A DNA stretch of 64,000 nucleotides from Microcystaceae cyanobacterium (GTDB lineage Bacteria > Cyanobacteriota > Cyanobacteriia > Cyanobacteriales > Microcystaceae). Shown in pieces: positions 1-64,000 of this stretch. Each line of letters begins with the position of its first letter. Position 1 is the first letter of the stretch. The stretch spans positions 3,315-67,314 of the forward strand of contig JBGTNM010000180.1 in assembly GCA_041743025.1 (NCBI GenBank), in the 5' to 3' direction. The notes under the pieces are model-generated. The model had not been told where the DNA came from, made no database searches, and saw only the letters and a list, made by a program, of their open reading frames with translations. A program made the position numbers and the translations under genes.

Positions 1-250
1 TACGAACGGAAACACTTTTAAGAAAATCTAAAGCTAGTGAACCATCTGTACTGCCGCCATCAGCAATAATGACATCGATTATTTGGGAAATTGTTTGCAT
101 ATTTATTAATTGGTTTCTAATTTTCTCACCTTCATTAATAACAAAAATACAAACACAAAAAAGGCTTTTTTTAGGCGATAACTCTTTCAGGCTGTAATCC
201 GGTATTTGCCAAGATTTAGAAAGGTGCAATAAAGGGTCAGAACTCATCAT
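1..250 (-). CDS. Glycosyltransferase family 2, N-terminal part (gene runs off the left edge)
   Basis: Own translation of the minus strand from the ATG at 250 gives MMSSDPLLHLSKSWQIPDYSLKELSPKKSLFCVCIFVINEGEKIRNQLINMQTISQIIDVIIADGGSTDGS... and stays open to position 1. This is a GT-A style N-terminus (FVINEGE, DGGSTDGS). It is absent from the ORF track because it is truncated. Confidence 0.6.
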   Translation of the reverse strand, partial: MMSSDPLLHLSKSWQIPDYSLKELSPKKSLFCVCIFVINEGEKIRNQLINMQTISQIIDVIIADGGSTDGSLALDFLKSVSVR

Positions 251-258
251 TTTTTTGA

Positions 259-1257
259 CTAAAGTTTAATGTCTTTTGAATCATGAACAATATTATGCCG
301 ATCTTGCTCAGTGATTAAAACAGAGCTATTTTTTTCATCAGAAATATAATAGTTTTCCCAGCCTCTTGATTTAACAAACATTAAACCCACATATTCACAC
401 AAAATTGCTAAAATAATTGATATAAAAAAAAACATGATAGCATTTTGCATGGATAATGTTACCCAGCCTTCAGCAACTTTTTTTTTGACAAGATAAACCA
501 ACACAATATAAATCATATATAATAAATTAAATAAACTTGCCAATAGACTTAGGTAGCTCGCTAATCGGAGTGGATGAACAGAGTTCATAAAAATAATCTG
601 TAACCCTAAATTAAAAGAAGCTATCAAACTTCTTGATTTAACTCTTTTATATCTTTTAATAGGCTTATAAACAAAAGTTTTACTTTTGTATCCAACATAA
701 GCACTTAGGAGACGCAAGTAACAATTTTTATCTTGAGCTTGAGTAATCGCATTAGAAACTTGACGACTAATTACACAAAAATAGGTGGCATTTTTCGTTA
801 AGGGAATTTTAAACACTGTTTGACAGCATCCATAAAATAGATTAGTTCCTATTCTTGTCCAGAAGGGTTCTCCTGAACGATTTGGCAGTACACCCATTAA
901 AATATCTTGTCCTGCTCTGCACTCTTGGATTAAGCTAGGAATTAACTGGGGTGGATCGCAAGAACCTAACATGATGATTATAAAATCTCCAATCGCCGAA
1001 TCGAGTCCAGAAGAAATAGCAACTTCTGTACCAAAATGTCGAGAAAGATTAATAAGTCTAATGCCTGCGTATTTTTTTAACAGGGAAGTGACTTGTTGTG
1101 CTGTGTTGTCTTCTGAGCCATCATTGATGAGAATCAATTCATAAAAAATATAATTAGTTTTTAAGATTTCAATAATCTCGCTCACAAACGCTTCGATAAT
1201 TTGAGCATCGTTATAAAGTGGAACTATAACAGAGATAAAACAATCAAAGCTAACCAT
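259..1257 (-). CDS. Glycosyltransferase family 2, polyprenyl-phosphate glycosyltransferase type (ArnC/GtrB/DPM1-like) with C-terminal TM helices
   Basis: 332 aa. GT-A N-terminus (ISVIVPLYNDAQ, LINDGSEDNT). Two hydrophobic C-terminal helices (LRLASYLSLLASLFNLLYMIYIVLVYL, AIMFFFISIILAILCEYVGLMF). The stop overlaps the start of the upstream gene (1257). Confidence 0.8.
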   Translation of the reverse strand: MVSFDCFISVIVPLYNDAQIIEAFVSEIIEILKTNYIFYELILINDGSEDNTAQQVTSLLKKYAGIRLINLSRHFGTEVAISSGLDSAIGDFIIIMLGSCDPPQLIPSLIQECRAGQDILMGVLPNRSGEPFWTRIGTNLFYGCCQTVFKIPLTKNATYFCVISRQVSNAITQAQDKNCYLRLLSAYVGYKSKTFVYKPIKRYKRVKSRSLIASFNLGLQIIFMNSVHPLRLASYLSLLASLFNLLYMIYIVLVYLVKKKVAEGWVTLSMQNAIMFFFISIILAILCEYVGLMFVKSRGWENYYISDEKNSSVLITEQDRHNIVHDSKDIKL

Positions 1258-2393
1258 TAAGCGATCATATCCTCATTTTGCAAAAATTGCAGTTCGGCAG
1301 GAATATCATAAACGTTATCAATTTTTCCACCCAAAACACTGATTAAATTAGGTAGACTTGGGTTTCTGTTAAAAAGGATAGGTCGGCTGTCATCTACTTC
1401 ACTTTGAGGTAAAGTAGTTTTGATTACCCAAAGAGAATTAATATACACACAATCTTGAAGAATCGATAAATACCGGGTTCCATCTCGAATCATATAAGGA
1501 TAATTTGTCTGAGGCTTGTACTGATGATAGATTTGCTCAGTCGAACTGACACAGGAAGCAGTATCCTGCCAATAATAAGTAGGAGTATAGCGTACATGAC
1601 TGAGCGTGTGAAGGTGTTGAGACGGAAAAGGCATCAGTGAAAAAAAAGGCCCGCACATGACGGTAATTCCCAAATTTTTTAAAAGAGGAGGAACGTCAAC
1701 CAGTGCCATTTCTGCAAATTCGTGCTTTAGAGGAATAATCGGCAAATCAGAAGCTGACAATATTCTATTGAGAGATGAGTAAGTACAATTAAAAATATAT
1801 TTTGTTTTAAGCGAAGAAAGTCCTATTTTAGAATTTAAGATTATTTCTATCTCTTGAGAATCAGCACGATAATCTAAGTGAGTCGCTTCGGTCTGTAGTT
1901 TAACTTCGATCGCGGCACTTTCTAGTTCTTCATAAATCCTGTTTTTAAGTTTCAGCGCGTCAAAAACATATTCTTTTGTATAAAAAACTTCTTCAATTAA
2001 ATGACTATTAAAAAGGTTTTTAATTGAGGGTTGGGCGGGAGTAAGAGGAATGGCAATCAATTTACAAAAATTTTTAAATTGAGAAAGATTAATTTTGGAA
2101 AATTTTTTACCAATTGCGTAATAGTTAGTAAAATCACTAAAAATACACTCTCGATACTCATTAACAAACTTAGGAAAATTAATTTTAGAACGCCATGCTG
2201 TTAAAATACTGCGAGGATAGTGATAGCCATGATGTACTCTAGCTTGGTTAGCATAAGAAGCGCGTTGTAACAGATCTGCTTCTTTTTCCAAAATGATAAT
2301 ATTTTTTAAATACTTTTTTAAATATATCGCAACTTTACACCCAAAAAAGCCGCCCCCTATAATAATAGCATCATATTTTTTAGACTGATTCAT
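1257..2393 (-). CDS. FAD-dependent oxidoreductase
   Basis: 378 aa. N-terminal dinucleotide-binding fold YDAIIIGGGFFGCKVAIYLKK...IILEKE. In an operon with the PKS genes and GT2. Confidence 0.65.
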   Translation of the reverse strand: MNQSKKYDAIIIGGGFFGCKVAIYLKKYLKNIIILEKEADLLQRASYANQARVHHGYHYPRSILTAWRSKINFPKFVNEYRECIFSDFTNYYAIGKKFSKINLSQFKNFCKLIAIPLTPAQPSIKNLFNSHLIEEVFYTKEYVFDALKLKNRIYEELESAAIEVKLQTEATHLDYRADSQEIEIILNSKIGLSSLKTKYIFNCTYSSLNRILSASDLPIIPLKHEFAEMALVDVPPLLKNLGITVMCGPFFSLMPFPSQHLHTLSHVRYTPTYYWQDTASCVSSTEQIYHQYKPQTNYPYMIRDGTRYLSILQDCVYINSLWVIKTTLPQSEVDDSRPILFNRNPSLPNLISVLGGKIDNVYDIPAELQFLQNEDMIA

Positions 2394-2425
2394 ATTAACC
2401 TCAAAAGATCAATTAATAAAATTTT

Positions 2426-5400
2426 TCAAACCAGCCCAATCAGCTTTTCTAATGTTAAGTGAATTTGCGCCTCTGTATGATCACAAGTGATGAAAAAACG
2501 TAATCGAGCAGCATCATAAGGAACAGAAGGATAAACCATTGGCTGAACATTAATTCCTTGCTCAAAAAGCGCATTACACAACTCAACGGCTCGCCGAGGT
2601 TCACCGACAATAATCGGGATGATAGATGCCCCTTGGCTGACTCCTGTATTGAGTCCTAAATTTTGGGCTAACGTTAGAAACAGTTTAGCGCGATCACGTA
2701 AACGTTTAACCCGTTGAGGTTCAGCTTGGATCTGTTGAAGGGCAGCTAAAGCAGCAGCCGTGTTTGCCGGAGAAATTCCGACACTAAAAACAAAACCAGG
2801 AGCCGTATATTTTAAATACTCAACCAAAGTCTCAGACGCGGCAATGTAACCGCCACAACTTGCCAAAGATTTACTGAGTGTTCCCATCCACAAATCGACA
2901 TCGGTAGGAGCCGCCCCGAAATGTTCTCCAATGCCTCGGCCAGAATCGCCTAAAACACCGATTGAATGCGCTTCATCCACCATTAAAAAGGTTTTATATC
3001 GTTTTTTGAGGTCAATCAAGCGAGGTAAAGGTGCGATATCTCCTTCAGCACTGTAGATTCCTTCAACAGCGATTAGCACTTTCTCATAGTTAAGACGATG
3101 CTGTTGTAAAAGTTGTTCTAAAGTTTGCCAATCATTGTGAGGAAATTCAATCATTTTGGCACGTGAGAGTAAACAGCCCTGGCGAATGCTATTGTGACTC
3201 AGAGCATCGTAAACAATGAGATCGTTTTTGCCAAACAAATGCCCAATTGTAGTTACATTGGTCGTATGCCCACCAATATAGACAATACAATCTTCTGTCC
3301 CTAAAAAATTGGCAATCGCTCGTTCTAGCTCTCGATGTAAAGGAATTTCGCCCGATAGCACCCGACTGGCTGAAACAGAAGTCCCATAACTGGCGATCGC
3401 CGCCTGAGCCGCTTGGCACACCACAGCACTCCCTGATAGCCCTAAATAATTGTAACTGGCATAATTGATCAATTCCTGACCACCAATTCTAATCAGATGG
3501 TTAGCAACCCCCGTGTAAGGCATAAAAAAGGGATTGCCAATTTGTCCGGCGGTTTCTAAATCCTGTTTTAAGGCCAAATACTCACTAGAAAGATTGAATT
3601 GATAAAAATGTCTGGGAATTTCGGACAAATCCTCTAAAAAAGTCAGAATCTCCAGCTTTCCGTTCCTTTCTTCTCCTACTCTCTTCGTCCAGTCTTCTTC
3701 AATGAAATTGATCGGCAAAACCGGTTCACTGATGGCTGGCGATAGTGGCATTTCTTCTGCTGTCTTGCCCAAAATCTCCTGCAACAGATAGTCTGTTAGT
3801 AAGGCGATCGTCGAATAATCAAACGCCACATTCGCCGTTAAAGAAATTCCTAAATCGGCTTGTAAATTATTTTTAAACTCGACTGCCATCAGGGAATCCA
3901 GCCCATAATCAGCAAAATCCTGCTGAGAATCGATACTTTCAGCCGAATTGAACCCTAAAACCCTGGCAATTTGCGCTTGCAAATATTCCCCTAACTGACT
4001 TTTTTGCGCTTGGGGAGAAAGAGAGGCTAAAGTTTGCAGAACTTTAGGTTGCTGTCTTGGGAAGAGGTTTGGCTCAATCTCCGTTTCTTGAGCGATTGGC
4101 TTAAGTAACCCAAAAAAAGGCGATTTATGGGGAAATTTAGCTAAAAACTGCTCCCAATTGACTAGCAACACCCCAATCTGTGTTACGTCTTGCGCTAATA
4201 GCTGTTCTAAAATCTTTAATCCTTCATCGGGGGGAAGGGGCATAATGCCTTGAGCCTTCCATTGTTCCTCTAACGCGCTTGCCATACCGGTTTCAGCCCA
4301 AGGGCCCCAATTAATACTCAATCCTGGCAAGCCTAAACAACGGCGATAGTGCATCAAGGTATCCATAAAGCTATTAGCCGCTCCATAATTCCCCTGCCCA
4401 AAAGAACCTAAGCAAGCTACCATCGATGAAAAACACACAAAAAAGTCTAAAGAACAATCTTGAGTTGCCGCGTGCAGGTTCCAGGTCCCAGCCACTTTAG
4501 GCTGCATGACAGCGTCAAAGCGTTGCCACGACTGTTTGAGGAGAATTCCATCATCGAGAACACCAGCCGCATGAATAATTCCTCTTAACGGTGGTTCAGT
4601 CTTTTTGCGCCGTTGGGAGGCTAACAAGCGATTGACTGCCGAGGGATTAGCTACATCCGTTTTGACTGTTCTAACCTGCGTACCTGCTTGTTCTAATCGA
4701 TTAATGACGGCTGCCGCTTGGGATGAAGGCTCACTCCGCCCAGTGAGAATCAGGTGCTTTGCCCCTTGTTGAGTCATCCATTGAGCGACTTGTAGCCCTA
4801 ATGCTCCCCATCCCCCAGTGATTAAATAAGTAGCATCCGAGCGAATCGACACAGAGGGTGAGGGGAGAGAAATGACGACTTTACCAATATGTTTTGCTCC
4901 TGCCATATAGCGGAAAGCTGACACCGACTCCTCAATCGGAAACACCGTAGCGGGCAAGGGTTTTAAACGCCCTTGGGTAAATGCCTGCATGAGTTGTGTT
5001 AGCATCGCCGTGATTAAACCGGGCTGTTGCTGAGCGAGATCGAGTAAATCGAAGATAAAGTAAGTAATATCAGCGCGTTTTTGCCTTACTTGCTCAGTGT
5101 CCCAAACGCCAATTTTTCCAATTTCCACAAATCGACCGCCAGCCGCTAGAAGTTCCAAACTTTTAGCCATAAAATCGCCATTGAGGCTATTGAGAACGAC
5201 ATCAACTCCTTGCCCTTCAGTCTGCGCTAAAATCTCGTGAGCAAAAGCCAGCGTCCGCGAGTTAAAAATATGCTCAATCCCCTGTGATTTCAGAGTGTCC
5301 CATTTAGGAGGACTAGCTGTTGCAAAAACTTCTGCCCCCACTTGTTGCGCTAACTGTACAGCCGCTTGTCCTACCCCACCGGCGGCGGCATGAATTAAAA

Positions 5401-8400
5401 CGCGATCGCCGGCTTTGATTTTAGCCAGATAATGTAAGCCATAGTAAGCCGTCAAAAAAGTGCTAGGAATGGTGGCTGCTTCCGTAAAACTCAGGAATTT
5501 AGGTTTAGGAACCACAAAAGATGCTTTGACTCGAACATAACTGGCTAAACTTCCCAGGGCAAACGCCGCAACCACTTCATCCCCCACTTGTAAATCTGTC
5601 ACCGCTTCGCCTCGCGCGACAATGGTGCCAGCACATTCTCCCCCAAACGGAATCGCTGTGGCATCTGTCAATCCCATCTGCTCTAAATAGGCTTGCAGCA
5701 TCCCCAGCGCATTGAGGACATCGCGAAAATTCACCCCAGCCGCTTGCACTTGAATTTCGACTTCATCGGCAGCAGGGGAGCAGCGCAATAAAGGAACGAG
5801 CTTCAGGCGATCTAGGCTGCCATATTGGTCAATTTTTAGTTGAATTAGCTGATTTAGTGGGGATGCGGCTTGTGCCGGTAACAATCGAGGGACATAACGG
5901 TTTCCTTGGCGGTAGGCGATTTGATCTTCTCCATCAGGAGAGCGTACCTCCGCCAGTAAAATTTGCTCATCTTCTAAGGCGAGTTCAGCCTCGAAATCAA
6001 GACAAGTACAAGCTAAATCGGGATGTTCTAGGGTAATAACTTGTCTTAGCCCCCAAAGACTTCCTTGTTGAGGCGCGATCACGAAGTGGCGCTGCGCGAT
6101 CACGCTTTTTTGATGATCTGTAATCGCTTGAGTCGCTCTTGTCACTAGCCATAAATGAGGACACTTCTGAGGAGGCAACTGAGAGAGAGCTTGAATTAAA
6201 TAGATGACACTACCACAGCCCAACCGTTGCGCGGCTTGTAAATTGGCGAAATTGATGGATTTTTCAGGCGTTGCTCCCCAAAGATGAATAATACCATCAC
6301 AAATAAACAAGTTTTCTTGAAGATCTTGGAATAATTGCTCAAAATCTGCTGGTTGCGTGGGATTGAGTTGGTAACCCGCCGCCAATTTTTCATAGGATTG
6401 AGCCGGAAAAACCAATAGAGTGCGATCACCTTGTTTCCTCAAGCTTTCGGCTAACTTTACGCCTAAACCAGCTTTATCAGCAAAAATCAACCAATGGGAT
6501 AATTTAACCGTTGCTGCCGTCTTTCTCTTGCTCGGTTGCCAAACGACTTGATAAAATAAGTTAGCCTGACTTGATTCTGCGGCTTGAGAAAGAGATGAAT
6601 TGGCAATCGTCGGTGTTTTTTTGAGATCCGTCAGAAGGCTGCTCGCTTCTGAGGCTGGGGAAAGGAATTGACGTGCGATCGCTCGTAGCGTAAAGCCTTG
6701 AATCTCCCCAATCAACTGCCCTTGCTCATCCCAAAACTGAAAATTAGCCTTGAGGGTATTGCCGCGAGATTGAAGAGAGCCATAACTCCACAAACTACCA
6801 GAAAAAGACTCAATTAAAGTGAAACGATCTATCCCAATCGGCAAAAAAGTCTGATCTGTCCTTTCATCGGCTAAAATAGCCCCCAAAACCTGCCAAGCAG
6901 CATCTAGCAACGCGGGATGAATCTGATAGGCTTCTGGCACTAACGACGCTGGCAACTGAATCCAGCCTAATGCTTGCCCAACACCCCGCCAGAGTTTTTG
7001 AATGCCTTGAAAAGCCGCACCATAGACAAGTCCTTGCTTTTGACATTGCTGATAGTGTTCACTGACTGATAGCGGTTGAGTGCATTGCTGTTGTGCTTGG
7101 AGCAAACTCATTAAATTACGAAAACTAGGCTGGCCAAGCCGAATTTTTCCTTGAACATGGCTAATTTTGTGGGTTGGATTGCTGATTTGAAACTGATAGC
7201 GATCAGCAGATTCGGCAGTGAGGGTGATTTGGAGGGGAGATGTGGTTCCCAAGGGCAAAAACAGGGGGCGATCAATTTGGATAGTTTCTAACCCAATGGC
7301 TGACTGAGGAAAAAGCTGTTTTCCTGCTGCCAGAGCCATTTCTAGATAGGCTGAGGCAGGAAAAAGGGGGGTGTCATCCCAGCAATGATCTTGCAGGTAA
7401 GCGGGGGAAGTCGCACTAATTTGAGTTTGAAAACAGATGCCCTCACCACTATTTGAAGCTAATCGTTGCCCCAATAAAGGATGAGCAAGCAAGTTAACGT
7501 CAGTTGAAGTTTGAAGGAGATTGTAACCTTCCCACCAATAGCGTTGACGCTGAAAAGGGTAAGTCGGTAAATGCAGAAAACGGCGGGGATAATAGGGTAA
7601 ATTTGAGGTTCCGCCCGTTTCAAAACTCGCCCAATCAATTGACACACCCGCCAGATAAAGTTCTCCCAGACTGTGCAGTAATTGTTGCCAGTCAGAACAA
7701 CCTGAGCGTAAACTAGGCAACCATAGCGGCGTTGGCAAGAGAGCATCTGATGCCCAGATAGCTTGCCCCATGCCTAAAAGAACGGGTTGGGCTCCAATTT
7801 CGAGCAAAACATCACAGCCATATTTTTGTAAAGTCTCGACGCTATCAGCAAACCTGACAGTATGACGTAGGTGCAGACACCAGTATTCAGGCGTTGCCAT
7901 CTCGTCAGCGATCGCTTCTCCAGTGAGATTGGCAATTAAAGTTAGGCGCGGTGGATGGTAGGTAATTTCTGAAGCAATTCGCCTAAATTCGGCTAATATT
8001 GGCTGCAATAGGGGAGAATGGAAGGCATGAGAAACGGGTAGAGGAATCGTTTTAACCCCTTGCGCGTTCAATTGAGTGGTGACAGAGGCGATCGCTATTT
8101 TCTCCCCCGATAATACCCAACTTTGCGGGCCGTTGTGCGCCGCAATCGAGAGCGTGTCGGGGAAAGAGGCGATCGCCTGCCGAACAGTAGCGGCATCGGT
8201 TAAAACCGCCACCATCGCCCCCTCAGCCGGGAGTGATTGTATCAATTTGCCGCGTTGGGCGACTAATCGCAAAGCGTCTTCTAAGCTAAACACACCTGCC
8301 AGACAAGCGGCGACATACTCCCCTAAACTATGACCCATTACCACTACTGGAACAATCCCCCAAGCCATCCACAACTGTGCTAGAGCATATTCAAGAGCAA

Positions 8401-10231
8401 AAAGAGCCGGTTGAGTATAGGCTGTTTGGTGAATACAAGCGGCAAGTTCATCGCTAGCAGGATAGAGCAGATCGATTAAGGAAAGATCAAGGTAATCTTT
8501 TAAAATGTCTGCACAGCGATTAATAATTTCTTTAAATAACGGTTGGGTTTCGTAGAGTTCCCGCCCCATATTAGCTAATTGAGAACCTTGTCCGGTAAAT
8601 AAAAAAGCAATGTGTCGGGAGGGGGATTCAGCAAGTTTGTTATATTGCCAATTTGAGATCGGGGCTTGAGAATTGGGATGGGAAAGCGTTTTTTGGCCAA
8701 ATTCTCCTAAAAATTCGGCAAATTGCTCTTTTTCTTGGGCTATCAGGACGAGACGGTGGTTAAAAAGAGAGCGTCGGGTATTGGCACTAAAACACACATC
8801 AGCTATTGAGGTAAGCGGATGGGATTCTAAAAAGGTTTGATAGCTTAGGGCTAAGGCTTTAAGAGCGGTTTCGCTTTTCGCTGAAAGTGTCAACAAATGC
8901 CTTGGACGATCTTGCGTGACTAGCGGTTTGGCTTCATCAGGGTCGCGAGGAGCTTCTTCGAGGACAATATGGGCATTAGTTCCCCCGAAACCAAAGGAAT
9001 TAACGCCTGCTCTTCTGGTTCCCCCACGGTTTGGCCAAGGAATTAACCTCTGCTGTACCTGTAAAGACAATTGCGTTAAATCAACTGCCCGATTCGCTTC
9101 TCGAAAATGCAAACTCGCTGGAATCTGTTGATATTTGAGGGATAGAGCCATTTTAATCAAACCTGCAATCCCGGCGGCGGCTTCCAAGTGACCGATATTC
9201 GTTTTGACTGAACCGATCAAGCAACTATCTGCGGGTGAACGAGCTTCCCCTAAAACAACACCAAGAGCTTCTAATTCAAGGCGATCGCCGACTTGGGTTC
9301 CTGTTCCATGCGCTTCAATATACTGAACTTGGCTGGGTTTGATGCCTGCTTGTCGGTAAGCTTCTCGTAAAACCGCAATTTGAGAGTCCCGATTAGGGGC
9401 TGCCATCCCTTCTGTGCGACCATCTTGATTGACAGCACTGCCTCGAATCACAGCATAAATCGGATCGCCATCTGCTTGTGCCGCGCTCAGAGGTTTCAGC
9501 ACCACCATCCCGGCTCCTTCACTGCGGACATAGCCATTAGCTCGCTCATCAAAGCTTTTACAGCGACCATCTCCCGACAGATAGCCGCCTTTGGTCAACC
9601 CAATCGTGCCAAACGGCAACAGCAAGACATTAACCCCCCCAGCTAACGCTAAACACGATTCCCCTCGCCAAAGGCTCTGACAAGCGAGATGAACCGCCAC
9701 CAAAGAGGAAGAACAGGCGGTATCGACTGCCAAACTTGGCCCTTTTAAATCCAAGCTATAGGAAATCCGATTAGCGGCAATCGAGTTAGCCGTTCCCGTC
9801 GTGCCGTAGGGATCGTTAATCGGTTTCTGCCAGAGCAAAACTGAATACTCATGAGTGCTAATGCCAACGAAAACGCCAGTAGAAGTTCCTGCCAATTGGG
9901 CTGGAATTTGTCCCCCATCTTCTAAAGCTTCCCAAGCGACTTCTAAAATGAGTCGCTGTTGAGGATCCATTGAGGGAACTTCCCTCGGTGCAATGCCGAA
10001 AAATTGCGGATCGAAGCCATCGATCTGTTCTAAAAATCCTCCCCAACGCGCATTGGTTTTATCAAGCTTCGTCGGATCGGGGTCATAATAAGCATCAATA
10101 TTCCAACGGGAAGAGGGAACTTCACTAACGGCATCAATTCCCTCCTGCAATAGTCTCCAAAAAGCTTGCGGGCAATCCGCTTGGGGAAAACGACAGCCGA
10201 TACCGATGATGGCAATGGGTTCTAATGACAT
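2426..10231 (-). CDS. Type I polyketide synthase, KS-AT-DH-ER-KR-ACP fused to a C-terminal PLP alpha-oxoamine synthase (AONS / serine-palmitoyltransferase class) release domain
   Basis: 2601 aa. Motifs read in the translation: KS (DTACSSSLVAVHLA, EAHGTGTQVGD, KTNIGHLEAAAG). AT (FLFTGQGSQ; GHSLGE at 8319-8336; VSHAFHS, malonyl type). DH (HPLLGQRL, LQDHCWDDTPLFP). ER (LIHAAAGGVGQAAVQLA). KR (YLITGGWGALG). ACP (GLDSLMAVEF). The last ~400 aa resemble BioF/Spt/Kbl (VDEAHS, GTLSKSLASCGGY with the PLP lysine, about 2860-2884). No thioesterase. Confidence 0.95.
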   Translation of the reverse strand: MSLEPIAIIGIGCRFPQADCPQAFWRLLQEGIDAVSEVPSSRWNIDAYYDPDPTKLDKTNARWGGFLEQIDGFDPQFFGIAPREVPSMDPQQRLILEVAWEALEDGGQIPAQLAGTSTGVFVGISTHEYSVLLWQKPINDPYGTTGTANSIAANRISYSLDLKGPSLAVDTACSSSLVAVHLACQSLWRGESCLALAGGVNVLLLPFGTIGLTKGGYLSGDGRCKSFDERANGYVRSEGAGMVVLKPLSAAQADGDPIYAVIRGSAVNQDGRTEGMAAPNRDSQIAVLREAYRQAGIKPSQVQYIEAHGTGTQVGDRLELEALGVVLGEARSPADSCLIGSVKTNIGHLEAAAGIAGLIKMALSLKYQQIPASLHFREANRAVDLTQLSLQVQQRLIPWPNRGGTRRAGVNSFGFGGTNAHIVLEEAPRDPDEAKPLVTQDRPRHLLTLSAKSETALKALALSYQTFLESHPLTSIADVCFSANTRRSLFNHRLVLIAQEKEQFAEFLGEFGQKTLSHPNSQAPISNWQYNKLAESPSRHIAFLFTGQGSQLANMGRELYETQPLFKEIINRCADILKDYLDLSLIDLLYPASDELAACIHQTAYTQPALFALEYALAQLWMAWGIVPVVVMGHSLGEYVAACLAGVFSLEDALRLVAQRGKLIQSLPAEGAMVAVLTDAATVRQAIASFPDTLSIAAHNGPQSWVLSGEKIAIASVTTQLNAQGVKTIPLPVSHAFHSPLLQPILAEFRRIASEITYHPPRLTLIANLTGEAIADEMATPEYWCLHLRHTVRFADSVETLQKYGCDVLLEIGAQPVLLGMGQAIWASDALLPTPLWLPSLRSGCSDWQQLLHSLGELYLAGVSIDWASFETGGTSNLPYYPRRFLHLPTYPFQRQRYWWEGYNLLQTSTDVNLLAHPLLGQRLASNSGEGICFQTQISATSPAYLQDHCWDDTPLFPASAYLEMALAAGKQLFPQSAIGLETIQIDRPLFLPLGTTSPLQITLTAESADRYQFQISNPTHKISHVQGKIRLGQPSFRNLMSLLQAQQQCTQPLSVSEHYQQCQKQGLVYGAAFQGIQKLWRGVGQALGWIQLPASLVPEAYQIHPALLDAAWQVLGAILADERTDQTFLPIGIDRFTLIESFSGSLWSYGSLQSRGNTLKANFQFWDEQGQLIGEIQGFTLRAIARQFLSPASEASSLLTDLKKTPTIANSSLSQAAESSQANLFYQVVWQPSKRKTAATVKLSHWLIFADKAGLGVKLAESLRKQGDRTLLVFPAQSYEKLAAGYQLNPTQPADFEQLFQDLQENLFICDGIIHLWGATPEKSINFANLQAAQRLGCGSVIYLIQALSQLPPQKCPHLWLVTRATQAITDHQKSVIAQRHFVIAPQQGSLWGLRQVITLEHPDLACTCLDFEAELALEDEQILLAEVRSPDGEDQIAYRQGNRYVPRLLPAQAASPLNQLIQLKIDQYGSLDRLKLVPLLRCSPAADEVEIQVQAAGVNFRDVLNALGMLQAYLEQMGLTDATAIPFGGECAGTIVARGEAVTDLQVGDEVVAAFALGSLASYVRVKASFVVPKPKFLSFTEAATIPSTFLTAYYGLHYLAKIKAGDRVLIHAAAGGVGQAAVQLAQQVGAEVFATASPPKWDTLKSQGIEHIFNSRTLAFAHEILAQTEGQGVDVVLNSLNGDFMAKSLELLAAGGRFVEIGKIGVWDTEQVRQKRADITYFIFDLLDLAQQQPGLITAMLTQLMQAFTQGRLKPLPATVFPIEESVSAFRYMAGAKHIGKVVISLPSPSVSIRSDATYLITGGWGALGLQVAQWMTQQGAKHLILTGRSEPSSQAAAVINRLEQAGTQVRTVKTDVANPSAVNRLLASQRRKKTEPPLRGIIHAAGVLDDGILLKQSWQRFDAVMQPKVAGTWNLHAATQDCSLDFFVCFSSMVACLGSFGQGNYGAANSFMDTLMHYRRCLGLPGLSINWGPWAETGMASALEEQWKAQGIMPLPPDEGLKILEQLLAQDVTQIGVLLVNWEQFLAKFPHKSPFFGLLKPIAQETEIEPNLFPRQQPKVLQTLASLSPQAQKSQLGEYLQAQIARVLGFNSAESIDSQQDFADYGLDSLMAVEFKNNLQADLGISLTANVAFDYSTIALLTDYLLQEILGKTAEEMPLSPAISEPVLPINFIEEDWTKRVGEERNGKLEILTFLEDLSEIPRHFYQFNLSSEYLALKQDLETAGQIGNPFFMPYTGVANHLIRIGGQELINYASYNYLGLSGSAVVCQAAQAAIASYGTSVSASRVLSGEIPLHRELERAIANFLGTEDCIVYIGGHTTNVTTIGHLFGKNDLIVYDALSHNSIRQGCLLSRAKMIEFPHNDWQTLEQLLQQHRLNYEKVLIAVEGIYSAEGDIAPLPRLIDLKKRYKTFLMVDEAHSIGVLGDSGRGIGEHFGAAPTDVDLWMGTLSKSLASCGGYIAASETLVEYLKYTAPGFVFSVGISPANTAAALAALQQIQAEPQRVKRLRDRAKLFLTLAQNLGLNTGVSQGASIIPIIVGEPRRAVELCNALFEQGINVQPMVYPSVPYDAARLRFFITCDHTEAQIHLTLEKLIGLV

Positions 10232-10375
10232 AAGTGCCTGTGCAAAATAAATGACTATTTTTTAGCTAAATCGCGGGAAGCCTCGCGCTCTAATCTTTGA
10301 GTCAGCATCGGGAGTTGTTACAGAGAACAGGCCTTGTATTAACTTTTATCATCAGTAATTTAGCTTTAAAATAGT

Positions 10376-13300
10376 TTACAATTGCAAATTTTCTAGCTCA
10401 TATAGCAGTAAAGCTTCTGCTTCTGCCTCTGTTAGCTGTTGTACAGCTTCCCTCTCTGAGACTGAAACCAATTCGCTGGGCGTTTCTTCTCGCCCAACGG
10501 CAAATAATTTTTCCGCTAGATAATTGGCTAATTGACTGACGGTTGGATAGTCAAAAGTTAAGGTTGAAGGCAACGAATTGTTTAAACTCGTCTGGAGTCG
10601 ATTGCTCAGTTCGATCGCACCTAAAGAATCTATTCCTAGTTCAGAAAATCCTTGGTTTGGATCTAACGCATCGAAAGTATTTAAGCCGAGAACGGCTGCC
10701 ACTTGAGACAACACATGAGCAATCAAGTAGTCTTTTCGCAAAGACGGTGCCACGGTTTCCCAATGCGGTAATGTCACTGCTGGGTGGACTTCTGAGGGAT
10801 TTCTAGCAATATTATTAATTAAATCTGCCAAAAATGGCGAGGTTAGGGAACGATACTCAGTCCAATTGATCGGCACAACTCCTATTTGAGACACGGAACT
10901 TGCGATCAATTGTTCCAAAATCATTAAGGCTTGCGAGGGTTCGATGGTTTCCATGCCTGAAATACTCTGTCGGAGCGCGGGAGATTTAGCCGCCATGCCA
11001 ATTTGGCCCCAAGCTCCCCAGTTAATACTCAAGGCAGGCATTGCCATCCCTTGACGCGCATGAGCTAGAGAATCGAGGAAGGCATTCGCCGCGCAATAGT
11101 TGACTTGTCCGGCGGAACCCAGCAAACTGGCAACCGAGGAAAACGAGACGAAAAAATCGAGGGGTTCTTGTTGCGTCAGCCAGTGAAGATTCCAAGCTCC
11201 TTGGACTTTGGGAGCCATAACCTGCTCAAACTGTTCCCATGACTGTTGTCGGAGTCGTCCATCAGCGAGTACCCCTGCTGCATGAATAATACCGCGCAGG
11301 GGCGGAAATTGAGAGCGCGATCGCTGCTCAAATAGCTCAGCTACCTCAGCAAAACAAGTCACATCGGCTTTTAAGGTCAAAAGGTTAACGCCTTTTGCCG
11401 TCAGTTGTTGAAGAATGTGACGAGAACTGAGGGTCGGAGCGTTGCGCCCCACTAAAATGAGATGTTTTGCCCCTTTTTCCGCTAACCATTCAGCTAAGCG
11501 CAGGCCGATATCTCCGAAACCACCTGTAATTAAATAACTGCCCTCCGCACGACAGAGCGTGTTAGAACGCCCAGACACCACAATTTTGCCAATGTGCTTG
11601 GCTTGCTGTAGCGTGCGAAAAGCGTCTTTTACCTTAGCGTGAGTAAACACCTGATAGGGAATGGGTTGCAGCGTTCCCGCTCTTATTTGCACCATCAGGG
11701 TTTGCAGCATGGATTGAATCAAATCCGGCTTGGTTTGGGCAACTGTTAATAAATCACAGCAAAAATAGTCAATATCCGGCCTGACTTGCGCCACTTGTTC
11801 TGCTGTCCAGATACCTTGCTTGCCAATTTCTAAAAAACAACCATGAGGACGCAAAACTGACAAACTTTTCGCCATAAACTCCCCACTGAGACAATTGAGA
11901 ACGACATCAATGCCTGGAGTCATTTGGGCGATTTCGTCGGCAAAAGTCAAACTTCGAGAATTCATGACCTTTTTAACGCCTAAAGCCTGCAAAAACTCCC
12001 ACTTACTAGCAGAAGCAGTCGCAAAGACTTCTGCCCCGATCTGTTGAGCCAGTTGAACTGCCGCCAGTCCCACGCCACCTGCTGCCGCATGAATTAAAAC
12101 GCGATCGCCTGGTTTTAATTGCGCCAGATGGACTAAAGTATAGTAGGCCGTTAGAAAAGCACCTGGAATCGTGGCAGATGCCTCAAAACTTAAAGTATCG
12201 GGGAGAGTTATCATCCAAGCGGCTGGGATGGTTACATATTGACTAAAACTGCCGATCGCTAGTCCCATCACGCGATCGCCGACTTGTAAGCCCTCAACTC
12301 CCGCCCCAACTGCTACCACTTCCCCAGCACATTCGAGTCCTAATTCTTGCTCATCTCCAACAGACATTCCTAACCCATTAAGAACGTCCCGGAAATTTAG
12401 CCCGGTTGCTCTAACCTCAATCTCGACTTCATCGTCACTGGGTTGGCGGCGCGGAGTGGGTTGCCAAGTTAGGCTTTCTAAGGTTTTTTGAGCCGTTGTT
12501 ACGAGGCGGCAAGGCTGATAGAGTTGAACGGAAGACCGCACTAATCGGGCAACATAGCGCTGTTGTCCGCGCCAACCAATTTGGGTTTCTCCGTCAGGAT
12601 GACAGATTTCTGAGGCTAAAATTTGTGCTGCTTCTTGGGTTCGGTGTGTTGCTAAGTCGAGACAAACACAGCTTAGCTCAGGATGTTCTTGCTCAATGGC
12701 TTTCTTCATACCCCAAAGGGGTGATTGAGTAATCCCGGATAAAGAAGGGTAAGAATTTGCTATTGCTTGTGTTCCTTTTGTGATTAACCAAAGCTGACGA
12801 GGTTGCCCGGTTAGGGCTTGAAAAAGTCGCAAAAGAGGCTGGCAACTCTGTGCGATCGCCTTTTCTAAGACATTAGATAAATCGGAACCGTCCAATCTGG
12901 CATTCTCATCACCGAGTTGAACCTGTGTGATCGCCTTTTCTAGAGCGTCAGTTAAATCTAAACTCCATAAATAAATGACTCCTTTAAAGCGATCGCTCTC
13001 TAATTCTGCTAATAATTGCTTGAAGTTAAGGTCATTCTCTCGAAAAACGAGCTTACACTGCTGTTGATTAGACTGCATAAGCGCTGCTAAGCTCTCTCCA
13101 ATACCACCTTGATCTGCTAAAATTAGCCATTGATGAGGGTTAGGGGTTGAAGTGGCTCCTTGAGCTTTCTGCCGCCATTCCACTTCATACAGCCAATCCT
13201 GCTCTGTAATAGTGGAAGAATCAGGTACAGAGACGCACTTCGAGGTCAATCCTTCGATCTGCGCCACGAGTTGTCCTTGTTCGTCCCAGATTTGTAAATC

Positions 13301-16300
13301 GGCCGTGAGAGTATCGGAGGGAGCAGTGGATCGCAGTTTGGCATAACTCCATAAACCCGACTGCACAGGACGATAGAGGATCAGCCGCTCAAAGGCAATT
13401 GGTAAATATGTTCCAGGCGGCAGTGTCGCTAAAACCACTTGCCAACAAGCATCCAGCAATCGAGGATGGAAGTAATAAGCAGGCAATTCCCTCACGAGAT
13501 CTGGCGCTAATCTAATCTCTCCAAGGGCTTCTCCTCCTTGTCGCCAAAGTTGTACGAGGCTTTTAAAACTCACTCCATAGGTTAAACCCCGTTCTTGACA
13601 CTGCTGATAAAAAGCTTCTGCTGTCATCTTTTCGCACAATCGTGCCTGTTTCTGTTCTAAATTGAGGGGGTTTGATGAAGCTGGGGAGGGGTTAAGGAGG
13701 AGTTGTCCTGCACTGTGCAGTGTCCAGCGATCGCTGACGGGATCGGCAGTACTATAAATCTCAAAAGTGGCTCCTTGGGTGTCTTTCGTGACAATCACTT
13801 GCACGGTTGAGGAGTCAGACAACGGCAAGGCTTGTTGAAAACTAACTCCTTGTAGCGCGATTTCAGAAGATTTTAAAACCTTTATTCCAGCAGCCAGAGC
13901 CATTTCTACATAAACCGCCGCCGCCAGCACGGGAACCTGATTGACCTGATGCTCCCTCAGCCAATCTTGCTTATTTTTAGTTAATAAAGACTCAAAAATA
14001 ACGGTTTTCAAGGGACAGACAAGGCGTTTGCCTAATAGGGGATGGCCAGACATCGGTTGAGGAGAAGTTACAGGCGGATCAATCCAGTAGCGTTGACGCT
14101 GAAAAGGATAAGTCGGCAAACTGACTCGATGACGGTTGTATTCTCGGTCAAAACCCAACCAATCAACGTCTACACCGCTTAAGTACAGTTCTTTTAGGCT
14201 AGTTAGCAGGACTAACCAATCGGAGGTATTGGGGGATAAACTAGGTAGTAAAAGCAGATTTTCGTCCGTTATTAGGCTTTTTCCTAATGTTAATATTGCC
14301 GCTTGCGGACTACAGTCTAAAAAAATCTCATAACCAGCTTGCCTTAAGGTTTTCAAGCCTTCATCGGCTTTCCCGTAGTACTCCATTTGCTCGCCCCAAT
14401 AATCAGACGTGGCGATCGCCTCTGTTGCCCAATCTCCCGTTCGACTCGCGATTAGGTTTAATTGTGGGGAATTATAGGTTATTTGGGCAATAATGCTCTC
14501 AAAACCGACGGTATGATGATTTGGCCATTTTTTCACTAAAATTGGCTGCGATCGCGCAGCACTACTTCGTGATCGTCCTTGGTAAACCACCAGTTTTAAG
14601 GCATCTTCTAGGCTAAATACCCCAGCAACACAGGCAGCAACTATTTCCCCCACACTGTCTCCCATCACGGCATTGGGTTCAATGCCCCAAGACTTCCACA
14701 ATTGAAAAAGCGCGTAAGAGATGGCAAAAAAAGCCGGTTGCGTGTAGGATGCTAACAGCGATTTGCTATTGCCGTTGTGAGCTTGGGGATAGAGGATCTC
14801 GATTAAAGAGCGATCAAGATAGGGATGAAGAATCTCAGCGCACGCATCCAGGGTTTTTCTAAAAATAGGCTGAGTTTGATAGAGTTCAGATCCTATCGCC
14901 AAATTTTGTAACCCTTGCCCACTAAATAAAAAAGCAATTTTTGGGCGACGATCACGAGAAAGTCTATAGAACCCATCGGTGGTACTTACTGTTTCTAGGT
15001 TAGTTTGTACTTGCGTGATCGCCTGAGCCACAATAGCACAGCGATAAGGCAGGGCTGTTCGTCCGCTATTGGCAGTAAACGCTACATCAGCCAGATTAAG
15101 TTCCTGATGAGTCGAAAAAAAAGTCTGATAACGTCCGATCAGGGCTTTTAAGGCTTTTTCTGTCTTAGCTGAGAAGGTTAATAAATGCCTTGGGCGATCG
15201 CTTAGTAAAGGATTAGGATCTAAGGGAGAAGTAACGGGAGCTTCTTCTAAAATAAGATGTACATTCGTCCCCCCAATACCGAGGGAATTAACGCCTGCTC
15301 GTCGGGGAGAAACTCCGCTAGGCCAGTCTTGTCGGTGGGTGTTAACGTAAAAAGGACTGTGGGCAAAATCAATTTGAGGATTAGGCTGTTCAAAATGCAT
15401 TGAAGCAGGCAGTTGTTGGTGATAGAGCGCGAGAACAGTTTTGATAAATCCTGCCACCCCTGAAGCAATTTGTAAGTGACCGACATTGGTTTTAACTGAA
15501 CCGATCGCACAGTAACCGATTTGAGAAGTATCCAGGCGAAATGCTTGAGTCAATCCGGCGATTTCAATCGGATCGCCCAAAGGGGTAGCGGTTCCATGCG
15601 CTTCAACGTAACCGATGCTTTGCGCGTTCACCTGGGCGGCAAAAAGTGCGTCACTAACCGCTCTTGCTTGTCCTTCCCCATTCGGCGCAAAGTAGCTGAC
15701 TTTACTCCCACCATCATTGTTGAGGGCCGATCCTTTAACAACAGCATAGATGCGATCGCCATCTTTGAGGGCAGCTTCGAGCGGTTTAAGTACCACTAAC
15801 CCTACACCACTGCCAAAAATTGTCCCCTGAGCTTGGGCATCAAAAGCACGACAATGACCGTCGGGAGAGAGAATCATGCCTTCTTGGTACAAGTGACCGA
15901 TGGTTTGAGGCACTTTGACCGATACCCCGCCAGCGATCGCCATTTCACATTCCCCATTGAGCAGACTCTGACAAGCTAAATGAATGGCTGCGGCAGATGT
16001 TGAACAGGCGGTTTGCACATTGATACTCGGACCAGTCAAATTGAGTTTATAAGAAACGCGCGTGGTTAAATAGTCCTTGTCATTGCTCACCATCATTTGA
16101 AATCCCCCCAGAGAATCTAGGGAGATAACACTCAGCGAATCATTAGCATCTAGGCGATCGCGATTAGGATAGAGATTATTGAGAACATAAGTATTCATGG
16201 CAGCCCCCGCGTACAATCCGATTGCCCCTCCATAGGTGAAAGGATTGTATCCAGCATCTTCTAAACTTTCCCAGGCACATTCAAGCATAAGACGCTGTTG

Positions 16301-18586
16301 GGGATCGATTAATTCGGCTTCTTTGGCACTATAACCCCAAAAAGCGGCATCAAAGTTCTCGATATCGCCGATCATCGGACTCGCCTTCACATAATGGGGA
16401 TTTTTGACGAGATCGGCATCGACTCCAGCCGCAAGGATCTCCCTCTCACTCAAAAAAGTGATGGATTCCACCCCATCGCAGAGATTTTGCCAAAATTCCG
16501 CTAAGTTATTAGCACCAGGAAACCGACAAGCCATCCCAATAACCGCTACTTCTCGTTGTTCTGTTATGGGTTTGCGTCGCGGGGCGACCTGTGGAGTTGA
16601 GGCGAAAAACTGGGTGAGGGCAGCTATACTTGGGTAACGAAATAAGTCTGCGATCGCAACCTGAAATCCCCATTCTTCTGTTAAGCAGTGTTGGACTTGA
16701 CCTAACAGTAAAGAATTTCCACCTAATTCAAAGAAATTATCCTGAAAATTAACAATTTCTTGCCCTAAAACGGTTTGCCAAATCTGAGCAATTTTCGCCT
16801 CAATCTCTGCGGGACTTTCTAGCTGACGAGACGGCAAAAGACGGTTTAACTGCGCTAAAATAAGCTCAAATTCCCCAGCATCCCAACTTTTAATCAATAA
16901 AGCGTATTGAATTTTGCCGATACTAGTTTTAGGAATCGCCGTTTTGGCTAAAGGAATCAAGTAATCAGGACTGATACCGACTTGGCTGAGCACTTGCTCT
17001 CTGATCGTTTTGAGTAAAGCTAAGCGTTCTTGTTGATCTGATAACTCGCTGTTGAAGAAGATAGCGAGTTGTTCGGCTGTTCTATCGTTTGAGCGTACCC
17101 CACAGGCGGCACTATAAGAAACAGAGACTCCTTCAATTTGTTCGACGACCGCTTCAATTTCATGGCTGTAGTAATTCACGCCATTGATGATGATCATCTC
17201 CTTAGCTCGACCTGTCAGTACCAGATGACCTTGCTGTAAAAAGCCCAGATCGCCTGTTTGAAACCAGCCATCGGCTAAAAAAGCCTCTTGAGTCGCCGAT
17301 GGCTGTCGGTAATAGCCATTGGCGACGGCTTCTCCTTGAACCTGTAAATAACCAATCCGTCCTTCCGGCAAAACTTGATGGTTCTCGTTAACAATACGAA
17401 GGGTAATTCCTGGAATGGGAACGCCTAAACTAGTAAACAGCGATTTATGGGGAATTTTGTTTTCTATTGCTTCTAAATGGGGCGGTAATGCTGAATGAAC
17501 GCTCAAAGCAGTATCTGGAGGAGAGTAAGTTATACCTGAGCCTAATTCTGCCATGCCAAAGGCCGATCGCAGTGCCGTCGCCTTGAGTCCATAGGGCATC
17601 AGTTTGGCCAGACAATCCTGCATCACCGGAAACGCCACTATTTCGCCAGCACACAGGAGAAACTCAACACAGGATAAATCCCAGGATTGTCTCAGATTTT
17701 GCGCTAATGGCTCGTTAATGAGCGCGTAGGCAAACGTCGGGGCCCAACTGTGGGTGACGCGGTATTGAGCGATTAAATCTAGCCAATTGAGGACACGTTT
17801 TAAAATAAACTCTTTCTGCACATAAATCGCACTACAGCCCAACAAAACACAGCGAATATGCCAATCGGCAAGACTACCAATGTGATCGAAAGGCAACCAA
17901 CTCAGAATCACATCCTCTGGTTGATGGCGGTTCAGTACATTCGCTCCTCTCGCACGCGCTAGGACACTGCGATGGGTGAGTTGAATGCACTTAGGAGTTC
18001 CCGTACTACCAGAAGACAGGGCAAAAAAGGCCAAGTCTTGCCGATGAGGTTGATGATAAATGCGAGCGGGTGGATGATGGCGGCAATTTTCAAAAATAGC
18101 GAATTGAGCAGAAATACCAGATTGAAGCAGATAATTGCTTAAATCTTGACGATTTTGAGCGATAATTAACCAAGGATTTGCTAAAAATTTCCACAAATGC
18201 TTAAGTTTTTCGAGGGAAGGATTAATCCCGTCCATGGCAGGAGGTGTTTCTAAAATGATGGGAACAAACCCTCCTAAAATACATCCCCAAAAAGCAGTGA
18301 GTAGAGCGCACTGCTCGTCTAAAAGTAAAATAACCTTATCTTGTGGTTGTAAACCTAGCTGTCGAAGTCCTGCTAAAACTGATGCCGCTTGCTCAAGGAG
18401 TTCGCTGTATGATTGCGTGATAATGTTCTGGTGGCGATCGCAGTAAATCAATTTTTTGGCTGTCATCTGTCGAGCCGCTTGTTGCAGAATTTCTGGCAAC
18501 GTCATCACTCCATCAGGGGTAGCGGGTAGACAGCCTCCATTACTAACAGCAAGAGGTTCCCACTCAGACGAACAAGCTTTAGTCAT
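10376..18586 (-). CDS. Loading/extension megasynthase: fatty acyl-AMP ligase (FAAL)-carrier-KS-AT(degenerate)-DH-ER-KR-ACP
   Basis: 2736 aa. N-terminal adenylate-forming domain (ALSSGSTGTPKCIQLTH, GWFQTGDLG, GRAKEMIIINGVNY). Carrier (FFELGGNSLL). KS (QTACSTSAAAIHLA, EAHGTATPLGD, KTNVGHLQIASG). AT remnant (GDSVGE instead of GHSxGE, ~70 aa missing including HAFH). DH (HPLLGKRL). ER (LIHAAAGGVGLAAVQLA). KR (YLITGGFGDIG). ACP (GIDSLGAIEL). Confidence 0.95.
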   Translation of the reverse strand: MTKACSSEWEPLAVSNGGCLPATPDGVMTLPEILQQAARQMTAKKLIYCDRHQNIITQSYSELLEQAASVLAGLRQLGLQPQDKVILLLDEQCALLTAFWGCILGGFVPIILETPPAMDGINPSLEKLKHLWKFLANPWLIIAQNRQDLSNYLLQSGISAQFAIFENCRHHPPARIYHQPHRQDLAFFALSSGSTGTPKCIQLTHRSVLARARGANVLNRHQPEDVILSWLPFDHIGSLADWHIRCVLLGCSAIYVQKEFILKRVLNWLDLIAQYRVTHSWAPTFAYALINEPLAQNLRQSWDLSCVEFLLCAGEIVAFPVMQDCLAKLMPYGLKATALRSAFGMAELGSGITYSPPDTALSVHSALPPHLEAIENKIPHKSLFTSLGVPIPGITLRIVNENHQVLPEGRIGYLQVQGEAVANGYYRQPSATQEAFLADGWFQTGDLGFLQQGHLVLTGRAKEMIIINGVNYYSHEIEAVVEQIEGVSVSYSAACGVRSNDRTAEQLAIFFNSELSDQQERLALLKTIREQVLSQVGISPDYLIPLAKTAIPKTSIGKIQYALLIKSWDAGEFELILAQLNRLLPSRQLESPAEIEAKIAQIWQTVLGQEIVNFQDNFFELGGNSLLLGQVQHCLTEEWGFQVAIADLFRYPSIAALTQFFASTPQVAPRRKPITEQREVAVIGMACRFPGANNLAEFWQNLCDGVESITFLSEREILAAGVDADLVKNPHYVKASPMIGDIENFDAAFWGYSAKEAELIDPQQRLMLECAWESLEDAGYNPFTYGGAIGLYAGAAMNTYVLNNLYPNRDRLDANDSLSVISLDSLGGFQMMVSNDKDYLTTRVSYKLNLTGPSINVQTACSTSAAAIHLACQSLLNGECEMAIAGGVSVKVPQTIGHLYQEGMILSPDGHCRAFDAQAQGTIFGSGVGLVVLKPLEAALKDGDRIYAVVKGSALNNDGGSKVSYFAPNGEGQARAVSDALFAAQVNAQSIGYVEAHGTATPLGDPIEIAGLTQAFRLDTSQIGYCAIGSVKTNVGHLQIASGVAGFIKTVLALYHQQLPASMHFEQPNPQIDFAHSPFYVNTHRQDWPSGVSPRRAGVNSLGIGGTNVHLILEEAPVTSPLDPNPLLSDRPRHLLTFSAKTEKALKALIGRYQTFFSTHQELNLADVAFTANSGRTALPYRCAIVAQAITQVQTNLETVSTTDGFYRLSRDRRPKIAFLFSGQGLQNLAIGSELYQTQPIFRKTLDACAEILHPYLDRSLIEILYPQAHNGNSKSLLASYTQPAFFAISYALFQLWKSWGIEPNAVMGDSVGEIVAACVAGVFSLEDALKLVVYQGRSRSSAARSQPILVKKWPNHHTVGFESIIAQITYNSPQLNLIASRTGDWATEAIATSDYWGEQMEYYGKADEGLKTLRQAGYEIFLDCSPQAAILTLGKSLITDENLLLLPSLSPNTSDWLVLLTSLKELYLSGVDVDWLGFDREYNRHRVSLPTYPFQRQRYWIDPPVTSPQPMSGHPLLGKRLVCPLKTVIFESLLTKNKQDWLREHQVNQVPVLAAAVYVEMALAAGIKVLKSSEIALQGVSFQQALPLSDSSTVQVIVTKDTQGATFEIYSTADPVSDRWTLHSAGQLLLNPSPASSNPLNLEQKQARLCEKMTAEAFYQQCQERGLTYGVSFKSLVQLWRQGGEALGEIRLAPDLVRELPAYYFHPRLLDACWQVVLATLPPGTYLPIAFERLILYRPVQSGLWSYAKLRSTAPSDTLTADLQIWDEQGQLVAQIEGLTSKCVSVPDSSTITEQDWLYEVEWRQKAQGATSTPNPHQWLILADQGGIGESLAALMQSNQQQCKLVFRENDLNFKQLLAELESDRFKGVIYLWSLDLTDALEKAITQVQLGDENARLDGSDLSNVLEKAIAQSCQPLLRLFQALTGQPRQLWLITKGTQAIANSYPSLSGITQSPLWGMKKAIEQEHPELSCVCLDLATHRTQEAAQILASEICHPDGETQIGWRGQQRYVARLVRSSVQLYQPCRLVTTAQKTLESLTWQPTPRRQPSDDEVEIEVRATGLNFRDVLNGLGMSVGDEQELGLECAGEVVAVGAGVEGLQVGDRVMGLAIGSFSQYVTIPAAWMITLPDTLSFEASATIPGAFLTAYYTLVHLAQLKPGDRVLIHAAAGGVGLAAVQLAQQIGAEVFATASASKWEFLQALGVKKVMNSRSLTFADEIAQMTPGIDVVLNCLSGEFMAKSLSVLRPHGCFLEIGKQGIWTAEQVAQVRPDIDYFCCDLLTVAQTKPDLIQSMLQTLMVQIRAGTLQPIPYQVFTHAKVKDAFRTLQQAKHIGKIVVSGRSNTLCRAEGSYLITGGFGDIGLRLAEWLAEKGAKHLILVGRNAPTLSSRHILQQLTAKGVNLLTLKADVTCFAEVAELFEQRSRSQFPPLRGIIHAAGVLADGRLRQQSWEQFEQVMAPKVQGAWNLHWLTQQEPLDFFVSFSSVASLLGSAGQVNYCAANAFLDSLAHARQGMAMPALSINWGAWGQIGMAAKSPALRQSISGMETIEPSQALMILEQLIASSVSQIGVVPINWTEYRSLTSPFLADLINNIARNPSEVHPAVTLPHWETVAPSLRKDYLIAHVLSQVAAVLGLNTFDALDPNQGFSELGIDSLGAIELSNRLQTSLNNSLPSTLTFDYPTVSQLANYLAEKLFAVGREETPSELVSVSEREAVQQLTEAEAEALLLYELENLQL

Positions 18587-18727
18587 CGCTCAATTTAGCT
18601 ATTGGACATTTTTCTTGAATCTTAGCTAAAAACAAAGCAATAAGCAAGAGAAAACCAGGCTATTGAGAAGTGCGAAGTTACTTCATCGAACTAACGCTTA
18701 AATTTGCACGACTACTTATTCGTTATT
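18587..18727. promoter_or_regulatory. Divergent intergenic/promoter region between the PKS operon (minus) and the KS-SRPBCC-SDR operon (plus)
   Basis: A short non-coding gap between two divergently oriented gene sets. No specific -10/-35 element was assigned. Confidence 0.4.
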
Positions 18728-21109
18728 ATGCAAGCAGACGCAGATCAGTTCCCAGAACTATCCCCAACCAAAAGGGCTTTGTTGGCCCTTAAGCAACTAC
18801 AAGAAAAGCTGGAAGCTTTAGAAAAGTCCAAAAATGAACCGATCGCGATCGTGGGTTTAGGTTGTCGCTTTCCAGGCGGCGCAGACGATCCAGAAGCTTT
18901 TTGGGATCTGCTGGAAAACGGCAGAGATAGCATTAGCGAAGTTCCCCCCGAACACTGGGATTTAGAAACTTACTATGACCGCGATCCCAACGCTCCTGGA
19001 AAAATGACAACTCGTCACGGCGGCTTTATTCCTCACCTACAAGCCTTTGATGCCCAATTTTTTCGTATTGCGCCGCGAGAAGCCATGAGCTTAGATCCGC
19101 AGCAACGGTTACTGTTAGAAGTCACTTGGGAAGCCTTAGAAAATGCTGGGATTGCCCCAGAGCGACTTAACGGCAGTCCCACCGGGGTCTTTATCGGCAT
19201 TTGTGGCAATGATTATTGGCATCATTTAGGGTCTGGGCCTTGGGAAATTGATGCTTATCTAACGACAGGGAACACTCATAGTCTAGCATCGGGGCGCATT
19301 TCCTATACGTTAGGCTTAACCGGCCCGAGTCTTTCTGTCAATACCGCCTGTTCTTCCTCTTTAGTGGCGATACATTTAGCAATCACTAGCCTTCGCAATC
19401 AAGAGTGCGATTTAGCTCTAGTAGGTGGTGTTAATCGCATTCTTATGCCTGAAATAAGTATTAATTTTTCAAAAGCTCGAATGCTGTCCCCTGATGGACG
19501 GTGCAAACCCTTCGATGCGACGGCTAATGGTTTTGTTCGCTCAGAAGGCTGTGGTATGGTTGTGATCAAACGGCTGCGGGATGCGATCACAGCAGGCGAT
19601 CGCATTTTAGCCTTACTTTATGGCTCAGCTATTAACCAAGATGGACGCACCAGTGGCTTAACGGTTCCTAATGGCTTATCTCAACAAGCCGTCATTAAAC
19701 AAGCCTTAACAAATAGTCAGATTGAGCCACACCAAGTTAGTTACCTAGAAACTCATGGTACCGGCACAGAGCTAGGCGATCCGCTTGAAATTGGGGCATT
19801 AGGGGCCGTTTTTGGGACTGAACGTTCGGCTGAGCAGCCTTTAATTTTGGGGGCACTCAAGGCGAATATCGGTCATTGTGAGGCGGCTGCTGGCATTGCT
19901 AGCCTGATTAAGGTGGTACTGTCTCTACAACATGAAATGATTCCTCCCCAGATTCATTTTCACTCACCCAATCCCCACATTGATTGGGCGCATTTGCCAT
20001 TGAATATTCCTACCCAACTCTTACCTTGGCCGAAGGGAACTCAACGCAGGATAGCTGGCGTGAGTTCTTTTGGTTTTAGTGGGACTAATGCCCATGTCGT
20101 CGTTGCCGAAGCGCCGCCCATCGTTGCTATACGAGAACAGACAACAGAGCGCCCGATCCATCTACTGACGCTCTCAGCGAAAAATGAAGCGGCTCTTAAG
20201 GCACTAGTGGCTCGACACAGTACCTGGTTAACAACCCATTCCCAGACCGCTATAGCAGATGTGTGCTTTAGTGCTAATATGGGGCGCTCCCACTTTAATC
20301 ACCGTCTGGCGATCGTGACGGCTTCTATTGCTCAATTACAGCAGCAGCTAGCCACCTGGTTGACAGGACAGCCAACCGAAGGCGTTTTTCAAGGACAGGT
20401 TCAATGCCGTTCCGCTAGGCAAGTTGCTTTTGAGTTTACGGCGGGTGCCCGTCAAGCAGAGAATTTTGTTGATCAGCTTTACCAAACTCAGCCGACTTTT
20501 CAAAGAGCGATCAAGCACTGTCACAGCATTATTGCCGATTTTTTAGATATTGCGTTAAGCGAATTGCTCTGGCAAGCCCCGCCATCTTCGCCTCAATACT
20601 CGGATATTAGCTTATTTATTTTAGAATATGCTTTATTTATTCTCTGGCAATCTTGGGGGATCGTCCCGGCAGCAGTTATCGGAGAGGATATTGGAGAATG
20701 GGTTGCCGCAACAGTTGCCGGAGCTTTTCCTTTAGAAGATAGTCTAAGATGGTTAGCACAACAGCAGAGCTTCAAGGAGGCAGCTAAAGCAATAGCCATT
20801 GGTCAGTTGCAGTTTCCTGTTTTTAGCAAATTTGCTGGAGAAATAAGAGAATTTCCTCAATTTCGGCAACAATTTAAACAGCCACCCACTTTACCGATGA
20901 CAACGCTCCCCTTCAAAAGTTATAACACAGTAGTTACGATTGACGGCTCCGCATCTACCCACTGGTCAACCCTAATTTCCACGCTAGCTCAACTTTATCT
21001 ACAAGGCGTAGAGGTTAACTGGTCAGGCTTTGAGCAAGGCTACTTCCGCCAAAAAGTTGTCTTGCCAACCTATCCATTTCAGCGAACTCGCTATTGGATT
21101 GACGGCTAA
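18728..21109 (+). CDS. Stand-alone ketosynthase with a dead acyltransferase-like domain (KS-AT0), no carrier domain
   Basis: The track ORF starts at TTG 18704; ATG at 18728 gives MQADADQFPELSPTKRALLALKQLQEKLE (a typical inter-module linker). KS catalytic triad is intact (NTACSSSLVAIHLA, ETHGTGTELGD, ANIGHCEAAAG). AT signature motifs are destroyed: FEFTAGARQ for FxFxGQGxQ, and GEDIGE (20681-20698) for GHSxGE. The HAFH region is absent. Ends with YPFQRTRYW. Confidence 0.85.
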   Translation: MQADADQFPELSPTKRALLALKQLQEKLEALEKSKNEPIAIVGLGCRFPGGADDPEAFWDLLENGRDSISEVPPEHWDLETYYDRDPNAPGKMTTRHGGFIPHLQAFDAQFFRIAPREAMSLDPQQRLLLEVTWEALENAGIAPERLNGSPTGVFIGICGNDYWHHLGSGPWEIDAYLTTGNTHSLASGRISYTLGLTGPSLSVNTACSSSLVAIHLAITSLRNQECDLALVGGVNRILMPEISINFSKARMLSPDGRCKPFDATANGFVRSEGCGMVVIKRLRDAITAGDRILALLYGSAINQDGRTSGLTVPNGLSQQAVIKQALTNSQIEPHQVSYLETHGTGTELGDPLEIGALGAVFGTERSAEQPLILGALKANIGHCEAAAGIASLIKVVLSLQHEMIPPQIHFHSPNPHIDWAHLPLNIPTQLLPWPKGTQRRIAGVSSFGFSGTNAHVVVAEAPPIVAIREQTTERPIHLLTLSAKNEAALKALVARHSTWLTTHSQTAIADVCFSANMGRSHFNHRLAIVTASIAQLQQQLATWLTGQPTEGVFQGQVQCRSARQVAFEFTAGARQAENFVDQLYQTQPTFQRAIKHCHSIIADFLDIALSELLWQAPPSSPQYSDISLFILEYALFILWQSWGIVPAAVIGEDIGEWVAATVAGAFPLEDSLRWLAQQQSFKEAAKAIAIGQLQFPVFSKFAGEIREFPQFRQQFKQPPTLPMTTLPFKSYNTVVTIDGSASTHWSTLISTLAQLYLQGVEVNWSGFEQGYFRQKVVLPTYPFQRTRYWIDG

Positions 21110-21159
21110 TACAGTTCACTTTCTGTTAATATACGCAGCAATTTACCTAAAAATAGCTT

Positions 21160-21789
21160 ATGTATCAAACACTCAAAAAATCTAAAAAATTAGTGGCTTG
21201 GCTGTTGGGATTGACGCTGACAACAACCGCAATTGTTGAATTTTCTGTTGTGGCAAACGGTGCAGATAAGCAGCCGTTTTCTGTCTTACAACAAACCAAA
21301 CAAAAAGAAGGAGAAATTGTTCTTAAGGGAAGTAATGGTCAATATACGGGCCATGTAGTTGTTAGAGGAACACAAAGGGCTGCTTGGTCTGTTTTAACTG
21401 ATTATGATAACTTTGAACGCTATATGCCGAATGTGATTGAAAGTAAACTTCTGCAAAGCAGTGGCAATCGCAAGGTATTTGAACAAGTTCAACTTTTTCA
21501 GCTTGTATTGGTTTCTAGAAGGGCGAGAGTGAAAATTGTTGTGACAGAAAATCCTCCAAATAGCCTTAAGTTTAAGGTAGTAGAAGGAGAAGTAAAAGCC
21601 TTAGAAGGAGGTTGGCAAATTAAACCGCTTGCTGCTAATCTTTTTTTGATTTCTCATCAAGTTTCTGTTGAACCCGATATTAAATCTAGCATTAACCGCA
21701 GATTGTTTTACTCCGTCTATGAAGATACCCTAGAAAATACCTTCGCAGCGATTAGACAAGAAATTGCTCAACGTTCTAAGGTAAATTAA
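21160..21789 (+). CDS. SRPBCC/START-fold (cyclase/dehydrase family) protein with N-terminal signal/anchor
   Basis: 209 aa. Hydrophobic N-terminus (LVAWLLGLTLTTTAIVEF). RAAWSVLTDYDNFERYMPNV is typical of the polyketide cyclase/dehydrase-lipid transport fold. Confidence 0.65.
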   Translation: MYQTLKKSKKLVAWLLGLTLTTTAIVEFSVVANGADKQPFSVLQQTKQKEGEIVLKGSNGQYTGHVVVRGTQRAAWSVLTDYDNFERYMPNVIESKLLQSSGNRKVFEQVQLFQLVLVSRRARVKIVVTENPPNSLKFKVVEGEVKALEGGWQIKPLAANLFLISHQVSVEPDIKSSINRRLFYSVYEDTLENTFAAIRQEIAQRSKVN

Positions 21790-21802
21790 ACTGCAAAAAA
21801 TA

Positions 21803-22615
21803 ATGAGTTTTCAGCAGCAAACTGCGATTATTACAGGGGGATCGAGTGGGATTGGTAAAGCTATCGCTAAAATTTTAGTTTCACAAGGGTTTCAACTTGC
21901 CATTATTGCTCGTGATCACGCTAAGTTAATCCTGACACAAGAGAAACTAAAAGCGATTAAAAAATACCCTGAACAAAAAATTTTAATTTATGTGGCTGAT
22001 GTCAGTGATCGCCGCCAAGCCGAACAAGCTATTACCTCTGCTATTACCGATCTCGGAACCCCCGATTTGTTAATAACTTCGGCAGGTATCGTCTATTCCG
22101 ATTATTTTGAACACCTGCCTATTGAAGTTTTTGAGGAGACAATGGCTGTTAATTATTTTGGCACGTTATATTGTCTTAAAGCTGTGTTTAACAGGATGAA
22201 ACAAGAGCAAAAAGGGCATATTGTTCTAGTGTCTTCAGGCGCAGGTTTAATGGGAATTTATGGCTACAGTGCCTACAGTCCTAGTAAATTTGCTATCCGA
22301 GGATTAGCTGAGTCATTGCGCCCAGAATTAAAATTATGGGGAATTAATTTATCCGTTGTCTATCCGCCGGATACTGATACGCCTCAGTTAGAACAAGAAA
22401 ATAAAACTAAACCTCCAGAAACTAAAGCCATAACAGGTAAGGCAAAAACCTGGAGTGCTGAAGCAGTAGCCCAAGCAATTATTCAGGGAATTCAACAAAA
22501 ATCTTTTGTTATCACTCCTGGATTAGAAATGAGTTTATTAGCCAAGTTGCACAGTTTATTTGCCACACAAATTCATCAATATTTTGATCGAACTATTGCT
22601 AAAGTGCGAAATTAA
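21803..22615 (+). CDS. Short-chain dehydrogenase, 3-ketodihydrosphingosine reductase (KDSR/Tsc10/FVT1)-like
   Basis: 270 aa. [12 protein letters not shown] cofactor motif. Catalytic S...YSPSK. The stretch [15 protein letters not shown]...[24 protein letters not shown] closely matches, from memory, the KDSR signature ([15 protein letters not shown]...[22 protein letters not shown]). Confidence 0.8.
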   Translation: [270 protein letters not shown]

Positions 22616-23480
22616 TAAAATTTAAAAGTCCTTGAGAATATTGTGCTTTTCCTACTCGACTAAGATCGTGATGTTTACCGCCTTCAATAATTAATAATAC
22701 TTTTGGTTCTGGAGCTACCTGAAATAGTTCTTCACTCATTGTAACAGGAATGATTTGATCGCTAGTGCCATGAATTAAGAGGATCGGTACTTGCAGCGAT
22801 CGCACCTTACTCAGAGAATCAAAATGCTGTGTTAAAATCCAACGTTTGGGAAAAATTTGATAGGGAAATAACTCGTCAACCATCGCAGCCATTGAGGTAA
22901 AAGAACTTTCCACTATCACCCCCGCCATGTTAGGGTATCGGGAGGCTAACTCAATCGCGATCGCACCCCCCAAAGAATGCCCATAGACAAAAATCTGCTC
23001 AGGTGCAATATGACGTTGTTGTGTTAAATATCGCCAAGCAGCTTTACCATCTTCATAAACGCTAATTTCGCTAGGAAAAGCCCCTAAACTACGTCCATAA
23101 CCTCGATAATCGAGCAATAGCACCGACAGTCCCAACTGATGAAATAAGACAGCTTGGTGCAAGAGATCCCCCAAATTACTGCCATTGCCATGCAAATAAA
23201 GCACGACAGGTGCGTTGGGTTGCTCAGCCGCAATCCACCAACTGTATAATTCTTCAGATGCGACTGAAATCAGGACTTCCTGATAGGCTAAATTGGCAGC
23301 TATCGGAGTGACACTCACCACCGAAGAAGGAAAAAAGATGAGTCGGGTTTGCCACAGTCTGAGACATACGCCTAATCCCACATAAGCAACAAGCATCAAG
23401 CTGGCAACTAAATGTAACGTTTTCGCTTTGCCAGCCAAAAAACCTGAGAACAAGAACTGAAGCAGGAATTTATGCGACAT
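22599..23480 (-). CDS. Alpha/beta hydrolase (membrane-anchored serine hydrolase)
   Basis: 293 aa. N-terminal TM. HGNGSN oxyanion region, nucleophile elbow GHSLGGAIA, distal IHGTSDQ and KHHD. Confidence 0.8.
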   Translation of the reverse strand: MSHKFLLQFLFSGFLAGKAKTLHLVASLMLVAYVGLGVCLRLWQTRLIFFPSSVVSVTPIAANLAYQEVLISVASEELYSWWIAAEQPNAPVVLYLHGNGSNLGDLLHQAVLFHQLGLSVLLLDYRGYGRSLGAFPSEISVYEDGKAAWRYLTQQRHIAPEQIFVYGHSLGGAIAIELASRYPNMAGVIVESSFTSMAAMVDELFPYQIFPKRWILTQHFDSLSKVRSLQVPILLIHGTSDQIIPVTMSEELFQVAPEPKVLLIIEGGKHHDLSRVGKAQYSQGLLNFINFAL

Positions 23481-23600
23481 TGGCTGTCATGTCGTTGAGT
23501 CAATTACACAGTTGGCTATTCTCTTGGCTACTTATATTTTAATTAATTTGTATAATGAACAGAGCAAATTTGTTAAGAGAACTCACAAAGATTAGAAAAA

Positions 23601-25250
23601 ATGTCCAGTAAATTGGGGAAACTAGAGGGGTTCAAGATTCTATTACTAGGCTTTCTGGGTAGTCTCTCTACGATTTTACCTGCTCGTGCTGCTGAGTATA
23701 TTTATCTAAATTATGGTGCTTTTAACTTTTCTTTATCTGTTGAAGCTTTAACTCTTTTTGCTCAAGAGGGAAAAGTCACTAAAGAATTAGCGTTTTATCT
23801 TAATCGTTTAAGCCCTCAAAAACAAAATCAGCTACGAGCTTTTCTCCGCGCTCGTTATGACGTAAAACCAATTATTCTTTATCGCTTAGGTCAAACTTAT
23901 GCTGGCGATCAATTACTAACTATTTTAGGAAAAGCAATACAATTACCAGGTGGTCGTAATGGTTATTACGCAATTCGAGGAGCAATTATTTATTCCTCAA
24001 CAACGCCTGAAGGAGTCAGCGTTATTAATGTTTTGCGTAATTTTTCAACTAATATTCAACTGGATATGAACTTTATTGTTCAGTCTATCGGGCAAATTTC
24101 TAGCCTCATTAAAGAAACTCAAATTTTAAGAGAATCTCTGAATCGCCAAAGCGGCAGCAATATTACTTCTATTGATGAATCGAAGAGACAAACCCCTTTG
24201 GATTTACAGAAAACAGGAGGTTTTACGATTTCTCAAGAAATTTTAAAACTCTACGATACTCAACGTGATCGCCCGTTAACGGTTGTGATTTATCTGCCAC
24301 AATCCCAACAATCTGAAATTCCTGTAATTGTTATTTCTAATGGATTGGGGGCGCACCGCGATCGCTTTTCATTTTTAGCACGTCATCTGGCTTCTCATGG
24401 CTTTGCTGTTGTCATTCCCGATCATCCTAACAGCAACGATCAGCGTCAACAAGACTTTTATGAAGGTTTATATAAAGAACCGTTTGATGCAACAGAATTT
24501 ACTGATCGTCCCTTAGATGTTTCTTATACCCTCGATCAATTAGAAAAACTGAATCAGACGCAATTTCAAGGTAAGCTAAATTTAAAACAAGTTGGAATTT
24601 TTGGTTACTCTTTTGGGGGAACGACTGCCTTTGCATTAGGAGGAGCGCGGATAAATTTTACCCAACTAAAGCAAGATTGTCAATCTCCCAATGGGTTTCT
24701 TAATCTTTCGATTTTGTATCAATGTCGTGCTTTAGAAATCCCCCCAAAAAACTACGACTTGCAAGATACTCGTATTAAAGCAGCCTTTGTTTTTGTGCCT
24801 TTCGGCAAAAGCCTTTATGGACAGATAGAAATGCAGCGTATTAATATTCCTATCTTCTGGCAGGCGACAGATGAAGATGTAATTACCCCACTTTTAAATG
24901 AGCAAGTTCCTGCTTTTAATTGGTTGCCATTAGCTAATAAATATCTCGCAATATCGGAAAAACTGCCCCATACTCGTGTTATTCTTAATACCATGAATCA
25001 ATGGGGAAATCAAACTGTTTCCGCAGAAAACCTGATTCAAGTTACTCAAAATTATTTAAATGCCATGAGTCTTGCTTTTTTTCAAGTTTATATTGCTCAA
25101 GAAGATGAATATCACTCGTACTTACAGCCGTCTTATACTCAGGTACTGAGTGAAACCCCTTTCAATTTGCATCTGCTAAGACAACTACCCTTACCCGATG
25201 TCTCTCTACCACAAGGAAGAAAAAATTTAGGAAAAAAAGAATACAATTAA
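23601..25250 (+). CDS. Secreted alpha/beta hydrolase with an N-terminal cyanobacterial DUF1400-like domain (PAF-acetylhydrolase/lipase-like)
   Basis: 549 aa. Signal peptide. N-terminal domain (YLNYGAFNFSLSVEALTLFAQEGKVT...). GYSFGGTTA nucleophile elbow. The DUF assignment is from memory. Confidence 0.65.
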   Translation: MSSKLGKLEGFKILLLGFLGSLSTILPARAAEYIYLNYGAFNFSLSVEALTLFAQEGKVTKELAFYLNRLSPQKQNQLRAFLRARYDVKPIILYRLGQTYAGDQLLTILGKAIQLPGGRNGYYAIRGAIIYSSTTPEGVSVINVLRNFSTNIQLDMNFIVQSIGQISSLIKETQILRESLNRQSGSNITSIDESKRQTPLDLQKTGGFTISQEILKLYDTQRDRPLTVVIYLPQSQQSEIPVIVISNGLGAHRDRFSFLARHLASHGFAVVIPDHPNSNDQRQQDFYEGLYKEPFDATEFTDRPLDVSYTLDQLEKLNQTQFQGKLNLKQVGIFGYSFGGTTAFALGGARINFTQLKQDCQSPNGFLNLSILYQCRALEIPPKNYDLQDTRIKAAFVFVPFGKSLYGQIEMQRINIPIFWQATDEDVITPLLNEQVPAFNWLPLANKYLAISEKLPHTRVILNTMNQWGNQTVSAENLIQVTQNYLNAMSLAFFQVYIAQEDEYHSYLQPSYTQVLSETPFNLHLLRQLPLPDVSLPQGRKNLGKKEYN

Positions 25251-25282
25251 ACTGTGTTTCATTAGCGAGAAAATTACTATAT

Positions 25283-26923
25283 ATGGAAAAAAACTCTCTA
25301 AGATCTTCATCAAAATTATCTTACTTTTGGATATTATTTTGTAGTATAATTTTGTTTTTAGGACTCTTTTTTCGTTTAGTTAATCTCGATAGTAAAATTT
25401 ATTGGGTAGATGAAGTGGCAACTTCTCTACGAATTTCTGGTTTTACTAAACAGGAGGCAATTGAGCAAGTTTCACATCGGGGATTAATGAGTGTTGAAGA
25501 TTTGCAAAAATTTCAAAAAGTAACTCCTTCAAAAAACATTAATGACATTTTAAACGCGCTTACTAGTAGTCCAGAGCACGCCCCTTTATACTTTATAATT
25601 GCTAAATATTGGACAGATCTTTTCGGGAGTTCAGTATTAGCAATTAGAAGCTTATCCGTTGTTTTTAGTCTATTAACTTTACCCTGTTTATATTGGCTTT
25701 GTTTAACCCTCTTTCAGTCACCTCTAGTGGGATTAATTGCTGTTTTATTAATGTCGATTTCTCCTTTGAATGTTGCTTACGCTCAAGAAGCTCGTCCTTA
25801 TAGTTTATGGATAACTGCCACGATACTTTCTCATATCACATTATTAAGGGCGTTAGAAAAAAGTCACTGTTTAAATTGGGCTTTGTATACAGGGACTATT
25901 ATTCTTAGTTTTTATACCTCTTTATTATCGTTTTTAGTCGTAGTAGGACAAATCCTTTACGTGGTTATCATTGAAAATTTTTGTTTTAAACCAAGAGTAA
26001 TTTATCAATGGCTAGCTATAAGTTTAGGAATTTTAGCTTTTAGTCCTTGGTTATTTATTATTTTTCAAAATTGGCAACGGCTTCAAGATAATACGACCTG
26101 GATGAGAATGTCAATAAACTGGATAGCAATGATAGTTATTTGGATTTATAGTTTGGTTACCATTTTTATAGAATCGCCTATTTATAGACAAATTGATTTT
26201 ATTCTTCTTACCCGTATCTTAATCGATTTAAGTTTGTTAATACTCATCTTTTTTTCTTTTTACTTTCTTTGCCAAAAAACCTCTCCAAAAATCAAACTAT
26301 TTATTTTTGTTCAATTTATCACTCCTCTCATTATTCTCAGAGCAATTGATTTAAGAATTGGCGGACAAAGTTCAACTGCTATCCGCTATATGATACCTAG
26401 CTATTTGGGAATTCAATTGTCAGTTGCTTATCTATTTAAAAATAAATTGTTTTCATCTTCTTTTCAAAGCTTAAGACAGCAAAAAAAGTGGAGAATCATT
26501 TTTGGAGGAATTATATTAATTGGCGTTTTCTCTGGTATTTTTATGTTAGACAAATCACCTCAATATCAGAAAACTCGCAATTTACATAATCTTCCCATTG
26601 CCAAAATCATCAACCAAACTCATACTCCACTTTTATTGGCTGAACCCCAAGAAATACTTGATGTTATTTCCCTGAGTTATTCTTTAAATAAAGCAACGCA
26701 AATACAATTTCTCTCAACTGCTAACCTGTCAACATTATTCACTCAATGCCAAAATATATTTTTATTTAATCCTTCTCAAGAATTACAGAGGAATCTTAAG
26801 CAATCAGAAAAAAGACTACAATTAATTCAAATTTATAAACCTAAATTGTTAATAAGTAATGAAATTTACTTATCTCTTTGGAAAGTAACCAAATTGAGTA
26901 ATAATTGCCCTCAAAATTTATAA
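25283..26923 (+). CDS. GT-C fold membrane glycosyltransferase (ArnT/PMT family, GT39/GT83-like)
   Basis: 546 aa and polytopic. First-loop acidic motif YWVDEVAT. Many TM helices followed by a C-terminal soluble domain. Confidence 0.7.
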   Translation: MEKNSLRSSSKLSYFWILFCSIILFLGLFFRLVNLDSKIYWVDEVATSLRISGFTKQEAIEQVSHRGLMSVEDLQKFQKVTPSKNINDILNALTSSPEHAPLYFIIAKYWTDLFGSSVLAIRSLSVVFSLLTLPCLYWLCLTLFQSPLVGLIAVLLMSISPLNVAYAQEARPYSLWITATILSHITLLRALEKSHCLNWALYTGTIILSFYTSLLSFLVVVGQILYVVIIENFCFKPRVIYQWLAISLGILAFSPWLFIIFQNWQRLQDNTTWMRMSINWIAMIVIWIYSLVTIFIESPIYRQIDFILLTRILIDLSLLILIFFSFYFLCQKTSPKIKLFIFVQFITPLIILRAIDLRIGGQSSTAIRYMIPSYLGIQLSVAYLFKNKLFSSSFQSLRQQKKWRIIFGGIILIGVFSGIFMLDKSPQYQKTRNLHNLPIAKIINQTHTPLLLAEPQEILDVISLSYSLNKATQIQFLSTANLSTLFTQCQNIFLFNPSQELQRNLKQSEKRLQLIQIYKPKLLISNEIYLSLWKVTKLSNNCPQNL

Positions 26924-26925
26924 GA

Positions 26926-27702
26926 ATGATCAAAACTATGTACCAAGCCATCTTAAAATTGAACCAAAGATATCGCCAACTTATTTTAATACAAGGTGAA
27001 AAATATTTTAGAAAATTAGAAAAAATAATAGCGTATTACTCTTTAGTTGATAATACAACTTTTTTGGCAAAACAACAATTTAGCTGGGTAGCTAATTTAG
27101 AATCGCAATGGAAAATTATCCGTCAAGAATTAGATGATGTTATGGAAAATTTGGAAATTATTCCTAATTTTCAAGATATTTCACCTGACCAATATAACAT
27201 TACTCAGGATAATCGCTGGAAAACGTATTTTTTCTATGCCTACGGATTGAAAGCGAAAAAAAATTGCGAAAGATGTCCTCAAACCACTCGCCTAATTGAA
27301 CAAATTCCAGGGATGAAAACTGCTTTTTTCTCTATCTTATTACCGCATAAACATATACCAGAACACTGTGGCCCGTATAAGGGAGTTCTTCGCTATCATC
27401 TTGCTTTGAAAGTTCCTGAACCGAACACAGCTTGTAAAATCAGAGTTGAAAATGATGTTCGTTATTGGGAGGAGGGAAAAAGCTTGATTTTTGATGATAC
27501 TTTTCCTCACGAAGCCTGGAATGAAACCGATGATATTCGCGTTATTTTGTTTCTAGATTTTATTCGCCCTCTAAAATTTCCTATCTCACTAGTTAACCAA
27601 TTTATTATTTGGCTTGTGGCAATTTCTCCTTATGTTCAAAGTGGTAAAAAAAATCTCGAAAACTGGGAGATTTTTGTTTCTTCCTCAACCGTTGCCGAAT
27701 AA
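26926..27702 (+). CDS. Aspartyl/asparaginyl beta-hydroxylase family protein (LpxO/OlsC-type lipid hydroxylase family)
   Basis: The track ORF starts at TTG 26905; ATG at 26926 lies 2 nt after the upstream stop. Motifs: LLPHKHIPEHCGPYKGVLRYHLALKVP, FDDTFPHEAWN. Confidence 0.75.
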   Translation: MIKTMYQAILKLNQRYRQLILIQGEKYFRKLEKIIAYYSLVDNTTFLAKQQFSWVANLESQWKIIRQELDDVMENLEIIPNFQDISPDQYNITQDNRWKTYFFYAYGLKAKKNCERCPQTTRLIEQIPGMKTAFFSILLPHKHIPEHCGPYKGVLRYHLALKVPEPNTACKIRVENDVRYWEEGKSLIFDDTFPHEAWNETDDIRVILFLDFIRPLKFPISLVNQFIIWLVAISPYVQSGKKNLENWEIFVSSSTVAE

Positions 27703-27745
27703 GAGTTTGATTCAGCAACGCTCTTGGGGATCGCTATCTAAAATT

Positions 27746-28459
27746 TTAGGTTGCCGCAGAATTATTCTGTCTTTTAAAACTTCTTGCGACACAACCAGAA
27801 GTCTTATCTTTTGCTTTTTTCTTTTCTGGCTTCAGCGCTCTCGATTCTAGTTGTATTTCGGGAATTTCTCGCAATTGTTCCTCGTCTAAACGGTATTGTT
27901 CGCACACGAGACTGAGACGAACGCCAGAACTGGTGACGGGTTTGACAGAATGGGTGAGATCGCCTTGAAAGAAGACTAGGGTGTTTGTACACGGACGGAC
28001 ACGAGCAACGGCACGAGCGCGCGATTCGAGGATCAGTTCTCCCCCTTCTAGAGCGTCCGGAACCTTGACGTAGAGGACGCTAACCACGAGCGGGTTCGCG
28101 ATCGTTTTACAGTAGGAACGGAGGGAGCGATCAATGTGGGGATCGACCCGTGAGCCACTTTCTAACAGTAAAGGATTGAGATAAAAGGCGTTACAGTCGG
28201 CTTGTAAGGCTCGATCGAGGTAGGGTTTAAAGTAGGGAAAATGCTTTTCGACCTCCCCGATACGCGAACGCCGAAAAGCGAGCGAGAAGCCTTTAGTTCT
28301 CACGAAATCCCGATTTAAATTATTGGCCGTGAAGTAGGGACAAGCGAGGATCTGGCCTTGTAATTGGCTAAGGTAGGCCAAGGGAAAAGCGGAGAGGTAT
28401 TGGGAATAGTATGGCACGGATGGCTCCTCAGAAAAACCCAAAGCGCGATCGCTACTCAT
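27746..28459 (-). CDS. 2OG-Fe(II) oxygenase superfamily protein
   Basis: 237 aa. HxD (DPHIDRS), distal His (LTHSVKPV) and Arg (VRLSLV) are arranged as in prolyl-hydroxylase-like dioxygenases. Confidence 0.6.
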   Translation of the reverse strand: MSSDRALGFSEEPSVPYYSQYLSAFPLAYLSQLQGQILACPYFTANNLNRDFVRTKGFSLAFRRSRIGEVEKHFPYFKPYLDRALQADCNAFYLNPLLLESGSRVDPHIDRSLRSYCKTIANPLVVSVLYVKVPDALEGGELILESRARAVARVRPCTNTLVFFQGDLTHSVKPVTSSGVRLSLVCEQYRLDEEQLREIPEIQLESRALKPEKKKAKDKTSGCVARSFKRQNNSAAT

Positions 28460-28738
28460 TAGTAAAGTAATCGCCCAAGTCTCATCAGCGTGAGATTGAT
28501 TCCATTGTAAATGACTAACCTGCCCCTCAAGAGACTCAACCCCTTTAAGGTTTAATGACCGATTACGGTTAGTCTGCTTAGAACGAGAATCTAAGGCTTC
28601 ATAGGTAGCCTCATCGTAACTTGAAGTAAGTTAGGGCATATTTAAAGATAGACTCAAACTGAATAGGTTTTACCATCATGCCGATAGAGCCTAAAATGGA
28701 AACATAACACCAGCCCCAATTGCATTTTAGGTCGAAAA

Positions 28739-30169
28739 ATGGCAGCAGCAGCACAAGCAGTAACGGTTTTCTTTTCTTACTCTCATCAAGACGAAACCTT
28801 TCGCGATGAACTAGCCAAACATCTCAGCATTTTAGAACGTCAGAGCGTAATTTCGGGCTGGCACGATCGCAAGATTCTTCCTGGTGAGGAATGGGATCAC
28901 CAAATTGATGAAAATTTACAGAAGGCTGATATTATTCTCTTGCTTATCAGTTCTGATTTTATCGCTTCTAACTATTGTTGGGATGTCGAAGTTAAAATAT
29001 CGATGCAACGCCATGAAGCAGGCAATGGAGTTGTTATTCCGATTATTCTGCGTCGGGTAGATTGGAGTGGCGCAGTCTTTGGAAAATTGCAATTTTTACC
29101 GAAAAATGCCGATCCTGTGGATTCTTGGAAAAGTCGAGATGATGCCTATCATAATATTACCCAAGGTATTCGCGCCGTTGCCAACCAATTAATTCAAAAA
29201 CGACAGCAACAGAGAATCACCGAAAGCAAACAAGCAGCACTCCAGCAGTACCGTCAAAAAGTAGAAGAATTCGCTGCCGATGGTGAAATTTCCTATGTAG
29301 AAACGGTCATTTTACAGGACTTGCAGCAGCAGTTAGGATTGACAGATGAAGAAGCAGAAGCAGTAAAAAAGGCAGTATTAGAACCGATTGAGCAGTATCA
29401 GAATAATTTAAATCGTTACCGACAGACTTTTATTAATTTGTTGCAAAAAAGCGGTAATAAGTTGCAAACAAAAGAGCGAAATGAATTAAAGAAACTACAA
29501 GATTATTTTAAGTTGCGAGATGAAGATATTATAAAAATTGAGGCAGAACTGACGGCTAACCTTCAAGAAAACGTTCCCTCAAATGTTGTTTCAGAGCGGG
29601 AGAAGACTAAAATTTCTCTACCTCAACCGATACAAACAAAGGAAATTGAACTCAAAAGCGAAAGAGGGGTTAACTATACAGAACTACGCGATTTACTAGC
29701 AGCAGGAGAATGGAAAAAAGCGGATGAAGAAACCGCAAAGGTGATGTTCAAAGTAGCGAATAGAGAAGAAGAGGGATGGTTAAGGGTTGAAGATATTGAT
29801 AGCTTTCCCTGTGAGGACTTAGGGACAATTGATAGACTTTGGGTACACTACAGCAAGGGAAAATTTGGCTTTAGTGTGCAAAAGGAAATTTACCAAAGCT
29901 TAGGCGGGCAGAGAGAGTATAATAAGGAAGTCTGGGAACAGTTTGGAGATGCTGTAGGATGGCGTGTGAAGAAGAAGTGGATATACTACAAAGATATTAC
30001 TTTTAGCTTAGAGGCTCCTCAAGGACACCTCCCTAATGAGGTTCGTTCTATAAAGCTTACAAAAAATTGTGAACAATTATTAAGAGGTGTTTTTCGACGA
30101 AGCTATGCGGGTTCTGGCTTTTCGATACCTGACACCGAGAAACTAACCATCATCCCCCTTTTTTTGTAG
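28739..30169 (+). CDS. TIR domain - coiled coil - GUN4 domain fusion protein
   Basis: 476 aa. N-terminal TIR_2-like domain (VFFSYSHQDETF...ADIILLLISSDFIASNYCWDVEV, with the WxxxE-type glutamate). Central heptad-rich region. C-terminal GUN4 domain (ELRDLLAAGEWKKADEET...FPCEDLGTIDRLWVHYSKGKFGFSVQKEIY...GWR...APQGHLP). Confidence 0.8.
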   Translation: MAAAAQAVTVFFSYSHQDETFRDELAKHLSILERQSVISGWHDRKILPGEEWDHQIDENLQKADIILLLISSDFIASNYCWDVEVKISMQRHEAGNGVVIPIILRRVDWSGAVFGKLQFLPKNADPVDSWKSRDDAYHNITQGIRAVANQLIQKRQQQRITESKQAALQQYRQKVEEFAADGEISYVETVILQDLQQQLGLTDEEAEAVKKAVLEPIEQYQNNLNRYRQTFINLLQKSGNKLQTKERNELKKLQDYFKLRDEDIIKIEAELTANLQENVPSNVVSEREKTKISLPQPIQTKEIELKSERGVNYTELRDLLAAGEWKKADEETAKVMFKVANREEEGWLRVEDIDSFPCEDLGTIDRLWVHYSKGKFGFSVQKEIYQSLGGQREYNKEVWEQFGDAVGWRVKKKWIYYKDITFSLEAPQGHLPNEVRSIKLTKNCEQLLRGVFRRSYAGSGFSIPDTEKLTIIPLFL

Positions 30170-30919
30170 TATGCTGCCGGCAACTTGGGGGTTGTAGCAG
30201 TTGGCAAAAATAAACTTATCTGACACCGCTAAAATTTCTGGTGTCACTCCTTCCCACTCATCCCAGAGGGATAATTGTCCTGGTGAAGACTTTTTAGATT
30301 TCTTTTTGATTTTGACACCCGCCAGTAATTTGCTTCCCCAATGATTGCGCTTTTCAGGTTTCGGTTGCGGACGATATTTTTTGCAAAACCCTCGGTATTT
30401 AGCAGCACATTCGTTTAATGTCTTCCCTAATGACAAAAAAGCTGGATGCCATTGAGTCAAACCGTCATCACTGAGCCTATCATGAGTACCATAATTACTG
30501 AAATCATAAAAGTATCCTGGCTGCATTCCGGCGACTTTGGGATTAGCATGAATGTAGCGCAAAGTATTTAAAGCACGACGCTTATCGGTATTAGCAAACC
30601 CAGTGCTATGATATCGCTTTTCCCAAAAATGTCCGGTTCGATTGAGCATTCGATTGAAACACATAGCAGTATACCAATTCAACCAGTGCATGATTTTGGG
30701 TAAATCCTCTGGTTGCTTCGGTTCGATGAGATAATGGATATGATTGCTCATCACGCAGAGAGCAAAGAGTTTAAACTGATATTTATCTATGGCTTTTTTG
30801 ATCGCAAATAGAAGTACCTGACGACACTCTAGGCGAGTTAGACGAAACTCTCGATTATTACAGCGAGTCGTGACATGATAGGAGGAATCAGGCAGTAATT
30901 GTCGGGGTTGACGAGGCAT
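30143..30919 (-). CDS. REP-associated tyrosine transposase (RAYT, IS200/Y1 HUH family)
   Basis: 258 aa. YHVTTRCNNREF; HUH motif MSNHIHYLIEP; catalytic Tyr motif LRYIHANPKVAG. Confidence 0.8.
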   Translation of the reverse strand: MPRQPRQLLPDSSYHVTTRCNNREFRLTRLECRQVLLFAIKKAIDKYQFKLFALCVMSNHIHYLIEPKQPEDLPKIMHWLNWYTAMCFNRMLNRTGHFWEKRYHSTGFANTDKRRALNTLRYIHANPKVAGMQPGYFYDFSNYGTHDRLSDDGLTQWHPAFLSLGKTLNECAAKYRGFCKKYRPQPKPEKRNHWGSKLLAGVKIKKKSKKSSPGQLSLWDEWEGVTPEILAVSDKFIFANCYNPQVAGSILQKKGDDG

Positions 30920-31039
30920 TAGGGATTTTTATGAGAATAGACATAGTGTAGATTTTAGATTGTCATGTTCTCTTCTCTCGCGTCGAGACTTGCAGACTGT
31001 AAGATATAATCATTACAAGCAATAAAAAGGAGATAATAA

Positions 31040-31222
31040 TTGCCAACAGAAAAACAAAAAGACACCGCTATTTTTATCTGTCAGTTACTTTCTAATCTTT
31101 ATCAACCCATCAATTTATTTCGTTACGATCGCAGGCTCAAAATTATCTATATCTTAGCTGGAATTAATGATGGTTTAGAAATTATTATTGATCGAGAAGG
31201 GAATTGGGATTTTGAATCATGA
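31040..31222 (+). CDS. Small hypothetical protein, first member of ATGA-coupled pair 1
   Basis: 60 aa, TTG start in the track. Its TGA stop (31220-31222) overlaps the ATG of the next ORF (31219-31221). Confidence 0.45.
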   Translation: MPTEKQKDTAIFICQLLSNLYQPINLFRYDRRLKIIYILAGINDGLEIIIDREGNWDFES

Positions 31223-31419
31223 AAAAATTACTGTCTGCAATGAACAACGCTGAACTACGTCAATATTTATCTGAAAATCGCAATAATGAAACAGCGTTTA
31301 GTGAAGCTTTAGAAGTATTAATGAGTCGTAAACAAAATAGCTTCAAGTACCCACCCCCTGACGAGATGAGTTATGAGGAAGTTGAGGCAATTTTTAAGGC
31401 AAAATTAAGTCAAGAATAG
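31219..31419 (+). CDS. Small hypothetical protein, second member of pair 1
   Basis: 66 aa. MKKLLSAMNNAELRQYLSENRNNETAFSEAL resembles a recurrent cyanobacterial small-protein family (recall only). Confidence 0.5.
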   Translation: MKKLLSAMNNAELRQYLSENRNNETAFSEALEVLMSRKQNSFKYPPPDEMSYEEVEAIFKAKLSQE

Positions 31420-31471
31420 GCTGAGAATTGGTAGAATTAGATAAATCATAATATACCTAAATCAAACTCAG

Positions 31472-31657
31472 GTGGAACCAACCGAAGAACAATATCTTAT
31501 CCTCAATGCCCTTGAAACTCTAGGAATTTTACTATTTAGAGTTTATGATGAAGATAACGGAGCGTGGTTATTGATTACCACTAGTACGATTTTACCCAGA
31601 TCCTATCTATTGCCTAACGGTGAAATAGTTCCTATTGAATGGATGTTAGAACCATGA
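31472..31657 (+). CDS. Small hypothetical protein, first member of ATGA-coupled pair 2
   Basis: 61 aa, GTG start. Its TGA stop at 31655-31657 overlaps the ATG at 31654. Confidence 0.4.
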   Translation: MEPTEEQYLILNALETLGILLFRVYDEDNGAWLLITTSTILPRSYLLPNGEIVPIEWMLEP

Positions 31658-31920
31658 GAGAACCCACAGAATTAGAAAAACAACGATATGACAGAATTGG
31701 AGAAATTGCTGCTAGAGGAAGACAACGCTATTTAGAAGCAGGAGGAGATCCTAAACGGAGTCCTAGTGGTTACAAAGGAGATGATTATTTAACTGATGAA
31801 GAAAGACAAGAAATATTACAGCTTGCGCGTCAAGTTTTTGGTGTAACCAGACAAGATAATCAGATTTTTTGTCAAGGAAAAACTTGGACAGTAACACAGC
31901 GATCAGTATCTACGAAATAA
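31654..31920 (+). CDS. Small hypothetical protein, second member of pair 2
   Basis: The track ORF starts at 31639. An internal ATG at 31654 gives MREPTELEKQRYDRIGEIAARGRQRYLEAGG and an ATGA overlap with the upstream ORF. Confidence 0.45.
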   Translation: MREPTELEKQRYDRIGEIAARGRQRYLEAGGDPKRSPSGYKGDDYLTDEERQEILQLARQVFGVTRQDNQIFCQGKTWTVTQRSVSTK

Positions 31921-31932
31921 AGAATTTTAACG

Positions 31933-32151
31933 ATGCAATTTGAAATGTTTTCCGAAGTTAGATTAAAAGAAGCTCTACCGGAGTACAATATTGCTCAAAA
32001 TAGTTCAGCTATTATTGTAGATTATCTCCCCAGACCAGAAGGACAAGAAGATGGTTATATTTTAGAAGTATTAGATAACAAAAGTCAAGGATATACGGTT
32101 ATTGCCGTTACCGCTTCTAAAATTGAACCTGTCATTGTTCGTGCAATTTAA
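31933..32151 (+). CDS. Small hypothetical protein (DUF4926-like)
   Basis: 72 aa. MQFEMFSEVRLKEALPEYNI...GYILEVLDNKSQGYTVIAV matches my recollection of the DUF4926 small-protein family. Confidence 0.5.
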   Translation: MQFEMFSEVRLKEALPEYNIAQNSSAIIVDYLPRPEGQEDGYILEVLDNKSQGYTVIAVTASKIEPVIVRAI

Positions 32152-32188
32152 CTCGGATGAATGATAGGTTTCCTTACATCAACCCAAC

Positions 32189-33259
32189 CTACCAGTTTAA
32201 ACTTGCCTGCTGCAATATCAATTTTTGTACCTTGCTTATAGTAGGATTGACTTCATAGACTCGCTGCTGGCAATTGTTTAAATATGCCTGTTGTTCTTGT
32301 TCGATCATAACAACATCTTGCTGCACTAATCCATTGAGCATTTTTTGCGCCGAACCAAATAAACTGTTTTTAATTAACTGCCGAAACCAGATAGGTAACT
32401 TATGCAATCGCCAAAAAGCATTGAGAGAGGTAAAATGAATTAAATAAGCACGAGTATGGGTTTCGTTAATAGGACAAAACAAGCAATAAATCTTAAAATC
32501 TTTGCCTAACGTTGACACCCAATGAGGATAAATATAACTTACTGTTAATACTTCAGGGTGAAGGCGGCGCAGGACAGGAAAAAACAACTGAGAAATTGAC
32601 CAAATTTTATCTATTTTATAATAACTTTGGGCTTCATAATGAGCATCTACTCGACTTTCATTGGCTTCTAGCTGTTCTAATTTGGCTGATGTCCATGCTT
32701 GATAATTATCATGTAAATGCCCATGATACATATCCATTAAATTTTCAATTAAAAAAGAAAAATGCGCCTGACAGTCAATTATAGAAACCGTTGCAATATA
32801 ATTGAGATGATTCCATTCAGGAATTCCTAACGGTTCAGGAAGATTTTCTAATAATTCTTTTCCTTGCTCTAAAAATAACCAGATAAATCCGTCTAATTCT
32901 CTAACAAAATAACTTTTAATTTGGCAATTAGGCAATTTTTGATTGTCTGCTAAATAAGGAATAAGTTGACACTTTCCCTCACTGTCAAACTGCCAGCCAT
33001 GATAAGCACATTCTAGGTTATTTTCGCTGACTTTTCCGGCACTTAATTTAACTTGGCGGTGAGGACAACGATCTTCTAAAGCGTGAATATTCCCGTCGCT
33101 ATCTCGATAGAGAACAATCGATTGATACCACAGCATTACACCTAACGGTTTGTCAATCACTTCGCTACTACGTGCCACAACATACCAGTGACTAGCATTA
33201 ATGCCACAAGTACGAATGTTAAAAGACTGTGTGGTAAATTGGAAAGTAGGAGACATCAT
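32189..33259 (-). CDS. Rieske [2Fe-2S] non-haem iron oxygenase (PaO/Tic55-like, ring-hydroxylating alpha-subunit type)
   Basis: 356 aa. Rieske motif CPHRQVKLS...CAYHGWQF. Mononuclear iron region ENLMDMYHGHLHD. Confidence 0.85.
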   Translation of the reverse strand: MMSPTFQFTTQSFNIRTCGINASHWYVVARSSEVIDKPLGVMLWYQSIVLYRDSDGNIHALEDRCPHRQVKLSAGKVSENNLECAYHGWQFDSEGKCQLIPYLADNQKLPNCQIKSYFVRELDGFIWLFLEQGKELLENLPEPLGIPEWNHLNYIATVSIIDCQAHFSFLIENLMDMYHGHLHDNYQAWTSAKLEQLEANESRVDAHYEAQSYYKIDKIWSISQLFFPVLRRLHPEVLTVSYIYPHWVSTLGKDFKIYCLFCPINETHTRAYLIHFTSLNAFWRLHKLPIWFRQLIKNSLFGSAQKMLNGLVQQDVVMIEQEQQAYLNNCQQRVYEVNPTISKVQKLILQQASLNW

Positions 33260-33282
33260 TTAGCCAAAATACAATTAATCTC

Positions 33283-33307
33283 GTAGGGTGGGCATTGCCC
33301 ACCTTAT
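33283..33307 (+). repeat. REP-like palindromic repeat, copy 1 (GTAGGGTGGGCATTGCCCACCTTAT)
   Basis: Identical 25-mer also at 35135-35159. The core GGTGGGCA-T-TGCCCACC is a perfect 8+8 inverted repeat. It lies 24 nt upstream of the Rieske gene start. Confidence 0.85.
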
Positions 33308-33402
33308 CTTATGTTAATTTAAGCTAGGTATGGCTTAGTCTCTAAATTTTAAGTCAATAATATTATAGAATAACGCAATCAATCTATAATAAAAAGTGAC
33401 TC

Positions 33403-33876
33403 ATGGACAGCCATTGGGAAACGGTTCAAGGAAACATTGTAGCAGGGTATCAAGTTGCTTCTGGTAGAGCAAAAGATAGCCCTTATCCGCAAGGAACGAT
33501 ACAGATGCAAACCCCTTACTTTCAAAAGCTGGGGTTAGATATTACTGCGTTGTTTTCCGGTACGTTAAATGTTTCCATTCACCCTTATACATTTTGCCTA
33601 AAAAATCCTGAGTATTTTTTTCAGCAAGTAAAATGGAGTCTTAATCATGCTGCTGAAGATTTTTCTTTTTCTCGTTGCTATTTGACTTATCGTCAATGCC
33701 AGTATGCAAGTTTAATTTATTATCCTCATCCAGAAACGAAATTAAGACATTTTCAAGATACTTCAACCTTAGAAATTCTTGCGCCGCCGATTCCTCAAAT
33801 TCAATCTGGCGATCGTGTTGCGGTTACCATTAATATACGAGAAATAGAATTGGCAGTATCTAAGCGATCGCACTGA
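33403..33876 (+). CDS. Hypothetical protein
   Basis: 157 aa ORF in an otherwise empty interval. No motif recognised. Confidence 0.5.
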   Translation: MDSHWETVQGNIVAGYQVASGRAKDSPYPQGTIQMQTPYFQKLGLDITALFSGTLNVSIHPYTFCLKNPEYFFQQVKWSLNHAAEDFSFSRCYLTYRQCQYASLIYYPHPETKLRHFQDTSTLEILAPPIPQIQSGDRVAVTINIREIELAVSKRSH

Positions 33877-33995
33877 TATTTTTGGAGATAGCGCGTGTTT
33901 GCAGCCCTAATAACTAGAGATTTTCTCCTGTCGTCTGTGGATTTCTAATATTACAATTAAATAAACCTTGCGCTCAAAGCACTCACGAATTTTTT

Positions 33996-34364
33996 ATGAG
34001 TATCATTTTAGTAGCCGATGACAGCCCCGCGCAACGCCAAATGATTGCTGACTTACTCTCTGAAAATGGTTTCTCGGTGACGACTGCTAACGATGGGATG
34101 GAAGCATTAGACAAAGTGGCTCAATCTCCCCCCGATCTAATCATTCTAGACGTTATTATGCCGCAAATCAACGGCTACGAGGTCTGCCGCCGCCTCAAAG
34201 CCGATCCCAAAACTAGTCACATTCCGGTGATTCTCTGTTCAACCAAAAGTACCCAAGTCGATCATTACTGGGGGTTGAAACAAGGCGCAGATGCTTATGT
34301 TGTCAAACCCTTTCCGCCTAACGAATTAATTGGAACAGTCAAACAGTTGTTTAGAAATCTTTAA
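33996..34364 (+). CDS. Single-domain response regulator (CheY-like receiver)
   Basis: 122 aa. ILVADDS, phospho-acceptor LIILDVIMP, CSTKS, KPF. Confidence 0.9.
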   Translation: MSIILVADDSPAQRQMIADLLSENGFSVTTANDGMEALDKVAQSPPDLIILDVIMPQINGYEVCRRLKADPKTSHIPVILCSTKSTQVDHYWGLKQGADAYVVKPFPPNELIGTVKQLFRNL

Positions 34365-35130
34365 TATTTTTTAGTTCCCAAGCTTGCCAAAAAGTATAAA
34401 CGGCTAAAATGGCTAACAAACAATAAAAGCAAAAACGAACGATTCTATCGGGTAATTGGGGTAAAAAACGGGTGCTAATTTGTGCGCCGATGAGTCCACC
34501 CATCCCCAAAAAAATGCCTGCCTCAAAGACGACATTGCCACTCAAAGCGTGTCCGATACAGGCAGAAATTGCCGTAATGACAATCACCCCTAAACTAGTT
34601 TGAATGGCGACTTTAATGGGTTCATTTAATAACCACATTTGCAAAGGAACCATAATCACGCCACCTCCAATGCCAAATAATCCTGCTAATAATCCGGCTG
34701 CTCCTCCCGTTGCTAAACGCGCTAGCATGGGTGATATTTGTGGATTATCGCTAAGCTGGTTAGTTGTTAGTTTTCGACGTAAGTTACCTAAATAAATATT
34801 AATAATCAGAAAAACAGCAAAAGCCGTTAAAAGTAGGTGAGCAGGCAAGCGATCGGCGATATAAACCCCTATTTGAGCCGTGATTAAAGCAGGAAATGCT
34901 AAGAGAATAACGCGCCGCAGATCCAAATAACCCATACGCCAATTCTGAATACTGCCTGAAACCGAAGTAATAATAATCGCTAAACTACTCGTTGCCACTG
35001 CTTGTAAGGGAGTATAGTTAAGCGCGACTAAAATAGGCACCAAAACCGTACCGCCGCCAATGCCTAATAATCCAGCCAACAGCCCCGAAAAAAGTCCACC
35101 AACGCTCAAAATCCACCCATTACTTAGCAT
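34351..35130 (-). CDS. TauE/SafE family sulfite/anion exporter membrane protein
   Basis: Polytopic, with duplicated GxGGG motifs (LGIGGGTVLVP, FGIGGGVIMVP). The start was moved from 35154 to ATG 35130 because the first 8 codons (MGNAHPTR) are the translation of the REP palindrome. Confidence 0.85.
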   Translation of the reverse strand: MLSNGWILSVGGLFSGLLAGLLGIGGGTVLVPILVALNYTPLQAVATSSLAIIITSVSGSIQNWRMGYLDLRRVILLAFPALITAQIGVYIADRLPAHLLLTAFAVFLIINIYLGNLRRKLTTNQLSDNPQISPMLARLATGGAAGLLAGLFGIGGGVIMVPLQMWLLNEPIKVAIQTSLGVIVITAISACIGHALSGNVVFEAGIFLGMGGLIGAQISTRFLPQLPDRIVRFCFYCLLAILAVYTFWQAWELKNIKDF

Positions 35131-35134
35131 CCGA

Positions 35135-35159
35135 GTAGGGTGGGCATTGCCCACCTTAT
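35135..35159 (+). repeat. REP-like palindromic repeat, copy 2
   Basis: Identical 25-mer to 33283-33307, in the same orientation, immediately upstream of the TauE start. Confidence 0.85.
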
Positions 35160-35355
35160 TTTTATCTTTGATGTCGGCTTGAAGACTCTCGGTTTTACCG
35201 ATGAGATGAAAAGCCGACCAGCAAAAAACCGTGAAGCACTCCTGAAGATTAACTCAAGGCTTAGAACTAAAATTGTCAATAAATGTGACAAAAATAATCT
35301 ATAAAGTCAAGTTGTATATAAAATAAAAAATAGGTCGAATGTGAAAGATAAATTA

Positions 35356-36576
35356 ATGATAGTCATTGAATATAAAATCAAAGCTAAAGAACATCAATTA
35401 TTAGCGATTGATGAAGCTATTCGTACTACCCAATTCATTCGAAACAAATCTATTCGATATTGGCTGGATAACGAAAAAGTTACGGGTGCAGATCTGAATA
35501 AAAACTGTACAAAATTAGCTAAAGAATTCAGCTTTGTTAAAGACCTTAATTCAATGGCTAGACAAAGTGCTGCTGAAAGAGCATGGTTAGCTATCTCTCG
35601 TTTCTACTCGAACTGTAAAAAGAAAATTAAAGGAAAAAAGGGATACCCTAAATTCAAGAAAAATGTTAGGTCTGTTGAGTATAAAACTTGTGGTTGGAAA
35701 TTAGATAAATTTAACAAAACTATAACCTTTAAAGATAACAAAGGTATTGGTCAAGTTAAACTTGTTGGGAGTCGAGATCTCAATTTCTATTCTGAATCAG
35801 AAATTAAAAGAGTCAGAATAGTAAAAAGAGTCGATGGGTACTATGTCCAATTCTGTATCTCAATCGATCCTAGAGTTACTGTTAATACCGAGCTAGAAGC
35901 GACAGGTAAGGCAGTAGGAATTGATTTAGGTTTAATTGATTTCATGACTGATAATGAGGGTTTAAAAGTTCCTACACCTAAGTTTTATCGCCAAGGAGAA
36001 AAACAACTCAAAAGAGCTAACCGAAAAAAATCTAAGAAATTCAAGAAAGGGCAAAAACCACCCTCTAATAATTATCAAAAAGCGAGAAAAAGATATAGCT
36101 TAAAACATTTAAGAGTAAGTAGACAGCGTCAAGAGTGGCTAAAAAGATTAGCACTGCGTTTAGTTAAGTCGAGAGATCTTATCGTCTATGAAGACTTAAA
36201 TGTTAAGGGCTTGGTCAAAAATCCGAAACTCGCTAAAAGTATTAGTGATGCTGGTTGGAGTATATTCCGTCAATGGTTAGATTACTTTGCTTATAAATAT
36301 GGAAAGGTTAGTCTAGCTGTTGCTCCTCATTACACATCTCAAGAATGTAGTAGTTGTAGCATGATTGTGAAAAAAGCACTATCAGAAAGGACTCATGTTT
36401 GTTCTAGCTGCTTGTGTGTTTTAGACAGAGATGAAAACGCCGCAATTAACATTCTTAAAAAAGGAATATACGAACTTTCAACTACCTTGGGGCGCAGGGA
36501 ATGTCAAGCTTCAGGAGATGAAACCTCTACTCTGATTGGAGAAATCCTGTCTAGAGCAAGTTTTGTCCGTGAATGA
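35356..36576 (+). CDS. tnpB: TnpB (IS200/IS605-family OrfB, RuvC-like RNA-guided endonuclease); no tnpA present
   Basis: The track ORF starts at GTG 35341; ATG at 35356 gives MIVIEYKIKAKE. RuvC residues: GIDLGL, IVYEDLN, DRDENAAINI. Zinc finger: CSSCSMIVKK...CSSCLCVLDRD. Confidence 0.9.
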   Translation: MIVIEYKIKAKEHQLLAIDEAIRTTQFIRNKSIRYWLDNEKVTGADLNKNCTKLAKEFSFVKDLNSMARQSAAERAWLAISRFYSNCKKKIKGKKGYPKFKKNVRSVEYKTCGWKLDKFNKTITFKDNKGIGQVKLVGSRDLNFYSESEIKRVRIVKRVDGYYVQFCISIDPRVTVNTELEATGKAVGIDLGLIDFMTDNEGLKVPTPKFYRQGEKQLKRANRKKSKKFKKGQKPPSNNYQKARKRYSLKHLRVSRQRQEWLKRLALRLVKSRDLIVYEDLNVKGLVKNPKLAKSISDAGWSIFRQWLDYFAYKYGKVSLAVAPHYTSQECSSCSMIVKKALSERTHVCSSCLCVLDRDENAAINILKKGIYELSTTLGRRECQASGDETSTLIGEILSRASFVRE

Positions 36577-36611
36577 GGAATCCCTCGACTCCGTCGATGG
36601 GAGCGTCAAGC
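36440..36611 (+). ncRNA. Putative omega/reRNA and right-end hairpin of the TnpB element
   Basis: TnpB guide RNAs derive from the 3' end of tnpB plus the right end. Downstream of the stop lies an imperfect hairpin TCCCTCGAC-TCC-GTCGATGGGA (36577-36611). Boundaries are approximate. Confidence 0.4.
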
Positions 36612-37883
36612 TTACAACTGCCAATAAAATAATAACCAAAATCGACCCATCAAACGGTTTGATAGACTGCGTTTCTGCCATTGTAGGTACTCAACCAGGT
36701 GACTTTTAACAAAAGCCTGTTGAAAAAAATGCTCGACTTGTTGGGCGAGAAAGCGATCGCTTAAAGACACGTTCAACTCCTCATTTTCAAAGAAACTTCG
36801 CGGGTCGAAATTCGCGCTACCTAAACTGACCCAATCTTCATCGATCAGGAGTGCTTTGGCGTGTAGCATACTCGGTTGATACTCATAAATAGGGATGCCA
36901 ACGCTGAGCAAAGGGCCATAACACTCGCGAGAAGTGGCCCGAACAAACGACTTGTCACAGTGCGGCCCCATCGTCAAAATGCGAACATCTACCCCTCTCG
37001 CCTTTGCTTGCAAGAGAATGGCGCGAGAATTGGGATCGGGCAAAAAATAAGGACTTGCTAGCCAAATACGCCGTTTTGCACCCGAAATTGTGGTTTGAAA
37101 TAGGCTACGAATAGAGGAGGACTCGTAGGAAGGATCTTCGCCGTGCGTGACCAGAATCGTCGAACCGCCTTCTAAATGAGGGTCAACCACTTCTTCGGTA
37201 AAATCGACGCTACCGCCTGTATCTAACCAGTGCTGCCAAAAAAGCCCTTGAAGCCTCGTTACAGCAGGCCCCTCAAGGCTGATCTCGTAATCTAACCAAG
37301 GAGCAGTATCGCCGATTTTGTCCCAACCGTCCCAGTGATCAGATATGCCTGCCCCTCCCAGCAAGGCTAGGCGGCGATCAATTAACAAGAGTTTGCGATG
37401 ATTGCGCTGTAAATTGGCTACCGGATCTCGCCAGCAAAACCGATTGAAGGTGCGAACGGCGACACCTGCTTGTTTTAACTGCTGCCAGTAAGATGAAGGC
37501 ATGGACTTTACGCCGTGATCGTCGGCAATCAGTTGAATTCTCACTCCCGCTTGAGCCTGTTCGATAAGCGCCTGGGCAAATTCATCGGCACGGCGGCCCG
37601 GGGTCATAATGTAGGTTTCAAATTGAATGGATTTTTGGGCAGAGCGAATGGCGGCTAAACGCGCTTGAAAGATCGCGTCCGCCTCCACCCAAAAATTCGT
37701 TATTTCGCCTTGAGTGATAAAAGAATCTGAAAGACCAGCCACCGTAACGACAAAGTTTGCCGCTTCTGGTGCAGGGCAATGATAGAGGCGGTAGTGCGGA
37801 CGGGGGCGAAAATATCCCTGGAAATAGAGGACGATAAAACTGATGAATACCCCACTACCCAACCAGACGAGCCAAAACTTCAT
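36612..37883 (-). CDS. cls: Cardiolipin synthase / phospholipase D family protein
   Basis: 423 aa. N-terminal TM. Two HKD motifs (NHRKLLLIDRRLALLGGAG and LHAKALLIDEDWVSLGSAN). Confidence 0.85.
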   Translation of the reverse strand: MKFWLVWLGSGVFISFIVLYFQGYFRPRPHYRLYHCPAPEAANFVVTVAGLSDSFITQGEITNFWVEADAIFQARLAAIRSAQKSIQFETYIMTPGRRADEFAQALIEQAQAGVRIQLIADDHGVKSMPSSYWQQLKQAGVAVRTFNRFCWRDPVANLQRNHRKLLLIDRRLALLGGAGISDHWDGWDKIGDTAPWLDYEISLEGPAVTRLQGLFWQHWLDTGGSVDFTEEVVDPHLEGGSTILVTHGEDPSYESSSIRSLFQTTISGAKRRIWLASPYFLPDPNSRAILLQAKARGVDVRILTMGPHCDKSFVRATSRECYGPLLSVGIPIYEYQPSMLHAKALLIDEDWVSLGSANFDPRSFFENEELNVSLSDRFLAQQVEHFFQQAFVKSHLVEYLQWQKRSLSNRLMGRFWLLFYWQL

Positions 37884-38080
37884 CTTATGTCCATCAAAAC
37901 AAAAGTTCTTGTTGTTTTACAGCTTATCATTGAGGAGTTAAACTAGAAATCACAAGGGTTTTGCCAGAGTGACGAAAGAGGGATATGTTAAAAATTATTA
38001 CGTTTGACAATTATATTCAAGTGTTTGGGCATTTTTTAGTTGATACGATTTATAGCTAGAAAAAAAGGTCATAATATTCT

Positions 38081-39268
38081 ATGCCTGATAATAACGTTTC
38101 TGTGCCTGATGAGAACATTGATGAAATTAGAAATAAAACTATTGCGATCATAAATAGAATTCAGTTATCTCTTAACAATCTCAGTGATTTAAATAGAGAC
38201 ATTGATCAACTTTGTAGCGATCAAGAAGAATTAGAAAATATATACCAAGAATTAATAGAAAAAAATGCAAATTTCTTTCGAGATCTAATTGAAGGGATTA
38301 AAAGCATAGGATTAAGTTTAACAGTAGGGGTACTTCATACTGGTTTAGGAATAGGTATGGCTCTATTTACTGGGGATTTCAATCAATTAATATTTGCTGC
38401 TAAATCGATTGACAAATCTCATGAAGTTTATGGCATTATTCAAAATAACAAAAACTCTGAAAAAGCAAATGATCCAAAATTTAAAATATTGTGTTTAATT
38501 TTATACGGATTAAACATTATTAATGTAATCAAGCTAACTAGCATTAAACTCCGTGATTATTACTCATCAAATAACTGTATTAAAAAAGAACACGAAGATG
38601 TAATATCAAAAATTATTTTATTAAATAAAAATAATATAGAAGATGAAATTAGAATAATAAATAATGCCTTTAAAGAAATTGCTATAACTATTGAGGAAAT
38701 TATAAAGATTATAAAAATAAAAGAAGAAAATCATAATTCAATCGTTTTAGAGAAGACAAATAAAATAAAAAAAATACTCACAACACTAGAAATAAGCAAG
38801 CAAAAAATAATCAAAAAAACAAGGCAAGCCAAAAAAGAATTAGACGATGAAATTGACAAAAAAATACGATTTATAGAATCTTGTCATTTAACAGTTTTAA
38901 ACTCTTTACCATCATCGATTAAAACAGATTACAATCAAGAGATTACGACAGAATCTCATATTGAAAATCTATTTATCATTATTTCACATTTTATTAAATC
39001 ATCATATAAAACATTAAGTTATTTTAATATTAGTTACGTTTCTGATAACTGTTTTAAAATACAATTTTGTGATAAATACTCAGAAATATTTAATTTTTTG
39101 GCAATCAATACAGACAATAAATTAAGTATTGACTATATTAAATTAATTCAAAATTACTACGAAAATGCAAAGAATTATTGGGATTGGTGTAAAAAATCAA
39201 GTCAATCACATCTTGAGAGCAAATCAATTTTACAAAAATCAGTAGATTTCATTGAAATTGAAAAATAA
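38081..39268 (+). CDS. AT-rich ORFan, segment 1 of an in-frame interrupted 705-codon reading frame
   Basis: 395 aa, Lys/Ile/Asn-rich, coiled-coil-like, with a hydrophobic stretch (SLTVGVLHTGLGIGMALFTG). Ends at TAA 39266-39268. The next 9 codons and ORF 39296 are in the same frame. Confidence 0.55.
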   Translation: MPDNNVSVPDENIDEIRNKTIAIINRIQLSLNNLSDLNRDIDQLCSDQEELENIYQELIEKNANFFRDLIEGIKSIGLSLTVGVLHTGLGIGMALFTGDFNQLIFAAKSIDKSHEVYGIIQNNKNSEKANDPKFKILCLILYGLNIINVIKLTSIKLRDYYSSNNCIKKEHEDVISKIILLNKNNIEDEIRIINNAFKEIAITIEEIIKIIKIKEENHNSIVLEKTNKIKKILTTLEISKQKIIKKTRQAKKELDDEIDKKIRFIESCHLTVLNSLPSSIKTDYNQEITTESHIENLFIIISHFIKSSYKTLSYFNISYVSDNCFKIQFCDKYSEIFNFLAINTDNKLSIDYIKLIQNYYENAKNYWDWCKKSSQSHLESKSILQKSVDFIEIEK

Positions 39269-39295
39269 ATTAGTTCTATTCAACAATTAAAGGAT

Positions 39296-39724
39296 TTGAT
39301 TAGAGAGATAAATAAAACAAAAAAACAACAAGAAAAAATAAATTATAGAAAAGATTTTGCATCTATTGAGAACACTATAAAACATATAAAAAATGACATT
39401 TTCTTATTCAATAAAACATTTAAAAAAGAATCTAAGAAAGAAAAAAAAGCATTTAAGGAAGAAAAAAACTTCTTCAATACAATTATTTTTCATAATATCT
39501 CAATTGCATTAACATTAACGTTGCTAGGGATATTTATAACAATTAAAATCCATGAAAATTTCAACAAAGAAGTTCATATACCAATTTCTTCATTAAATAA
39601 CTCATCTTTATCAGAAACATCTCAGTTGCCTGAAAATACAACCATAAAAACTAATATTAATTCTAGAGATAATTCAGATTCTTCTCCAGAAAAAATAATT
39701 CCTTTATATAACAATAAAAATTAA
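39296..39724 (+). CDS. AT-rich ORFan, segment 2 (TTG start in the track is probably an artefact)
   Basis: 142 aa, one TM (ISIALTLTLLGIFITI). Same frame as 38081. Ends at TAA 39722-39724. Confidence 0.4.
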   Translation: MIREINKTKKQQEKINYRKDFASIENTIKHIKNDIFLFNKTFKKESKKEKKAFKEEKNFFNTIIFHNISIALTLTLLGIFITIKIHENFNKEVHIPISSLNNSSLSETSQLPENTTIKTNINSRDNSDSSPEKIIPLYNNKN

Positions 39725-39748
39725 ATAGTAGATGATTATCTATTAGCT

Positions 39749-40195
39749 TTGTCAACTGCTGAAAGTGCATTATTAGCAAGTAAAAATATAGAAAAACCGA
39801 TAGATTGGAAGTTTGTAATAGAGCAATGGACTATGGCAATAGCTTATCTAAAAAATATTGTTGAAACTGATCCTAAATACAGCGCAGCGCAAGAAAAACT
39901 CAAAGAGTATGAAAAGAATTTAGCTATTACAAAAACACAACAAGCAGTTCAAATAGCAAAAGAGTCAGAAATATTTAACCTTGGCATAGAAGCAGCGCAA
40001 TCTGCAATTAAAATGTCTGAAACAGCACAAACTAAACAGCAATGGACTGAAGTTATTCAACAATGGGAAACATCAATAATGATACTTAATAGCATACCCA
40101 GTTTAGGCTCTTACTACGATCAAGCGCAAGCAAAAATACAAGAGTATCAAGAAAATTTGAATTATGCTTATGCACAATTAAATCAAAAGTTCTGA
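39749..40195 (+). CDS. AT-rich ORFan, segment 3 (TTG start), with an internal duplicated W-x3-W...AQ-x-K-[IL]-x-EY-x-x-NL motif
   Basis: 148 aa, same frame as 38081 and 39296. Two copies of the motif: WKFVIEQWTMAIAYLKNI...YSAAQEKLKEYEKNL and WTEVIQQWETSIMILNSI...YDQAQAKIQEYQENL. Confidence 0.4.
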   Translation: MSTAESALLASKNIEKPIDWKFVIEQWTMAIAYLKNIVETDPKYSAAQEKLKEYEKNLAITKTQQAVQIAKESEIFNLGIEAAQSAIKMSETAQTKQQWTEVIQQWETSIMILNSIPSLGSYYDQAQAKIQEYQENLNYAYAQLNQKF

Positions 40196-40331
40196 ACATT
40201 AGTTTGAAGCTTAAAAACTAAGTGTAATATAAATCATAAGTTTATTGTAATCGAAATCACTGATGCTAGTAAAGCTACAAATTAACATTAAGTATTAACA
40301 AGATTACTTAAAAAAACTGCACAAGATTAAT

Positions 40332-40847
40332 ATGTCATCAGAAAAATTATCATTACCACAAGCCAATCTCAAATTAGCCCTTTGGCAAGCTGAAGTTGAT
40401 TTTATTGATAATACTGAATTATTTGTTTGGATCTCTAACTGTGGATTCCCAACTGATATAGCTCTTAGACTATACGAATTAGTTAAACAGCAAACGAAAG
40501 TAGGTAATAAAGTTATTTCTATCGGCAAAATTATTTTATTTAAAATAATTGAATTTATAAAAGAGCATCCATATTTATCTATAGGAGTAGCTTTAGGTGC
40601 TGCTATTGGATTATTAGTTAGTTTTATTCCTTTTCTTGGGCAGTTGCTAGCACCATTAGCGACTGTTTTAGGTATTCCTATTGGTGCGATCGCAGGACAT
40701 AGACTAGATAAAAGAAGGCAAGGTAAAAAAATCTATGATACTGACATTATTGGTATTTCCGAAGAAATCATTGAAATAGCAGGAGAATTTTTTAAATTAA
40801 TGATTGATGTTTTTAGCGTCGTTTTCAGGGAATTGATTACAGCATAA
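40332..40847 (+). CDS. Small membrane protein (Gly/Ala-zipper TM pair), ORFan
   Basis: 171 aa. LSIGVALGAAIGLLVSFIPFLGQLLAPLATVLGIPIGAIAGH. Confidence 0.55.
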   Translation: MSSEKLSLPQANLKLALWQAEVDFIDNTELFVWISNCGFPTDIALRLYELVKQQTKVGNKVISIGKIILFKIIEFIKEHPYLSIGVALGAAIGLLVSFIPFLGQLLAPLATVLGIPIGAIAGHRLDKRRQGKKIYDTDIIGISEEIIEIAGEFFKLMIDVFSVVFRELITA

Positions 40848-40873
40848 ACAATCAAAATTGTAGAGGAGACAGC

Positions 40874-41419
40874 ATGACTCAATCAAAAAAACCTAGTAAA
40901 GAAGATTTACTAAAAACGTTAAAGAAATTAGAAAAGAATCCTAATGATACAGTCAGAATATTAGGAGAAGTAGGAATCACTGTTTTTGGTGCTGGTGCTT
41001 CTGCTGTTGCTGCTGCTGCAATTGGAGTAACTTCCTCAATACCAGTTATAACTGCTGTAACTGGTATTGTTTTAGTTGGAGCTACTCCTATAGGATGGGT
41101 TGCAACTGCTGCTGTTGCTGGTGGTGCTGCTGCTTGGAGTTTAGCACAAGCTCTTAAGCACGGCTCTAAGACTGAAGCTACAAGAGCTTGGCTTATAAAT
41201 GATTTGCAACACAAAATAAAAGATATTGATGCAAAAGAAACAGCATCTAAAATAACAGCAAAAGACTTGAGTGATTTTTATGGTTTATTAAGGAAAGCAT
41301 TAGAAGCAGATTTAATGAGCAAAGAAGATACACAGCGTTTATTAGAAGCTATAGGTAATAATACCATGAGTTTAAGTGAAGCATATCAATTGATTAAAGA
41401 CATTGTAATTGGTATTTAG
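40874..41419 (+). CDS. Small membrane protein (Ala/Gly-rich TM region), ORFan
   Basis: 181 aa. GITVFGAGASAVAAAAIGV...VLVGATPIGWVATAAVAGGAAAW, encoded by GCT-rich DNA. Helical C-terminal domain. Confidence 0.55.
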   Translation: MTQSKKPSKEDLLKTLKKLEKNPNDTVRILGEVGITVFGAGASAVAAAAIGVTSSIPVITAVTGIVLVGATPIGWVATAAVAGGAAAWSLAQALKHGSKTEATRAWLINDLQHKIKDIDAKETASKITAKDLSDFYGLLRKALEADLMSKEDTQRLLEAIGNNTMSLSEAYQLIKDIVIGI

Positions 41420-41535
41420 CTAATGTAGGGTCTAAATGACCTGTATTAATATCTTCTTCAATCTGCCATGCTGTAACTTGTACTTTCTTGCAGTTTTCTG
41501 GGGTATCTTGTAACAATTATCAATATATTAAAAAA

Positions 41536-41578
41536 TGGGCGATACTGGATTTGAACCAGTGGCCTCTTCCGTGTGAAG
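41536..41578. repeat. att site, left copy (duplicated 3' 43 nt of tRNA-Val)
   Basis: Exact copy of the tRNA segment from the anticodon stem to the discriminator base. It lacks the 5' half, so it is not a gene. Confidence 0.9.
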
Positions 41579-41624
41579 TCAGAGGTCTTGAAGGCTGCAA
41601 CTGTTTATACAAAGGTTTCATAGC

Positions 41625-41670
41625 TTAGTAGACATTTAGTAGACTGGTTTTAGTAGACATTTAGTAGACT
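41625..41670 (+). promoter_or_regulatory. Putative arm-type integrase binding sites: four TTAGTAGAC repeats (2 x 21 bp TTAGTAGACATTTAGTAGACT)
   Basis: Direct repeats at 41625-41645 and 41650-41670, between the att repeat and int. The related motif TTTTAGTAGA is repeated at the other end (59090-59132). Confidence 0.55.
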
Positions 41671-41708
41671 AACGGCTATAATACGACTACTCCCTTATCG
41701 ATAAAACA

Positions 41709-42881
41709 ATGCACAGTATAAATACTCAGAAACAAAAAACTAAAGTCATCAAGCCTATCAACAACAATGGCTCCATATCGATTCAGTTTCAGTTAAACGG
41801 AAAAACTTATAAGTTCAACCCAGTTAAGGGGGGACAATTCGATGACCCTATAGCTTTGGGTAAAGCCAAAACGATAGCCGAGCAAATAACGAGGGATATT
41901 CAATTAGATGAGTTCGACTTAACTTTAACTAAATATAAGCCCAAACTTCATTTAACAGTTGTGGAGAAACCGATTGATGAAATTAAAACTGTTGTTGAAT
42001 TATGGCTAAAGTATTTTGAATTTAAGCGAAGTGGGATAAAAGCTAAAACTGTAGAAAAATACGAGAATTTTGCGAGTTTATTTTATAAATTAGGTGACTT
42101 ATCCCCTTTATGTGCTTTAGAAATTAAGAAAAAACTAGAGCAAATTACCACGTTAGACAGGACAAGAGACGCATTAATGTATTTAAGCGCTTGTTGTAAA
42201 TGGGCTGTAAAGCATAAATTAATAGCTCACAATCCTTATGAGGGAATGTATCAGGAGTTACCCAAACCAAATTATGCTCAAAATCCTGCACCCAACGCCT
42301 TTACAAAAGAAGAAAAAGAATTAATCATTGAACGTTTTAGGACTGATGAACGTTCGGGATTAAATTATAGATGTTATACCGATTTTGTAGAATTTCTCTT
42401 TTTAGTTGGCTGCCGGCCTAGCGAGGCCGTTGGGCTAACTTGGGATGACATTAATGAAGATTGTTCTCTAGTTCATTTTAATAAGGCAATTATCCAAGTT
42501 CGTAGTCGTATAACCCATTCGGAAAAATCTAAAAATAATAAAATCCGTACAATAGCAGTTTCTAAACGAACCACTGATTTACTTCTTAAAATAAAACCCG
42601 AAGTAATAACGCCAAAACAGTTGATTTTTCATTCACCGATTGGCTTAGACAAGGCTATCAATTATCAAAATTTTAGTCGTAGGGCATGGGGGAGCATAGT
42701 TGACCCAATTAAGCCGGAAACAACACCCTATTGCTGTAGAGATACCTTCATTACCTCACAGTTGGTAAATGGGGTTCCTAGTAGCGTGATTGCTAAATGG
42801 TGCGATACTTCGACGGCAATGATTGATAAGTATTATGCTGATAAACTGAAACTATCCCAATTAAGACCGATGGATGATTAA
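41709..42881 (+). CDS. int: Tyrosine recombinase / phage integrase
   Basis: 390 aa. N-terminal SAM-like domain. Catalytic region GCRPSEAVGLTWDDI (Arg), YCCRDTF (Arg), AMIDKYY (Tyr nucleophile). Confidence 0.85.
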   Translation: MHSINTQKQKTKVIKPINNNGSISIQFQLNGKTYKFNPVKGGQFDDPIALGKAKTIAEQITRDIQLDEFDLTLTKYKPKLHLTVVEKPIDEIKTVVELWLKYFEFKRSGIKAKTVEKYENFASLFYKLGDLSPLCALEIKKKLEQITTLDRTRDALMYLSACCKWAVKHKLIAHNPYEGMYQELPKPNYAQNPAPNAFTKEEKELIIERFRTDERSGLNYRCYTDFVEFLFLVGCRPSEAVGLTWDDINEDCSLVHFNKAIIQVRSRITHSEKSKNNKIRTIAVSKRTTDLLLKIKPEVITPKQLIFHSPIGLDKAINYQNFSRRAWGSIVDPIKPETTPYCCRDTFITSQLVNGVPSSVIAKWCDTSTAMIDKYYADKLKLSQLRPMDD

Positions 42882-42949
42882 GAGGAAACAACAGTAGTAA
42901 AGGCTGTAAAGGCTGTAAAGGTGCTAGAAATAGCACCTTTTTGTTGCCT

Positions 42950-43249
42950 CTAAAAGCTCCAGGGGGACTTGAGAGCCTCATCATCCATACTACTGAGGAA
43001 GCCATAAAGTAGATCTTTTAAGCCTTCATAGGAATTATCAAAACTAGGCTTCGCAAATATTTGCTCGTTTACAAATGCTTTTAAAACCTCAGTATCCATA
43101 TCCATATCCATTGTTTCCTTGTAAAATGCGATCAATAAAGCTTTTAGGAAAGATCTTAGTTTCTCCTCAGTATCATATTTTTCTAACATCTGATTGAAAA
43201 CTTGATCGACAATCGGTCGCTTATTAAATTCCCATCTAATTACTTGCAT
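42950..43249 (-). CDS. Hypothetical protein (element)
   Basis: 99 aa. Overlaps the 3' end of the primase-helicase gene by 14 nt, consistent with operon coupling. Confidence 0.5.
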   Translation of the reverse strand: MQVIRWEFNKRPIVDQVFNQMLEKYDTEEKLRSFLKALLIAFYKETMDMDMDTEVLKAFVNEQIFAKPSFDNSYEGLKDLLYGFLSSMDDEALKSPWSF

Positions 43250-45881
43250 TGTTGTTTTTCTCCACTAACTGACACATCCAAACCGGAACTGCCTTGGTCA
43301 ACCCGACTAACTGAACGTGAGCGTGATCGCTAGCCTTGACCGTGTAGACCTGTTCTTCATAACTCACTGTTTGCCCTGGACAGAAAACAGTAGCGGGATA
43401 GTGAAATTCTTTAGCCATCGGGTTGCCCTCCTTCAGTTTGTTAAGCTGGTTTATTAAGTTCTGTTGCGATTCGGGGTCTAATGTAACGAATCTTGTCGCA
43501 ATGACATTGATGAAATTCGCGGGGTTTTCCTGATGTGGTGAAACTGCTTCAACTGCTTCAACCTGACTCAGGGAACGGTCTGTAGCTTCAACCTGATCGC
43601 CAATTTTTGACCCATTGGTTGAAGCTATAACCCGCATTGTGCTGTCAGTTGAAGCAGTTGAAGCAGTTAGAGAACATCCACTCAGGTAGAATTGACCGAC
43701 ACGATCATCCTTGTCTGTATGCCGCTCCTTCTTAACATTTGGAAACAAAACACCAAACCTTTTGTAAAGTTGATTGGCTCCTTTACATAGTTGATCCTTT
43801 TTATTCGGTAACTCGTGCCAAATAGGTTTAGTTTTCCCTTTGTCACTGGTTTCCTCCTCTAAAATGCCGTTGGTTAAATACCATTCTCTTAGCTGCTCCC
43901 AAAGATCGCCAATGTAAACCCGTTCACCAGGGGCCTCCACTAAGCCAACCTCACGGCAAAATGTCCAAAGATGGTTAGAGTCCTCTAATAGCTCTTTGTA
44001 ATTGGATTCGATGGAGTCGTAGTTAATGCCGTCTGTAACGAGCCAGACAAGCTCAATCAAGATTTTGTTAAGCAAGGCCGGACAAACCGATCGCGCTAGA
44101 AAGTCGGGGTCATAACGGAAACGGGAATCAGCCTCTAGTTCTCCCTTAGAAGGGTCAGCATTACGTTTATAGGTTTTCTTGAATTTCAAAATCCCGTAAC
44201 GGCTCCTCAATGCCTCCAGTCCACCTTGGAGTGAGGGAAAGTCATTGCAGTTAAACAGAAAGACAGCAACCGGATAGATGGGGAACTCAGATTGATTTTT
44301 GAGTTCAATATCAATAGAATCCCCTGTAATCGCCGCTTTCAAAGCTTGAAGATTATCTAAGTTAGCTAAATTGGTGTTTTCCGAAGACCAGCTAAGCTTC
44401 GCTCCCTTTAGCTTAGCTAAAGGAAATTTTCTCCCCTGATCGTACTGTTGGCAGTCGGCAACGGTGACACCAGTTAGGGCATCGCCAAACAGAATATGAG
44501 CAGCCTCTCGTAAACTATCTTTGCCATTATTCCCAAACCCTTGAAGAAGTAATGCCCGAACTTCTCTACCTCTAACCCTTCTGACACCTTCGAGGTCGAG
44601 CGCAGCGGCCAAGGTTCTCAGGAATATGGTTTGCTCCTTTGGTTCTAGGCAAGCAAGCAAGCGATCGCAGTCTTTCGGCTCGGCCTTGGGGTCATAAGCT
44701 AAATTGGAGCAGTAAGTATAAATGTTCTCTGGATTGTGGGGAATTAGGGTATGGCTAACCTTTTCCCCATTCCAGGTAATTCTCAAAGTGCCATTAAGAA
44801 GGTTAAGCCCAGGTGGATTAGTATCTTCTGGATCTACCGCAAAGCGAAATAACAACCAACTGTAGATGTTGTTAACGGCGGTCGGGTTAGCGTGTGAGAA
44901 TTTCCACTGACCGACGCGGGTTTCAACAGGATTTTTAAGACACCATTCAACGATGCGCTTTTGCTCCTTAGCTTTTGAGCATTTCTCGTAATACCTGCCA
45001 TTAAAGCGATACAGGCAATCGTCAATAGCTGCATAGTGATCCTTGGCATAAAGAGCAGCGATCGCCTTCTCTGTGTAGTGAAGATCAACATCGATGTTAT
45101 TTTCTGGTTTTTCATCGTGTGTTAGTAACTCTGTTCTACATGGCTCGATACTTGCCAAGATTGAATCTTGAGTTAGCTTTCGATCCTCAGTCCAATCGGC
45201 AATGTCATATCCTCCACTGGGAGCAATCTTGTCAGCTTCCCAAAACTTGGAGGTCGGGTCAGCATAGAGCCATTGGGCATCAGGGAAATGTTTGTAAATT
45301 TGAGCCATTAATTTTAATCCTGGCTTGTCACGGTCGGGGCAAAGGACTAAATTAGCTCCTTTCAAGTCTCCAATCAGCGAGGGGTTCCATCCGTTCGAGC
45401 CGACAATATTAGTGGTGGCAATGAAACCTAGCTTAGACAGCGCGTCTACACACTTTTCTCCCTCAACGTAGAAAATCATTTCACCGTTAGCGATCGCCTT
45501 CCTCACGGCTTGGTAGTTGTAAATCGGAATATCTTCTCTTTGTACTGAGCCATAGCCACTTACCCAGCGTTTCCCCGTCCAAGAATACTGTCGAATGAAC
45601 TTAGAGCCATTCGAGTAGTTACGCCGCGAAACTCTAATTAACGGCTTATTTTGCCTATCTTTGTAAATCCAGTCCTGAGTATTAACTAATTCTCGCTTTT
45701 CTTGCGGTTTTTGCTCAGCTAGGAAAGGTTTCCCGCTCTTGTCAATCGCTTTAGTTGCTACCCAACCATCGGCTACGTTATCGCGGTTGCAGACTTCCAA
45801 GTCGTTTGATAATCGGTAGCACCAATCGGGTTTACCACAATGGCGACATGGATCGTCTTTGGTTACTTCTTTGATTTCCAT
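43236..45881 (-). CDS. Replication protein: zinc-finger + Toprim primase fused to a P4/D5-type SF3 helicase
   Basis: 881 aa. CRHCGKPDWC...C zinc motif. Toprim (FYVEGEKCVDAL...VLCPDRDKPG). Walker A of P4-family primase/helicases (LLQGFGNNGKDS). Walker B-like KLSWSSE. Confidence 0.8.
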   Translation of the reverse strand: MEIKEVTKDDPCRHCGKPDWCYRLSNDLEVCNRDNVADGWVATKAIDKSGKPFLAEQKPQEKRELVNTQDWIYKDRQNKPLIRVSRRNYSNGSKFIRQYSWTGKRWVSGYGSVQREDIPIYNYQAVRKAIANGEMIFYVEGEKCVDALSKLGFIATTNIVGSNGWNPSLIGDLKGANLVLCPDRDKPGLKLMAQIYKHFPDAQWLYADPTSKFWEADKIAPSGGYDIADWTEDRKLTQDSILASIEPCRTELLTHDEKPENNIDVDLHYTEKAIAALYAKDHYAAIDDCLYRFNGRYYEKCSKAKEQKRIVEWCLKNPVETRVGQWKFSHANPTAVNNIYSWLLFRFAVDPEDTNPPGLNLLNGTLRITWNGEKVSHTLIPHNPENIYTYCSNLAYDPKAEPKDCDRLLACLEPKEQTIFLRTLAAALDLEGVRRVRGREVRALLLQGFGNNGKDSLREAAHILFGDALTGVTVADCQQYDQGRKFPLAKLKGAKLSWSSENTNLANLDNLQALKAAITGDSIDIELKNQSEFPIYPVAVFLFNCNDFPSLQGGLEALRSRYGILKFKKTYKRNADPSKGELEADSRFRYDPDFLARSVCPALLNKILIELVWLVTDGINYDSIESNYKELLEDSNHLWTFCREVGLVEAPGERVYIGDLWEQLREWYLTNGILEEETSDKGKTKPIWHELPNKKDQLCKGANQLYKRFGVLFPNVKKERHTDKDDRVGQFYLSGCSLTASTASTDSTMRVIASTNGSKIGDQVEATDRSLSQVEAVEAVSPHQENPANFINVIATRFVTLDPESQQNLINQLNKLKEGNPMAKEFHYPATVFCPGQTVSYEEQVYTVKASDHAHVQLVGLTKAVPVWMCQLVEKNNNASN

Positions 45882-46041
45882 TAATTTAAAAAGGGATAAG
45901 AAAGAAAAGGGGTATTAAAACCCCTTGCTGTCGTAGGAGAAAAGGGAAAACTGGTTAAAACTCATTTTCTACAAATTGCCCCAATCAGATAATAGTTAGT
46001 AGGCATGATTTACTCCTTTTCAAAGTAGGTTAAAAACATCA

Positions 46042-46227
46042 TTAAAATACTACACGTACTGCCTTGCGACGAACATGAACTAGCTTTTTCTTGAGCAACA
46101 CTTTCTGTTCTTCCGAGAGTTCACAAGTGCTACCCGTGCCGAACTCTTGAAGCACATATTCGCACAATTCCATCGGCCCCCAACCTAGGGATTTAGCTAA
46201 TAAAACGATTTCCTCAAATATTGACAT
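46042..46227 (-). CDS. Small hypothetical protein (element)
   Basis: 61 aa ORF, co-oriented with the replication operon. Confidence 0.4.
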   Translation of the reverse strand: MSIFEEIVLLAKSLGWGPMELCEYVLQEFGTGSTCELSEEQKVLLKKKLVHVRRKAVRVVF

Positions 46228-46270
46228 GATTGATTCTCCGTAGTAAGTAAGAGAGTAGGATAGTGATGAT

Positions 46271-46516
46271 TTATAAACACCAAGTAATAGATCCTAACTT
46301 GTCCCTGACTCGCCTTAGATCTGCAATAGATTCAGCCATCTTTTCGCCTTCACCTTGAAGGAATAAGGTAGAATCTTGTTTCTCAGACTTCGCTAGGTTT
46401 TCGTCAAAAGTCTTGTGGCTATCCTCAAGTAAATTGATTGTTTGGTTGAGGTATATTTTCATGTGTTTGATATTTTTGGCGTATTGCTTATATCGCAAAT
46501 TGCTTGATGTTGTCAT
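46271..46516 (-). CDS. Small hypothetical protein, first gene of the leftward operon
   Basis: 81 aa. Divergent from the HTH gene at 46760. Confidence 0.45.
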   Translation of the reverse strand: MTTSSNLRYKQYAKNIKHMKIYLNQTINLLEDSHKTFDENLAKSEKQDSTLFLQGEGEKMAESIADLRRVRDKLGSITWCL

Positions 46517-46734
46517 AATTGTTATTCGTCAAGAAAAGTAGGAGAGAAAATAATCTCTCCTATCTAAGGAGCTTCATCTTTGGAGAGTAAAAATTAGCAA
46601 TTGGCAATAAGCAACCTCCTTGGTACTTCTGTACCGATATTTAGACAATGGCAAAAGGACACATAATTTAGATAAGAGAGGGCAAGGACAGCACCCTGAC
46701 AGGACAGCCTTGCCTGCTCTCTTTTGTCTTTCCA

Positions 46735-46752
46735 CGTAATCAAATGATTACG
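46735..46752. promoter_or_regulatory. Perfect 18 bp palindrome CGTAATCA-AA-TGATTACG (operator candidate)
   Basis: 8+8 inverted repeat with a 2 nt spacer, ending 8 nt upstream of the ATG at 46760, inside the divergent intergenic region. Confidence 0.5.
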
Positions 46753-46759
46753 CTACATT

Positions 46760-47038
46760 ATGAGTACCAATAATCAATGCGGTTTGTCAAGTGATAAACA
46801 AGAAAAATCTATGCTTCAACAACTTTTAGATCAATGGGAGTTAGACTACAACAGGTTTTCAGATGTTTTAGGAATTGATCGTCAAAGCTTGTGGCAGTAC
46901 CGCACTGGTAAACGCGAATTTCGCCTATCAATGGAGCAGATCCAGCGCCTCGAAAAGCTTCTCAAGCAAGTAGACAAAACCTTCTCTGACTTACCTTCCG
47001 ACTGGTATAGAGACAGAGAAGTAAAAAATCCCCAATAA
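46760..47038 (+). CDS. HTH DNA-binding protein (Cro/CI-like regulator candidate)
   Basis: 92 aa. FSDVLGIDRQSLWQYRTGKREF resembles an XRE-type helix-turn-helix. Confidence 0.55.
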   Translation: MSTNNQCGLSSDKQEKSMLQQLLDQWELDYNRFSDVLGIDRQSLWQYRTGKREFRLSMEQIQRLEKLLKQVDKTFSDLPSDWYRDREVKNPQ

Positions 47039-47085
47039 AAAATAGTCCCTACCGACTGGGGACTACTCATTGCACTTGGCTGTTC

Positions 47086-47649
47086 TTAGGTTGCCCGTTT
47101 CTTTCGGGGTTGTTTAAAGCGGTCAAACATCTTGCCTAGTAACAGCCTCATGTGATGGAGGTAAGCCGAGGTGAAAAACCAACTAATGACCCCAATTTTG
47201 AGTTGAGTCTTTGTCAGTTCAGGGTCAATGTCATAAAAAGAACTGCCAGGGGAAAACTCCACAATCATGAAAAGCCCGACAACAAGCCCTATTATCGTCA
47301 CTTGCCAAGACCAGATCCCCTCACCCAGGCTGAACCAGTTTGGCAGCCAAACCGGAAACCTGGGATTGCGATCGCTCCAGAGAAATTGATAAACGTGAGA
47401 AAACAAAAAAATAGGTAGAATGACTCCAAAAATAATCAGCCAGCCTAACGCAACCCAGACTAAATACTCGTAATCTTCAGCAAAGACGATATTTAATGCT
47501 CTCAGGCTAATCCTTCCTGTAATTCTGAGTAAAAAAATCACAAAAGACAGAGAGAAAGATAAAATTAGCGTTTTCAGCCAACAACTCGGATAAGGAAACC
47601 AAACCGGATATTTCATCGTTGAAACTTCTCTGTAGCCAATAATGAGCAA
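47086..47649 (-). CDS. Polytopic membrane protein (element)
   Basis: 187 aa with about 5 hydrophobic helices. Confidence 0.55.
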   Translation of the reverse strand: MLIIGYREVSTMKYPVWFPYPSCWLKTLILSFSLSFVIFLLRITGRISLRALNIVFAEDYEYLVWVALGWLIIFGVILPIFLFSHVYQFLWSDRNPRFPVWLPNWFSLGEGIWSWQVTIIGLVVGLFMIVEFSPGSSFYDIDPELTKTQLKIGVISWFFTSAYLHHMRLLLGKMFDRFKQPRKKRAT

Positions 47650-47693
47650 CGTACTCTCTTAGCGTTCCCCATATAGTGCATAGATAGTAAATC

Positions 47694-47909
47694 TCAAACC
47701 ACGCGGTAACGATTGCCAAACTCAGTATGTTCAACAGCGATCGCCCTATCGTGTACCAAGTCACCCAAAGTAATCAGCGTCAAGGTTTTATTGATGCCTG
47801 TCACTTGCGATATCTCACTGGCACTTAGCAGCGATCGCTTTTTCAATAAATCAATTATTTGCTTTTCCAACCTATTAAAAGCCATATTATGTCTCTCTAT
47901 TCTTTTCAC
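47694..47909 (-). CDS. Small winged-helix-like DNA-binding protein (element)
   Basis: 71 aa. LSASEISQVTGINKTLTLITLGDLVHDRAI resembles a MarR/wHTH recognition region. Confidence 0.45.
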   Translation of the reverse strand: MKRIERHNMAFNRLEKQIIDLLKKRSLLSASEISQVTGINKTLTLITLGDLVHDRAIAVEHTEFGNRYRVV

Positions 47910-47933
47910 GTAAATATAATTTTGAACATCTAT

Positions 47934-48311
47934 TTAATCTTCTCTTTTTCTCACATCAATAGGAGTAAAAGTGTCAAACTCGCCTTTACTGCTTATTCTA
48001 ATTAAATAATTTTTAATATGCTGTAACTCAGCACCATTATTCCCTAAAAGTTTTCTTATTTCTTTAATAGTATAAAGATAATTGCTTTCTTGTTCTTCTA
48101 AGACTTTTTCTAGAGATAATATTCTGTTTTCTTTTTCAATAATTTTATTGTCAGTAAGCAGTTGGTTTGTTCTCACGTTATTTTTAAAATCGCTGGCCCG
48201 CCACGTCCAAACGATAACAGCGAAAAAGCTTGCTATAACAGCATTCAAAACTAAAAATAGCATTCCTAATAATGCTGAAATTGTATTTATATCAATTGTA
48301 GTGTTATTCAT
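47934..48311 (-). CDS. AT-rich membrane-anchored coiled-coil protein (moron candidate)
   Basis: 125 aa. N-terminal TM (ALLGMLFLVLNAVIASFFAVIVWTW). Visibly lower GC than neighbouring genes. Confidence 0.5.
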   Translation of the reverse strand: MNNTTIDINTISALLGMLFLVLNAVIASFFAVIVWTWRASDFKNNVRTNQLLTDNKIIEKENRILSLEKVLEEQESNYLYTIKEIRKLLGNNGAELQHIKNYLIRISSKGEFDTFTPIDVRKRED

Positions 48312-48343
48312 ATAATTGAATTTTAGTTGTTATTTTAGGTATA

Positions 48344-48550
48344 CTAAACAATTGACATTTCATTAGGATTTATTAAATTAAGTGAAATTCTAATTTTGAA
48401 AATGCGATTAGATGCGATTTCAGGATGCTCTAAAATCTTATTAATGAATTTATCGGCTTCCTCCTCACTTACAAAAGCCTCTAAAAGATTATCGGAGCTA
48501 CATCCGTTGCTTCTTTTAATAACAACTGTAATGGGTATTCGATGATTCAT
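48344..48550 (-). CDS. AT-rich small hypothetical protein (moron candidate)
   Basis: 68 aa. Its start abuts the stop of the upstream gene (48553). Confidence 0.4.
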   Translation of the reverse strand: MNHRIPITVVIKRSNGCSSDNLLEAFVSEEEADKFINKILEHPEIASNRIFKIRISLNLINPNEMSIV

Positions 48551-48552
48551 GA

Positions 48553-48909
48553 TTAGCTAGTTGGCGCGGTTATCTCGCCGCCTTGGACAGGCATTACAGC
48601 CGTTACGCTCAAAGTTGCCTGAGTGGTGATCGTTCCGTCCTCATTCTCGGTTACAGAATCGAAGCTAATTTCATCGGGGAAGGATTGAATTAATCCTGTT
48701 GTTTTGCCAGCATTGTAAACTATTTGCGCTTTCCGACCAATGTCTAATAGTTTGAATGCAACTTCTGTCACCTTTTCATCTGTTAGTTCATCTACAATTT
48801 CTCCGATTAGATTAGTTGCATCTATCAAAACTTTACCGCTTACAACTTTAAAAGTATCGGCAGGTACGCCGGCCACGGCTTGTAATTTTTGGAATGTTAG
48901 ATCTGCCAT
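48553..48909 (-). CDS. Small structural-module protein, paralogue A
   Basis: 118 aa. MADLTFQKL...LTDEKVTEVAFKLLDIGRKAQ shares its layout with 50152-50505 (MADKIDLTFSEL...LTDEGVIELLYKIRVACGKAQ). Confidence 0.6.
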   Translation of the reverse strand: MADLTFQKLQAVAGVPADTFKVVSGKVLIDATNLIGEIVDELTDEKVTEVAFKLLDIGRKAQIVYNAGKTTGLIQSFPDEISFDSVTENEDGTITTQATLSVTAVMPVQGGEITAPTS

Positions 48910-49244
48910 TGTTCTAGTTTAACCGTCCACATAATATTAGTTTGCTCAAATTGCTGTTGGCCTTGTATTCCTATCCTAATCTGATTTCCTAATAATGATG
49001 GGATAGAATAATCAAGCTCAAAAATAGTGTAATCTTCAAGGTCAATTAGTAACTTTTGTAACCTATACTTTTCAACCTTTCCAGGTAAAATAAATTGAGC
49101 TTGACAAAAATACCCATAATAAAAAGGCGCGGGAGCGGATAGAACTTGTGAAATTCTAATCAAAGGAGAAGAAATAGGGATGGTGTAAAGCCAATGTTTA
49201 CGAGTGACTAGAATTGCTAGGTCAATCCATGCCATAGCAATCAT
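48897..49244 (-). CDS. Hypothetical protein (element)
   Basis: 115 aa. Overlaps its neighbours by 13 and 23 nt, consistent with operon coupling. Confidence 0.5.
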   Translation of the reverse strand: MIAMAWIDLAILVTRKHWLYTIPISSPLIRISQVLSAPAPFYYGYFCQAQFILPGKVEKYRLQKLLIDLEDYTIFELDYSIPSLLGNQIRIGIQGQQQFEQTNIMWTVKLEQWQI

Positions 49245-49461
49245 CCATCCCTTCAGAGCCTACTACCTCTTCATACTCACCGCCTTCTAAATAATCCTCT
49301 AATTCGCTTTCCGACACCGGCCTTAATAACCCTGAGTCAGCATCACAAACAAAGCTGATCCAATTTTCTTTACGAGCGATTGCCCGCCAATCGGGTCTTT
49401 TTAGTTGAGCCAAGGTTAAATTAAAATCCGGATCGTTTGGCAAAATTATCAAATTATTCAT
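49222..49461 (-). CDS. Small acidic hypothetical protein (element)
   Basis: 79 aa. Confidence 0.45.
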   Translation of the reverse strand: MNNLIILPNDPDFNLTLAQLKRPDWRAIARKENWISFVCDADSGLLRPVSESELEDYLEGGEYEEVVGSEGMDDCYGMD

Positions 49462-49471
49462 GAGTTTTTTT

Positions 49472-50122
49472 TTAAACTAATAAACCGACCTTGTTTTTGG
49501 AAGTTGAGAAGCCACCTCCAACAGCGCGATCAATGCTTGTTTGTCGTGGCTCAATAAACGAGGAAACGCTTGATCCATCCGGCAACCGCTTAATTGCTCT
49601 AGGAGGCTTCCGGTTCGCACCCCACACAAGATTATCGGCATCCCCGCCCGTGGCCGCGGTAATTCCCAAAAGTACCCCGTATTCGGCAAACTCGGCTCGG
49701 CTCATACTCCATGCGTATTTAAAAGCTCCGCCTCCGACTAAGGGAACTTCAACATAGACTGCTACCGATTTAGCACTTTGTCCAATACCGCGTATGGACG
49801 ATCCGGTAGTGATTTGCCATCCTGCTAAAACTGCTGCCTTTATGACTGCTGGGGCATCCGAAATGAAACTCGAAACCGATCCAGGAGTGTTTTGACTTGA
49901 GGCCTCGGCATTACCAGCCGTTTGCTGAGATAAGTCTAAAGTTGCTCGCCTTGGCTTTGGGCTATTGATGCCGTAGATCGCCCCTAACGTTCCATCATCC
50001 GGCTCTAAACCTAAAAGATTTTGATAACTCTCAGGTAGATTGCTGAGAAATCCATAGTCTAGGATTACGGGTTGAGTCATGGAAACGATCAATCCTTTCC
50101 GTCTACCGCGTCTTCTTGCCAT
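49472..50122 (-). CDS. Hypothetical protein with arginine-rich N-terminus (capsid-protein candidate)
   Basis: 216 aa. MARRRGRRKG, then a Gly/Ser/Ala-rich body predicted to be beta-rich. Confidence 0.6.
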   Translation of the reverse strand: MARRRGRRKGLIVSMTQPVILDYGFLSNLPESYQNLLGLEPDDGTLGAIYGINSPKPRRATLDLSQQTAGNAEASSQNTPGSVSSFISDAPAVIKAAVLAGWQITTGSSIRGIGQSAKSVAVYVEVPLVGGGAFKYAWSMSRAEFAEYGVLLGITAATGGDADNLVWGANRKPPRAIKRLPDGSSVSSFIEPRQTSIDRAVGGGFSTSKNKVGLLV

Positions 50123-50151
50123 AATTAACCTCTTTTTGTAAATTCAAAATA

Positions 50152-50505
50152 TTAATTGGTTCCTTTAACCGTTGAATCGGATAAGGGAATCCGAACCGTT
50201 TGAACTTGATTAACAATCACATTACCCGCAGCATTAGGGGCATTGTAGACAAACGGGAGAAAAGTTGTTAAAGGCGCGTCACCTGGATCTAAATCTGCGT
50301 TAACGGTTGTTTGAGCTTTTCCACAAGCTACGCGAATTTTGTAAAGTAATTCGATTACGCCTTCGTCTGTGAGAGCGGCGTAGGTATCCCCCGTAATAGC
50401 TTTGGTACTGATTTTTATGTCATCGTTGGGATCATCGTAGGTAATTGAACCGGCCGGTAATTCTGCAAGTAGTTCAGAAAAAGTCAAGTCAATTTTATCT
50501 GCCAT
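50152..50505 (-). CDS. Small structural-module protein, paralogue B
   Basis: The track ORF starts at TTG 50520. ATG at 50505 gives MADKIDLTF, matching the paralogue start, with AAGGA 7 nt upstream. Confidence 0.6.
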   Translation of the reverse strand: MADKIDLTFSELLAELPAGSITYDDPNDDIKISTKAITGDTYAALTDEGVIELLYKIRVACGKAQTTVNADLDPGDAPLTTFLPFVYNAPNAAGNVIVNQVQTVRIPLSDSTVKGTN

Positions 50506-50627
50506 TAGTTTATCCTTCAAAAATGATGGTTTTCACCTCAAAACTAGCACTCCTATAAACCATTGTGCAAGCCTCATTATGCTTCTATATGCTATATAGG
50601 CTTAAACCCTTTCTTAAGACGATTAAT

Positions 50628-50843
50628 TTATGTTAATTTCTTGCCACTCGCTCTCAATAAAAAATCTCGTTCTTTCTGCAACTGAACATAACACTGTTCT
50701 ACCGATAAGCCTGTTTCCTCACTCAAACGCTGCAAAAGCGTACCTCTAGGACGGTAGTAGTAAGGCTTACCATACCTTTTTGTTGACCGATTCATGGCAC
50801 GTTTGCTGCAAGTGCATAGCTTTGGATATAGTTGAAAAATCAT
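50628..50843 (-). CDS. Small basic protein with a possible HTH (element)
   Basis: 71 aa. KRAMNRSTKRYGKPYYYRPRG, then LLQRLSEETGLSVEQCYVQLQKER. Confidence 0.45.
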   Translation of the reverse strand: MIFQLYPKLCTCSKRAMNRSTKRYGKPYYYRPRGTLLQRLSEETGLSVEQCYVQLQKERDFLLRASGKKLT

Positions 50844-50849
50844 GATTGT

Positions 50850-52439
50850 TCAGTCCCCATATAGCGTGTCTAAAGCTCCCTGAAATTGCGGTGGCTCATC
50901 ATCAACCCATAGATCTATTACTATCGGCGTTTCTTTCCATCTTCTGCCCTCAATATCAAGCCTCCCTGTTGTATCGTTAGAAATTCGCTTAACCAACAAA
51001 GTGCAACTTGAAGGATAAACCCTTGTTGGCTCTTTCTTGACAGCATTATTTCTTTCTACCTCTTCAATGACATTTATCGCTTTATAAGTAAGTGTACTAA
51101 GTTCTGCTAATTCTTTGAATTTAGCAACGGCTTCCTCAGAAGTTGCACCCCAGGCGACCATTTTTTGCCCGTCACTCATAAAGGCTTCTGCCTTAAATTT
51201 TCCCCAGTTATAAGGTTTAGCTGCTAATTTGATTTCTCGCCATTTCAAGCCTTTCTTGCAGTTTCTTACCGTAATTTCCGTTATCAGTGCTGTTTCACCA
51301 TTTGGCATCTTCCAAGGCGGTTTCTCTTTACTTCTGAAAAGGATATGAAGTTGTCGTTCCTGAGTTAACTTGGCAACCGTTTCTACTGCCTCTTGAGCGA
51401 TGATCATTCCTATATCGCGATTGTAGATTAATTGATGAGTTGCCATCGTTTGAATGATGGCAGGTTTTATTAACTCTTCTTTGCCTTTAATAACAATTAC
51501 TTCCCCTTTTCCCTCACTTGATTTAGCTTTGGGGTTATGAGCTTCCCTGTCAGGGATTATCTCGATTGCTCTTTCCTTACCGAATTGGGTTTCTCTTGAG
51601 ATCCGTTGTTGCATGACCCATGAGTCTAAACCCCCCGCCAAAACGTAGCCGGCCTCAATGCAACCCTCTCCAAACTCCTCTAGGAACTCCTCAGCGAATG
51701 CTCTAGTAACTGGGTTCTTAATACTGTCCAGTTTCTCCTCCAACTTCCCCGCAAAACTCCAAGGCTGAGATCCTTCGGTTCCCCATCCCTTAACGGCGTT
51801 GTTAAATCCATTGCCAAAAACTCTACGAACCATTTTAGATTGTTTACTAGATGAATCTTTAAAATAGCCCTTTAAGGCACGTCTAACGCTTTTAAAGCTA
51901 TTAATAATTGACCTTTGTACCAAAGCTTGAGCCGATACTTGAATCAAGGATCGGATGTTAGCCACAAACTCTTCTAGCGCCTCCTCCCCCACTTCTTTGA
52001 GTAAATACATACCCATTGCTTCATTTAAGGTAAAAATACCGGCCGCTGGGATTATCCCACAAGCTAAATAGCCCGTTAGGTTGCCTAATGTAGATCCTAG
52101 TTGAGAGGCTATCCGAACGTTAAGCCTCTCAACCATTTTGTCAAGGTTGGTATCTGTCTCATTAAAGTTGAAATTCCAAATAAATTGAATGCTATTCACC
52201 AAAATTGAAAATAAAGAGGTAAACGTAAATTGAAACCCGTATGAGATAGCTCCGAGTAAAAAACCGCCCAATTTAATAACACCACCAAACAACCCAGTTG
52301 CTACTTTTTTGATAGTTTCTATGACAAACGACTCTTTGGGTTTACCGCCTATAGTCTTAGTCAGGTTGTTCTCGCCTAAAATTCTAGACCTCATCCGTCT
52401 AGAGCGTAGGGCAGAAATAGCAATGTCAATCTTTCCCAT
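50850..52439 (-). CDS. Large ORFan with N-terminal hydrophobic region (element structural module)
   Basis: 529 aa. TM-like stretches (VATGLFGGVIKLGGFLLGAISYGF, LTGYLACGIIPAAGIF). Overlaps the upstream gene by 14 nt. Confidence 0.65.
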   Translation of the reverse strand: MGKIDIAISALRSRRMRSRILGENNLTKTIGGKPKESFVIETIKKVATGLFGGVIKLGGFLLGAISYGFQFTFTSLFSILVNSIQFIWNFNFNETDTNLDKMVERLNVRIASQLGSTLGNLTGYLACGIIPAAGIFTLNEAMGMYLLKEVGEEALEEFVANIRSLIQVSAQALVQRSIINSFKSVRRALKGYFKDSSSKQSKMVRRVFGNGFNNAVKGWGTEGSQPWSFAGKLEEKLDSIKNPVTRAFAEEFLEEFGEGCIEAGYVLAGGLDSWVMQQRISRETQFGKERAIEIIPDREAHNPKAKSSEGKGEVIVIKGKEELIKPAIIQTMATHQLIYNRDIGMIIAQEAVETVAKLTQERQLHILFRSKEKPPWKMPNGETALITEITVRNCKKGLKWREIKLAAKPYNWGKFKAEAFMSDGQKMVAWGATSEEAVAKFKELAELSTLTYKAINVIEEVERNNAVKKEPTRVYPSSCTLLVKRISNDTTGRLDIEGRRWKETPIVIDLWVDDEPPQFQGALDTLYGD

Positions 52440-61453: not shown

Positions 61454-62224
61454 ATGCTATTACATCTGTGCGCTTGGCCCGAAGTTGAAGAATATCTTAA
61501 AATCTCTAGCGGCATTATTCTGCCCATTGGCTCGACCGAGCAGCACGGGCCGACGGGACTGGTTGGCACCGATGCCCTTTGTGCCGAAGCGATCGCGCTT
61601 GGGGTAGGGGAAGCGACTCAAGCCCTCGTGGCCCCGACGATTAACGTGGGCATGGCTCTCCATCACACGGCTTTCCCTGGAACGATCAGCTTGCGTCCCA
61701 GCACGTTAATTCAAGTCATCCTTGATTATTTCACCTGTTTGACTCGTGCTGGTTTTACGCGATTTTTTTTCATTAACGGGCATGGTGGCAATATTGCTAC
61801 CCTGAAAGCTGCTTTTTCGGAAGCTTACGATCATTTAGCCCTTCTCAATCTTCCTCATGGCGATGCCAAAGGCACTGCGCGAGCAGACCGCGTTCGCGCT
61901 CAAGTCGGGAACTGGTTTACCTGTCGCTCAGTCTATCAACTGGCTAAGGAGTTGTATGGAAACCAAGAAGGCTCCCACGCCACCCCTTCGGAAGTGGCTG
62001 TTACCCAATTTCTCTATCCTGAAGCGATCAAGCAAGCTACCCTTAATGAGGAGGTCGCTTCTGGCCATCCCATTTACGGCGCGGCAGACTTCCGCCGCCA
62101 CTACCCCGACGGTCGAATGGGATCAAATCCTGCTTTAGCCACCCCAGAACACGGCAAACGATTTTACGCTCTCGCCGTTGAGGAACTCTCCCAAGCCTAT
62201 CGAGACTTTTTGCAGGCGGACTGA
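61454..62224 (+). CDS. Creatininase-family amidohydrolase
   Basis: The start was moved from 61367 to ATG 61454, which removes the overlap with the divergent regulator. Motifs: ILPIGSTEQHGP, FINGHGGN. Confidence 0.8.
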   Translation: MLLHLCAWPEVEEYLKISSGIILPIGSTEQHGPTGLVGTDALCAEAIALGVGEATQALVAPTINVGMALHHTAFPGTISLRPSTLIQVILDYFTCLTRAGFTRFFFINGHGGNIATLKAAFSEAYDHLALLNLPHGDAKGTARADRVRAQVGNWFTCRSVYQLAKELYGNQEGSHATPSEVAVTQFLYPEAIKQATLNEEVASGHPIYGAADFRRHYPDGRMGSNPALATPEHGKRFYALAVEELSQAYRDFLQAD

Positions 62225-62265
62225 GGATAGAAACCCGTTTTCTTAGAGAAAACGGGTTTCTATCC
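62225..62265 (+). terminator. Perfect 19 bp stem / 3 nt loop hairpin immediately after the creatininase stop
   Basis: GGATAGAAACCCGTTTTCT-tag-AGAAAACGGGTTTCTATCC. No U-tract follows, so it could be a terminator, an RNA-stability element or a repeat. Confidence 0.55.
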
Positions 62266-62437
62266 TACTTCTTGCAACATTTAGTTAAAATAAAACTGGC
62301 TCTTGTCTGTCTCAATGTGGCATAATTTGCCGAATAGAAACCCTATTAAAATTCTTAACGATTCTGGCGGGTACTCTTGATGGGAGAGAGACATTCTTAC
62401 CACCCAGACCGAGCGTCTCTCATTTTCTACTTATGGT

Positions 62438-63874
62438 GTGAGGAAAACGGTGTCAGTCAACAAAATCTATTCTCAAGATTCTCTAGTGTCTAAAAGCCGA
62501 ACCAAGAGCAAAACTTACCTCAAACGCCGCAATTGGTTTTTATTGGGAATGGGGCTAGCCGCCATTTCGACGCTCTCTGCCGCCGCCGGAGCCATTCTAG
62601 CTGTATCTCTCGCTGCCGCCCCCCTGCGACAGAGTCAATTGAATTCTGAAGAAGCCGCCGTTTTTAATCAAGATGACACCGTTGCTTACAAAAATCTGCG
62701 ACTCCCTGAACTGAGCCGTCCTGTTAACATTTTAGTGTTGGGTACGAAGGTGTTAACCTCGGATGTAGAGGAATATCCCGCCGATAACTTAGGCTATCAC
62801 GCCCTAGTTAATTCCTTTAGAGGGCTGTCTGATACCATGCTGCTCGTGCGTTTAGACCCCCAAGAAGGCAAGCTGACGGTCTTATCGATTCCCAGAGATA
62901 CCCAAGCCGAAATTGAAGGACATGGGGTACAAAAAATCAATGCAGCTAACCAACTGGGCGGGCCAGCCTTAGCCGCCGAAACGGTCAGCCAGTTGCTTGA
63001 CGGCGTGCCGATTGATCGCTACGTCCGCGTTAACGTACAAGGGGTTGAAAAGCTGCTCGATGCGTTGGGTGGCGTGAGCGTTAACGTCCCCAAAGACATG
63101 AAGTACACCGACCACAGCCAACACCTCTACATTGACCTCAAAGCCGGCAAGCAGCACCTTAATGGAGAACAAGCGGTGCAATTTTTGCGCTTTCGTTACG
63201 ACGAATTTGGCGATATTGGTCGCGTCCAACGCCAACAGACGTTCATGCGATCGCTGGTCGAACAAGCTCTCAGACCGGCTGCCTTGCTCAAAATCCCTGA
63301 AATTGTCTCAGTCATTCAGTCTCATATCGATACCAATTTAAGCGTTGAGGAAATGGTGGCTCTGTCTGGCTTTGCGGCTCAAACGCAGCGTTCAGAGGTA
63401 CAGTTGCTGATGTTGCCTGGGGCCTTTAGTGGTAATGGCAGGCATGAAATTAGCTATTGGTTGCCCAATCGGGGGCAAATTCAAGCCGTCGCTGCTCAAT
63501 ATTTTGGTCACGGTTACGGCAGTGTCGAAATGGCTGAACCGTCAGCCCTCAGCGTTGCCATCCAAGACAGCACTGACGACCCAAAAGCGGTACAAGCAAT
63601 GGTTGAATACTTGCACCAAGCAGGATACAATCGGGTTTACCTGAGCGGGCAATTTCAAGAACCCCTGCCGACCACTCGCATTGTCGCCCAACAAGGCGAT
63701 GATTTAGGGGCAGCTACCTTGCGAACTACCCTCGGCGTGGGTGAGGTGTTGGTCGAAAGTACGGGCAATCTCGCCTCTGACGTTACCATTGTTTTAGGGC
63801 AAGACTGGCAGCAGCGATCCCTTCGGGGACGGCTTCACAGCACGCGCCAGGGCAACTTAACCATTAACCATTAG
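62438..63874 (+). CDS. LytR-CpsA-Psr (LCP) family protein
   Basis: 478 aa, GTG start. N-terminal TM. LCP core (NILVLGT...SDTMLLVRLDP...LSIPRDT...INAA). Confidence 0.8.
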   Translation: MRKTVSVNKIYSQDSLVSKSRTKSKTYLKRRNWFLLGMGLAAISTLSAAAGAILAVSLAAAPLRQSQLNSEEAAVFNQDDTVAYKNLRLPELSRPVNILVLGTKVLTSDVEEYPADNLGYHALVNSFRGLSDTMLLVRLDPQEGKLTVLSIPRDTQAEIEGHGVQKINAANQLGGPALAAETVSQLLDGVPIDRYVRVNVQGVEKLLDALGGVSVNVPKDMKYTDHSQHLYIDLKAGKQHLNGEQAVQFLRFRYDEFGDIGRVQRQQTFMRSLVEQALRPAALLKIPEIVSVIQSHIDTNLSVEEMVALSGFAAQTQRSEVQLLMLPGAFSGNGRHEISYWLPNRGQIQAVAAQYFGHGYGSVEMAEPSALSVAIQDSTDDPKAVQAMVEYLHQAGYNRVYLSGQFQEPLPTTRIVAQQGDDLGAATLRTTLGVGEVLVESTGNLASDVTIVLGQDWQQRSLRGRLHSTRQGNLTINH

Positions 63875-64000
63875 ACACCTCATTATTGTTTAATGACAAA
63901 ATTAGGATTTAGCCGATGCTCATTTTGGAAATTGTTTTTAGTGTTTAAAAACTCCTTAAATAAATCAAAGCAACGTTCTAGCGCGTGGCAGCAGGTCAGT

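What the first reader, a model, noticed from the sequence alone, without database searches (positions are those of the whole stretch)
1..22615. Assembly-line route to a sphingoid-type long-chain base: FAAL-PKS-PKS ending in an alpha-oxoamine synthase, plus a KDSR-like reductase
Seen in sequence: the first megasynthase loads via a fatty acyl-AMP ligase and carries a full reducing loop (DH-ER-KR). The second has KS-AT-DH-ER-KR-ACP and, instead of a thioesterase, a ~400 aa PLP alpha-oxoamine synthase domain with the Schiff-base lysine (GTLSKSL). The divergent operon encodes an SDR whose catalytic half ([15 protein letters not shown]...[22 protein letters not shown]) looks like eukaryotic 3-ketodihydrosphingosine reductase. 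Next to it is a START/SRPBCC lipid-binding-fold protein with a signal/anchor.

Established knowledge: AONS enzymes (serine palmitoyltransferase, fumonisin Fum8-type) release acyl thioesters by decarboxylative Claisen condensation with an amino acid, giving a 2-amino-3-ketone. KDSR reduces that ketone.

Inference: the product is a fatty acid extended by two saturated C2 units plus an amino acid, then reduced. That is a sphinganine- or 1-deoxysphinganine-like base, possibly glycosylated by the two GT2 enzymes. Sphingoid lipids are not part of the textbook cyanobacterial lipid set. A PKS-fused Spt with a eukaryote-like KDSR also differs from the Bacteroides and Caulobacter pathways.
Basis: partly seen in the sequence, partly recalled or inferred. 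Interest (0 to 1): 0.8.

Follow-up and report, generated by a model that had tools for sequence, protein, structure and literature searches.

The report
Cyanobacterial assembly line for sphingoid-type lipid
A cyanobacterial gene cluster couples a fatty-acid-primed polyketide synthase ending in a serine-palmitoyltransferase-like domain with a true relative of the human sphingolipid ketoreductase. This points to an undescribed and apparently widespread bacterial route to sphingosine-like lipids.

Summary
PKS1 (10376-18586, -) is FAAL-carrier-KS-AT-DH-ER-KR-ACP. PKS2 (2426-10231, -) is KS-AT-DH-ER-KR-ACP plus an intact PLP alpha-oxoamine synthase (AONS). An exported SRPBCC protein and an SDR lie opposite.

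The SDR is a genuine KDSR relative: 41% identical to verified human KDSR, and its best solved-structure hit is Tsc10. The same SDR family sits beside the same AONS clade in at least 11 other cyanobacterial loci with different architectures. This supports a 2-amino-3-ketone to 2-amino-3-ol pathway.

- A third gene (18704-21109), docking helix-KS-dead AT, was missed. It carries the docking partner of PKS1.
- The PKS1 AT is degenerate, so "two C2 units" is not secure.
- The SRPBCC-SDR pair also occurs without any PKS nearby.
- The GT2s look like polyprenyl-phosphate sugar synthases.
- The cluster probably extends to about 27.7 kb. It adds two hydrolases, an ArnT-like GT-C and an OlsC/LpxO-like lipid hydroxylase, which recur beside related AONS genes.

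The AONS belongs to a tight, unnamed clade that is neither BioF nor a curated SPT. No description was found in the searchable literature. The product and the amino-acid substrate (Ser- or Ala-type, not Gly-type) are unproven. I rate it a new variant of a known kind.

The parts
1..250 (-). 5' part of a second GT2-like gene, cut by the window start. It resembles AglJ and dolichyl-phosphate hexose transferase.
   Evidence: Translation. It is 69% identical to the 266-aa ORF next to GT2 in Chlorogloea L011. That ORF and its Synechococcus PCC 7336 counterpart weakly hit AglJ, dolichyl-P hexose transferase and ArnC models.
259..1257 (-). GT2 glycosyltransferase of the polyprenyl-phosphate sugar synthase type (PgfS/ArnC-like), with C-terminal hydrophobic helices.
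   Evidence: Pfam Glycos_transf_2. NCBIfam PgfS 1.4e-45 and ArnC 4.7e-22, both below cutoff. Hydrophobic segments at 234-297. The DAO-GT2-GT2b cassette is conserved in L011 (63-69% identity) and in Synechococcus PCC 7336.
1257..2393 (-). FAD oxidoreductase with a DAO fold. Its stop-start overlaps GT2, and it begins 33 nt after PKS2.
   Evidence: Pfam DAO. AlphaFold model pLDDT 83. Foldseek best hits are glycine oxidase, sarcosine oxidase and glycerophosphate oxidase, TM 0.65-0.73 at 12-16% identity. The family is widespread at 50-67% identity.
2426..10231 (-). PKS2: KS-AT(malonyl)-DH-ER-KR-ACP-AONS, with no N-terminal docking helix.
   Evidence: Pfam. DTACSS/HGTGT/NIGHL, GHSLG plus HAFH, HAAAGGVG, and LDD plus YGAAN motifs. 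It starts directly at the KS, as do all orthologues.
2444..3475 (-). The terminal PLP alpha-oxoamine synthase domain of PKS2.
   Evidence: Aminotran_1_2 2.2e-48. Equivalents of SpSPT His159, Asp231, His234, Lys265 and Arg390 are conserved, and position 102 is Ser. It lies in a tight clade, 58-69% identical to FAAL/ACP/PKS-linked AONS and 29-37% to BioF, Kbl, SPT and SPTLC2.
10376..18586 (-). PKS1: FAAL-carrier-KS-AT(degenerate)-DH-ER-KR-ACP-C-terminal docking helix.
   Evidence: Pfam. FAAL-type models. Carrier motif GGNSL and C-terminal LTEAEAEALLLYELENLQL. KS triad intact.
14087..14932 (-). Degenerate AT of PKS1: GDSVG in place of GHSxG, with about 70 aa deleted including the HAFH region.
   Evidence: Alignment with orthologues L045 and L014, which keep GHSLGEYVA and full length.
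18704..21109 (+). The third PKS gene: N-terminal docking helix, KS with an intact Cys-His-His triad, a dead truncated AT (GEDIG) and the post-AT linker. It has no ACP.
   Evidence: Pfam KS 2e-99 and a partial AT. Motifs. The docking helix LSPTKRALLALKQLQEKLEALE matches the PKS1 C-terminus type. A homologue 64% identical follows the FAAL-PKS in L014.
21160..21789 (+). SRPBCC/START-fold lipid-binding protein with an N-terminal signal or anchor.
   Evidence: Polyketide_cyc 1.9e-13. N-terminus MYQTLKKSKKLVAWLLGLTLTTTAIVEFSVVANG. It is paired with the SDR in Chroococcus, Leptolyngbya ohadii and L089, and lies 2.4 kb from an ACP-AONS in L044.
21803..22615 (+). KDSR-family short-chain reductase, the proposed 3-ketoreductase for the AONS product.
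   Evidence: Human KDSR 41% identity, 189 bits. Best PDB hit Tsc10, 7.4e-28. One orthologous family with the shared [12 protein letters not shown].TKP motif. Adjacent to AONS in L003, L033, L041, L054, L060, L062, L063, L074, L076, L091 and L092.
22599..23480 (-). Membrane-anchored alpha/beta hydrolase, a probable cluster member.
   Evidence: Hydrolase_4 and Abhydrolase_1. TM-like segment at 20-43. Homologues lie near AONS in L019 and L046 and near the SDR in L089.
23601..25250 (+). DUF1400 alpha/beta hydrolase with a signal-like N-terminus, a probable cluster member.
   Evidence: DUF1400 4.9e-36. N-terminus. A homologue sits next to PKS-AONS in L014 (44%) and in the L089 synteny.
25283..26923 (+). 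Polytopic GT-C glycosyltransferase (PMT_2, ArnT-like).
   Evidence: PMT_2 1.9e-11. Nine hydrophobic segments. Homologues lie next to PKS-AONS in L012, L014, L019 and L045.
26905..27702 (+). OlsC/LpxO-family Fe/2-oxoglutarate lipid acyl 2-hydroxylase.
   Evidence: Asp_Arg_Hydrox 2.4e-56. NCBIfam OlsC 262 bits and LpxO 136 bits, both below cutoff. Homologues at 51-63% lie within 10 kb of AONS in 9 of 80 loci.
27746..28459 (-). 2OG-Fe(II) oxygenase. Membership is uncertain and rests on adjacency alone.
   Evidence: 2OG-FeII_Oxy_3 1.9e-08. No homologue was found in related loci.

Best explanation
The locus encodes an assembly line for a long-chain 2-amino-3-hydroxy (sphingoid-type) lipid base. The base is then probably hydroxylated and glycosylated for the cell envelope.

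Steps shown by sequence:
- A FAAL loads a fatty acid onto its own carrier domain.
- Fully reducing KS-(AT)-DH-ER-KR-ACP modules add saturated C2 units from malonyl-CoA. Only the PKS2 AT is intact.
- The chain ends on an ACP fused to a catalytically complete PLP alpha-oxoamine synthase.

Steps inferred:
- The AONS releases the chain by decarboxylative Claisen condensation with a C-alpha-substituted amino acid (serine or alanine type, not glycine). This gives a 2-amino-3-ketone.
- The KDSR-family SDR reduces C3 to the alcohol.
- The exported SRPBCC protein carries the hydrophobic base.
- The OlsC/LpxO-like dioxygenase hydroxylates the carbon alpha to a carbonyl. This could be C4 of the 3-keto base, or C2 of an attached acyl chain.
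- The two polyprenyl-phosphate sugar synthase-like GT2s, perhaps with the DAO-fold flavoenzyme, make lipid-linked sugar donors. The ArnT-like GT-C then transfers them at the outer face of the membrane.

The number of extension rounds is open. The PKS1 AT is degenerate, and a third ACP-less KS protein carries the docking partner of PKS1.
For: - **Domain order and catalytic motifs:**
- **SDR is KDSR family:** 41% identity and 189 bits to verified human KDSR. Best PDB sequence hit is Tsc10. Other SDRs in related loci are only 24-30% identical. JGI annotates many family members as 3-dehydrosphinganine reductase.
- **SDR to AONS linkage:** in 8 of 80 AONS-centred loci from one-genome-per-species contigs, the SDR lies 0-1.3 kb downstream on the same strand. 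A single-copy gene falling in a 20-kb window would give about 0.4% by chance, binomial tail about 1.5e-9. These loci are not fully independent.
- **AONS to SDR linkage:** 5 of 9 SDR-centred contexts contain an AONS.
- **Different architectures, same pairing:** FAAL-desaturase-ACP-TE-ACP-AONS-SDR in Nostoc C117; ACP-AONS-SDR-MGDG-synthase-like GT in Calothrix HK-06; FAAL-PKS, AONS and SDR in Microcystis; a compact FAAL, PKS-AONS, SDR operon in a Thermosynechococcaceae MAG, L062.
- **Amino-acid type:** Ser at the ALAS-83-equivalent position, as in SPT and BioF, and not the Val of the glycine-using Kbl (rule from PMC7376913).
- **Tailoring genes recur next to PKS-AONS:** OlsC-like in 9 loci, GT4 in 9, GT-C in 4, PagL-like in 3, DUF1400 hydrolase in 1. 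DAO and both GT2s lie next to PKS-AONS in Chlorogloea.
- **Precedent for the chemical logic:** fungal PKS + AONS (Fum8) + SDR (Fum13) (PMC7376913).
Against: - There are no chemical data.
- The AONS fails every curated model: SPT 320, 285 and 221 bits against cutoffs of 640, 500 and 670, and BioF 357 against 426. It is only 29-37% identical to any characterised AONS, so the amino-acid substrate is not established.
- In the two closest clusters of the same architecture (Chroococcus FPU101, Chlorogloea) no SDR lies within 10 kb.
- The SRPBCC-SDR pair stands in housekeeping contexts elsewhere.
- The PKS trio has 47% GC against 30-39% in its neighbours, so adjacency here could be an insertion accident.
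- The PKS1 AT is degenerate and the third KS gene lacks both an AT and an ACP, so this copy may be impaired.
- The DAO-GT2-GT2 cassette also exists without any PKS, in Synechococcus PCC 7336.
- No N-acyltransferase or ceramide synthase is evident in the window.
- Belton et al. found no long-chain bases in Nostoc punctiforme (PMC8895605). They studied a different, stand-alone BioF-like gene.
Confidence: 0.58

Rival explanations
1. The PKS trio is a horizontally acquired secondary-metabolite island. Its alpha-aminoketone product is a toxin or alkaloid precursor, for example a sphinganine-analogue inhibitor or a cyclised or dimerised amine. The SRPBCC-SDR pair and the envelope-type genes are native neighbours with an unrelated housekeeping role.
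For: - The GC step is sharp: 0.47 for 2426-21109 against 0.30-0.39 in the flanks.
- SRPBCC-SDR, with or without the hydrolases and GT-C, is syntenic without a PKS in L002, L004 and L089.
- The closest PKS1/PKS2 homologues in Chroococcus have no SDR nearby.
- The DAO-GT2 cassette is independent of any PKS in PCC 7336.
Against: - The SDR family is adjacent to this AONS clade in at least 11 loci across several cyanobacterial orders.
- The GT-C, OlsC-like, hydrolase and DAO/GT2 genes each recur next to PKS-AONS genes in other genomes. Co-location is therefore selected, not accidental.
- Chroococcus FPU101 holds both PKS-AONS and the SDR, on different contigs.
Confidence: 0.2
2. This particular copy of the pathway is decaying or rewired. 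PKS1 has lost AT function, and the 801-aa gene is the stump of a lost third module. The locus therefore makes little or nothing, or a shorter product than the reader predicted.
For: - The PKS1 AT reads GDSVG and has a deletion of about 70 aa, where orthologues have GHSLGEYVA at full length.
- The 801-aa protein has GEDIG, a larger deletion and no ACP.
- It is divergently oriented here but co-directional after the FAAL-PKS in L014.
Against: - Reading frames of 2736, 2601 and 801 codons carry no frameshifts or stops.
- All three KS triads, and the DH, ER, KR, ACP and AONS motifs, are intact.
- The docking helices are kept.
- AT-less modules served in trans are common in PKS systems (established knowledge).
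- An identical contig was recovered from an independent sequencing run.
Confidence: 0.15
3. The terminal domain is a BioF- or Kbl-type enzyme serving cofactor or small-molecule metabolism, and the SDR is a generic ketoreductase.
For: The best NCBIfam model is bioF, 357.5 bits. Older annotations call relatives 8-amino-7-oxononanoate synthase. The fold search of the SDR model returns only generic SDRs.
Against: - The score is below the bioF cutoff of 426.45.
- The domain is 29% identical to E. coli BioF and 34% to Kbl.
- It is covalently fused behind a PKS ACP.
- It has the DEAHS and SKS motifs of SPTs rather than the DDAHG and GKG of BioF and Kbl.
- The SDR is 41% identical to human KDSR, against 30% or less to other SDRs.
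Confidence: 0.04

Closest known systems
Fungal sphinganine-analogue metabolite clusters (fumonisin FUM1 PKS + FUM8 AONS + FUM13 SDR; sphingofungin and myriocin types)
   Same: The three-part logic is the same. A highly reducing PKS makes a saturated chain. A class II aminotransferase (AONS) condenses it with an amino acid to a 2-amino-3-ketone. A KDSR-like SDR reduces C3. Hydroxylations follow (PMC7376913).
   Different: - Here the host is bacterial.
- Priming is by a FAAL.
- The PKS is modular rather than iterative.
- The AONS is fused in cis behind the ACP.
- Tailoring uses lipid A and ornithine-lipid-type enzymes (OlsC/LpxO-like, ArnT-like GT-C, polyprenyl-P GT2s) rather than P450s and tricarballylic esterification.
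- The AONS is only about 36% identical to SPTLC2. It scores 92 bits to fungal SphA, against 239 bits to the best bacterial SPT.
Eukaryotic de novo sphingolipid pathway (SPT + KDSR/Tsc10)
   Same: - The SDR is 41% identical to human KDSR and shares the YS.SKFA.RGLAE...YPPDTDTP...EN.TKP.ET signature.
- The AONS shares the catalytic set and the YNY, DEAHS and SKS motifs with SPTs.
   Different: - The acyl donor is a PKS-bound ACP thioester, not palmitoyl-CoA.
- The AONS is a domain of a megasynthase in its own clade.
- The SDR has no predicted membrane anchors.
- No ceramide synthase is evident.
Caulobacter/'Rhodobacteria' ceramide pathway (acyl-ACP synthetase AasR + AcpR + Spt + bCerS + CerR)
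   Same: A dedicated adenylating enzyme loads a dedicated carrier protein that feeds an AONS (PMC9386255).
   Different: - There, the proteins are separate, no PKS extension takes place, and reduction occurs after N-acylation by an unrelated reductase. The reduction step is from my own knowledge and was not checked here.
- Here, the components are fused, reducing PKS modules extend the chain, and the reductase is a eukaryote-type KDSR.
Bacteroides SPT + BT_0972 KDSR
   Same: A bacterial AONS is followed by an SDR that reduces the 3-ketone.
   Different: B. thetaiotaomicron has no full homologue of Tsc10/FVT1, and its candidates were 16-30% identical (PMC9278070). The cyanobacterial SDR is 41% identical to human KDSR. 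The Bacteroides SPT uses acyl-CoA and stands alone.
Bacterial PKS-AONS fusions RedL (undecylprodigiosin) and SxtA (saxitoxin). These are from my own knowledge and were not tested here.
   Same: A carrier-bound acyl chain is released by a C-terminal AONS domain of a PKS-like megasynthase.
   Different: Those enzymes make pyrrole or guanidine-alkaloid precursors from short or beta-keto chains. They have no full reducing loop and no KDSR partner.

Membership tests
Alpha-oxoamine synthase (class II aminotransferase) superfamily | PLP-binding Lys in the T-x-S/G-K motif, plus the His (ring stacking), Asp (N1), His (O3') and Arg (carboxylate) residues. | tested here: met
   Equivalents of SpSPT H159, D231, H234, T262, K265 and R390 are all conserved. 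Aminotran_1_2 2.2e-48.
Serine palmitoyltransferase (SPT) | Passes a curated SPT sequence model. | tested here: not met
   NCBIfam SPT CFB 319.8 (cutoff 640), BetaP 285.3 (cutoff 500), AlphaP 221.2 (cutoff 670).
Serine palmitoyltransferase (SPT) | Groups with characterised SPTs in a phylogeny. | tested here: inconclusive
   The NJ tree places the domain in a separate tight clade. The nearest reference is human SPTLC2, without support values. Identity is 35% to SmSPT, 29% to SpSPT and 36% to SPTLC2. Cyanobacterial BioF was not available as a comparator.
Serine palmitoyltransferase (SPT) | Uses L-serine and yields 3-ketosphinganine. | not testable with these tools
   The only indirect evidence is Ser at the ALAS-83-equivalent position. 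That fits Ser- or Ala-users and not Gly-users.
BioF (8-amino-7-oxononanoate synthase) | Passes the TIGR00858 cutoff and is a stand-alone enzyme of biotin synthesis. | tested here: not met
   357.5 bits against a cutoff of 426.45. 29% identity to E. coli BioF. Fused to a PKS ACP.
3-Ketodihydrosphingosine reductase (KDSR/Tsc10) family of SDRs | Classical SDR cofactor motif and the catalytic Ser-Tyr-Lys. | tested here: met
   TGGSSGIG and YSPSK are present. adh_short 2.8e-48.
3-Ketodihydrosphingosine reductase (KDSR/Tsc10) family of SDRs | Clearly closer to authentic KDSR than to other SDRs, including the C-terminal substrate-loop signature. | tested here: met
   189 bits and 41% identity to human KDSR, against 94 bits or less for non-KDSR PDB SDRs. 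Top PDB hit is Tsc10, aligned through EN.TKP..TK.
3-Ketodihydrosphingosine reductase (KDSR/Tsc10) family of SDRs | Membrane anchoring, as in the human enzyme. | tested here: not met
   A hydropathy scan found no TM-like segment. The N-terminus starts directly at the Rossmann motif.
3-Ketodihydrosphingosine reductase (KDSR/Tsc10) family of SDRs | Reduces a 2-amino-3-keto long-chain base. | not testable with these tools
   Only genomic linkage to AONS genes bears on this.
FAAL-primed modular type I PKS | FAAL plus carrier, KS Cys-His-His, an active AT in each module, and a reducing loop. | tested here: inconclusive
   The FAAL, the carrier, all three KS triads, the DH/ER/KR motifs and the PKS2 AT are met. 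The PKS1 AT and the AT of the 801-aa protein are degenerate.
Complete ceramide/sphingolipid pathway | An N-acyltransferase (ceramide synthase) encoded with the base-forming enzymes. | tested here: not met
   No ORF in 1-30 kb hits a GNAT, TLC or other N-acyltransferase family. A FeeM-like gene appears only in the Calothrix cluster.

The most novel reading that the evidence does not exclude
Many cyanobacteria, and members of Planctomycetota, Acidobacteriota and Desulfobacterota for the FAAL-AONS part, possess an unrecognised third bacterial route to sphingoid bases. A dedicated AONS clade always takes carrier-bound acyl chains from a FAAL or PKS. In cyanobacteria a true orthologue of eukaryotic KDSR reduces the product. 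The base is then hydroxylated and glycosylated by lipid A and ornithine-lipid-type enzymes to form an envelope glycolipid. This would overturn the view that cyanobacteria essentially lack sphingolipid biosynthesis. It would also raise the question of how bacterial and eukaryotic KDSR are related.
Probability: 0.35. Interest if true: 0.85.

Novelty: new variant of a known kind. Interest (0 to 1): 0.72.

Why it matters
Sphingolipid synthesis in bacteria is known from two convergent routes, the Bacteroidetes route and the Caulobacter/Sphingomonas route. For cyanobacteria, the only dedicated study in the library searched here concluded that Nostoc punctiforme makes none, and noted that the pathway had never been studied in the phylum (PMC8895605).

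This locus and its relatives give a concrete, testable gene set with four notable features:
- The acyl chain is built and delivered on an assembly line.
- It is released by an AONS clade that is 58-69% conserved across phyla.
- The reductase is far closer to the human enzyme (41% identity) than the functional Bacteroides one.
- The companion genes are of the kind that remodel lipid A.

If confirmed, this would add a lipid class to cyanobacterial envelopes, including those of bloom formers such as Microcystis and Trichodesmium. It would provide biomarkers for environmental lipidomics. It would also offer a programmable PKS route to designer sphingoid bases.

Tried and rejected
- **Fold comparison.** The AlphaFold model of the SDR (pLDDT 73) matched only generic SDRs in the PDB, and Tsc10 was not among the top 50. 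The DAO model (pLDDT 83) matched the whole glycine/sarcosine/glycerophosphate oxidase fold at 12-16% identity. Neither result refines function.
- **Promoter and terminator scan** of 18.3-28.8 kb. Counts did not exceed the shuffled controls.
- **Literature.** Nine searches, plus term checks in two FAAL reviews, a cyanobacterial fatty-acid natural-product review, a halogenase BGC survey, a Microcystis BGC preprint and two bacterial sphingolipid papers, found no description of FAAL/PKS-AONS-KDSR clusters.
- **Source genome.** The exact look-up returned only a 3.4-kb Logan contig and an unnamed NCBI contig of 67,444 bp. The best named relative is Chroococcus sp. FPU101.
- **BioF.** Considered and rejected for the terminal domain.
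- **"Two GT2s glycosylate the base directly."** Considered and downgraded. Both resemble polyprenyl-phosphate sugar synthases, and a GT-C is present.
- **Not run.** antiSMASH, MIBiG and cblaster are not available here.

Full report
**1. What is in the window**

ORF listing and Pfam/NCBIfam scans give the following map.

| Coordinates | Strand | Product |
|---|---|---|
| 10376-18586 | - | PKS1, 2736 aa: FAAL, carrier (GGNSL), KS, AT fragment, DH, ER, KR, ACP, C-terminal helix LTEAEAEALLLYELENLQL |
| 2426-10231 | - | PKS2, 2601 aa: KS, AT, DH, ER, KR, ACP, Aminotran_1_2 (AONS) |
| 1257-2393 | - | DAO-fold flavoprotein |
| 259-1257 | - | GT2 |
| 1-250 | - | second GT2-like gene, cut by the window start |
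| 18704-21109 | + | 801-aa KS protein |
| 21160-21789 | + | SRPBCC protein with a signal-like N-terminus |
| 21803-22615 | + | SDR |
| 22599-23480 | - | membrane-anchored alpha/beta hydrolase |
| 23601-25250 | + | DUF1400 hydrolase |
| 25283-26923 | + | nine-helix PMT_2 GT-C |
| 26905-27702 | + | Asp/Asn-hydroxylase-family protein; best curated models OlsC (262 bits) and LpxO (136 bits) |
| 27746-28459 | - | 2OG oxygenase |

A TIR/ThsB-like gene (28739-30169) and a REP-associated transposase follow. They mark the right border of the cluster.

**2. Domain integrity**

- All three KS domains keep the Cys-His-His triad.
- PKS2 has GHSLG plus HAFH (malonyl type), the ER motif HAAAGGVG, and the KR motifs LDD and YGAAN.
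- PKS1 keeps its DH, ER and KR motifs. Its AT reads GDSVG and has lost about 70 residues, including the HAFH region. The orthologous FAAL-PKSs of L045 and L014 keep GHSLGEYVA and full length.
- The 801-aa protein has an intact KS. Its AT is reduced to GEDIG with a larger deletion. It ends right after the post-AT linker and has no ACP.
- The 801-aa protein starts with LSPTKRALLALKQLQEKLEALE. This is the helix type that pairs with the C-terminal helix of PKS1-type proteins. Every PKS-AONS orthologue examined starts directly at the KS, with no such helix.
- A protein 64% identical to the 801-aa protein follows the FAAL-PKS in L014.

Because of it, and because PKS1 lacks a working AT, the prediction of "two C2 units" is not safe.

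**3. The reductase**

- By sequence, the best solved structure is Cryptococcus Tsc10, at 7.4e-28. The alignment runs through the C-terminal EN.TKP..TK loop.
- BLASTP against human KDSR gives 41% identity over 242 aa, 189 bits. I wrote that sequence from memory. An exact look-up confirmed it as NP_002026.1/KDSR_HUMAN.
- Non-KDSR SDRs score 94 bits or less. Other SDRs found in related loci are 24-30% identical.
- For comparison, Bacteroides thetaiotaomicron has no full homologue of Tsc10/FVT1, and its candidates were 16-30% identical (PMC9278070).
- The family is widespread in cyanobacteria at 59-70% identity. JGI often annotates it as 3-dehydrosphinganine reductase.
- The fold search added nothing.

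**4. The AONS**

- Catalytic residues equivalent to SpSPT His159, Asp231, His234, Lys265 and Arg390 are conserved.
- The domain fails all curated equivalogs: bioF 357.5 against a cutoff of 426, and SPT models 320 against 640, 285 against 500, and 221 against 670.
- I built a reference set. E. coli BioF, E. coli Kbl and S. paucimobilis SPT were recalled from memory and validated against the PDB at 850-944 bits. SmSPT, ThAOS and SPTLC2 were taken from PDB alignments.
- In this set the domain falls in a tight clade, 58-69% identical to every FAAL-, ACP- or PKS-linked AONS sampled. These come from cyanobacteria, Pirellulales, Acidobacteria and Desulfobacterota. Identity to any reference is only 29-37%.
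- At the position equivalent to ALAS residue 83, which tunes amino-acid choice (PMC7376913), the whole clade has Ser. SPT and BioF also have Ser there, whereas Kbl and ThAOS have Val. This argues for a serine- or alanine-type substrate and against glycine. It cannot separate the two.
- Cyanobacterial BioF, the enzyme Belton et al. tested (PMC8895605), was not available as a comparator.

**5. Is the SDR functionally tied to the AONS?**

*AONS-centred loci.* In 80 loci, a KDSR-family SDR at 56-63% identity to the window's lies 0-1.3 kb downstream on the same strand in eight: L033, L041, L054, L060, L062, L063, L074 and L076. Chance adjacency of a single-copy gene would be about 0.4% per locus, giving a binomial tail of about 1.5e-9. 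The loci are not fully independent.

*SDR-centred contexts.* Nine were examined.
- Five contain an AONS:
  - the window;
  - Nostoc C117 (FAAL-desaturase-ACP-TE-ACP-AONS-SDR);
  - Calothrix HK-06;
  - Scytonema tolypothrichoides;
  - Microcystis (FAAL-PKS of 2904 aa, AONS and SDR).
- Four have the SRPBCC partner: the window, Chroococcus, L. ohadii and L089.
- One has neither.

*Other points.*
- L062 is a compact FAAL, PKS-AONS, SDR operon flanked by housekeeping genes.
- AONS-adjacent and SRPBCC-adjacent SDRs are one orthologous family with the same signature.
- Chroococcus FPU101 holds both the PKS-AONS and the SRPBCC-SDR pair, on different contigs.

The functional link is well supported. Physical adjacency in this window is not essential to it and may be secondary. 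The PKS trio has 47% GC against 30-39% for its neighbours. L089 shows the same right-hand synteny (SRPBCC, SDR, hydrolase, DUF1400 hydrolase, PMT_2) without a PKS.

**6. Extent and tailoring**

I clustered all ORFs of the related loci. The following genes recur next to the AONS.

| Gene family | Loci |
|---|---|
| FAAL | 39 loci |
| OlsC/LpxO-like hydroxylase | 9 |
| GT4 | 9 |
| PMT_2 GT-C | 4 |
| PagL-like outer-membrane deacylase | 3 |
| DUF1400 hydrolase | 1 |
| 293-aa hydrolase | 2 |
| DAO plus both GT2s | Chlorogloea |

- The GT2s resemble polyprenyl-phosphate sugar synthases (PgfS, ArnC, AglJ, dolichyl-P hexose transferase).
- With a GT-C present, this fits periplasmic glycosylation through a lipid-linked sugar. 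This is an inference.
- The DAO-GT2-GT2 cassette also exists alone in Synechococcus PCC 7336. It may therefore be a general sugar-donor module.
- The OlsC/LpxO-type enzyme hydroxylates the carbon alpha to a lipid carbonyl in its known relatives. In a 3-keto base that carbon is C4, so it could give a phytosphingosine-like base. Alternatively it acts on an attached acyl chain. This is speculative.
- ArnC-, ArnT-, LpxO- and PagL-like families together suggest an envelope lipid rather than a diffusible toxin.

**7. Comparison and novelty**

- The chemical logic equals that of the fungal sphinganine-analogue clusters: PKS + Fum8-type AONS + Fum13 SDR (PMC7376913).
- It also resembles the ACP-dependent SPT systems of Proteobacteria (PMC9386255).
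- The differences are:
  - the cis fusion of the AONS to a FAAL-primed, fully reducing modular PKS;
  - the dedicated AONS clade;
  - the eukaryote-type KDSR;
  - the lipid A-style tailoring set.
- Nine literature searches and targeted look-ups found no description of this system. The one study of cyanobacterial sphingolipid genes looked only at a stand-alone BioF homologue.
- I file it as a new variant of a known kind.

**8. Confidence**

| Claim | Confidence |
|---|---|
| The locus makes a 2-amino-3-hydroxy long-chain base | about 0.58 |
| Glycosylation, hydroxylation and an envelope destination | lower than 0.58 |
| Exact chain length and amino acid | open |
| No ceramide synthase is evident, so "sphingoid-type base" is the claim, not "sphingolipid" | stated limit of the claim |

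Noticed in passing
window 2426-21109 versus its flanks: There is a sharp compositional block. The three PKS genes have 46.7-47.6% GC. The adjacent GT2/DAO genes (32-34%), SRPBCC/SDR (38%), PMT_2 (30%) and OlsC-like gene (34%) are much lower. This suggests the PKS trio was acquired horizontally and landed between native lipid-tailoring genes.
   Followed up: partly
window 28739-30169 (+): This gene encodes a TIR-domain protein. It hits PADLOC ThsB (8e-57) at the N-terminus and a PD-T4-6-like region (1e-48) at the C-terminus. It is a defence-type gene directly after the lipid cluster.
   Followed up: partly
window 30143-30919 (-), 35341-36576 (+), 41709-42881 (+), 43236-45881 (-): Several mobile-element genes lie here: a REP-associated tyrosine transposase, an IS605 OrfB/TnpB, a phage-type integrase and a D5-N/DUF5906 primase-like protein. 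Together with the 25% GC stretch at 38-40 kb, this looks like an integrated element.
   Followed up: no
window 50850-56665 (-) and 56719-58302 (+): Four large ORFs (529, 658, 752 and 527 aa) have no Pfam or PADLOC hit. They lie in a region of strongly negative GC skew.
   Followed up: no
window 32189-33259 (-), 36612-37883 (-): A Rieske [2Fe-2S] protein and a two-HKD phospholipase D/cardiolipin-synthase-like protein lie a few kb beyond the cluster. A Rieske oxygenase sits between the AONS and the SDR in Scytonema tolypothrichoides. A link to the cluster was not tested.
   Followed up: no
L012, L016, L019, L029, L053, L064: In several PKS-AONS clusters an isocitrate/isopropylmalate-dehydrogenase-family gene directly follows the PKS-AONS gene (L016, L019, L029, L053, L064). 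An HMGL/isopropylmalate-synthase-like gene is also present in L012 and L019. These may supply an unusual keto or amino acid. Neither gene is in the window.
   Followed up: partly
L035, L038, L043, L047, L049, L052 (Oscillatoriales, including Arthrospira PCC 7345 and Lyngbya PCC 8106): Here a stand-alone ACP precedes the AONS, and a B12-binding radical SAM/DUF4070 protein follows it. OlsC-like hydroxylases, sometimes duplicated, lie upstream.
   Followed up: no
L022, L028, L034, L037, L042, L044, L048, L050, L051, L055, L056, L082 (Pleurocapsales-type): The ACP-AONS gene is flanked on one or both sides by group-2-like sigma-70 factor genes. This is an unusual and conserved arrangement with no obvious explanation.
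   Followed up: no
L065-L072, L078-L088 (Pirellulales, Acidobacteria, Desulfobacterota, Thiomargarita): The same AONS clade, at 55-60% identity, occurs outside cyanobacteria. A FAAL almost always lies about 2.2 kb upstream. No KDSR-family SDR lies within 10 kb.
   Followed up: partly
L054 8249-11494: A single 1081-aa ORF fuses FAAL, carrier and AONS. A CHRD-domain protein and then the KDSR-family SDR follow it.
   Followed up: no

What the first reader, a model, noticed from the sequence alone, without database searches (positions are those of the whole stretch)
28739..30169. TIR - coiled coil - GUN4 fusion: a possible tetrapyrrole-linked NADase or conflict protein
The N-terminal ~140 aa form a bacterial TIR_2-type domain that retains the conserved glutamate context (NYCWDVEV). 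The C-terminal ~140 aa form a complete GUN4 domain, ending with the APQGHLP signature. The two are joined by ~150 aa of heptad-rich linker. Established knowledge: bacterial TIR domains are NAD+-cleaving effectors or signal generators in antiphage systems such as Thoeris and in other conflict systems, and GUN4 binds Mg-protoporphyrin/protoporphyrin IX. A fusion suggests TIR activity gated by porphyrin status, for example sensing phage interference with pigment metabolism or light stress. The gene is monocistronic and sits beside mobile DNA (a RAYT and small accessory genes). The function of such fusions is, to my knowledge, uncharacterised.
Basis: partly seen in the sequence, partly recalled or inferred. 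Interest (0 to 1): 0.65.

Follow-up and report, generated by a model that had tools for sequence, protein, structure and literature searches.

The report
TIR–GUN4 gene tied to transposase
The gene really does encode a likely NAD-cleaving TIR enzyme fused to a GUN4-type domain, a fusion already catalogued in cyanobacteria, but this GUN4 copy lacks the known porphyrin-binding residues, and GUN4 modules of this type end in a conserved DNA element next to a domesticated transposase, a link I found no report of.

Summary
ORF 28739-30169 (+, 476 aa) encodes a TIR domain, a helical linker and a GUN4 domain. The TIR keeps the active-site residues of proven TIR NADases, including invariant E84. The linker is two tandem ~57-aa helical repeats, not a generic coiled coil.

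The architecture, and the idea that tetrapyrrole binding regulates the fused enzyme, are already published (Kaur 2020, citing Davison 2005). The GUN4 module is the paralogue type. It keeps the hydrophobic palm but not the LxNxLR/Arg214 segment needed for porphyrin and bilin binding. No ThsA-like or other conserved protein partner was found.

Two new points emerged. The family's "C-terminal motifs" are the three reading frames of one DNA element (E1), followed by a second conserved block (E2). A highly conserved cyanobacterial Y1 transposase (RAYT-like) lies convergent to a GUN4 module in 46 of 53 loci, whatever the N-terminal domain. So the neighbouring RAYT is a conserved partner, not incidental mobile DNA.

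In this window the gene has lost its spacer and E1. It reads through E2 into the RAYT 3' end, so roughly the last 40 residues come from normally untranslated DNA. Syntenic loci carry caspase-GUN4 instead, which points to an N-terminal domain swap.

The parts
28739..30169 (+). TIR - helical repeats - GUN4-paralogue ORF (476 aa)
   Evidence: ORF list; Pfam TIR_2, TIR and GUN4 above cut-offs; 36 homologues with the same architecture aligned
28763..29221 (+). TIR domain (aa 9-161). Active-site-type residues are S13, D43, S77 and E84 (E84 codon 28988-28990).
   Evidence: Pfam; PADLOC ThsB-type model PDLC00420, E 8e-57; family profile aligns to Cat1, TLRs, AbTIR and RUN1; Cat1 active-site mutants; residues invariant in the family
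29234..29404 (+). Linker repeat 1 (aa 166-222), helical, motif YRQxVEEFxxDGEISxxExxILxxLQxxLGLTDEEA
   Evidence: hhalign of the two linker halves: 97.2% probability, E 4.2e-11; pLDDT above 90, helical; only sub-threshold TerB/Tic110/DUF533 similarity
29405..29575 (+). Linker repeat 2 (aa 223-279)
   Evidence: Same as repeat 1. Copy number varies in homologues: 3 in P0075, P0078, P0118 and P0119, and more in L048.
29576..29644 (+). Disordered spacer of variable length (aa 280-302)
   Evidence: pLDDT below 50 at aa 280-299; in homologues a Q/E-rich stretch of variable length
29645..30034 (+). GUN4-paralogue core (aa 303-432), ending in APQGHLP
   Evidence: Pfam GUN4, 158.7 bits; matches PDB 1z3x, 1y6i and 4ykb; Foldseek TM 0.82-0.86; hydrophobic palm residues conserved, LxNxLR/alpha7 not conserved
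30035..30169 (+). Read-through tail (aa 433-476 plus stop). It is not homologous to the tails of relatives; aa ~437-476 are translated from element E2 and the RAYT 3' end.
   Evidence: DNA alignment with syntenic loci; nhmmer E2 hit inside the ORF; pLDDT below 50-66; P0002 (88% identical) diverges right after GHLP and still ends in the E1-encoded 'SLLSR'
30057..30136 (+). E2: conserved ~80-nt DNA block that normally lies, untranslated, between a GUN4 gene's stop and the RAYT stop
   Evidence: nhmmer E 3.7e-12. 64 of 83 E2 hits abut a RAYT 3' end; E2 also follows GUN4 genes that lack a RAYT. No consensus secondary structure on either strand. No Rfam match.
30143..30919 (-). Y1 (HUH) transposase, RAYT-like, 258 aa, intact HUH (NHIH) and Tyr (YIHANP) motifs; convergent with the TIR-GUN4 ORF and overlapping it by 27 nt
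   Evidence: Pfam Y1_Tnp 68.6 bits. NCBIfam REP_Tyr_transpos 67.9 bits, below the cut-off of 80. 793 cyanobacterial homologues, 69-82% identical. A convergent GUN4 module is present in 46 of 53 loci and 37 of 43 clusters.
30970..31009 (+). E1: conserved DNA element (TTCTCTTCTCTCGCGTCGAGACTTG...ATATAA) with stop codons in all three frames. It normally terminates GUN4-module ORFs; here it is displaced to the far side of the RAYT.
   Evidence: nhmmer E 9e-10; sequence read directly; three-frame translation gives the three family 'C-terminal motifs'; a degenerate copy sits at the same place in syntenic loci L038-L042
31040..31419 (+). DUF6888 / DUF6887 small-gene pair, syntenic with the RAYT in the closest related loci
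   Evidence: Pfam; homologues 56-69% identical in the same position in L038-L041

Best explanation
The gene encodes a stand-alone member of a cyanobacteria-specific family of modular proteins. These proteins have an N-terminal effector or NTPase domain, a helical-repeat stalk, and a C-terminal GUN4-paralogue module.

Shown:
- The three-part anatomy.
- A TIR with the full set of same-subunit active-site residues of TIR NADases.
- A stalk made of two homologous ~57-aa helical repeats.
- A GUN4 module that keeps the fold and the hydrophobic palm but has no conserved protein sequence after GHLP.

Inferred mechanism: the TIR is an NAD+-consuming or NAD-derived-signal-producing effector that becomes active when it oligomerises. 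Oligomerisation is controlled through the stalk by the C-terminal GUN4-type module acting as sensor. What it senses is probably not protoporphyrin or Mg-protoporphyrin bound in the canonical way, because the arginine and asparagine residues that do this are not conserved. It could be another hydrophobic ligand or a protein.

The 3' end of every module of this type is defined by DNA rather than by protein. First comes a G/T-rich spacer that is kept open for translation but is free in sequence and frame. Next comes element E1, which carries a stop codon in each frame. Last comes element E2.

A slowly evolving, domesticated Y1 transposase (RAYT-like, closest to Group 1 / subclass 2.1 by motifs) sits convergent to such a trailer in about 86% of its loci, whichever N-terminal domain the gene has. 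At this locus, the closest related RAYT loci (presumably from related organisms) carry caspase-GUN4, so the N-terminal half has been exchanged. The window gene has also lost the spacer and E1 and now reads through E2 into the RAYT 3' end. The protein is probably still functional because the tail is unconstrained in the family.
For: - Architecture.
- TIR catalytic residues: family profile against Cat1, Cat1 mutagenesis, invariance in the family.
- Linker repeats.
- The same module on kinase, caspase, CHAT, trypsin, NACHT and AAA_35 proteins.
- Palm conserved but LxNxLR/alpha7 not conserved: read against PMC1084334 and PMC10156173.
- E1 read in three frames (21, 17 and 9 ORFs).
- E1 occurs only at GUN4 ends or next to a RAYT (75 of 75 hits in 1.07 Mb).
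- Spacer open in 44 of 47 cases against 18.6 +/- 3.0 expected.
- RAYT-GUN4 pairing: 46 of 53 loci, 37 of 43 clusters, and isolate genomes of Cylindrospermum and Fischerella.
- RAYT conservation.
- Synteny and domain swap.
- Read-through in the window.
Against: - No biochemistry exists, so NADase activity and any ligand are inferred.
- Conserved palm residues may only reflect the fold core.
- The window protein's C-terminus is unusual for the family (no spacer or E1), so it could be impaired.
- No gene-neighbourhood evidence places the gene in a defence island.
- How the RAYT relates mechanistically to the trailer is unknown. No hairpins or covariation were found, which is atypical for Y1 transposase substrates.
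- The correlation between RAYT and GUN4-core divergence is confounded by species phylogeny.
Confidence: 0.55

Rival explanations
1. One reading: a TIR NADase whose activity is gated by canonical binding of protoporphyrin IX or Mg-protoporphyrin to the GUN4 domain, reporting pigment or photosynthetic status.
For: The GUN4 fold and hydrophobic palm are retained. The window protein happens to read N-E-V-R where Gun4 has N-Q-L-R. Kaur 2020 proposed the same idea for these fusions.
Against: At family level the segment after GHLP is hypervariable in length and sequence and is entered in all three frames. Arg214, essential for binding (PMC1084334), is Arg in 6 of 36 homologues, Asn211 is not conserved, and the alpha7 palm residues are absent. 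PMC10156173 reports that paralogues lack this motif and that deleting the paralogue sll1380 gives no gun4 phenotype. The window's NEVR lies in the few codons left between GHLP and the non-coding element E2.
Confidence: 0.15
2. A Thoeris-type ThsB: the TIR makes a signalling nucleotide that activates a separate ThsA-like effector.
For: Strong match to a PADLOC ThsB model (PDLC00420, E 8e-57).
Against: Only the TIR half of that 319-position model is matched (positions 3-156). No SIR2, Macro or SLOG gene was found among the ORFs scanned from 18.7 to 37.9 kb. None was found next to 8 homologues in different genera.
Confidence: 0.05
3. The window copy is a decaying gene. Loss of its normal terminus by deletion next to the transposase has inactivated or is inactivating it.
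For: The spacer and E1 are missing, and the last ~40 aa come from non-coding DNA with pLDDT below 50. Truncated relatives exist (P0071). RAYT remnants in Nostoc show that these loci do erode.
Against: The TIR, both linker repeats and the GUN4 core are intact with all invariant residues. The 476-aa frame is open. The tail is unconstrained in sequence and frame across the family, so a substitute tail may be tolerated.
Confidence: 0.12
4. The GUN4 module is the output rather than the sensor. For example, it could perturb Mg-chelatase or hold a photosensitising tetrapyrrole, with the TIR serving only as an oligomerisation scaffold.
For: Kaur 2020 lists GUN4 among the 'effector' positions of ternary conflict systems.
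Against: The TIR keeps all catalytic-type residues invariant, which a scaffold would not require. The same C-terminal position is taken by FGE-sulfatase/C-lectin-type ligand-binding domains in sister proteins (P0080, P0084, P0087). The porphyrin-binding motif is lost.
Confidence: 0.08
5. The RAYT-GUN4 adjacency has no functional meaning. It is inherited synteny or a coincidence of sampling.
For: RAYTs are known to be vertically inherited and to stay in place (PMC5581495). The genes are convergent, so they are not co-transcribed.
Against: - The pairing holds in 37 of 43 de-replicated RAYT clusters with at least six different N-terminal domain types.
- Other flanking genes differ between loci.
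- E1-E2 is found only at GUN4 ends.
- The RAYT loci were retrieved without any GUN4 criterion.
Confidence: 0.08

Closest known systems
Cyanobacterial GUN4-fusion proteins (kinase-, caspase-, trypsin- and TIR-GUN4) noted by Davison 2005 and Kaur, Burroughs, Iyer & Aravind 2020
   Same: Identical architecture class and the same taxonomic restriction. The same proposal that the GUN4 module regulates the fused enzyme.
   Different: In what I read (term searches of the two Aravind-lab papers; Davison 2005 only as cited), I found no mention of the helical repeat stalk, the loss of the porphyrin-binding segment in these fusions, the DNA-level E1/E2 trailer, or the transposase link.
Gun4 / GUN4 Mg-chelatase cofactor (Synechocystis Sll0558; PDB 1y6i, 4xkb; Thermosynechococcus 1z3x)
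   Same: Same core fold (TM 0.82-0.86) and the same hydrophobic palm residues in alpha2-alpha6 and the alpha6/alpha7 loop up to GHLP.
   Different: No N-terminal helical bundle. No LxNxLR motif (Asn211, Arg214). No conserved alpha7/alpha8. It belongs with the paralogue group typified by sll1380, which has no gun4 phenotype.
Bacterial TIR NADase effectors (Cat1, AbTir, ThsB, TIR-SAVED, SPARTA TIR)
   Same: TIR fold. S13, D43, S77 and E84 are equivalent to Cat1 active-site residues S7, D33, S68 and E74. Activation by higher-order assembly is the rule in this class (established knowledge).
   Different: The regulatory module is a GUN4 paralogue reached through a helical-repeat stalk, not CARF, SAVED, Argonaute or a partner gene. 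There is one extra residue in the S-x-Y-C-W-x-x-E motif. Activity is untested.
RAYTs / TnpA-Y1 class 2, subclass 2.1 (Bertels Group 1)
   Same: Y1_Tnp fold. HUH (NHIH), WE and YIHxNP motifs. About 240-260 aa with a C-terminal tail. No recognisable REP hairpins (Table 1 of PMC6006769). High conservation typical of domesticated genes.
   Different: Near-obligate convergent pairing with one protein-domain module and its DNA trailer. The conserved flanking DNA is not palindromic and is not dispersed away from GUN4 genes within the 1.07 Mb examined. Subclass membership was judged from motifs only, not from a phylogeny.
DGR-diversified cyanobacterial multidomain proteins (kinase, caspase or TIR with a C-terminal FGE-sulfatase/C-lectin domain; PMC7517822)
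   Same: Same N-terminal domains and the same stalk. A hypervariable C-terminal region sits next to a conserved DNA element.
   Different: No template repeat or reverse transcriptase is present here. Variability is in length and reading frame rather than adenine-specific substitutions.

Membership tests
TIR domain (Pfam TIR_2 / TIR), catalytic subtype | Profile match above the curated cut-off | tested here: met
   TIR_2 58.5 bits (cut-off 28); TIR 38.4 bits (cut-off 21.3)
TIR domain (Pfam TIR_2 / TIR), catalytic subtype | Conserved catalytic glutamate in the alphaC 'WC..E' motif, plus other same-subunit active-site residues | tested here: met
   E84 aligns with Cat1 E74; S13, D43 and S77 align with S7, D33 and S68; invariant in 36 homologues
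TIR domain (Pfam TIR_2 / TIR), catalytic subtype | NAD+ cleavage activity | not testable with these tools
   Needs an enzyme assay
Thoeris (ThsB + ThsA) | TIR protein matching a ThsB model | tested here: met
   PDLC00420, E 8.2e-57, but only profile positions 3-156 of 319
Thoeris (ThsB + ThsA) | Adjacent ThsA (SIR2, Macro or TM effector with a SLOG sensor) | tested here: not met
   No such domain in ORFs from 18.7 to 37.9 kb or around 8 homologues
GUN4 Mg-chelatase cofactor (orthologue) | GUN4 core fold and Pfam PF05419 | tested here: met
   158.7 bits; Foldseek TM 0.82-0.86
GUN4 Mg-chelatase cofactor (orthologue) | LxNxLR motif with Asn211 and Arg214 (porphyrin and bilin binding) | tested here: not met
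   In the family, position 211 is A/G/L/V and position 214 is Arg in 6 of 36; L209 and L210 are absent. The family profile stops aligning to PDB GUN4 just after GHLP.
GUN4 Mg-chelatase cofactor (orthologue) | alpha7/alpha8 helices that supply Val218, Ala219, Tyr223 and Trp228 to the palm | tested here: not met
   Replaced by a spacer of 11-48 codons with no sequence or frame conservation
GUN4 Mg-chelatase cofactor (orthologue) | Binding to ChlH and stimulation of Mg-chelatase | not testable with these tools
   Biochemical
Cyanobacterial GUN4 paralogue clade (sll1380-like; PMC10156173) | GUN4 homologue lacking the conserved Asn of LxNxLR | tested here: met
   Placement in the published tree was not tested.
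PD-T4-6 anti-phage system | Ser/Thr kinase domain (the defining part of PD-T4-6) | tested here: not met
   The query matches only positions 268-426 of PDLC04062. That model is a full-length kinase+GUN4 model, which P0055 covers at 25-448 with E 8e-127. A kinase domain alone hits all the other PD-T4-6 models listed.
EACC1-caspase system | Small EACC1 membrane protein encoded next to a caspase-domain protein | tested here: not met
   No caspase and no EACC1-like gene at this locus. The name appears only on a caspase-GUN4 relative (P0072).
RAYT (REP-associated tyrosine transposase) - the neighbouring gene | Y1 HUH transposase fold with HUH and catalytic Tyr motifs | tested here: met
   Y1_Tnp 68.6 bits; NHIH and YIHANP are invariant in alignment A4
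RAYT (REP-associated tyrosine transposase) - the neighbouring gene | Score above the NCBIfam REP_Tyr_transpos cut-off | tested here: not met
   67.9 bits against a cut-off of 80
RAYT (REP-associated tyrosine transposase) - the neighbouring gene | Flanked by palindromic REP/REPIN sequences that are dispersed through the genome | tested here: not met
   The conserved flank E1-E2 has no consensus hairpin on either strand. It occurs only at GUN4 gene ends in 1.07 Mb. Whole genomes were not surveyed.
IS200/IS605 insertion sequence | Multiple near-identical copies and subterminal hairpins at both ends | tested here: inconclusive
   A second E1-like copy lies on the RAYT 5' side only in the window and L038-L042. 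No hairpins were found. Copy number per genome was not determined.
Diversity-generating retroelement target | Template repeat matching the variable region, plus a reverse transcriptase | tested here: not met
   No repeat of the 3' region within 27.5-32.5 kb. No RT among the ORFs scanned.

The most novel reading that the evidence does not exclude
The GUN4-paralogue module with its E1-E2 trailer is the cognate DNA of a domesticated Y1 (HUH) transposase. The enzyme would move, duplicate or recombine this cassette onto the 3' ends of diverse effector genes (TIR, caspase, CHAT, trypsin, kinase, NACHT/STAND). That would make it a transposase-driven domain-shuffling system for conflict or cell-death proteins of filamentous cyanobacteria. 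The three-frame stop element would ensure that any junction still terminates. The caspase-to-TIR exchange and the scrambled E2-RAYT-E1 order at this locus would be traces of such events.
Probability: 0.2. Interest if true: 0.85.

Novelty: new variant of a known kind. Interest (0 to 1): 0.6.

Why it matters
On its own, the TIR-GUN4 fusion is a catalogued but uncharacterised architecture, and this copy is an ordinary member with an odd C-terminus. Three results go further.

1. The popular reading "GUN4 means porphyrin sensor" is unsafe for these fusions. The residues shown experimentally to bind porphyrin and bilin are exactly the part the family does not conserve.

2. What databases show as conserved C-terminal peptide motifs of hundreds of cyanobacterial signalling proteins is a DNA element read in three frames. 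This affects domain-boundary definitions, HMM building and structure prediction for the whole family.

3. A highly conserved 'transposase' found across cyanobacterial orders is almost always parked against this module. That gives a concrete, testable lead on two open questions: what Group-1-type RAYTs without REPs act on, and how C-terminal sensor modules get shuffled among immune-type effectors in multicellular bacteria.

Tried and rejected
- **PD-T4-6 lead.** The GUN4 region hit a PADLOC PD-T4-6 model. I rejected it as a hitchhiking artefact, because that model is a kinase+GUN4 full-length model.
- **EACC1 as the linker.** Rejected. EACC1 is a small membrane protein encoded next to caspases.
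- **'FSIPDTEKL' as a degenerate copy of the family motif 'FSRVETCKL'.** This was my own earlier reading and it was wrong. The stretch is translated E2 DNA.
- **Hypervariable tail as a ligand-recognition loop or DGR target.** Rejected. There is no template repeat, the tail is entered in all three frames, and it is G/T-biased at DNA level.
- **Simple self-alignment of the linker.** Not significant. A profile-profile comparison was needed to show the repeat.
- **Conserved hairpins or covariation in E1-E2 as Y1 transposase substrates.** None found on either strand. No Rfam family matches.
- **Exact-sequence look-ups.** The window protein and its closest relative P0002 are not on record. The P0002 locus could therefore not be used to date the loss of E1.
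- **Genome-collection scan with the whole protein.** It returned mostly GUN4-only relatives. These later proved useful for the trailer analysis.
- **Local hop versus deletion.** I considered a local hop of the [E2-RAYT] block against a simple deletion of spacer plus E1. The syntenic loci also have a degenerate E1 on the RAYT 5' side, so deletion or recombination is the more economical reading, but this is not settled.
- **Recurrence of DUF1400, PMT_2 and Asp/Arg-hydroxylase genes near TIR-GUN4** in two other genera. Noted but not explained.
Full report
**1. The observation**

Pfam gives TIR_2 (aa 10-118, 58.5 bits against a cut-off of 28), TIR (aa 12-161) and GUN4 (aa 307-443, 158.7 bits against 29.2). 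An AlphaFold2 model built on 36 homologues has mean pLDDT 85.6. It is confident for the TIR, a long helical stalk and the GUN4 core. It is disordered at aa 280-299, and confidence is low from about aa 439 to the end. Foldseek matches the model to solved GUN4 cores (TM 0.82-0.86 on the target) and to TIR domains (TM about 0.6-0.7). Both flanking genes are on the opposite strand. The downstream one (30143..30919, -) is a Y1_Tnp/RAYT-like gene that overlaps the last 27 nt of the ORF.

**2. The TIR domain**

In 36 TIR-GUN4 homologues (42-86% identical), the TIR core is nearly frozen. F11, S13, Y14, H16, D18, E19, S77, C80 and E84 are invariant. A TIR-only family profile finds Cat1, several Toll-like receptors, AbTIR, RUN1 and other TIRs in the PDB. 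In the printed Cat1 alignment, S13, D43, S77 and E84 pair with Cat1 S7, D33, S68 and E74. These residues line the Cat1 NADase site, and alanine substitutions at D33, S68 and E74 abolish Cat1 activity (PMC12162218). The TIR is therefore of the catalytic type. Actual NAD+ cleavage is inferred, not shown.

**3. The linker**

The region between the domains is not a generic heptad coiled coil. Profile-profile comparison of aa 166-222 with aa 223-279 across the family gives 97% probability and E 4e-11 over 52 columns. So it is two copies of a ~57-aa helical repeat, with consensus roughly Y-R-Q-x-hydrophobic ... G-x-(I/L)-S ... L-x-x-L-Q-x-x-L-G-L-x-D-E-(D/E). Some homologues have three copies, and a CHAT protein has many. 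Pfam recognises no family here. There are only sub-threshold hints to TerB, DUF533 and Tic110-type repeats. The same stalk joins TIR to FGE-sulfatase or to DnaJ C-terminal domains, and joins caspase or CHAT domains to GUN4.

**4. What is already known**

Kaur et al. [quoted passage not shown] They also propose that tetrapyrrole binding allosterically regulates these enzymes. I found no experimental study. More than 3,000 database proteins are related to the query, and about 80 of the top 120 have the TIR+GUN4 architecture. All named ones are cyanobacterial.

**5. Two misleading database hits**

PADLOC reports PD-T4-6 for the GUN4 region (E 1e-48) and ThsB for the TIR (E 8e-57). The PD-T4-6 hit is an artefact. 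PADLOC holds about two dozen kinase models under that name, and the one hit (PDLC04062) is a full-length kinase+GUN4 model. A cyanobacterial kinase-GUN4 protein covers it from 25 to 448 of 450. The ThsB model is matched only over its TIR half. No ThsA-like gene is present among the ORFs I scanned from 18.7 to 37.9 kb. None is present around eight homologues from different genera, which sit among housekeeping genes.

**6. The GUN4 module is a paralogue without the known ligand-binding segment**

Verdecia 2005 (PMC1084334) showed that Arg214 of Synechocystis Gun4 is indispensable for porphyrin binding. The same study showed that alpha7/alpha8 residues (Val218, Ala219, Tyr223, Trp228) complete the 'greasy palm'. 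The 2023 PNAS Nexus study (PMC10156173) showed that the LxNxLR motif (Leu209-Arg214) is conserved in orthologues and that Asn211 is required for bilin binding. It also showed that no paralogue keeps Asn211 and that deleting the paralogue sll1380 gives no gun4 phenotype.

I mapped the crystal-structure residues onto the family. The palm and loop hydrophobics up to GHLP are well conserved: W325, L361, I364, W368, F378, W408 and P432 are invariant or nearly so. In contrast, position 211 is A/G/L/V, position 214 is Arg in 6 of 36 homologues, and positions 217-219 mostly align to gaps. A family profile stops aligning to every PDB GUN4 just after GHLP. The window's own 'NEVR' after GHLP, which HMMER paired with NQLR, is not supported by the family.

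**7. The 'C-terminal motif' is DNA, not protein**

After GHLP the homologues have 20-66 residues with no similarity to each other. The tails are often rich in G, W, V and C, and they end in LFSRVETCK(L/M), SLASRLV(K/N)CNI or SLLSRRDL. A DNA alignment and direct translation show that these three endings are the three reading frames of one conserved element. I call it E1: TTCTCTTCTCTCGCGTCGAGACTTGTAAAATGTAACATATAA. It carries a stop codon in every frame. Of 47 long GUN4-ending ORFs, 21, 17 and 9 enter it in the three frames.

Between GHLP and E1 lies a G/T-rich spacer (A 0.18, C 0.15, G 0.32, T 0.34, against 0.30, 0.19, 0.28, 0.23 in the core). It is 11-48 codons long. Its length modulo 3 is spread 19/18/10. 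Yet it is free of in-frame stops in 44 of 47 distinct cases, against 18.6 +/- 3.0 expected from shuffles. So a C-terminal extension is selected for, but neither its sequence nor its frame is.

E1 is followed by a second conserved block of about 80 nt, E2. That search finds E1 only at GUN4 gene ends (63 hits) or beside a RAYT at a contig edge or in the window (12 hits), and never elsewhere. It finds E2 after GUN4 genes both with and without a RAYT. RNAalifold finds no consensus structure in E1-E2 on either strand, and there is no Rfam match.

**8. The transposase is a conserved partner**

A tblastn of the window's neighbours against loci that had been fetched only for GUN4 similarity found 61-72% identical copies of the RAYT. 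They lie convergent and immediately downstream of GUN4-ending genes in several genera.

I then fetched 80 loci from metagenomes using only RAYT peptides. Of the 53 with at least 600 nt downstream, 46 have a convergent GUN4 module within 700 nt, at a median stop-to-stop distance of 92 nt. After clustering the RAYTs at 90% identity, the figure is 37 of 43. Only one of the 46 partners carries a TIR. The others sampled carry caspase, CHAT, trypsin, NACHT or AAA_35 domains.

Independent gene calls in two isolate genomes agree. Cylindrospermum NIES-4074 has Y1_Tnp facing Pkinase-GUN4. Fischerella PCC 9605 has Y1_Tnp facing a GUN4 gene that is directly preceded by a separate TIR_2 gene.

From the GUN4 side the pairing is a minority state: 7 of 36 modules have a RAYT. 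In Nostoc the RAYT next to the orthologous TIR-GUN4 gene is a 146-aa remnant or is absent.

The RAYT family has 793 relatives at E <= 1e-20. All named ones are cyanobacterial and are annotated only as 'transposase'. They are 69-82% identical across orders, far more conserved than the adjacent GUN4 cores. Its motifs (NHIH, WE, YIHANP, about 258 aa with a C-terminal tail) fit TnpA-Y1 subclass 2.1 / Bertels Group 1, which is listed as having no REPs (PMC6006769). No paper in the searchable library mentions GUN4 together with RAYT, IS200 or Y1 transposases.

**9. What happened at this locus**

The closest RAYTs (82% identical; L038-L042) share DUF6888, DUF6887 and DUF4926 neighbours with the window, so these are orthologous loci. 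There, the gene facing the RAYT is caspase-GUN4. Its GUN4 core is 65-66% identical to the window's. That is closer than the core of any other TIR-GUN4 protein (47-60%) apart from the near relative P0002. The window's TIR and stalk are closest to Nostoc-type TIR-GUN4 proteins (61%). The gene is therefore a mosaic, and the N-terminal half has been exchanged on a resident GUN4 module.

The canonical order is core, spacer, E1, E2, RAYT. In the window it is core, E2 (30057-30136, inside the ORF), RAYT, E1 (30970-31009). With the spacer and E1 gone, the ORF has no stop until 30167-30169. Residues ~437-476 are therefore translated from E2 and the RAYT 3' end, which matches their pLDDT below 50. P0002 (88% identical) still ends in the E1-encoded 'SLLSR', so the loss is recent. 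A degenerate E1-like copy also sits on the 5' side of the RAYT in L038-L042. A deletion or recombination that removed the spacer and the left-hand E1 is therefore more economical than a hop of the RAYT block. I could not settle this.

**10. Most likely mechanism, and its limits**

The shown parts are the anatomy, the catalytic-type TIR, the repeat stalk, the paralogue nature of the GUN4 module, the DNA trailer, and the RAYT pairing.

The inferred parts are as follows. The protein is probably an NAD+-consuming effector or signal generator that is switched on by oligomerisation. The C-terminal module controls this switch. The signal is probably not canonical porphyrin binding.

How the Y1 enzyme relates to the trailer is unknown. 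It could be the enzyme's substrate, a cassette it mobilises, or a regulatory 3' element. The absence of hairpins is unusual for this enzyme class. The neighbourhoods give no support for a defence-island setting.

**11. Verdict**

The finding as written is a correct observation of a known, uncharacterised architecture. Its mechanistic reading is weakened at the key point, porphyrin binding. What is new and robust is the DNA-level anatomy of the module's 3' end and its link to a domesticated transposase. That moves the locus from ordinary to moderately interesting.

Noticed in passing
window 23601-27702; L034 10222-12944; L031 11675-13315: A DUF1400 alpha/beta-hydrolase, a PMT_2 glycosyltransferase and an Asp/Arg (OlsC/LpxO-like) hydroxylase lie just upstream of the TIR-GUN4 gene. 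DUF1400 and Asp_Arg_Hydrox recur next to a distant TIR-GUN4 homologue (31% and 28% identity), and a PMT/PMT_2 gene recurs next to the Crinalium one. Orientation differs between loci, and I have no explanation.
   Followed up: partly
window 27746-28459 (-): The divergently oriented upstream gene is a 2OG-Fe(II) oxygenase. It matches PADLOC's 'CAS-associated 2OG' model PDLC01587 over its full length (E 1e-80). No CRISPR-Cas genes were seen nearby.
   Followed up: no
window 30983-31010 (+), inside the displaced E1 copy: The best sigma-70-like match in the region (TCGAGA-16-TATAAT, 10 of 12) lies in E1, about 30 nt upstream of the DUF6888 start. In canonical loci the same sequence would point through E2 into the RAYT in antisense. 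The number of promoter-like sites in the region is not above the shuffle expectation.
   Followed up: no
L119 5835-6967 (Fischerella sp. PCC 9605): Next to the RAYT, TIR_2 (153 aa) and GUN4 (222 aa) are called as two separate, abutting genes. This is either a split two-gene version of TIR-GUN4 or a frameshifted copy.
   Followed up: no
P0055, P0072; L040 (reverse-strand positions ~3294 and ~3877): Some proteins carry two tandem GUN4 modules. The first module's E1 is read in frame without a stop (e.g. ...FSRVETCRL-FPVQ...). The duplication unit therefore includes the DNA trailer.
   Followed up: partly
L048 (CHAT-GUN4 partner gene, 962-aa open segment): The ~57-aa helical stalk repeat is amplified to at least six copies separated by Q/E-rich spacers, so the stalk length varies widely within the family.
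   Followed up: no
window protein compared with P0002: Between the two closest relatives, the TIR is 95% identical, the stalk 89% and the GUN4 core 82%. The C-terminal module evolves fastest.
   Followed up: no
window 35341-36576 (+): A TnpB-type gene (OrfB_IS605 plus Cas12f-like TNB domain) lies 4.4 kb downstream, with no adjacent Y1 transposase. It appears unrelated to the RAYT unit.
   Followed up: no
window 2426-22615: Two very large ORFs (2601 and 2736 aa), followed by KS-AT, polyketide cyclase and short-chain dehydrogenase genes, indicate a PKS/NRPS-type natural-product cluster upstream. The two giant ORFs themselves were not scanned.
   Followed up: no
window 31040-32151 (+): There is a run of small genes: a DUF6888/DUF6887 pair, two ORFs with no family, and a weak DUF4926 match. 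The DUF6888/6887/4926 genes are syntenic with the RAYT in L038-L042. They look like toxin-antitoxin-style small accessory genes, but this was not tested.
   Followed up: partly
L062, L063, L067, L084, L090, L100, L110: Seven RAYT loci have no GUN4 module, E1 or (with one exception) E2 downstream. These could show what the RAYT looks like when unpaired.
   Followed up: partly
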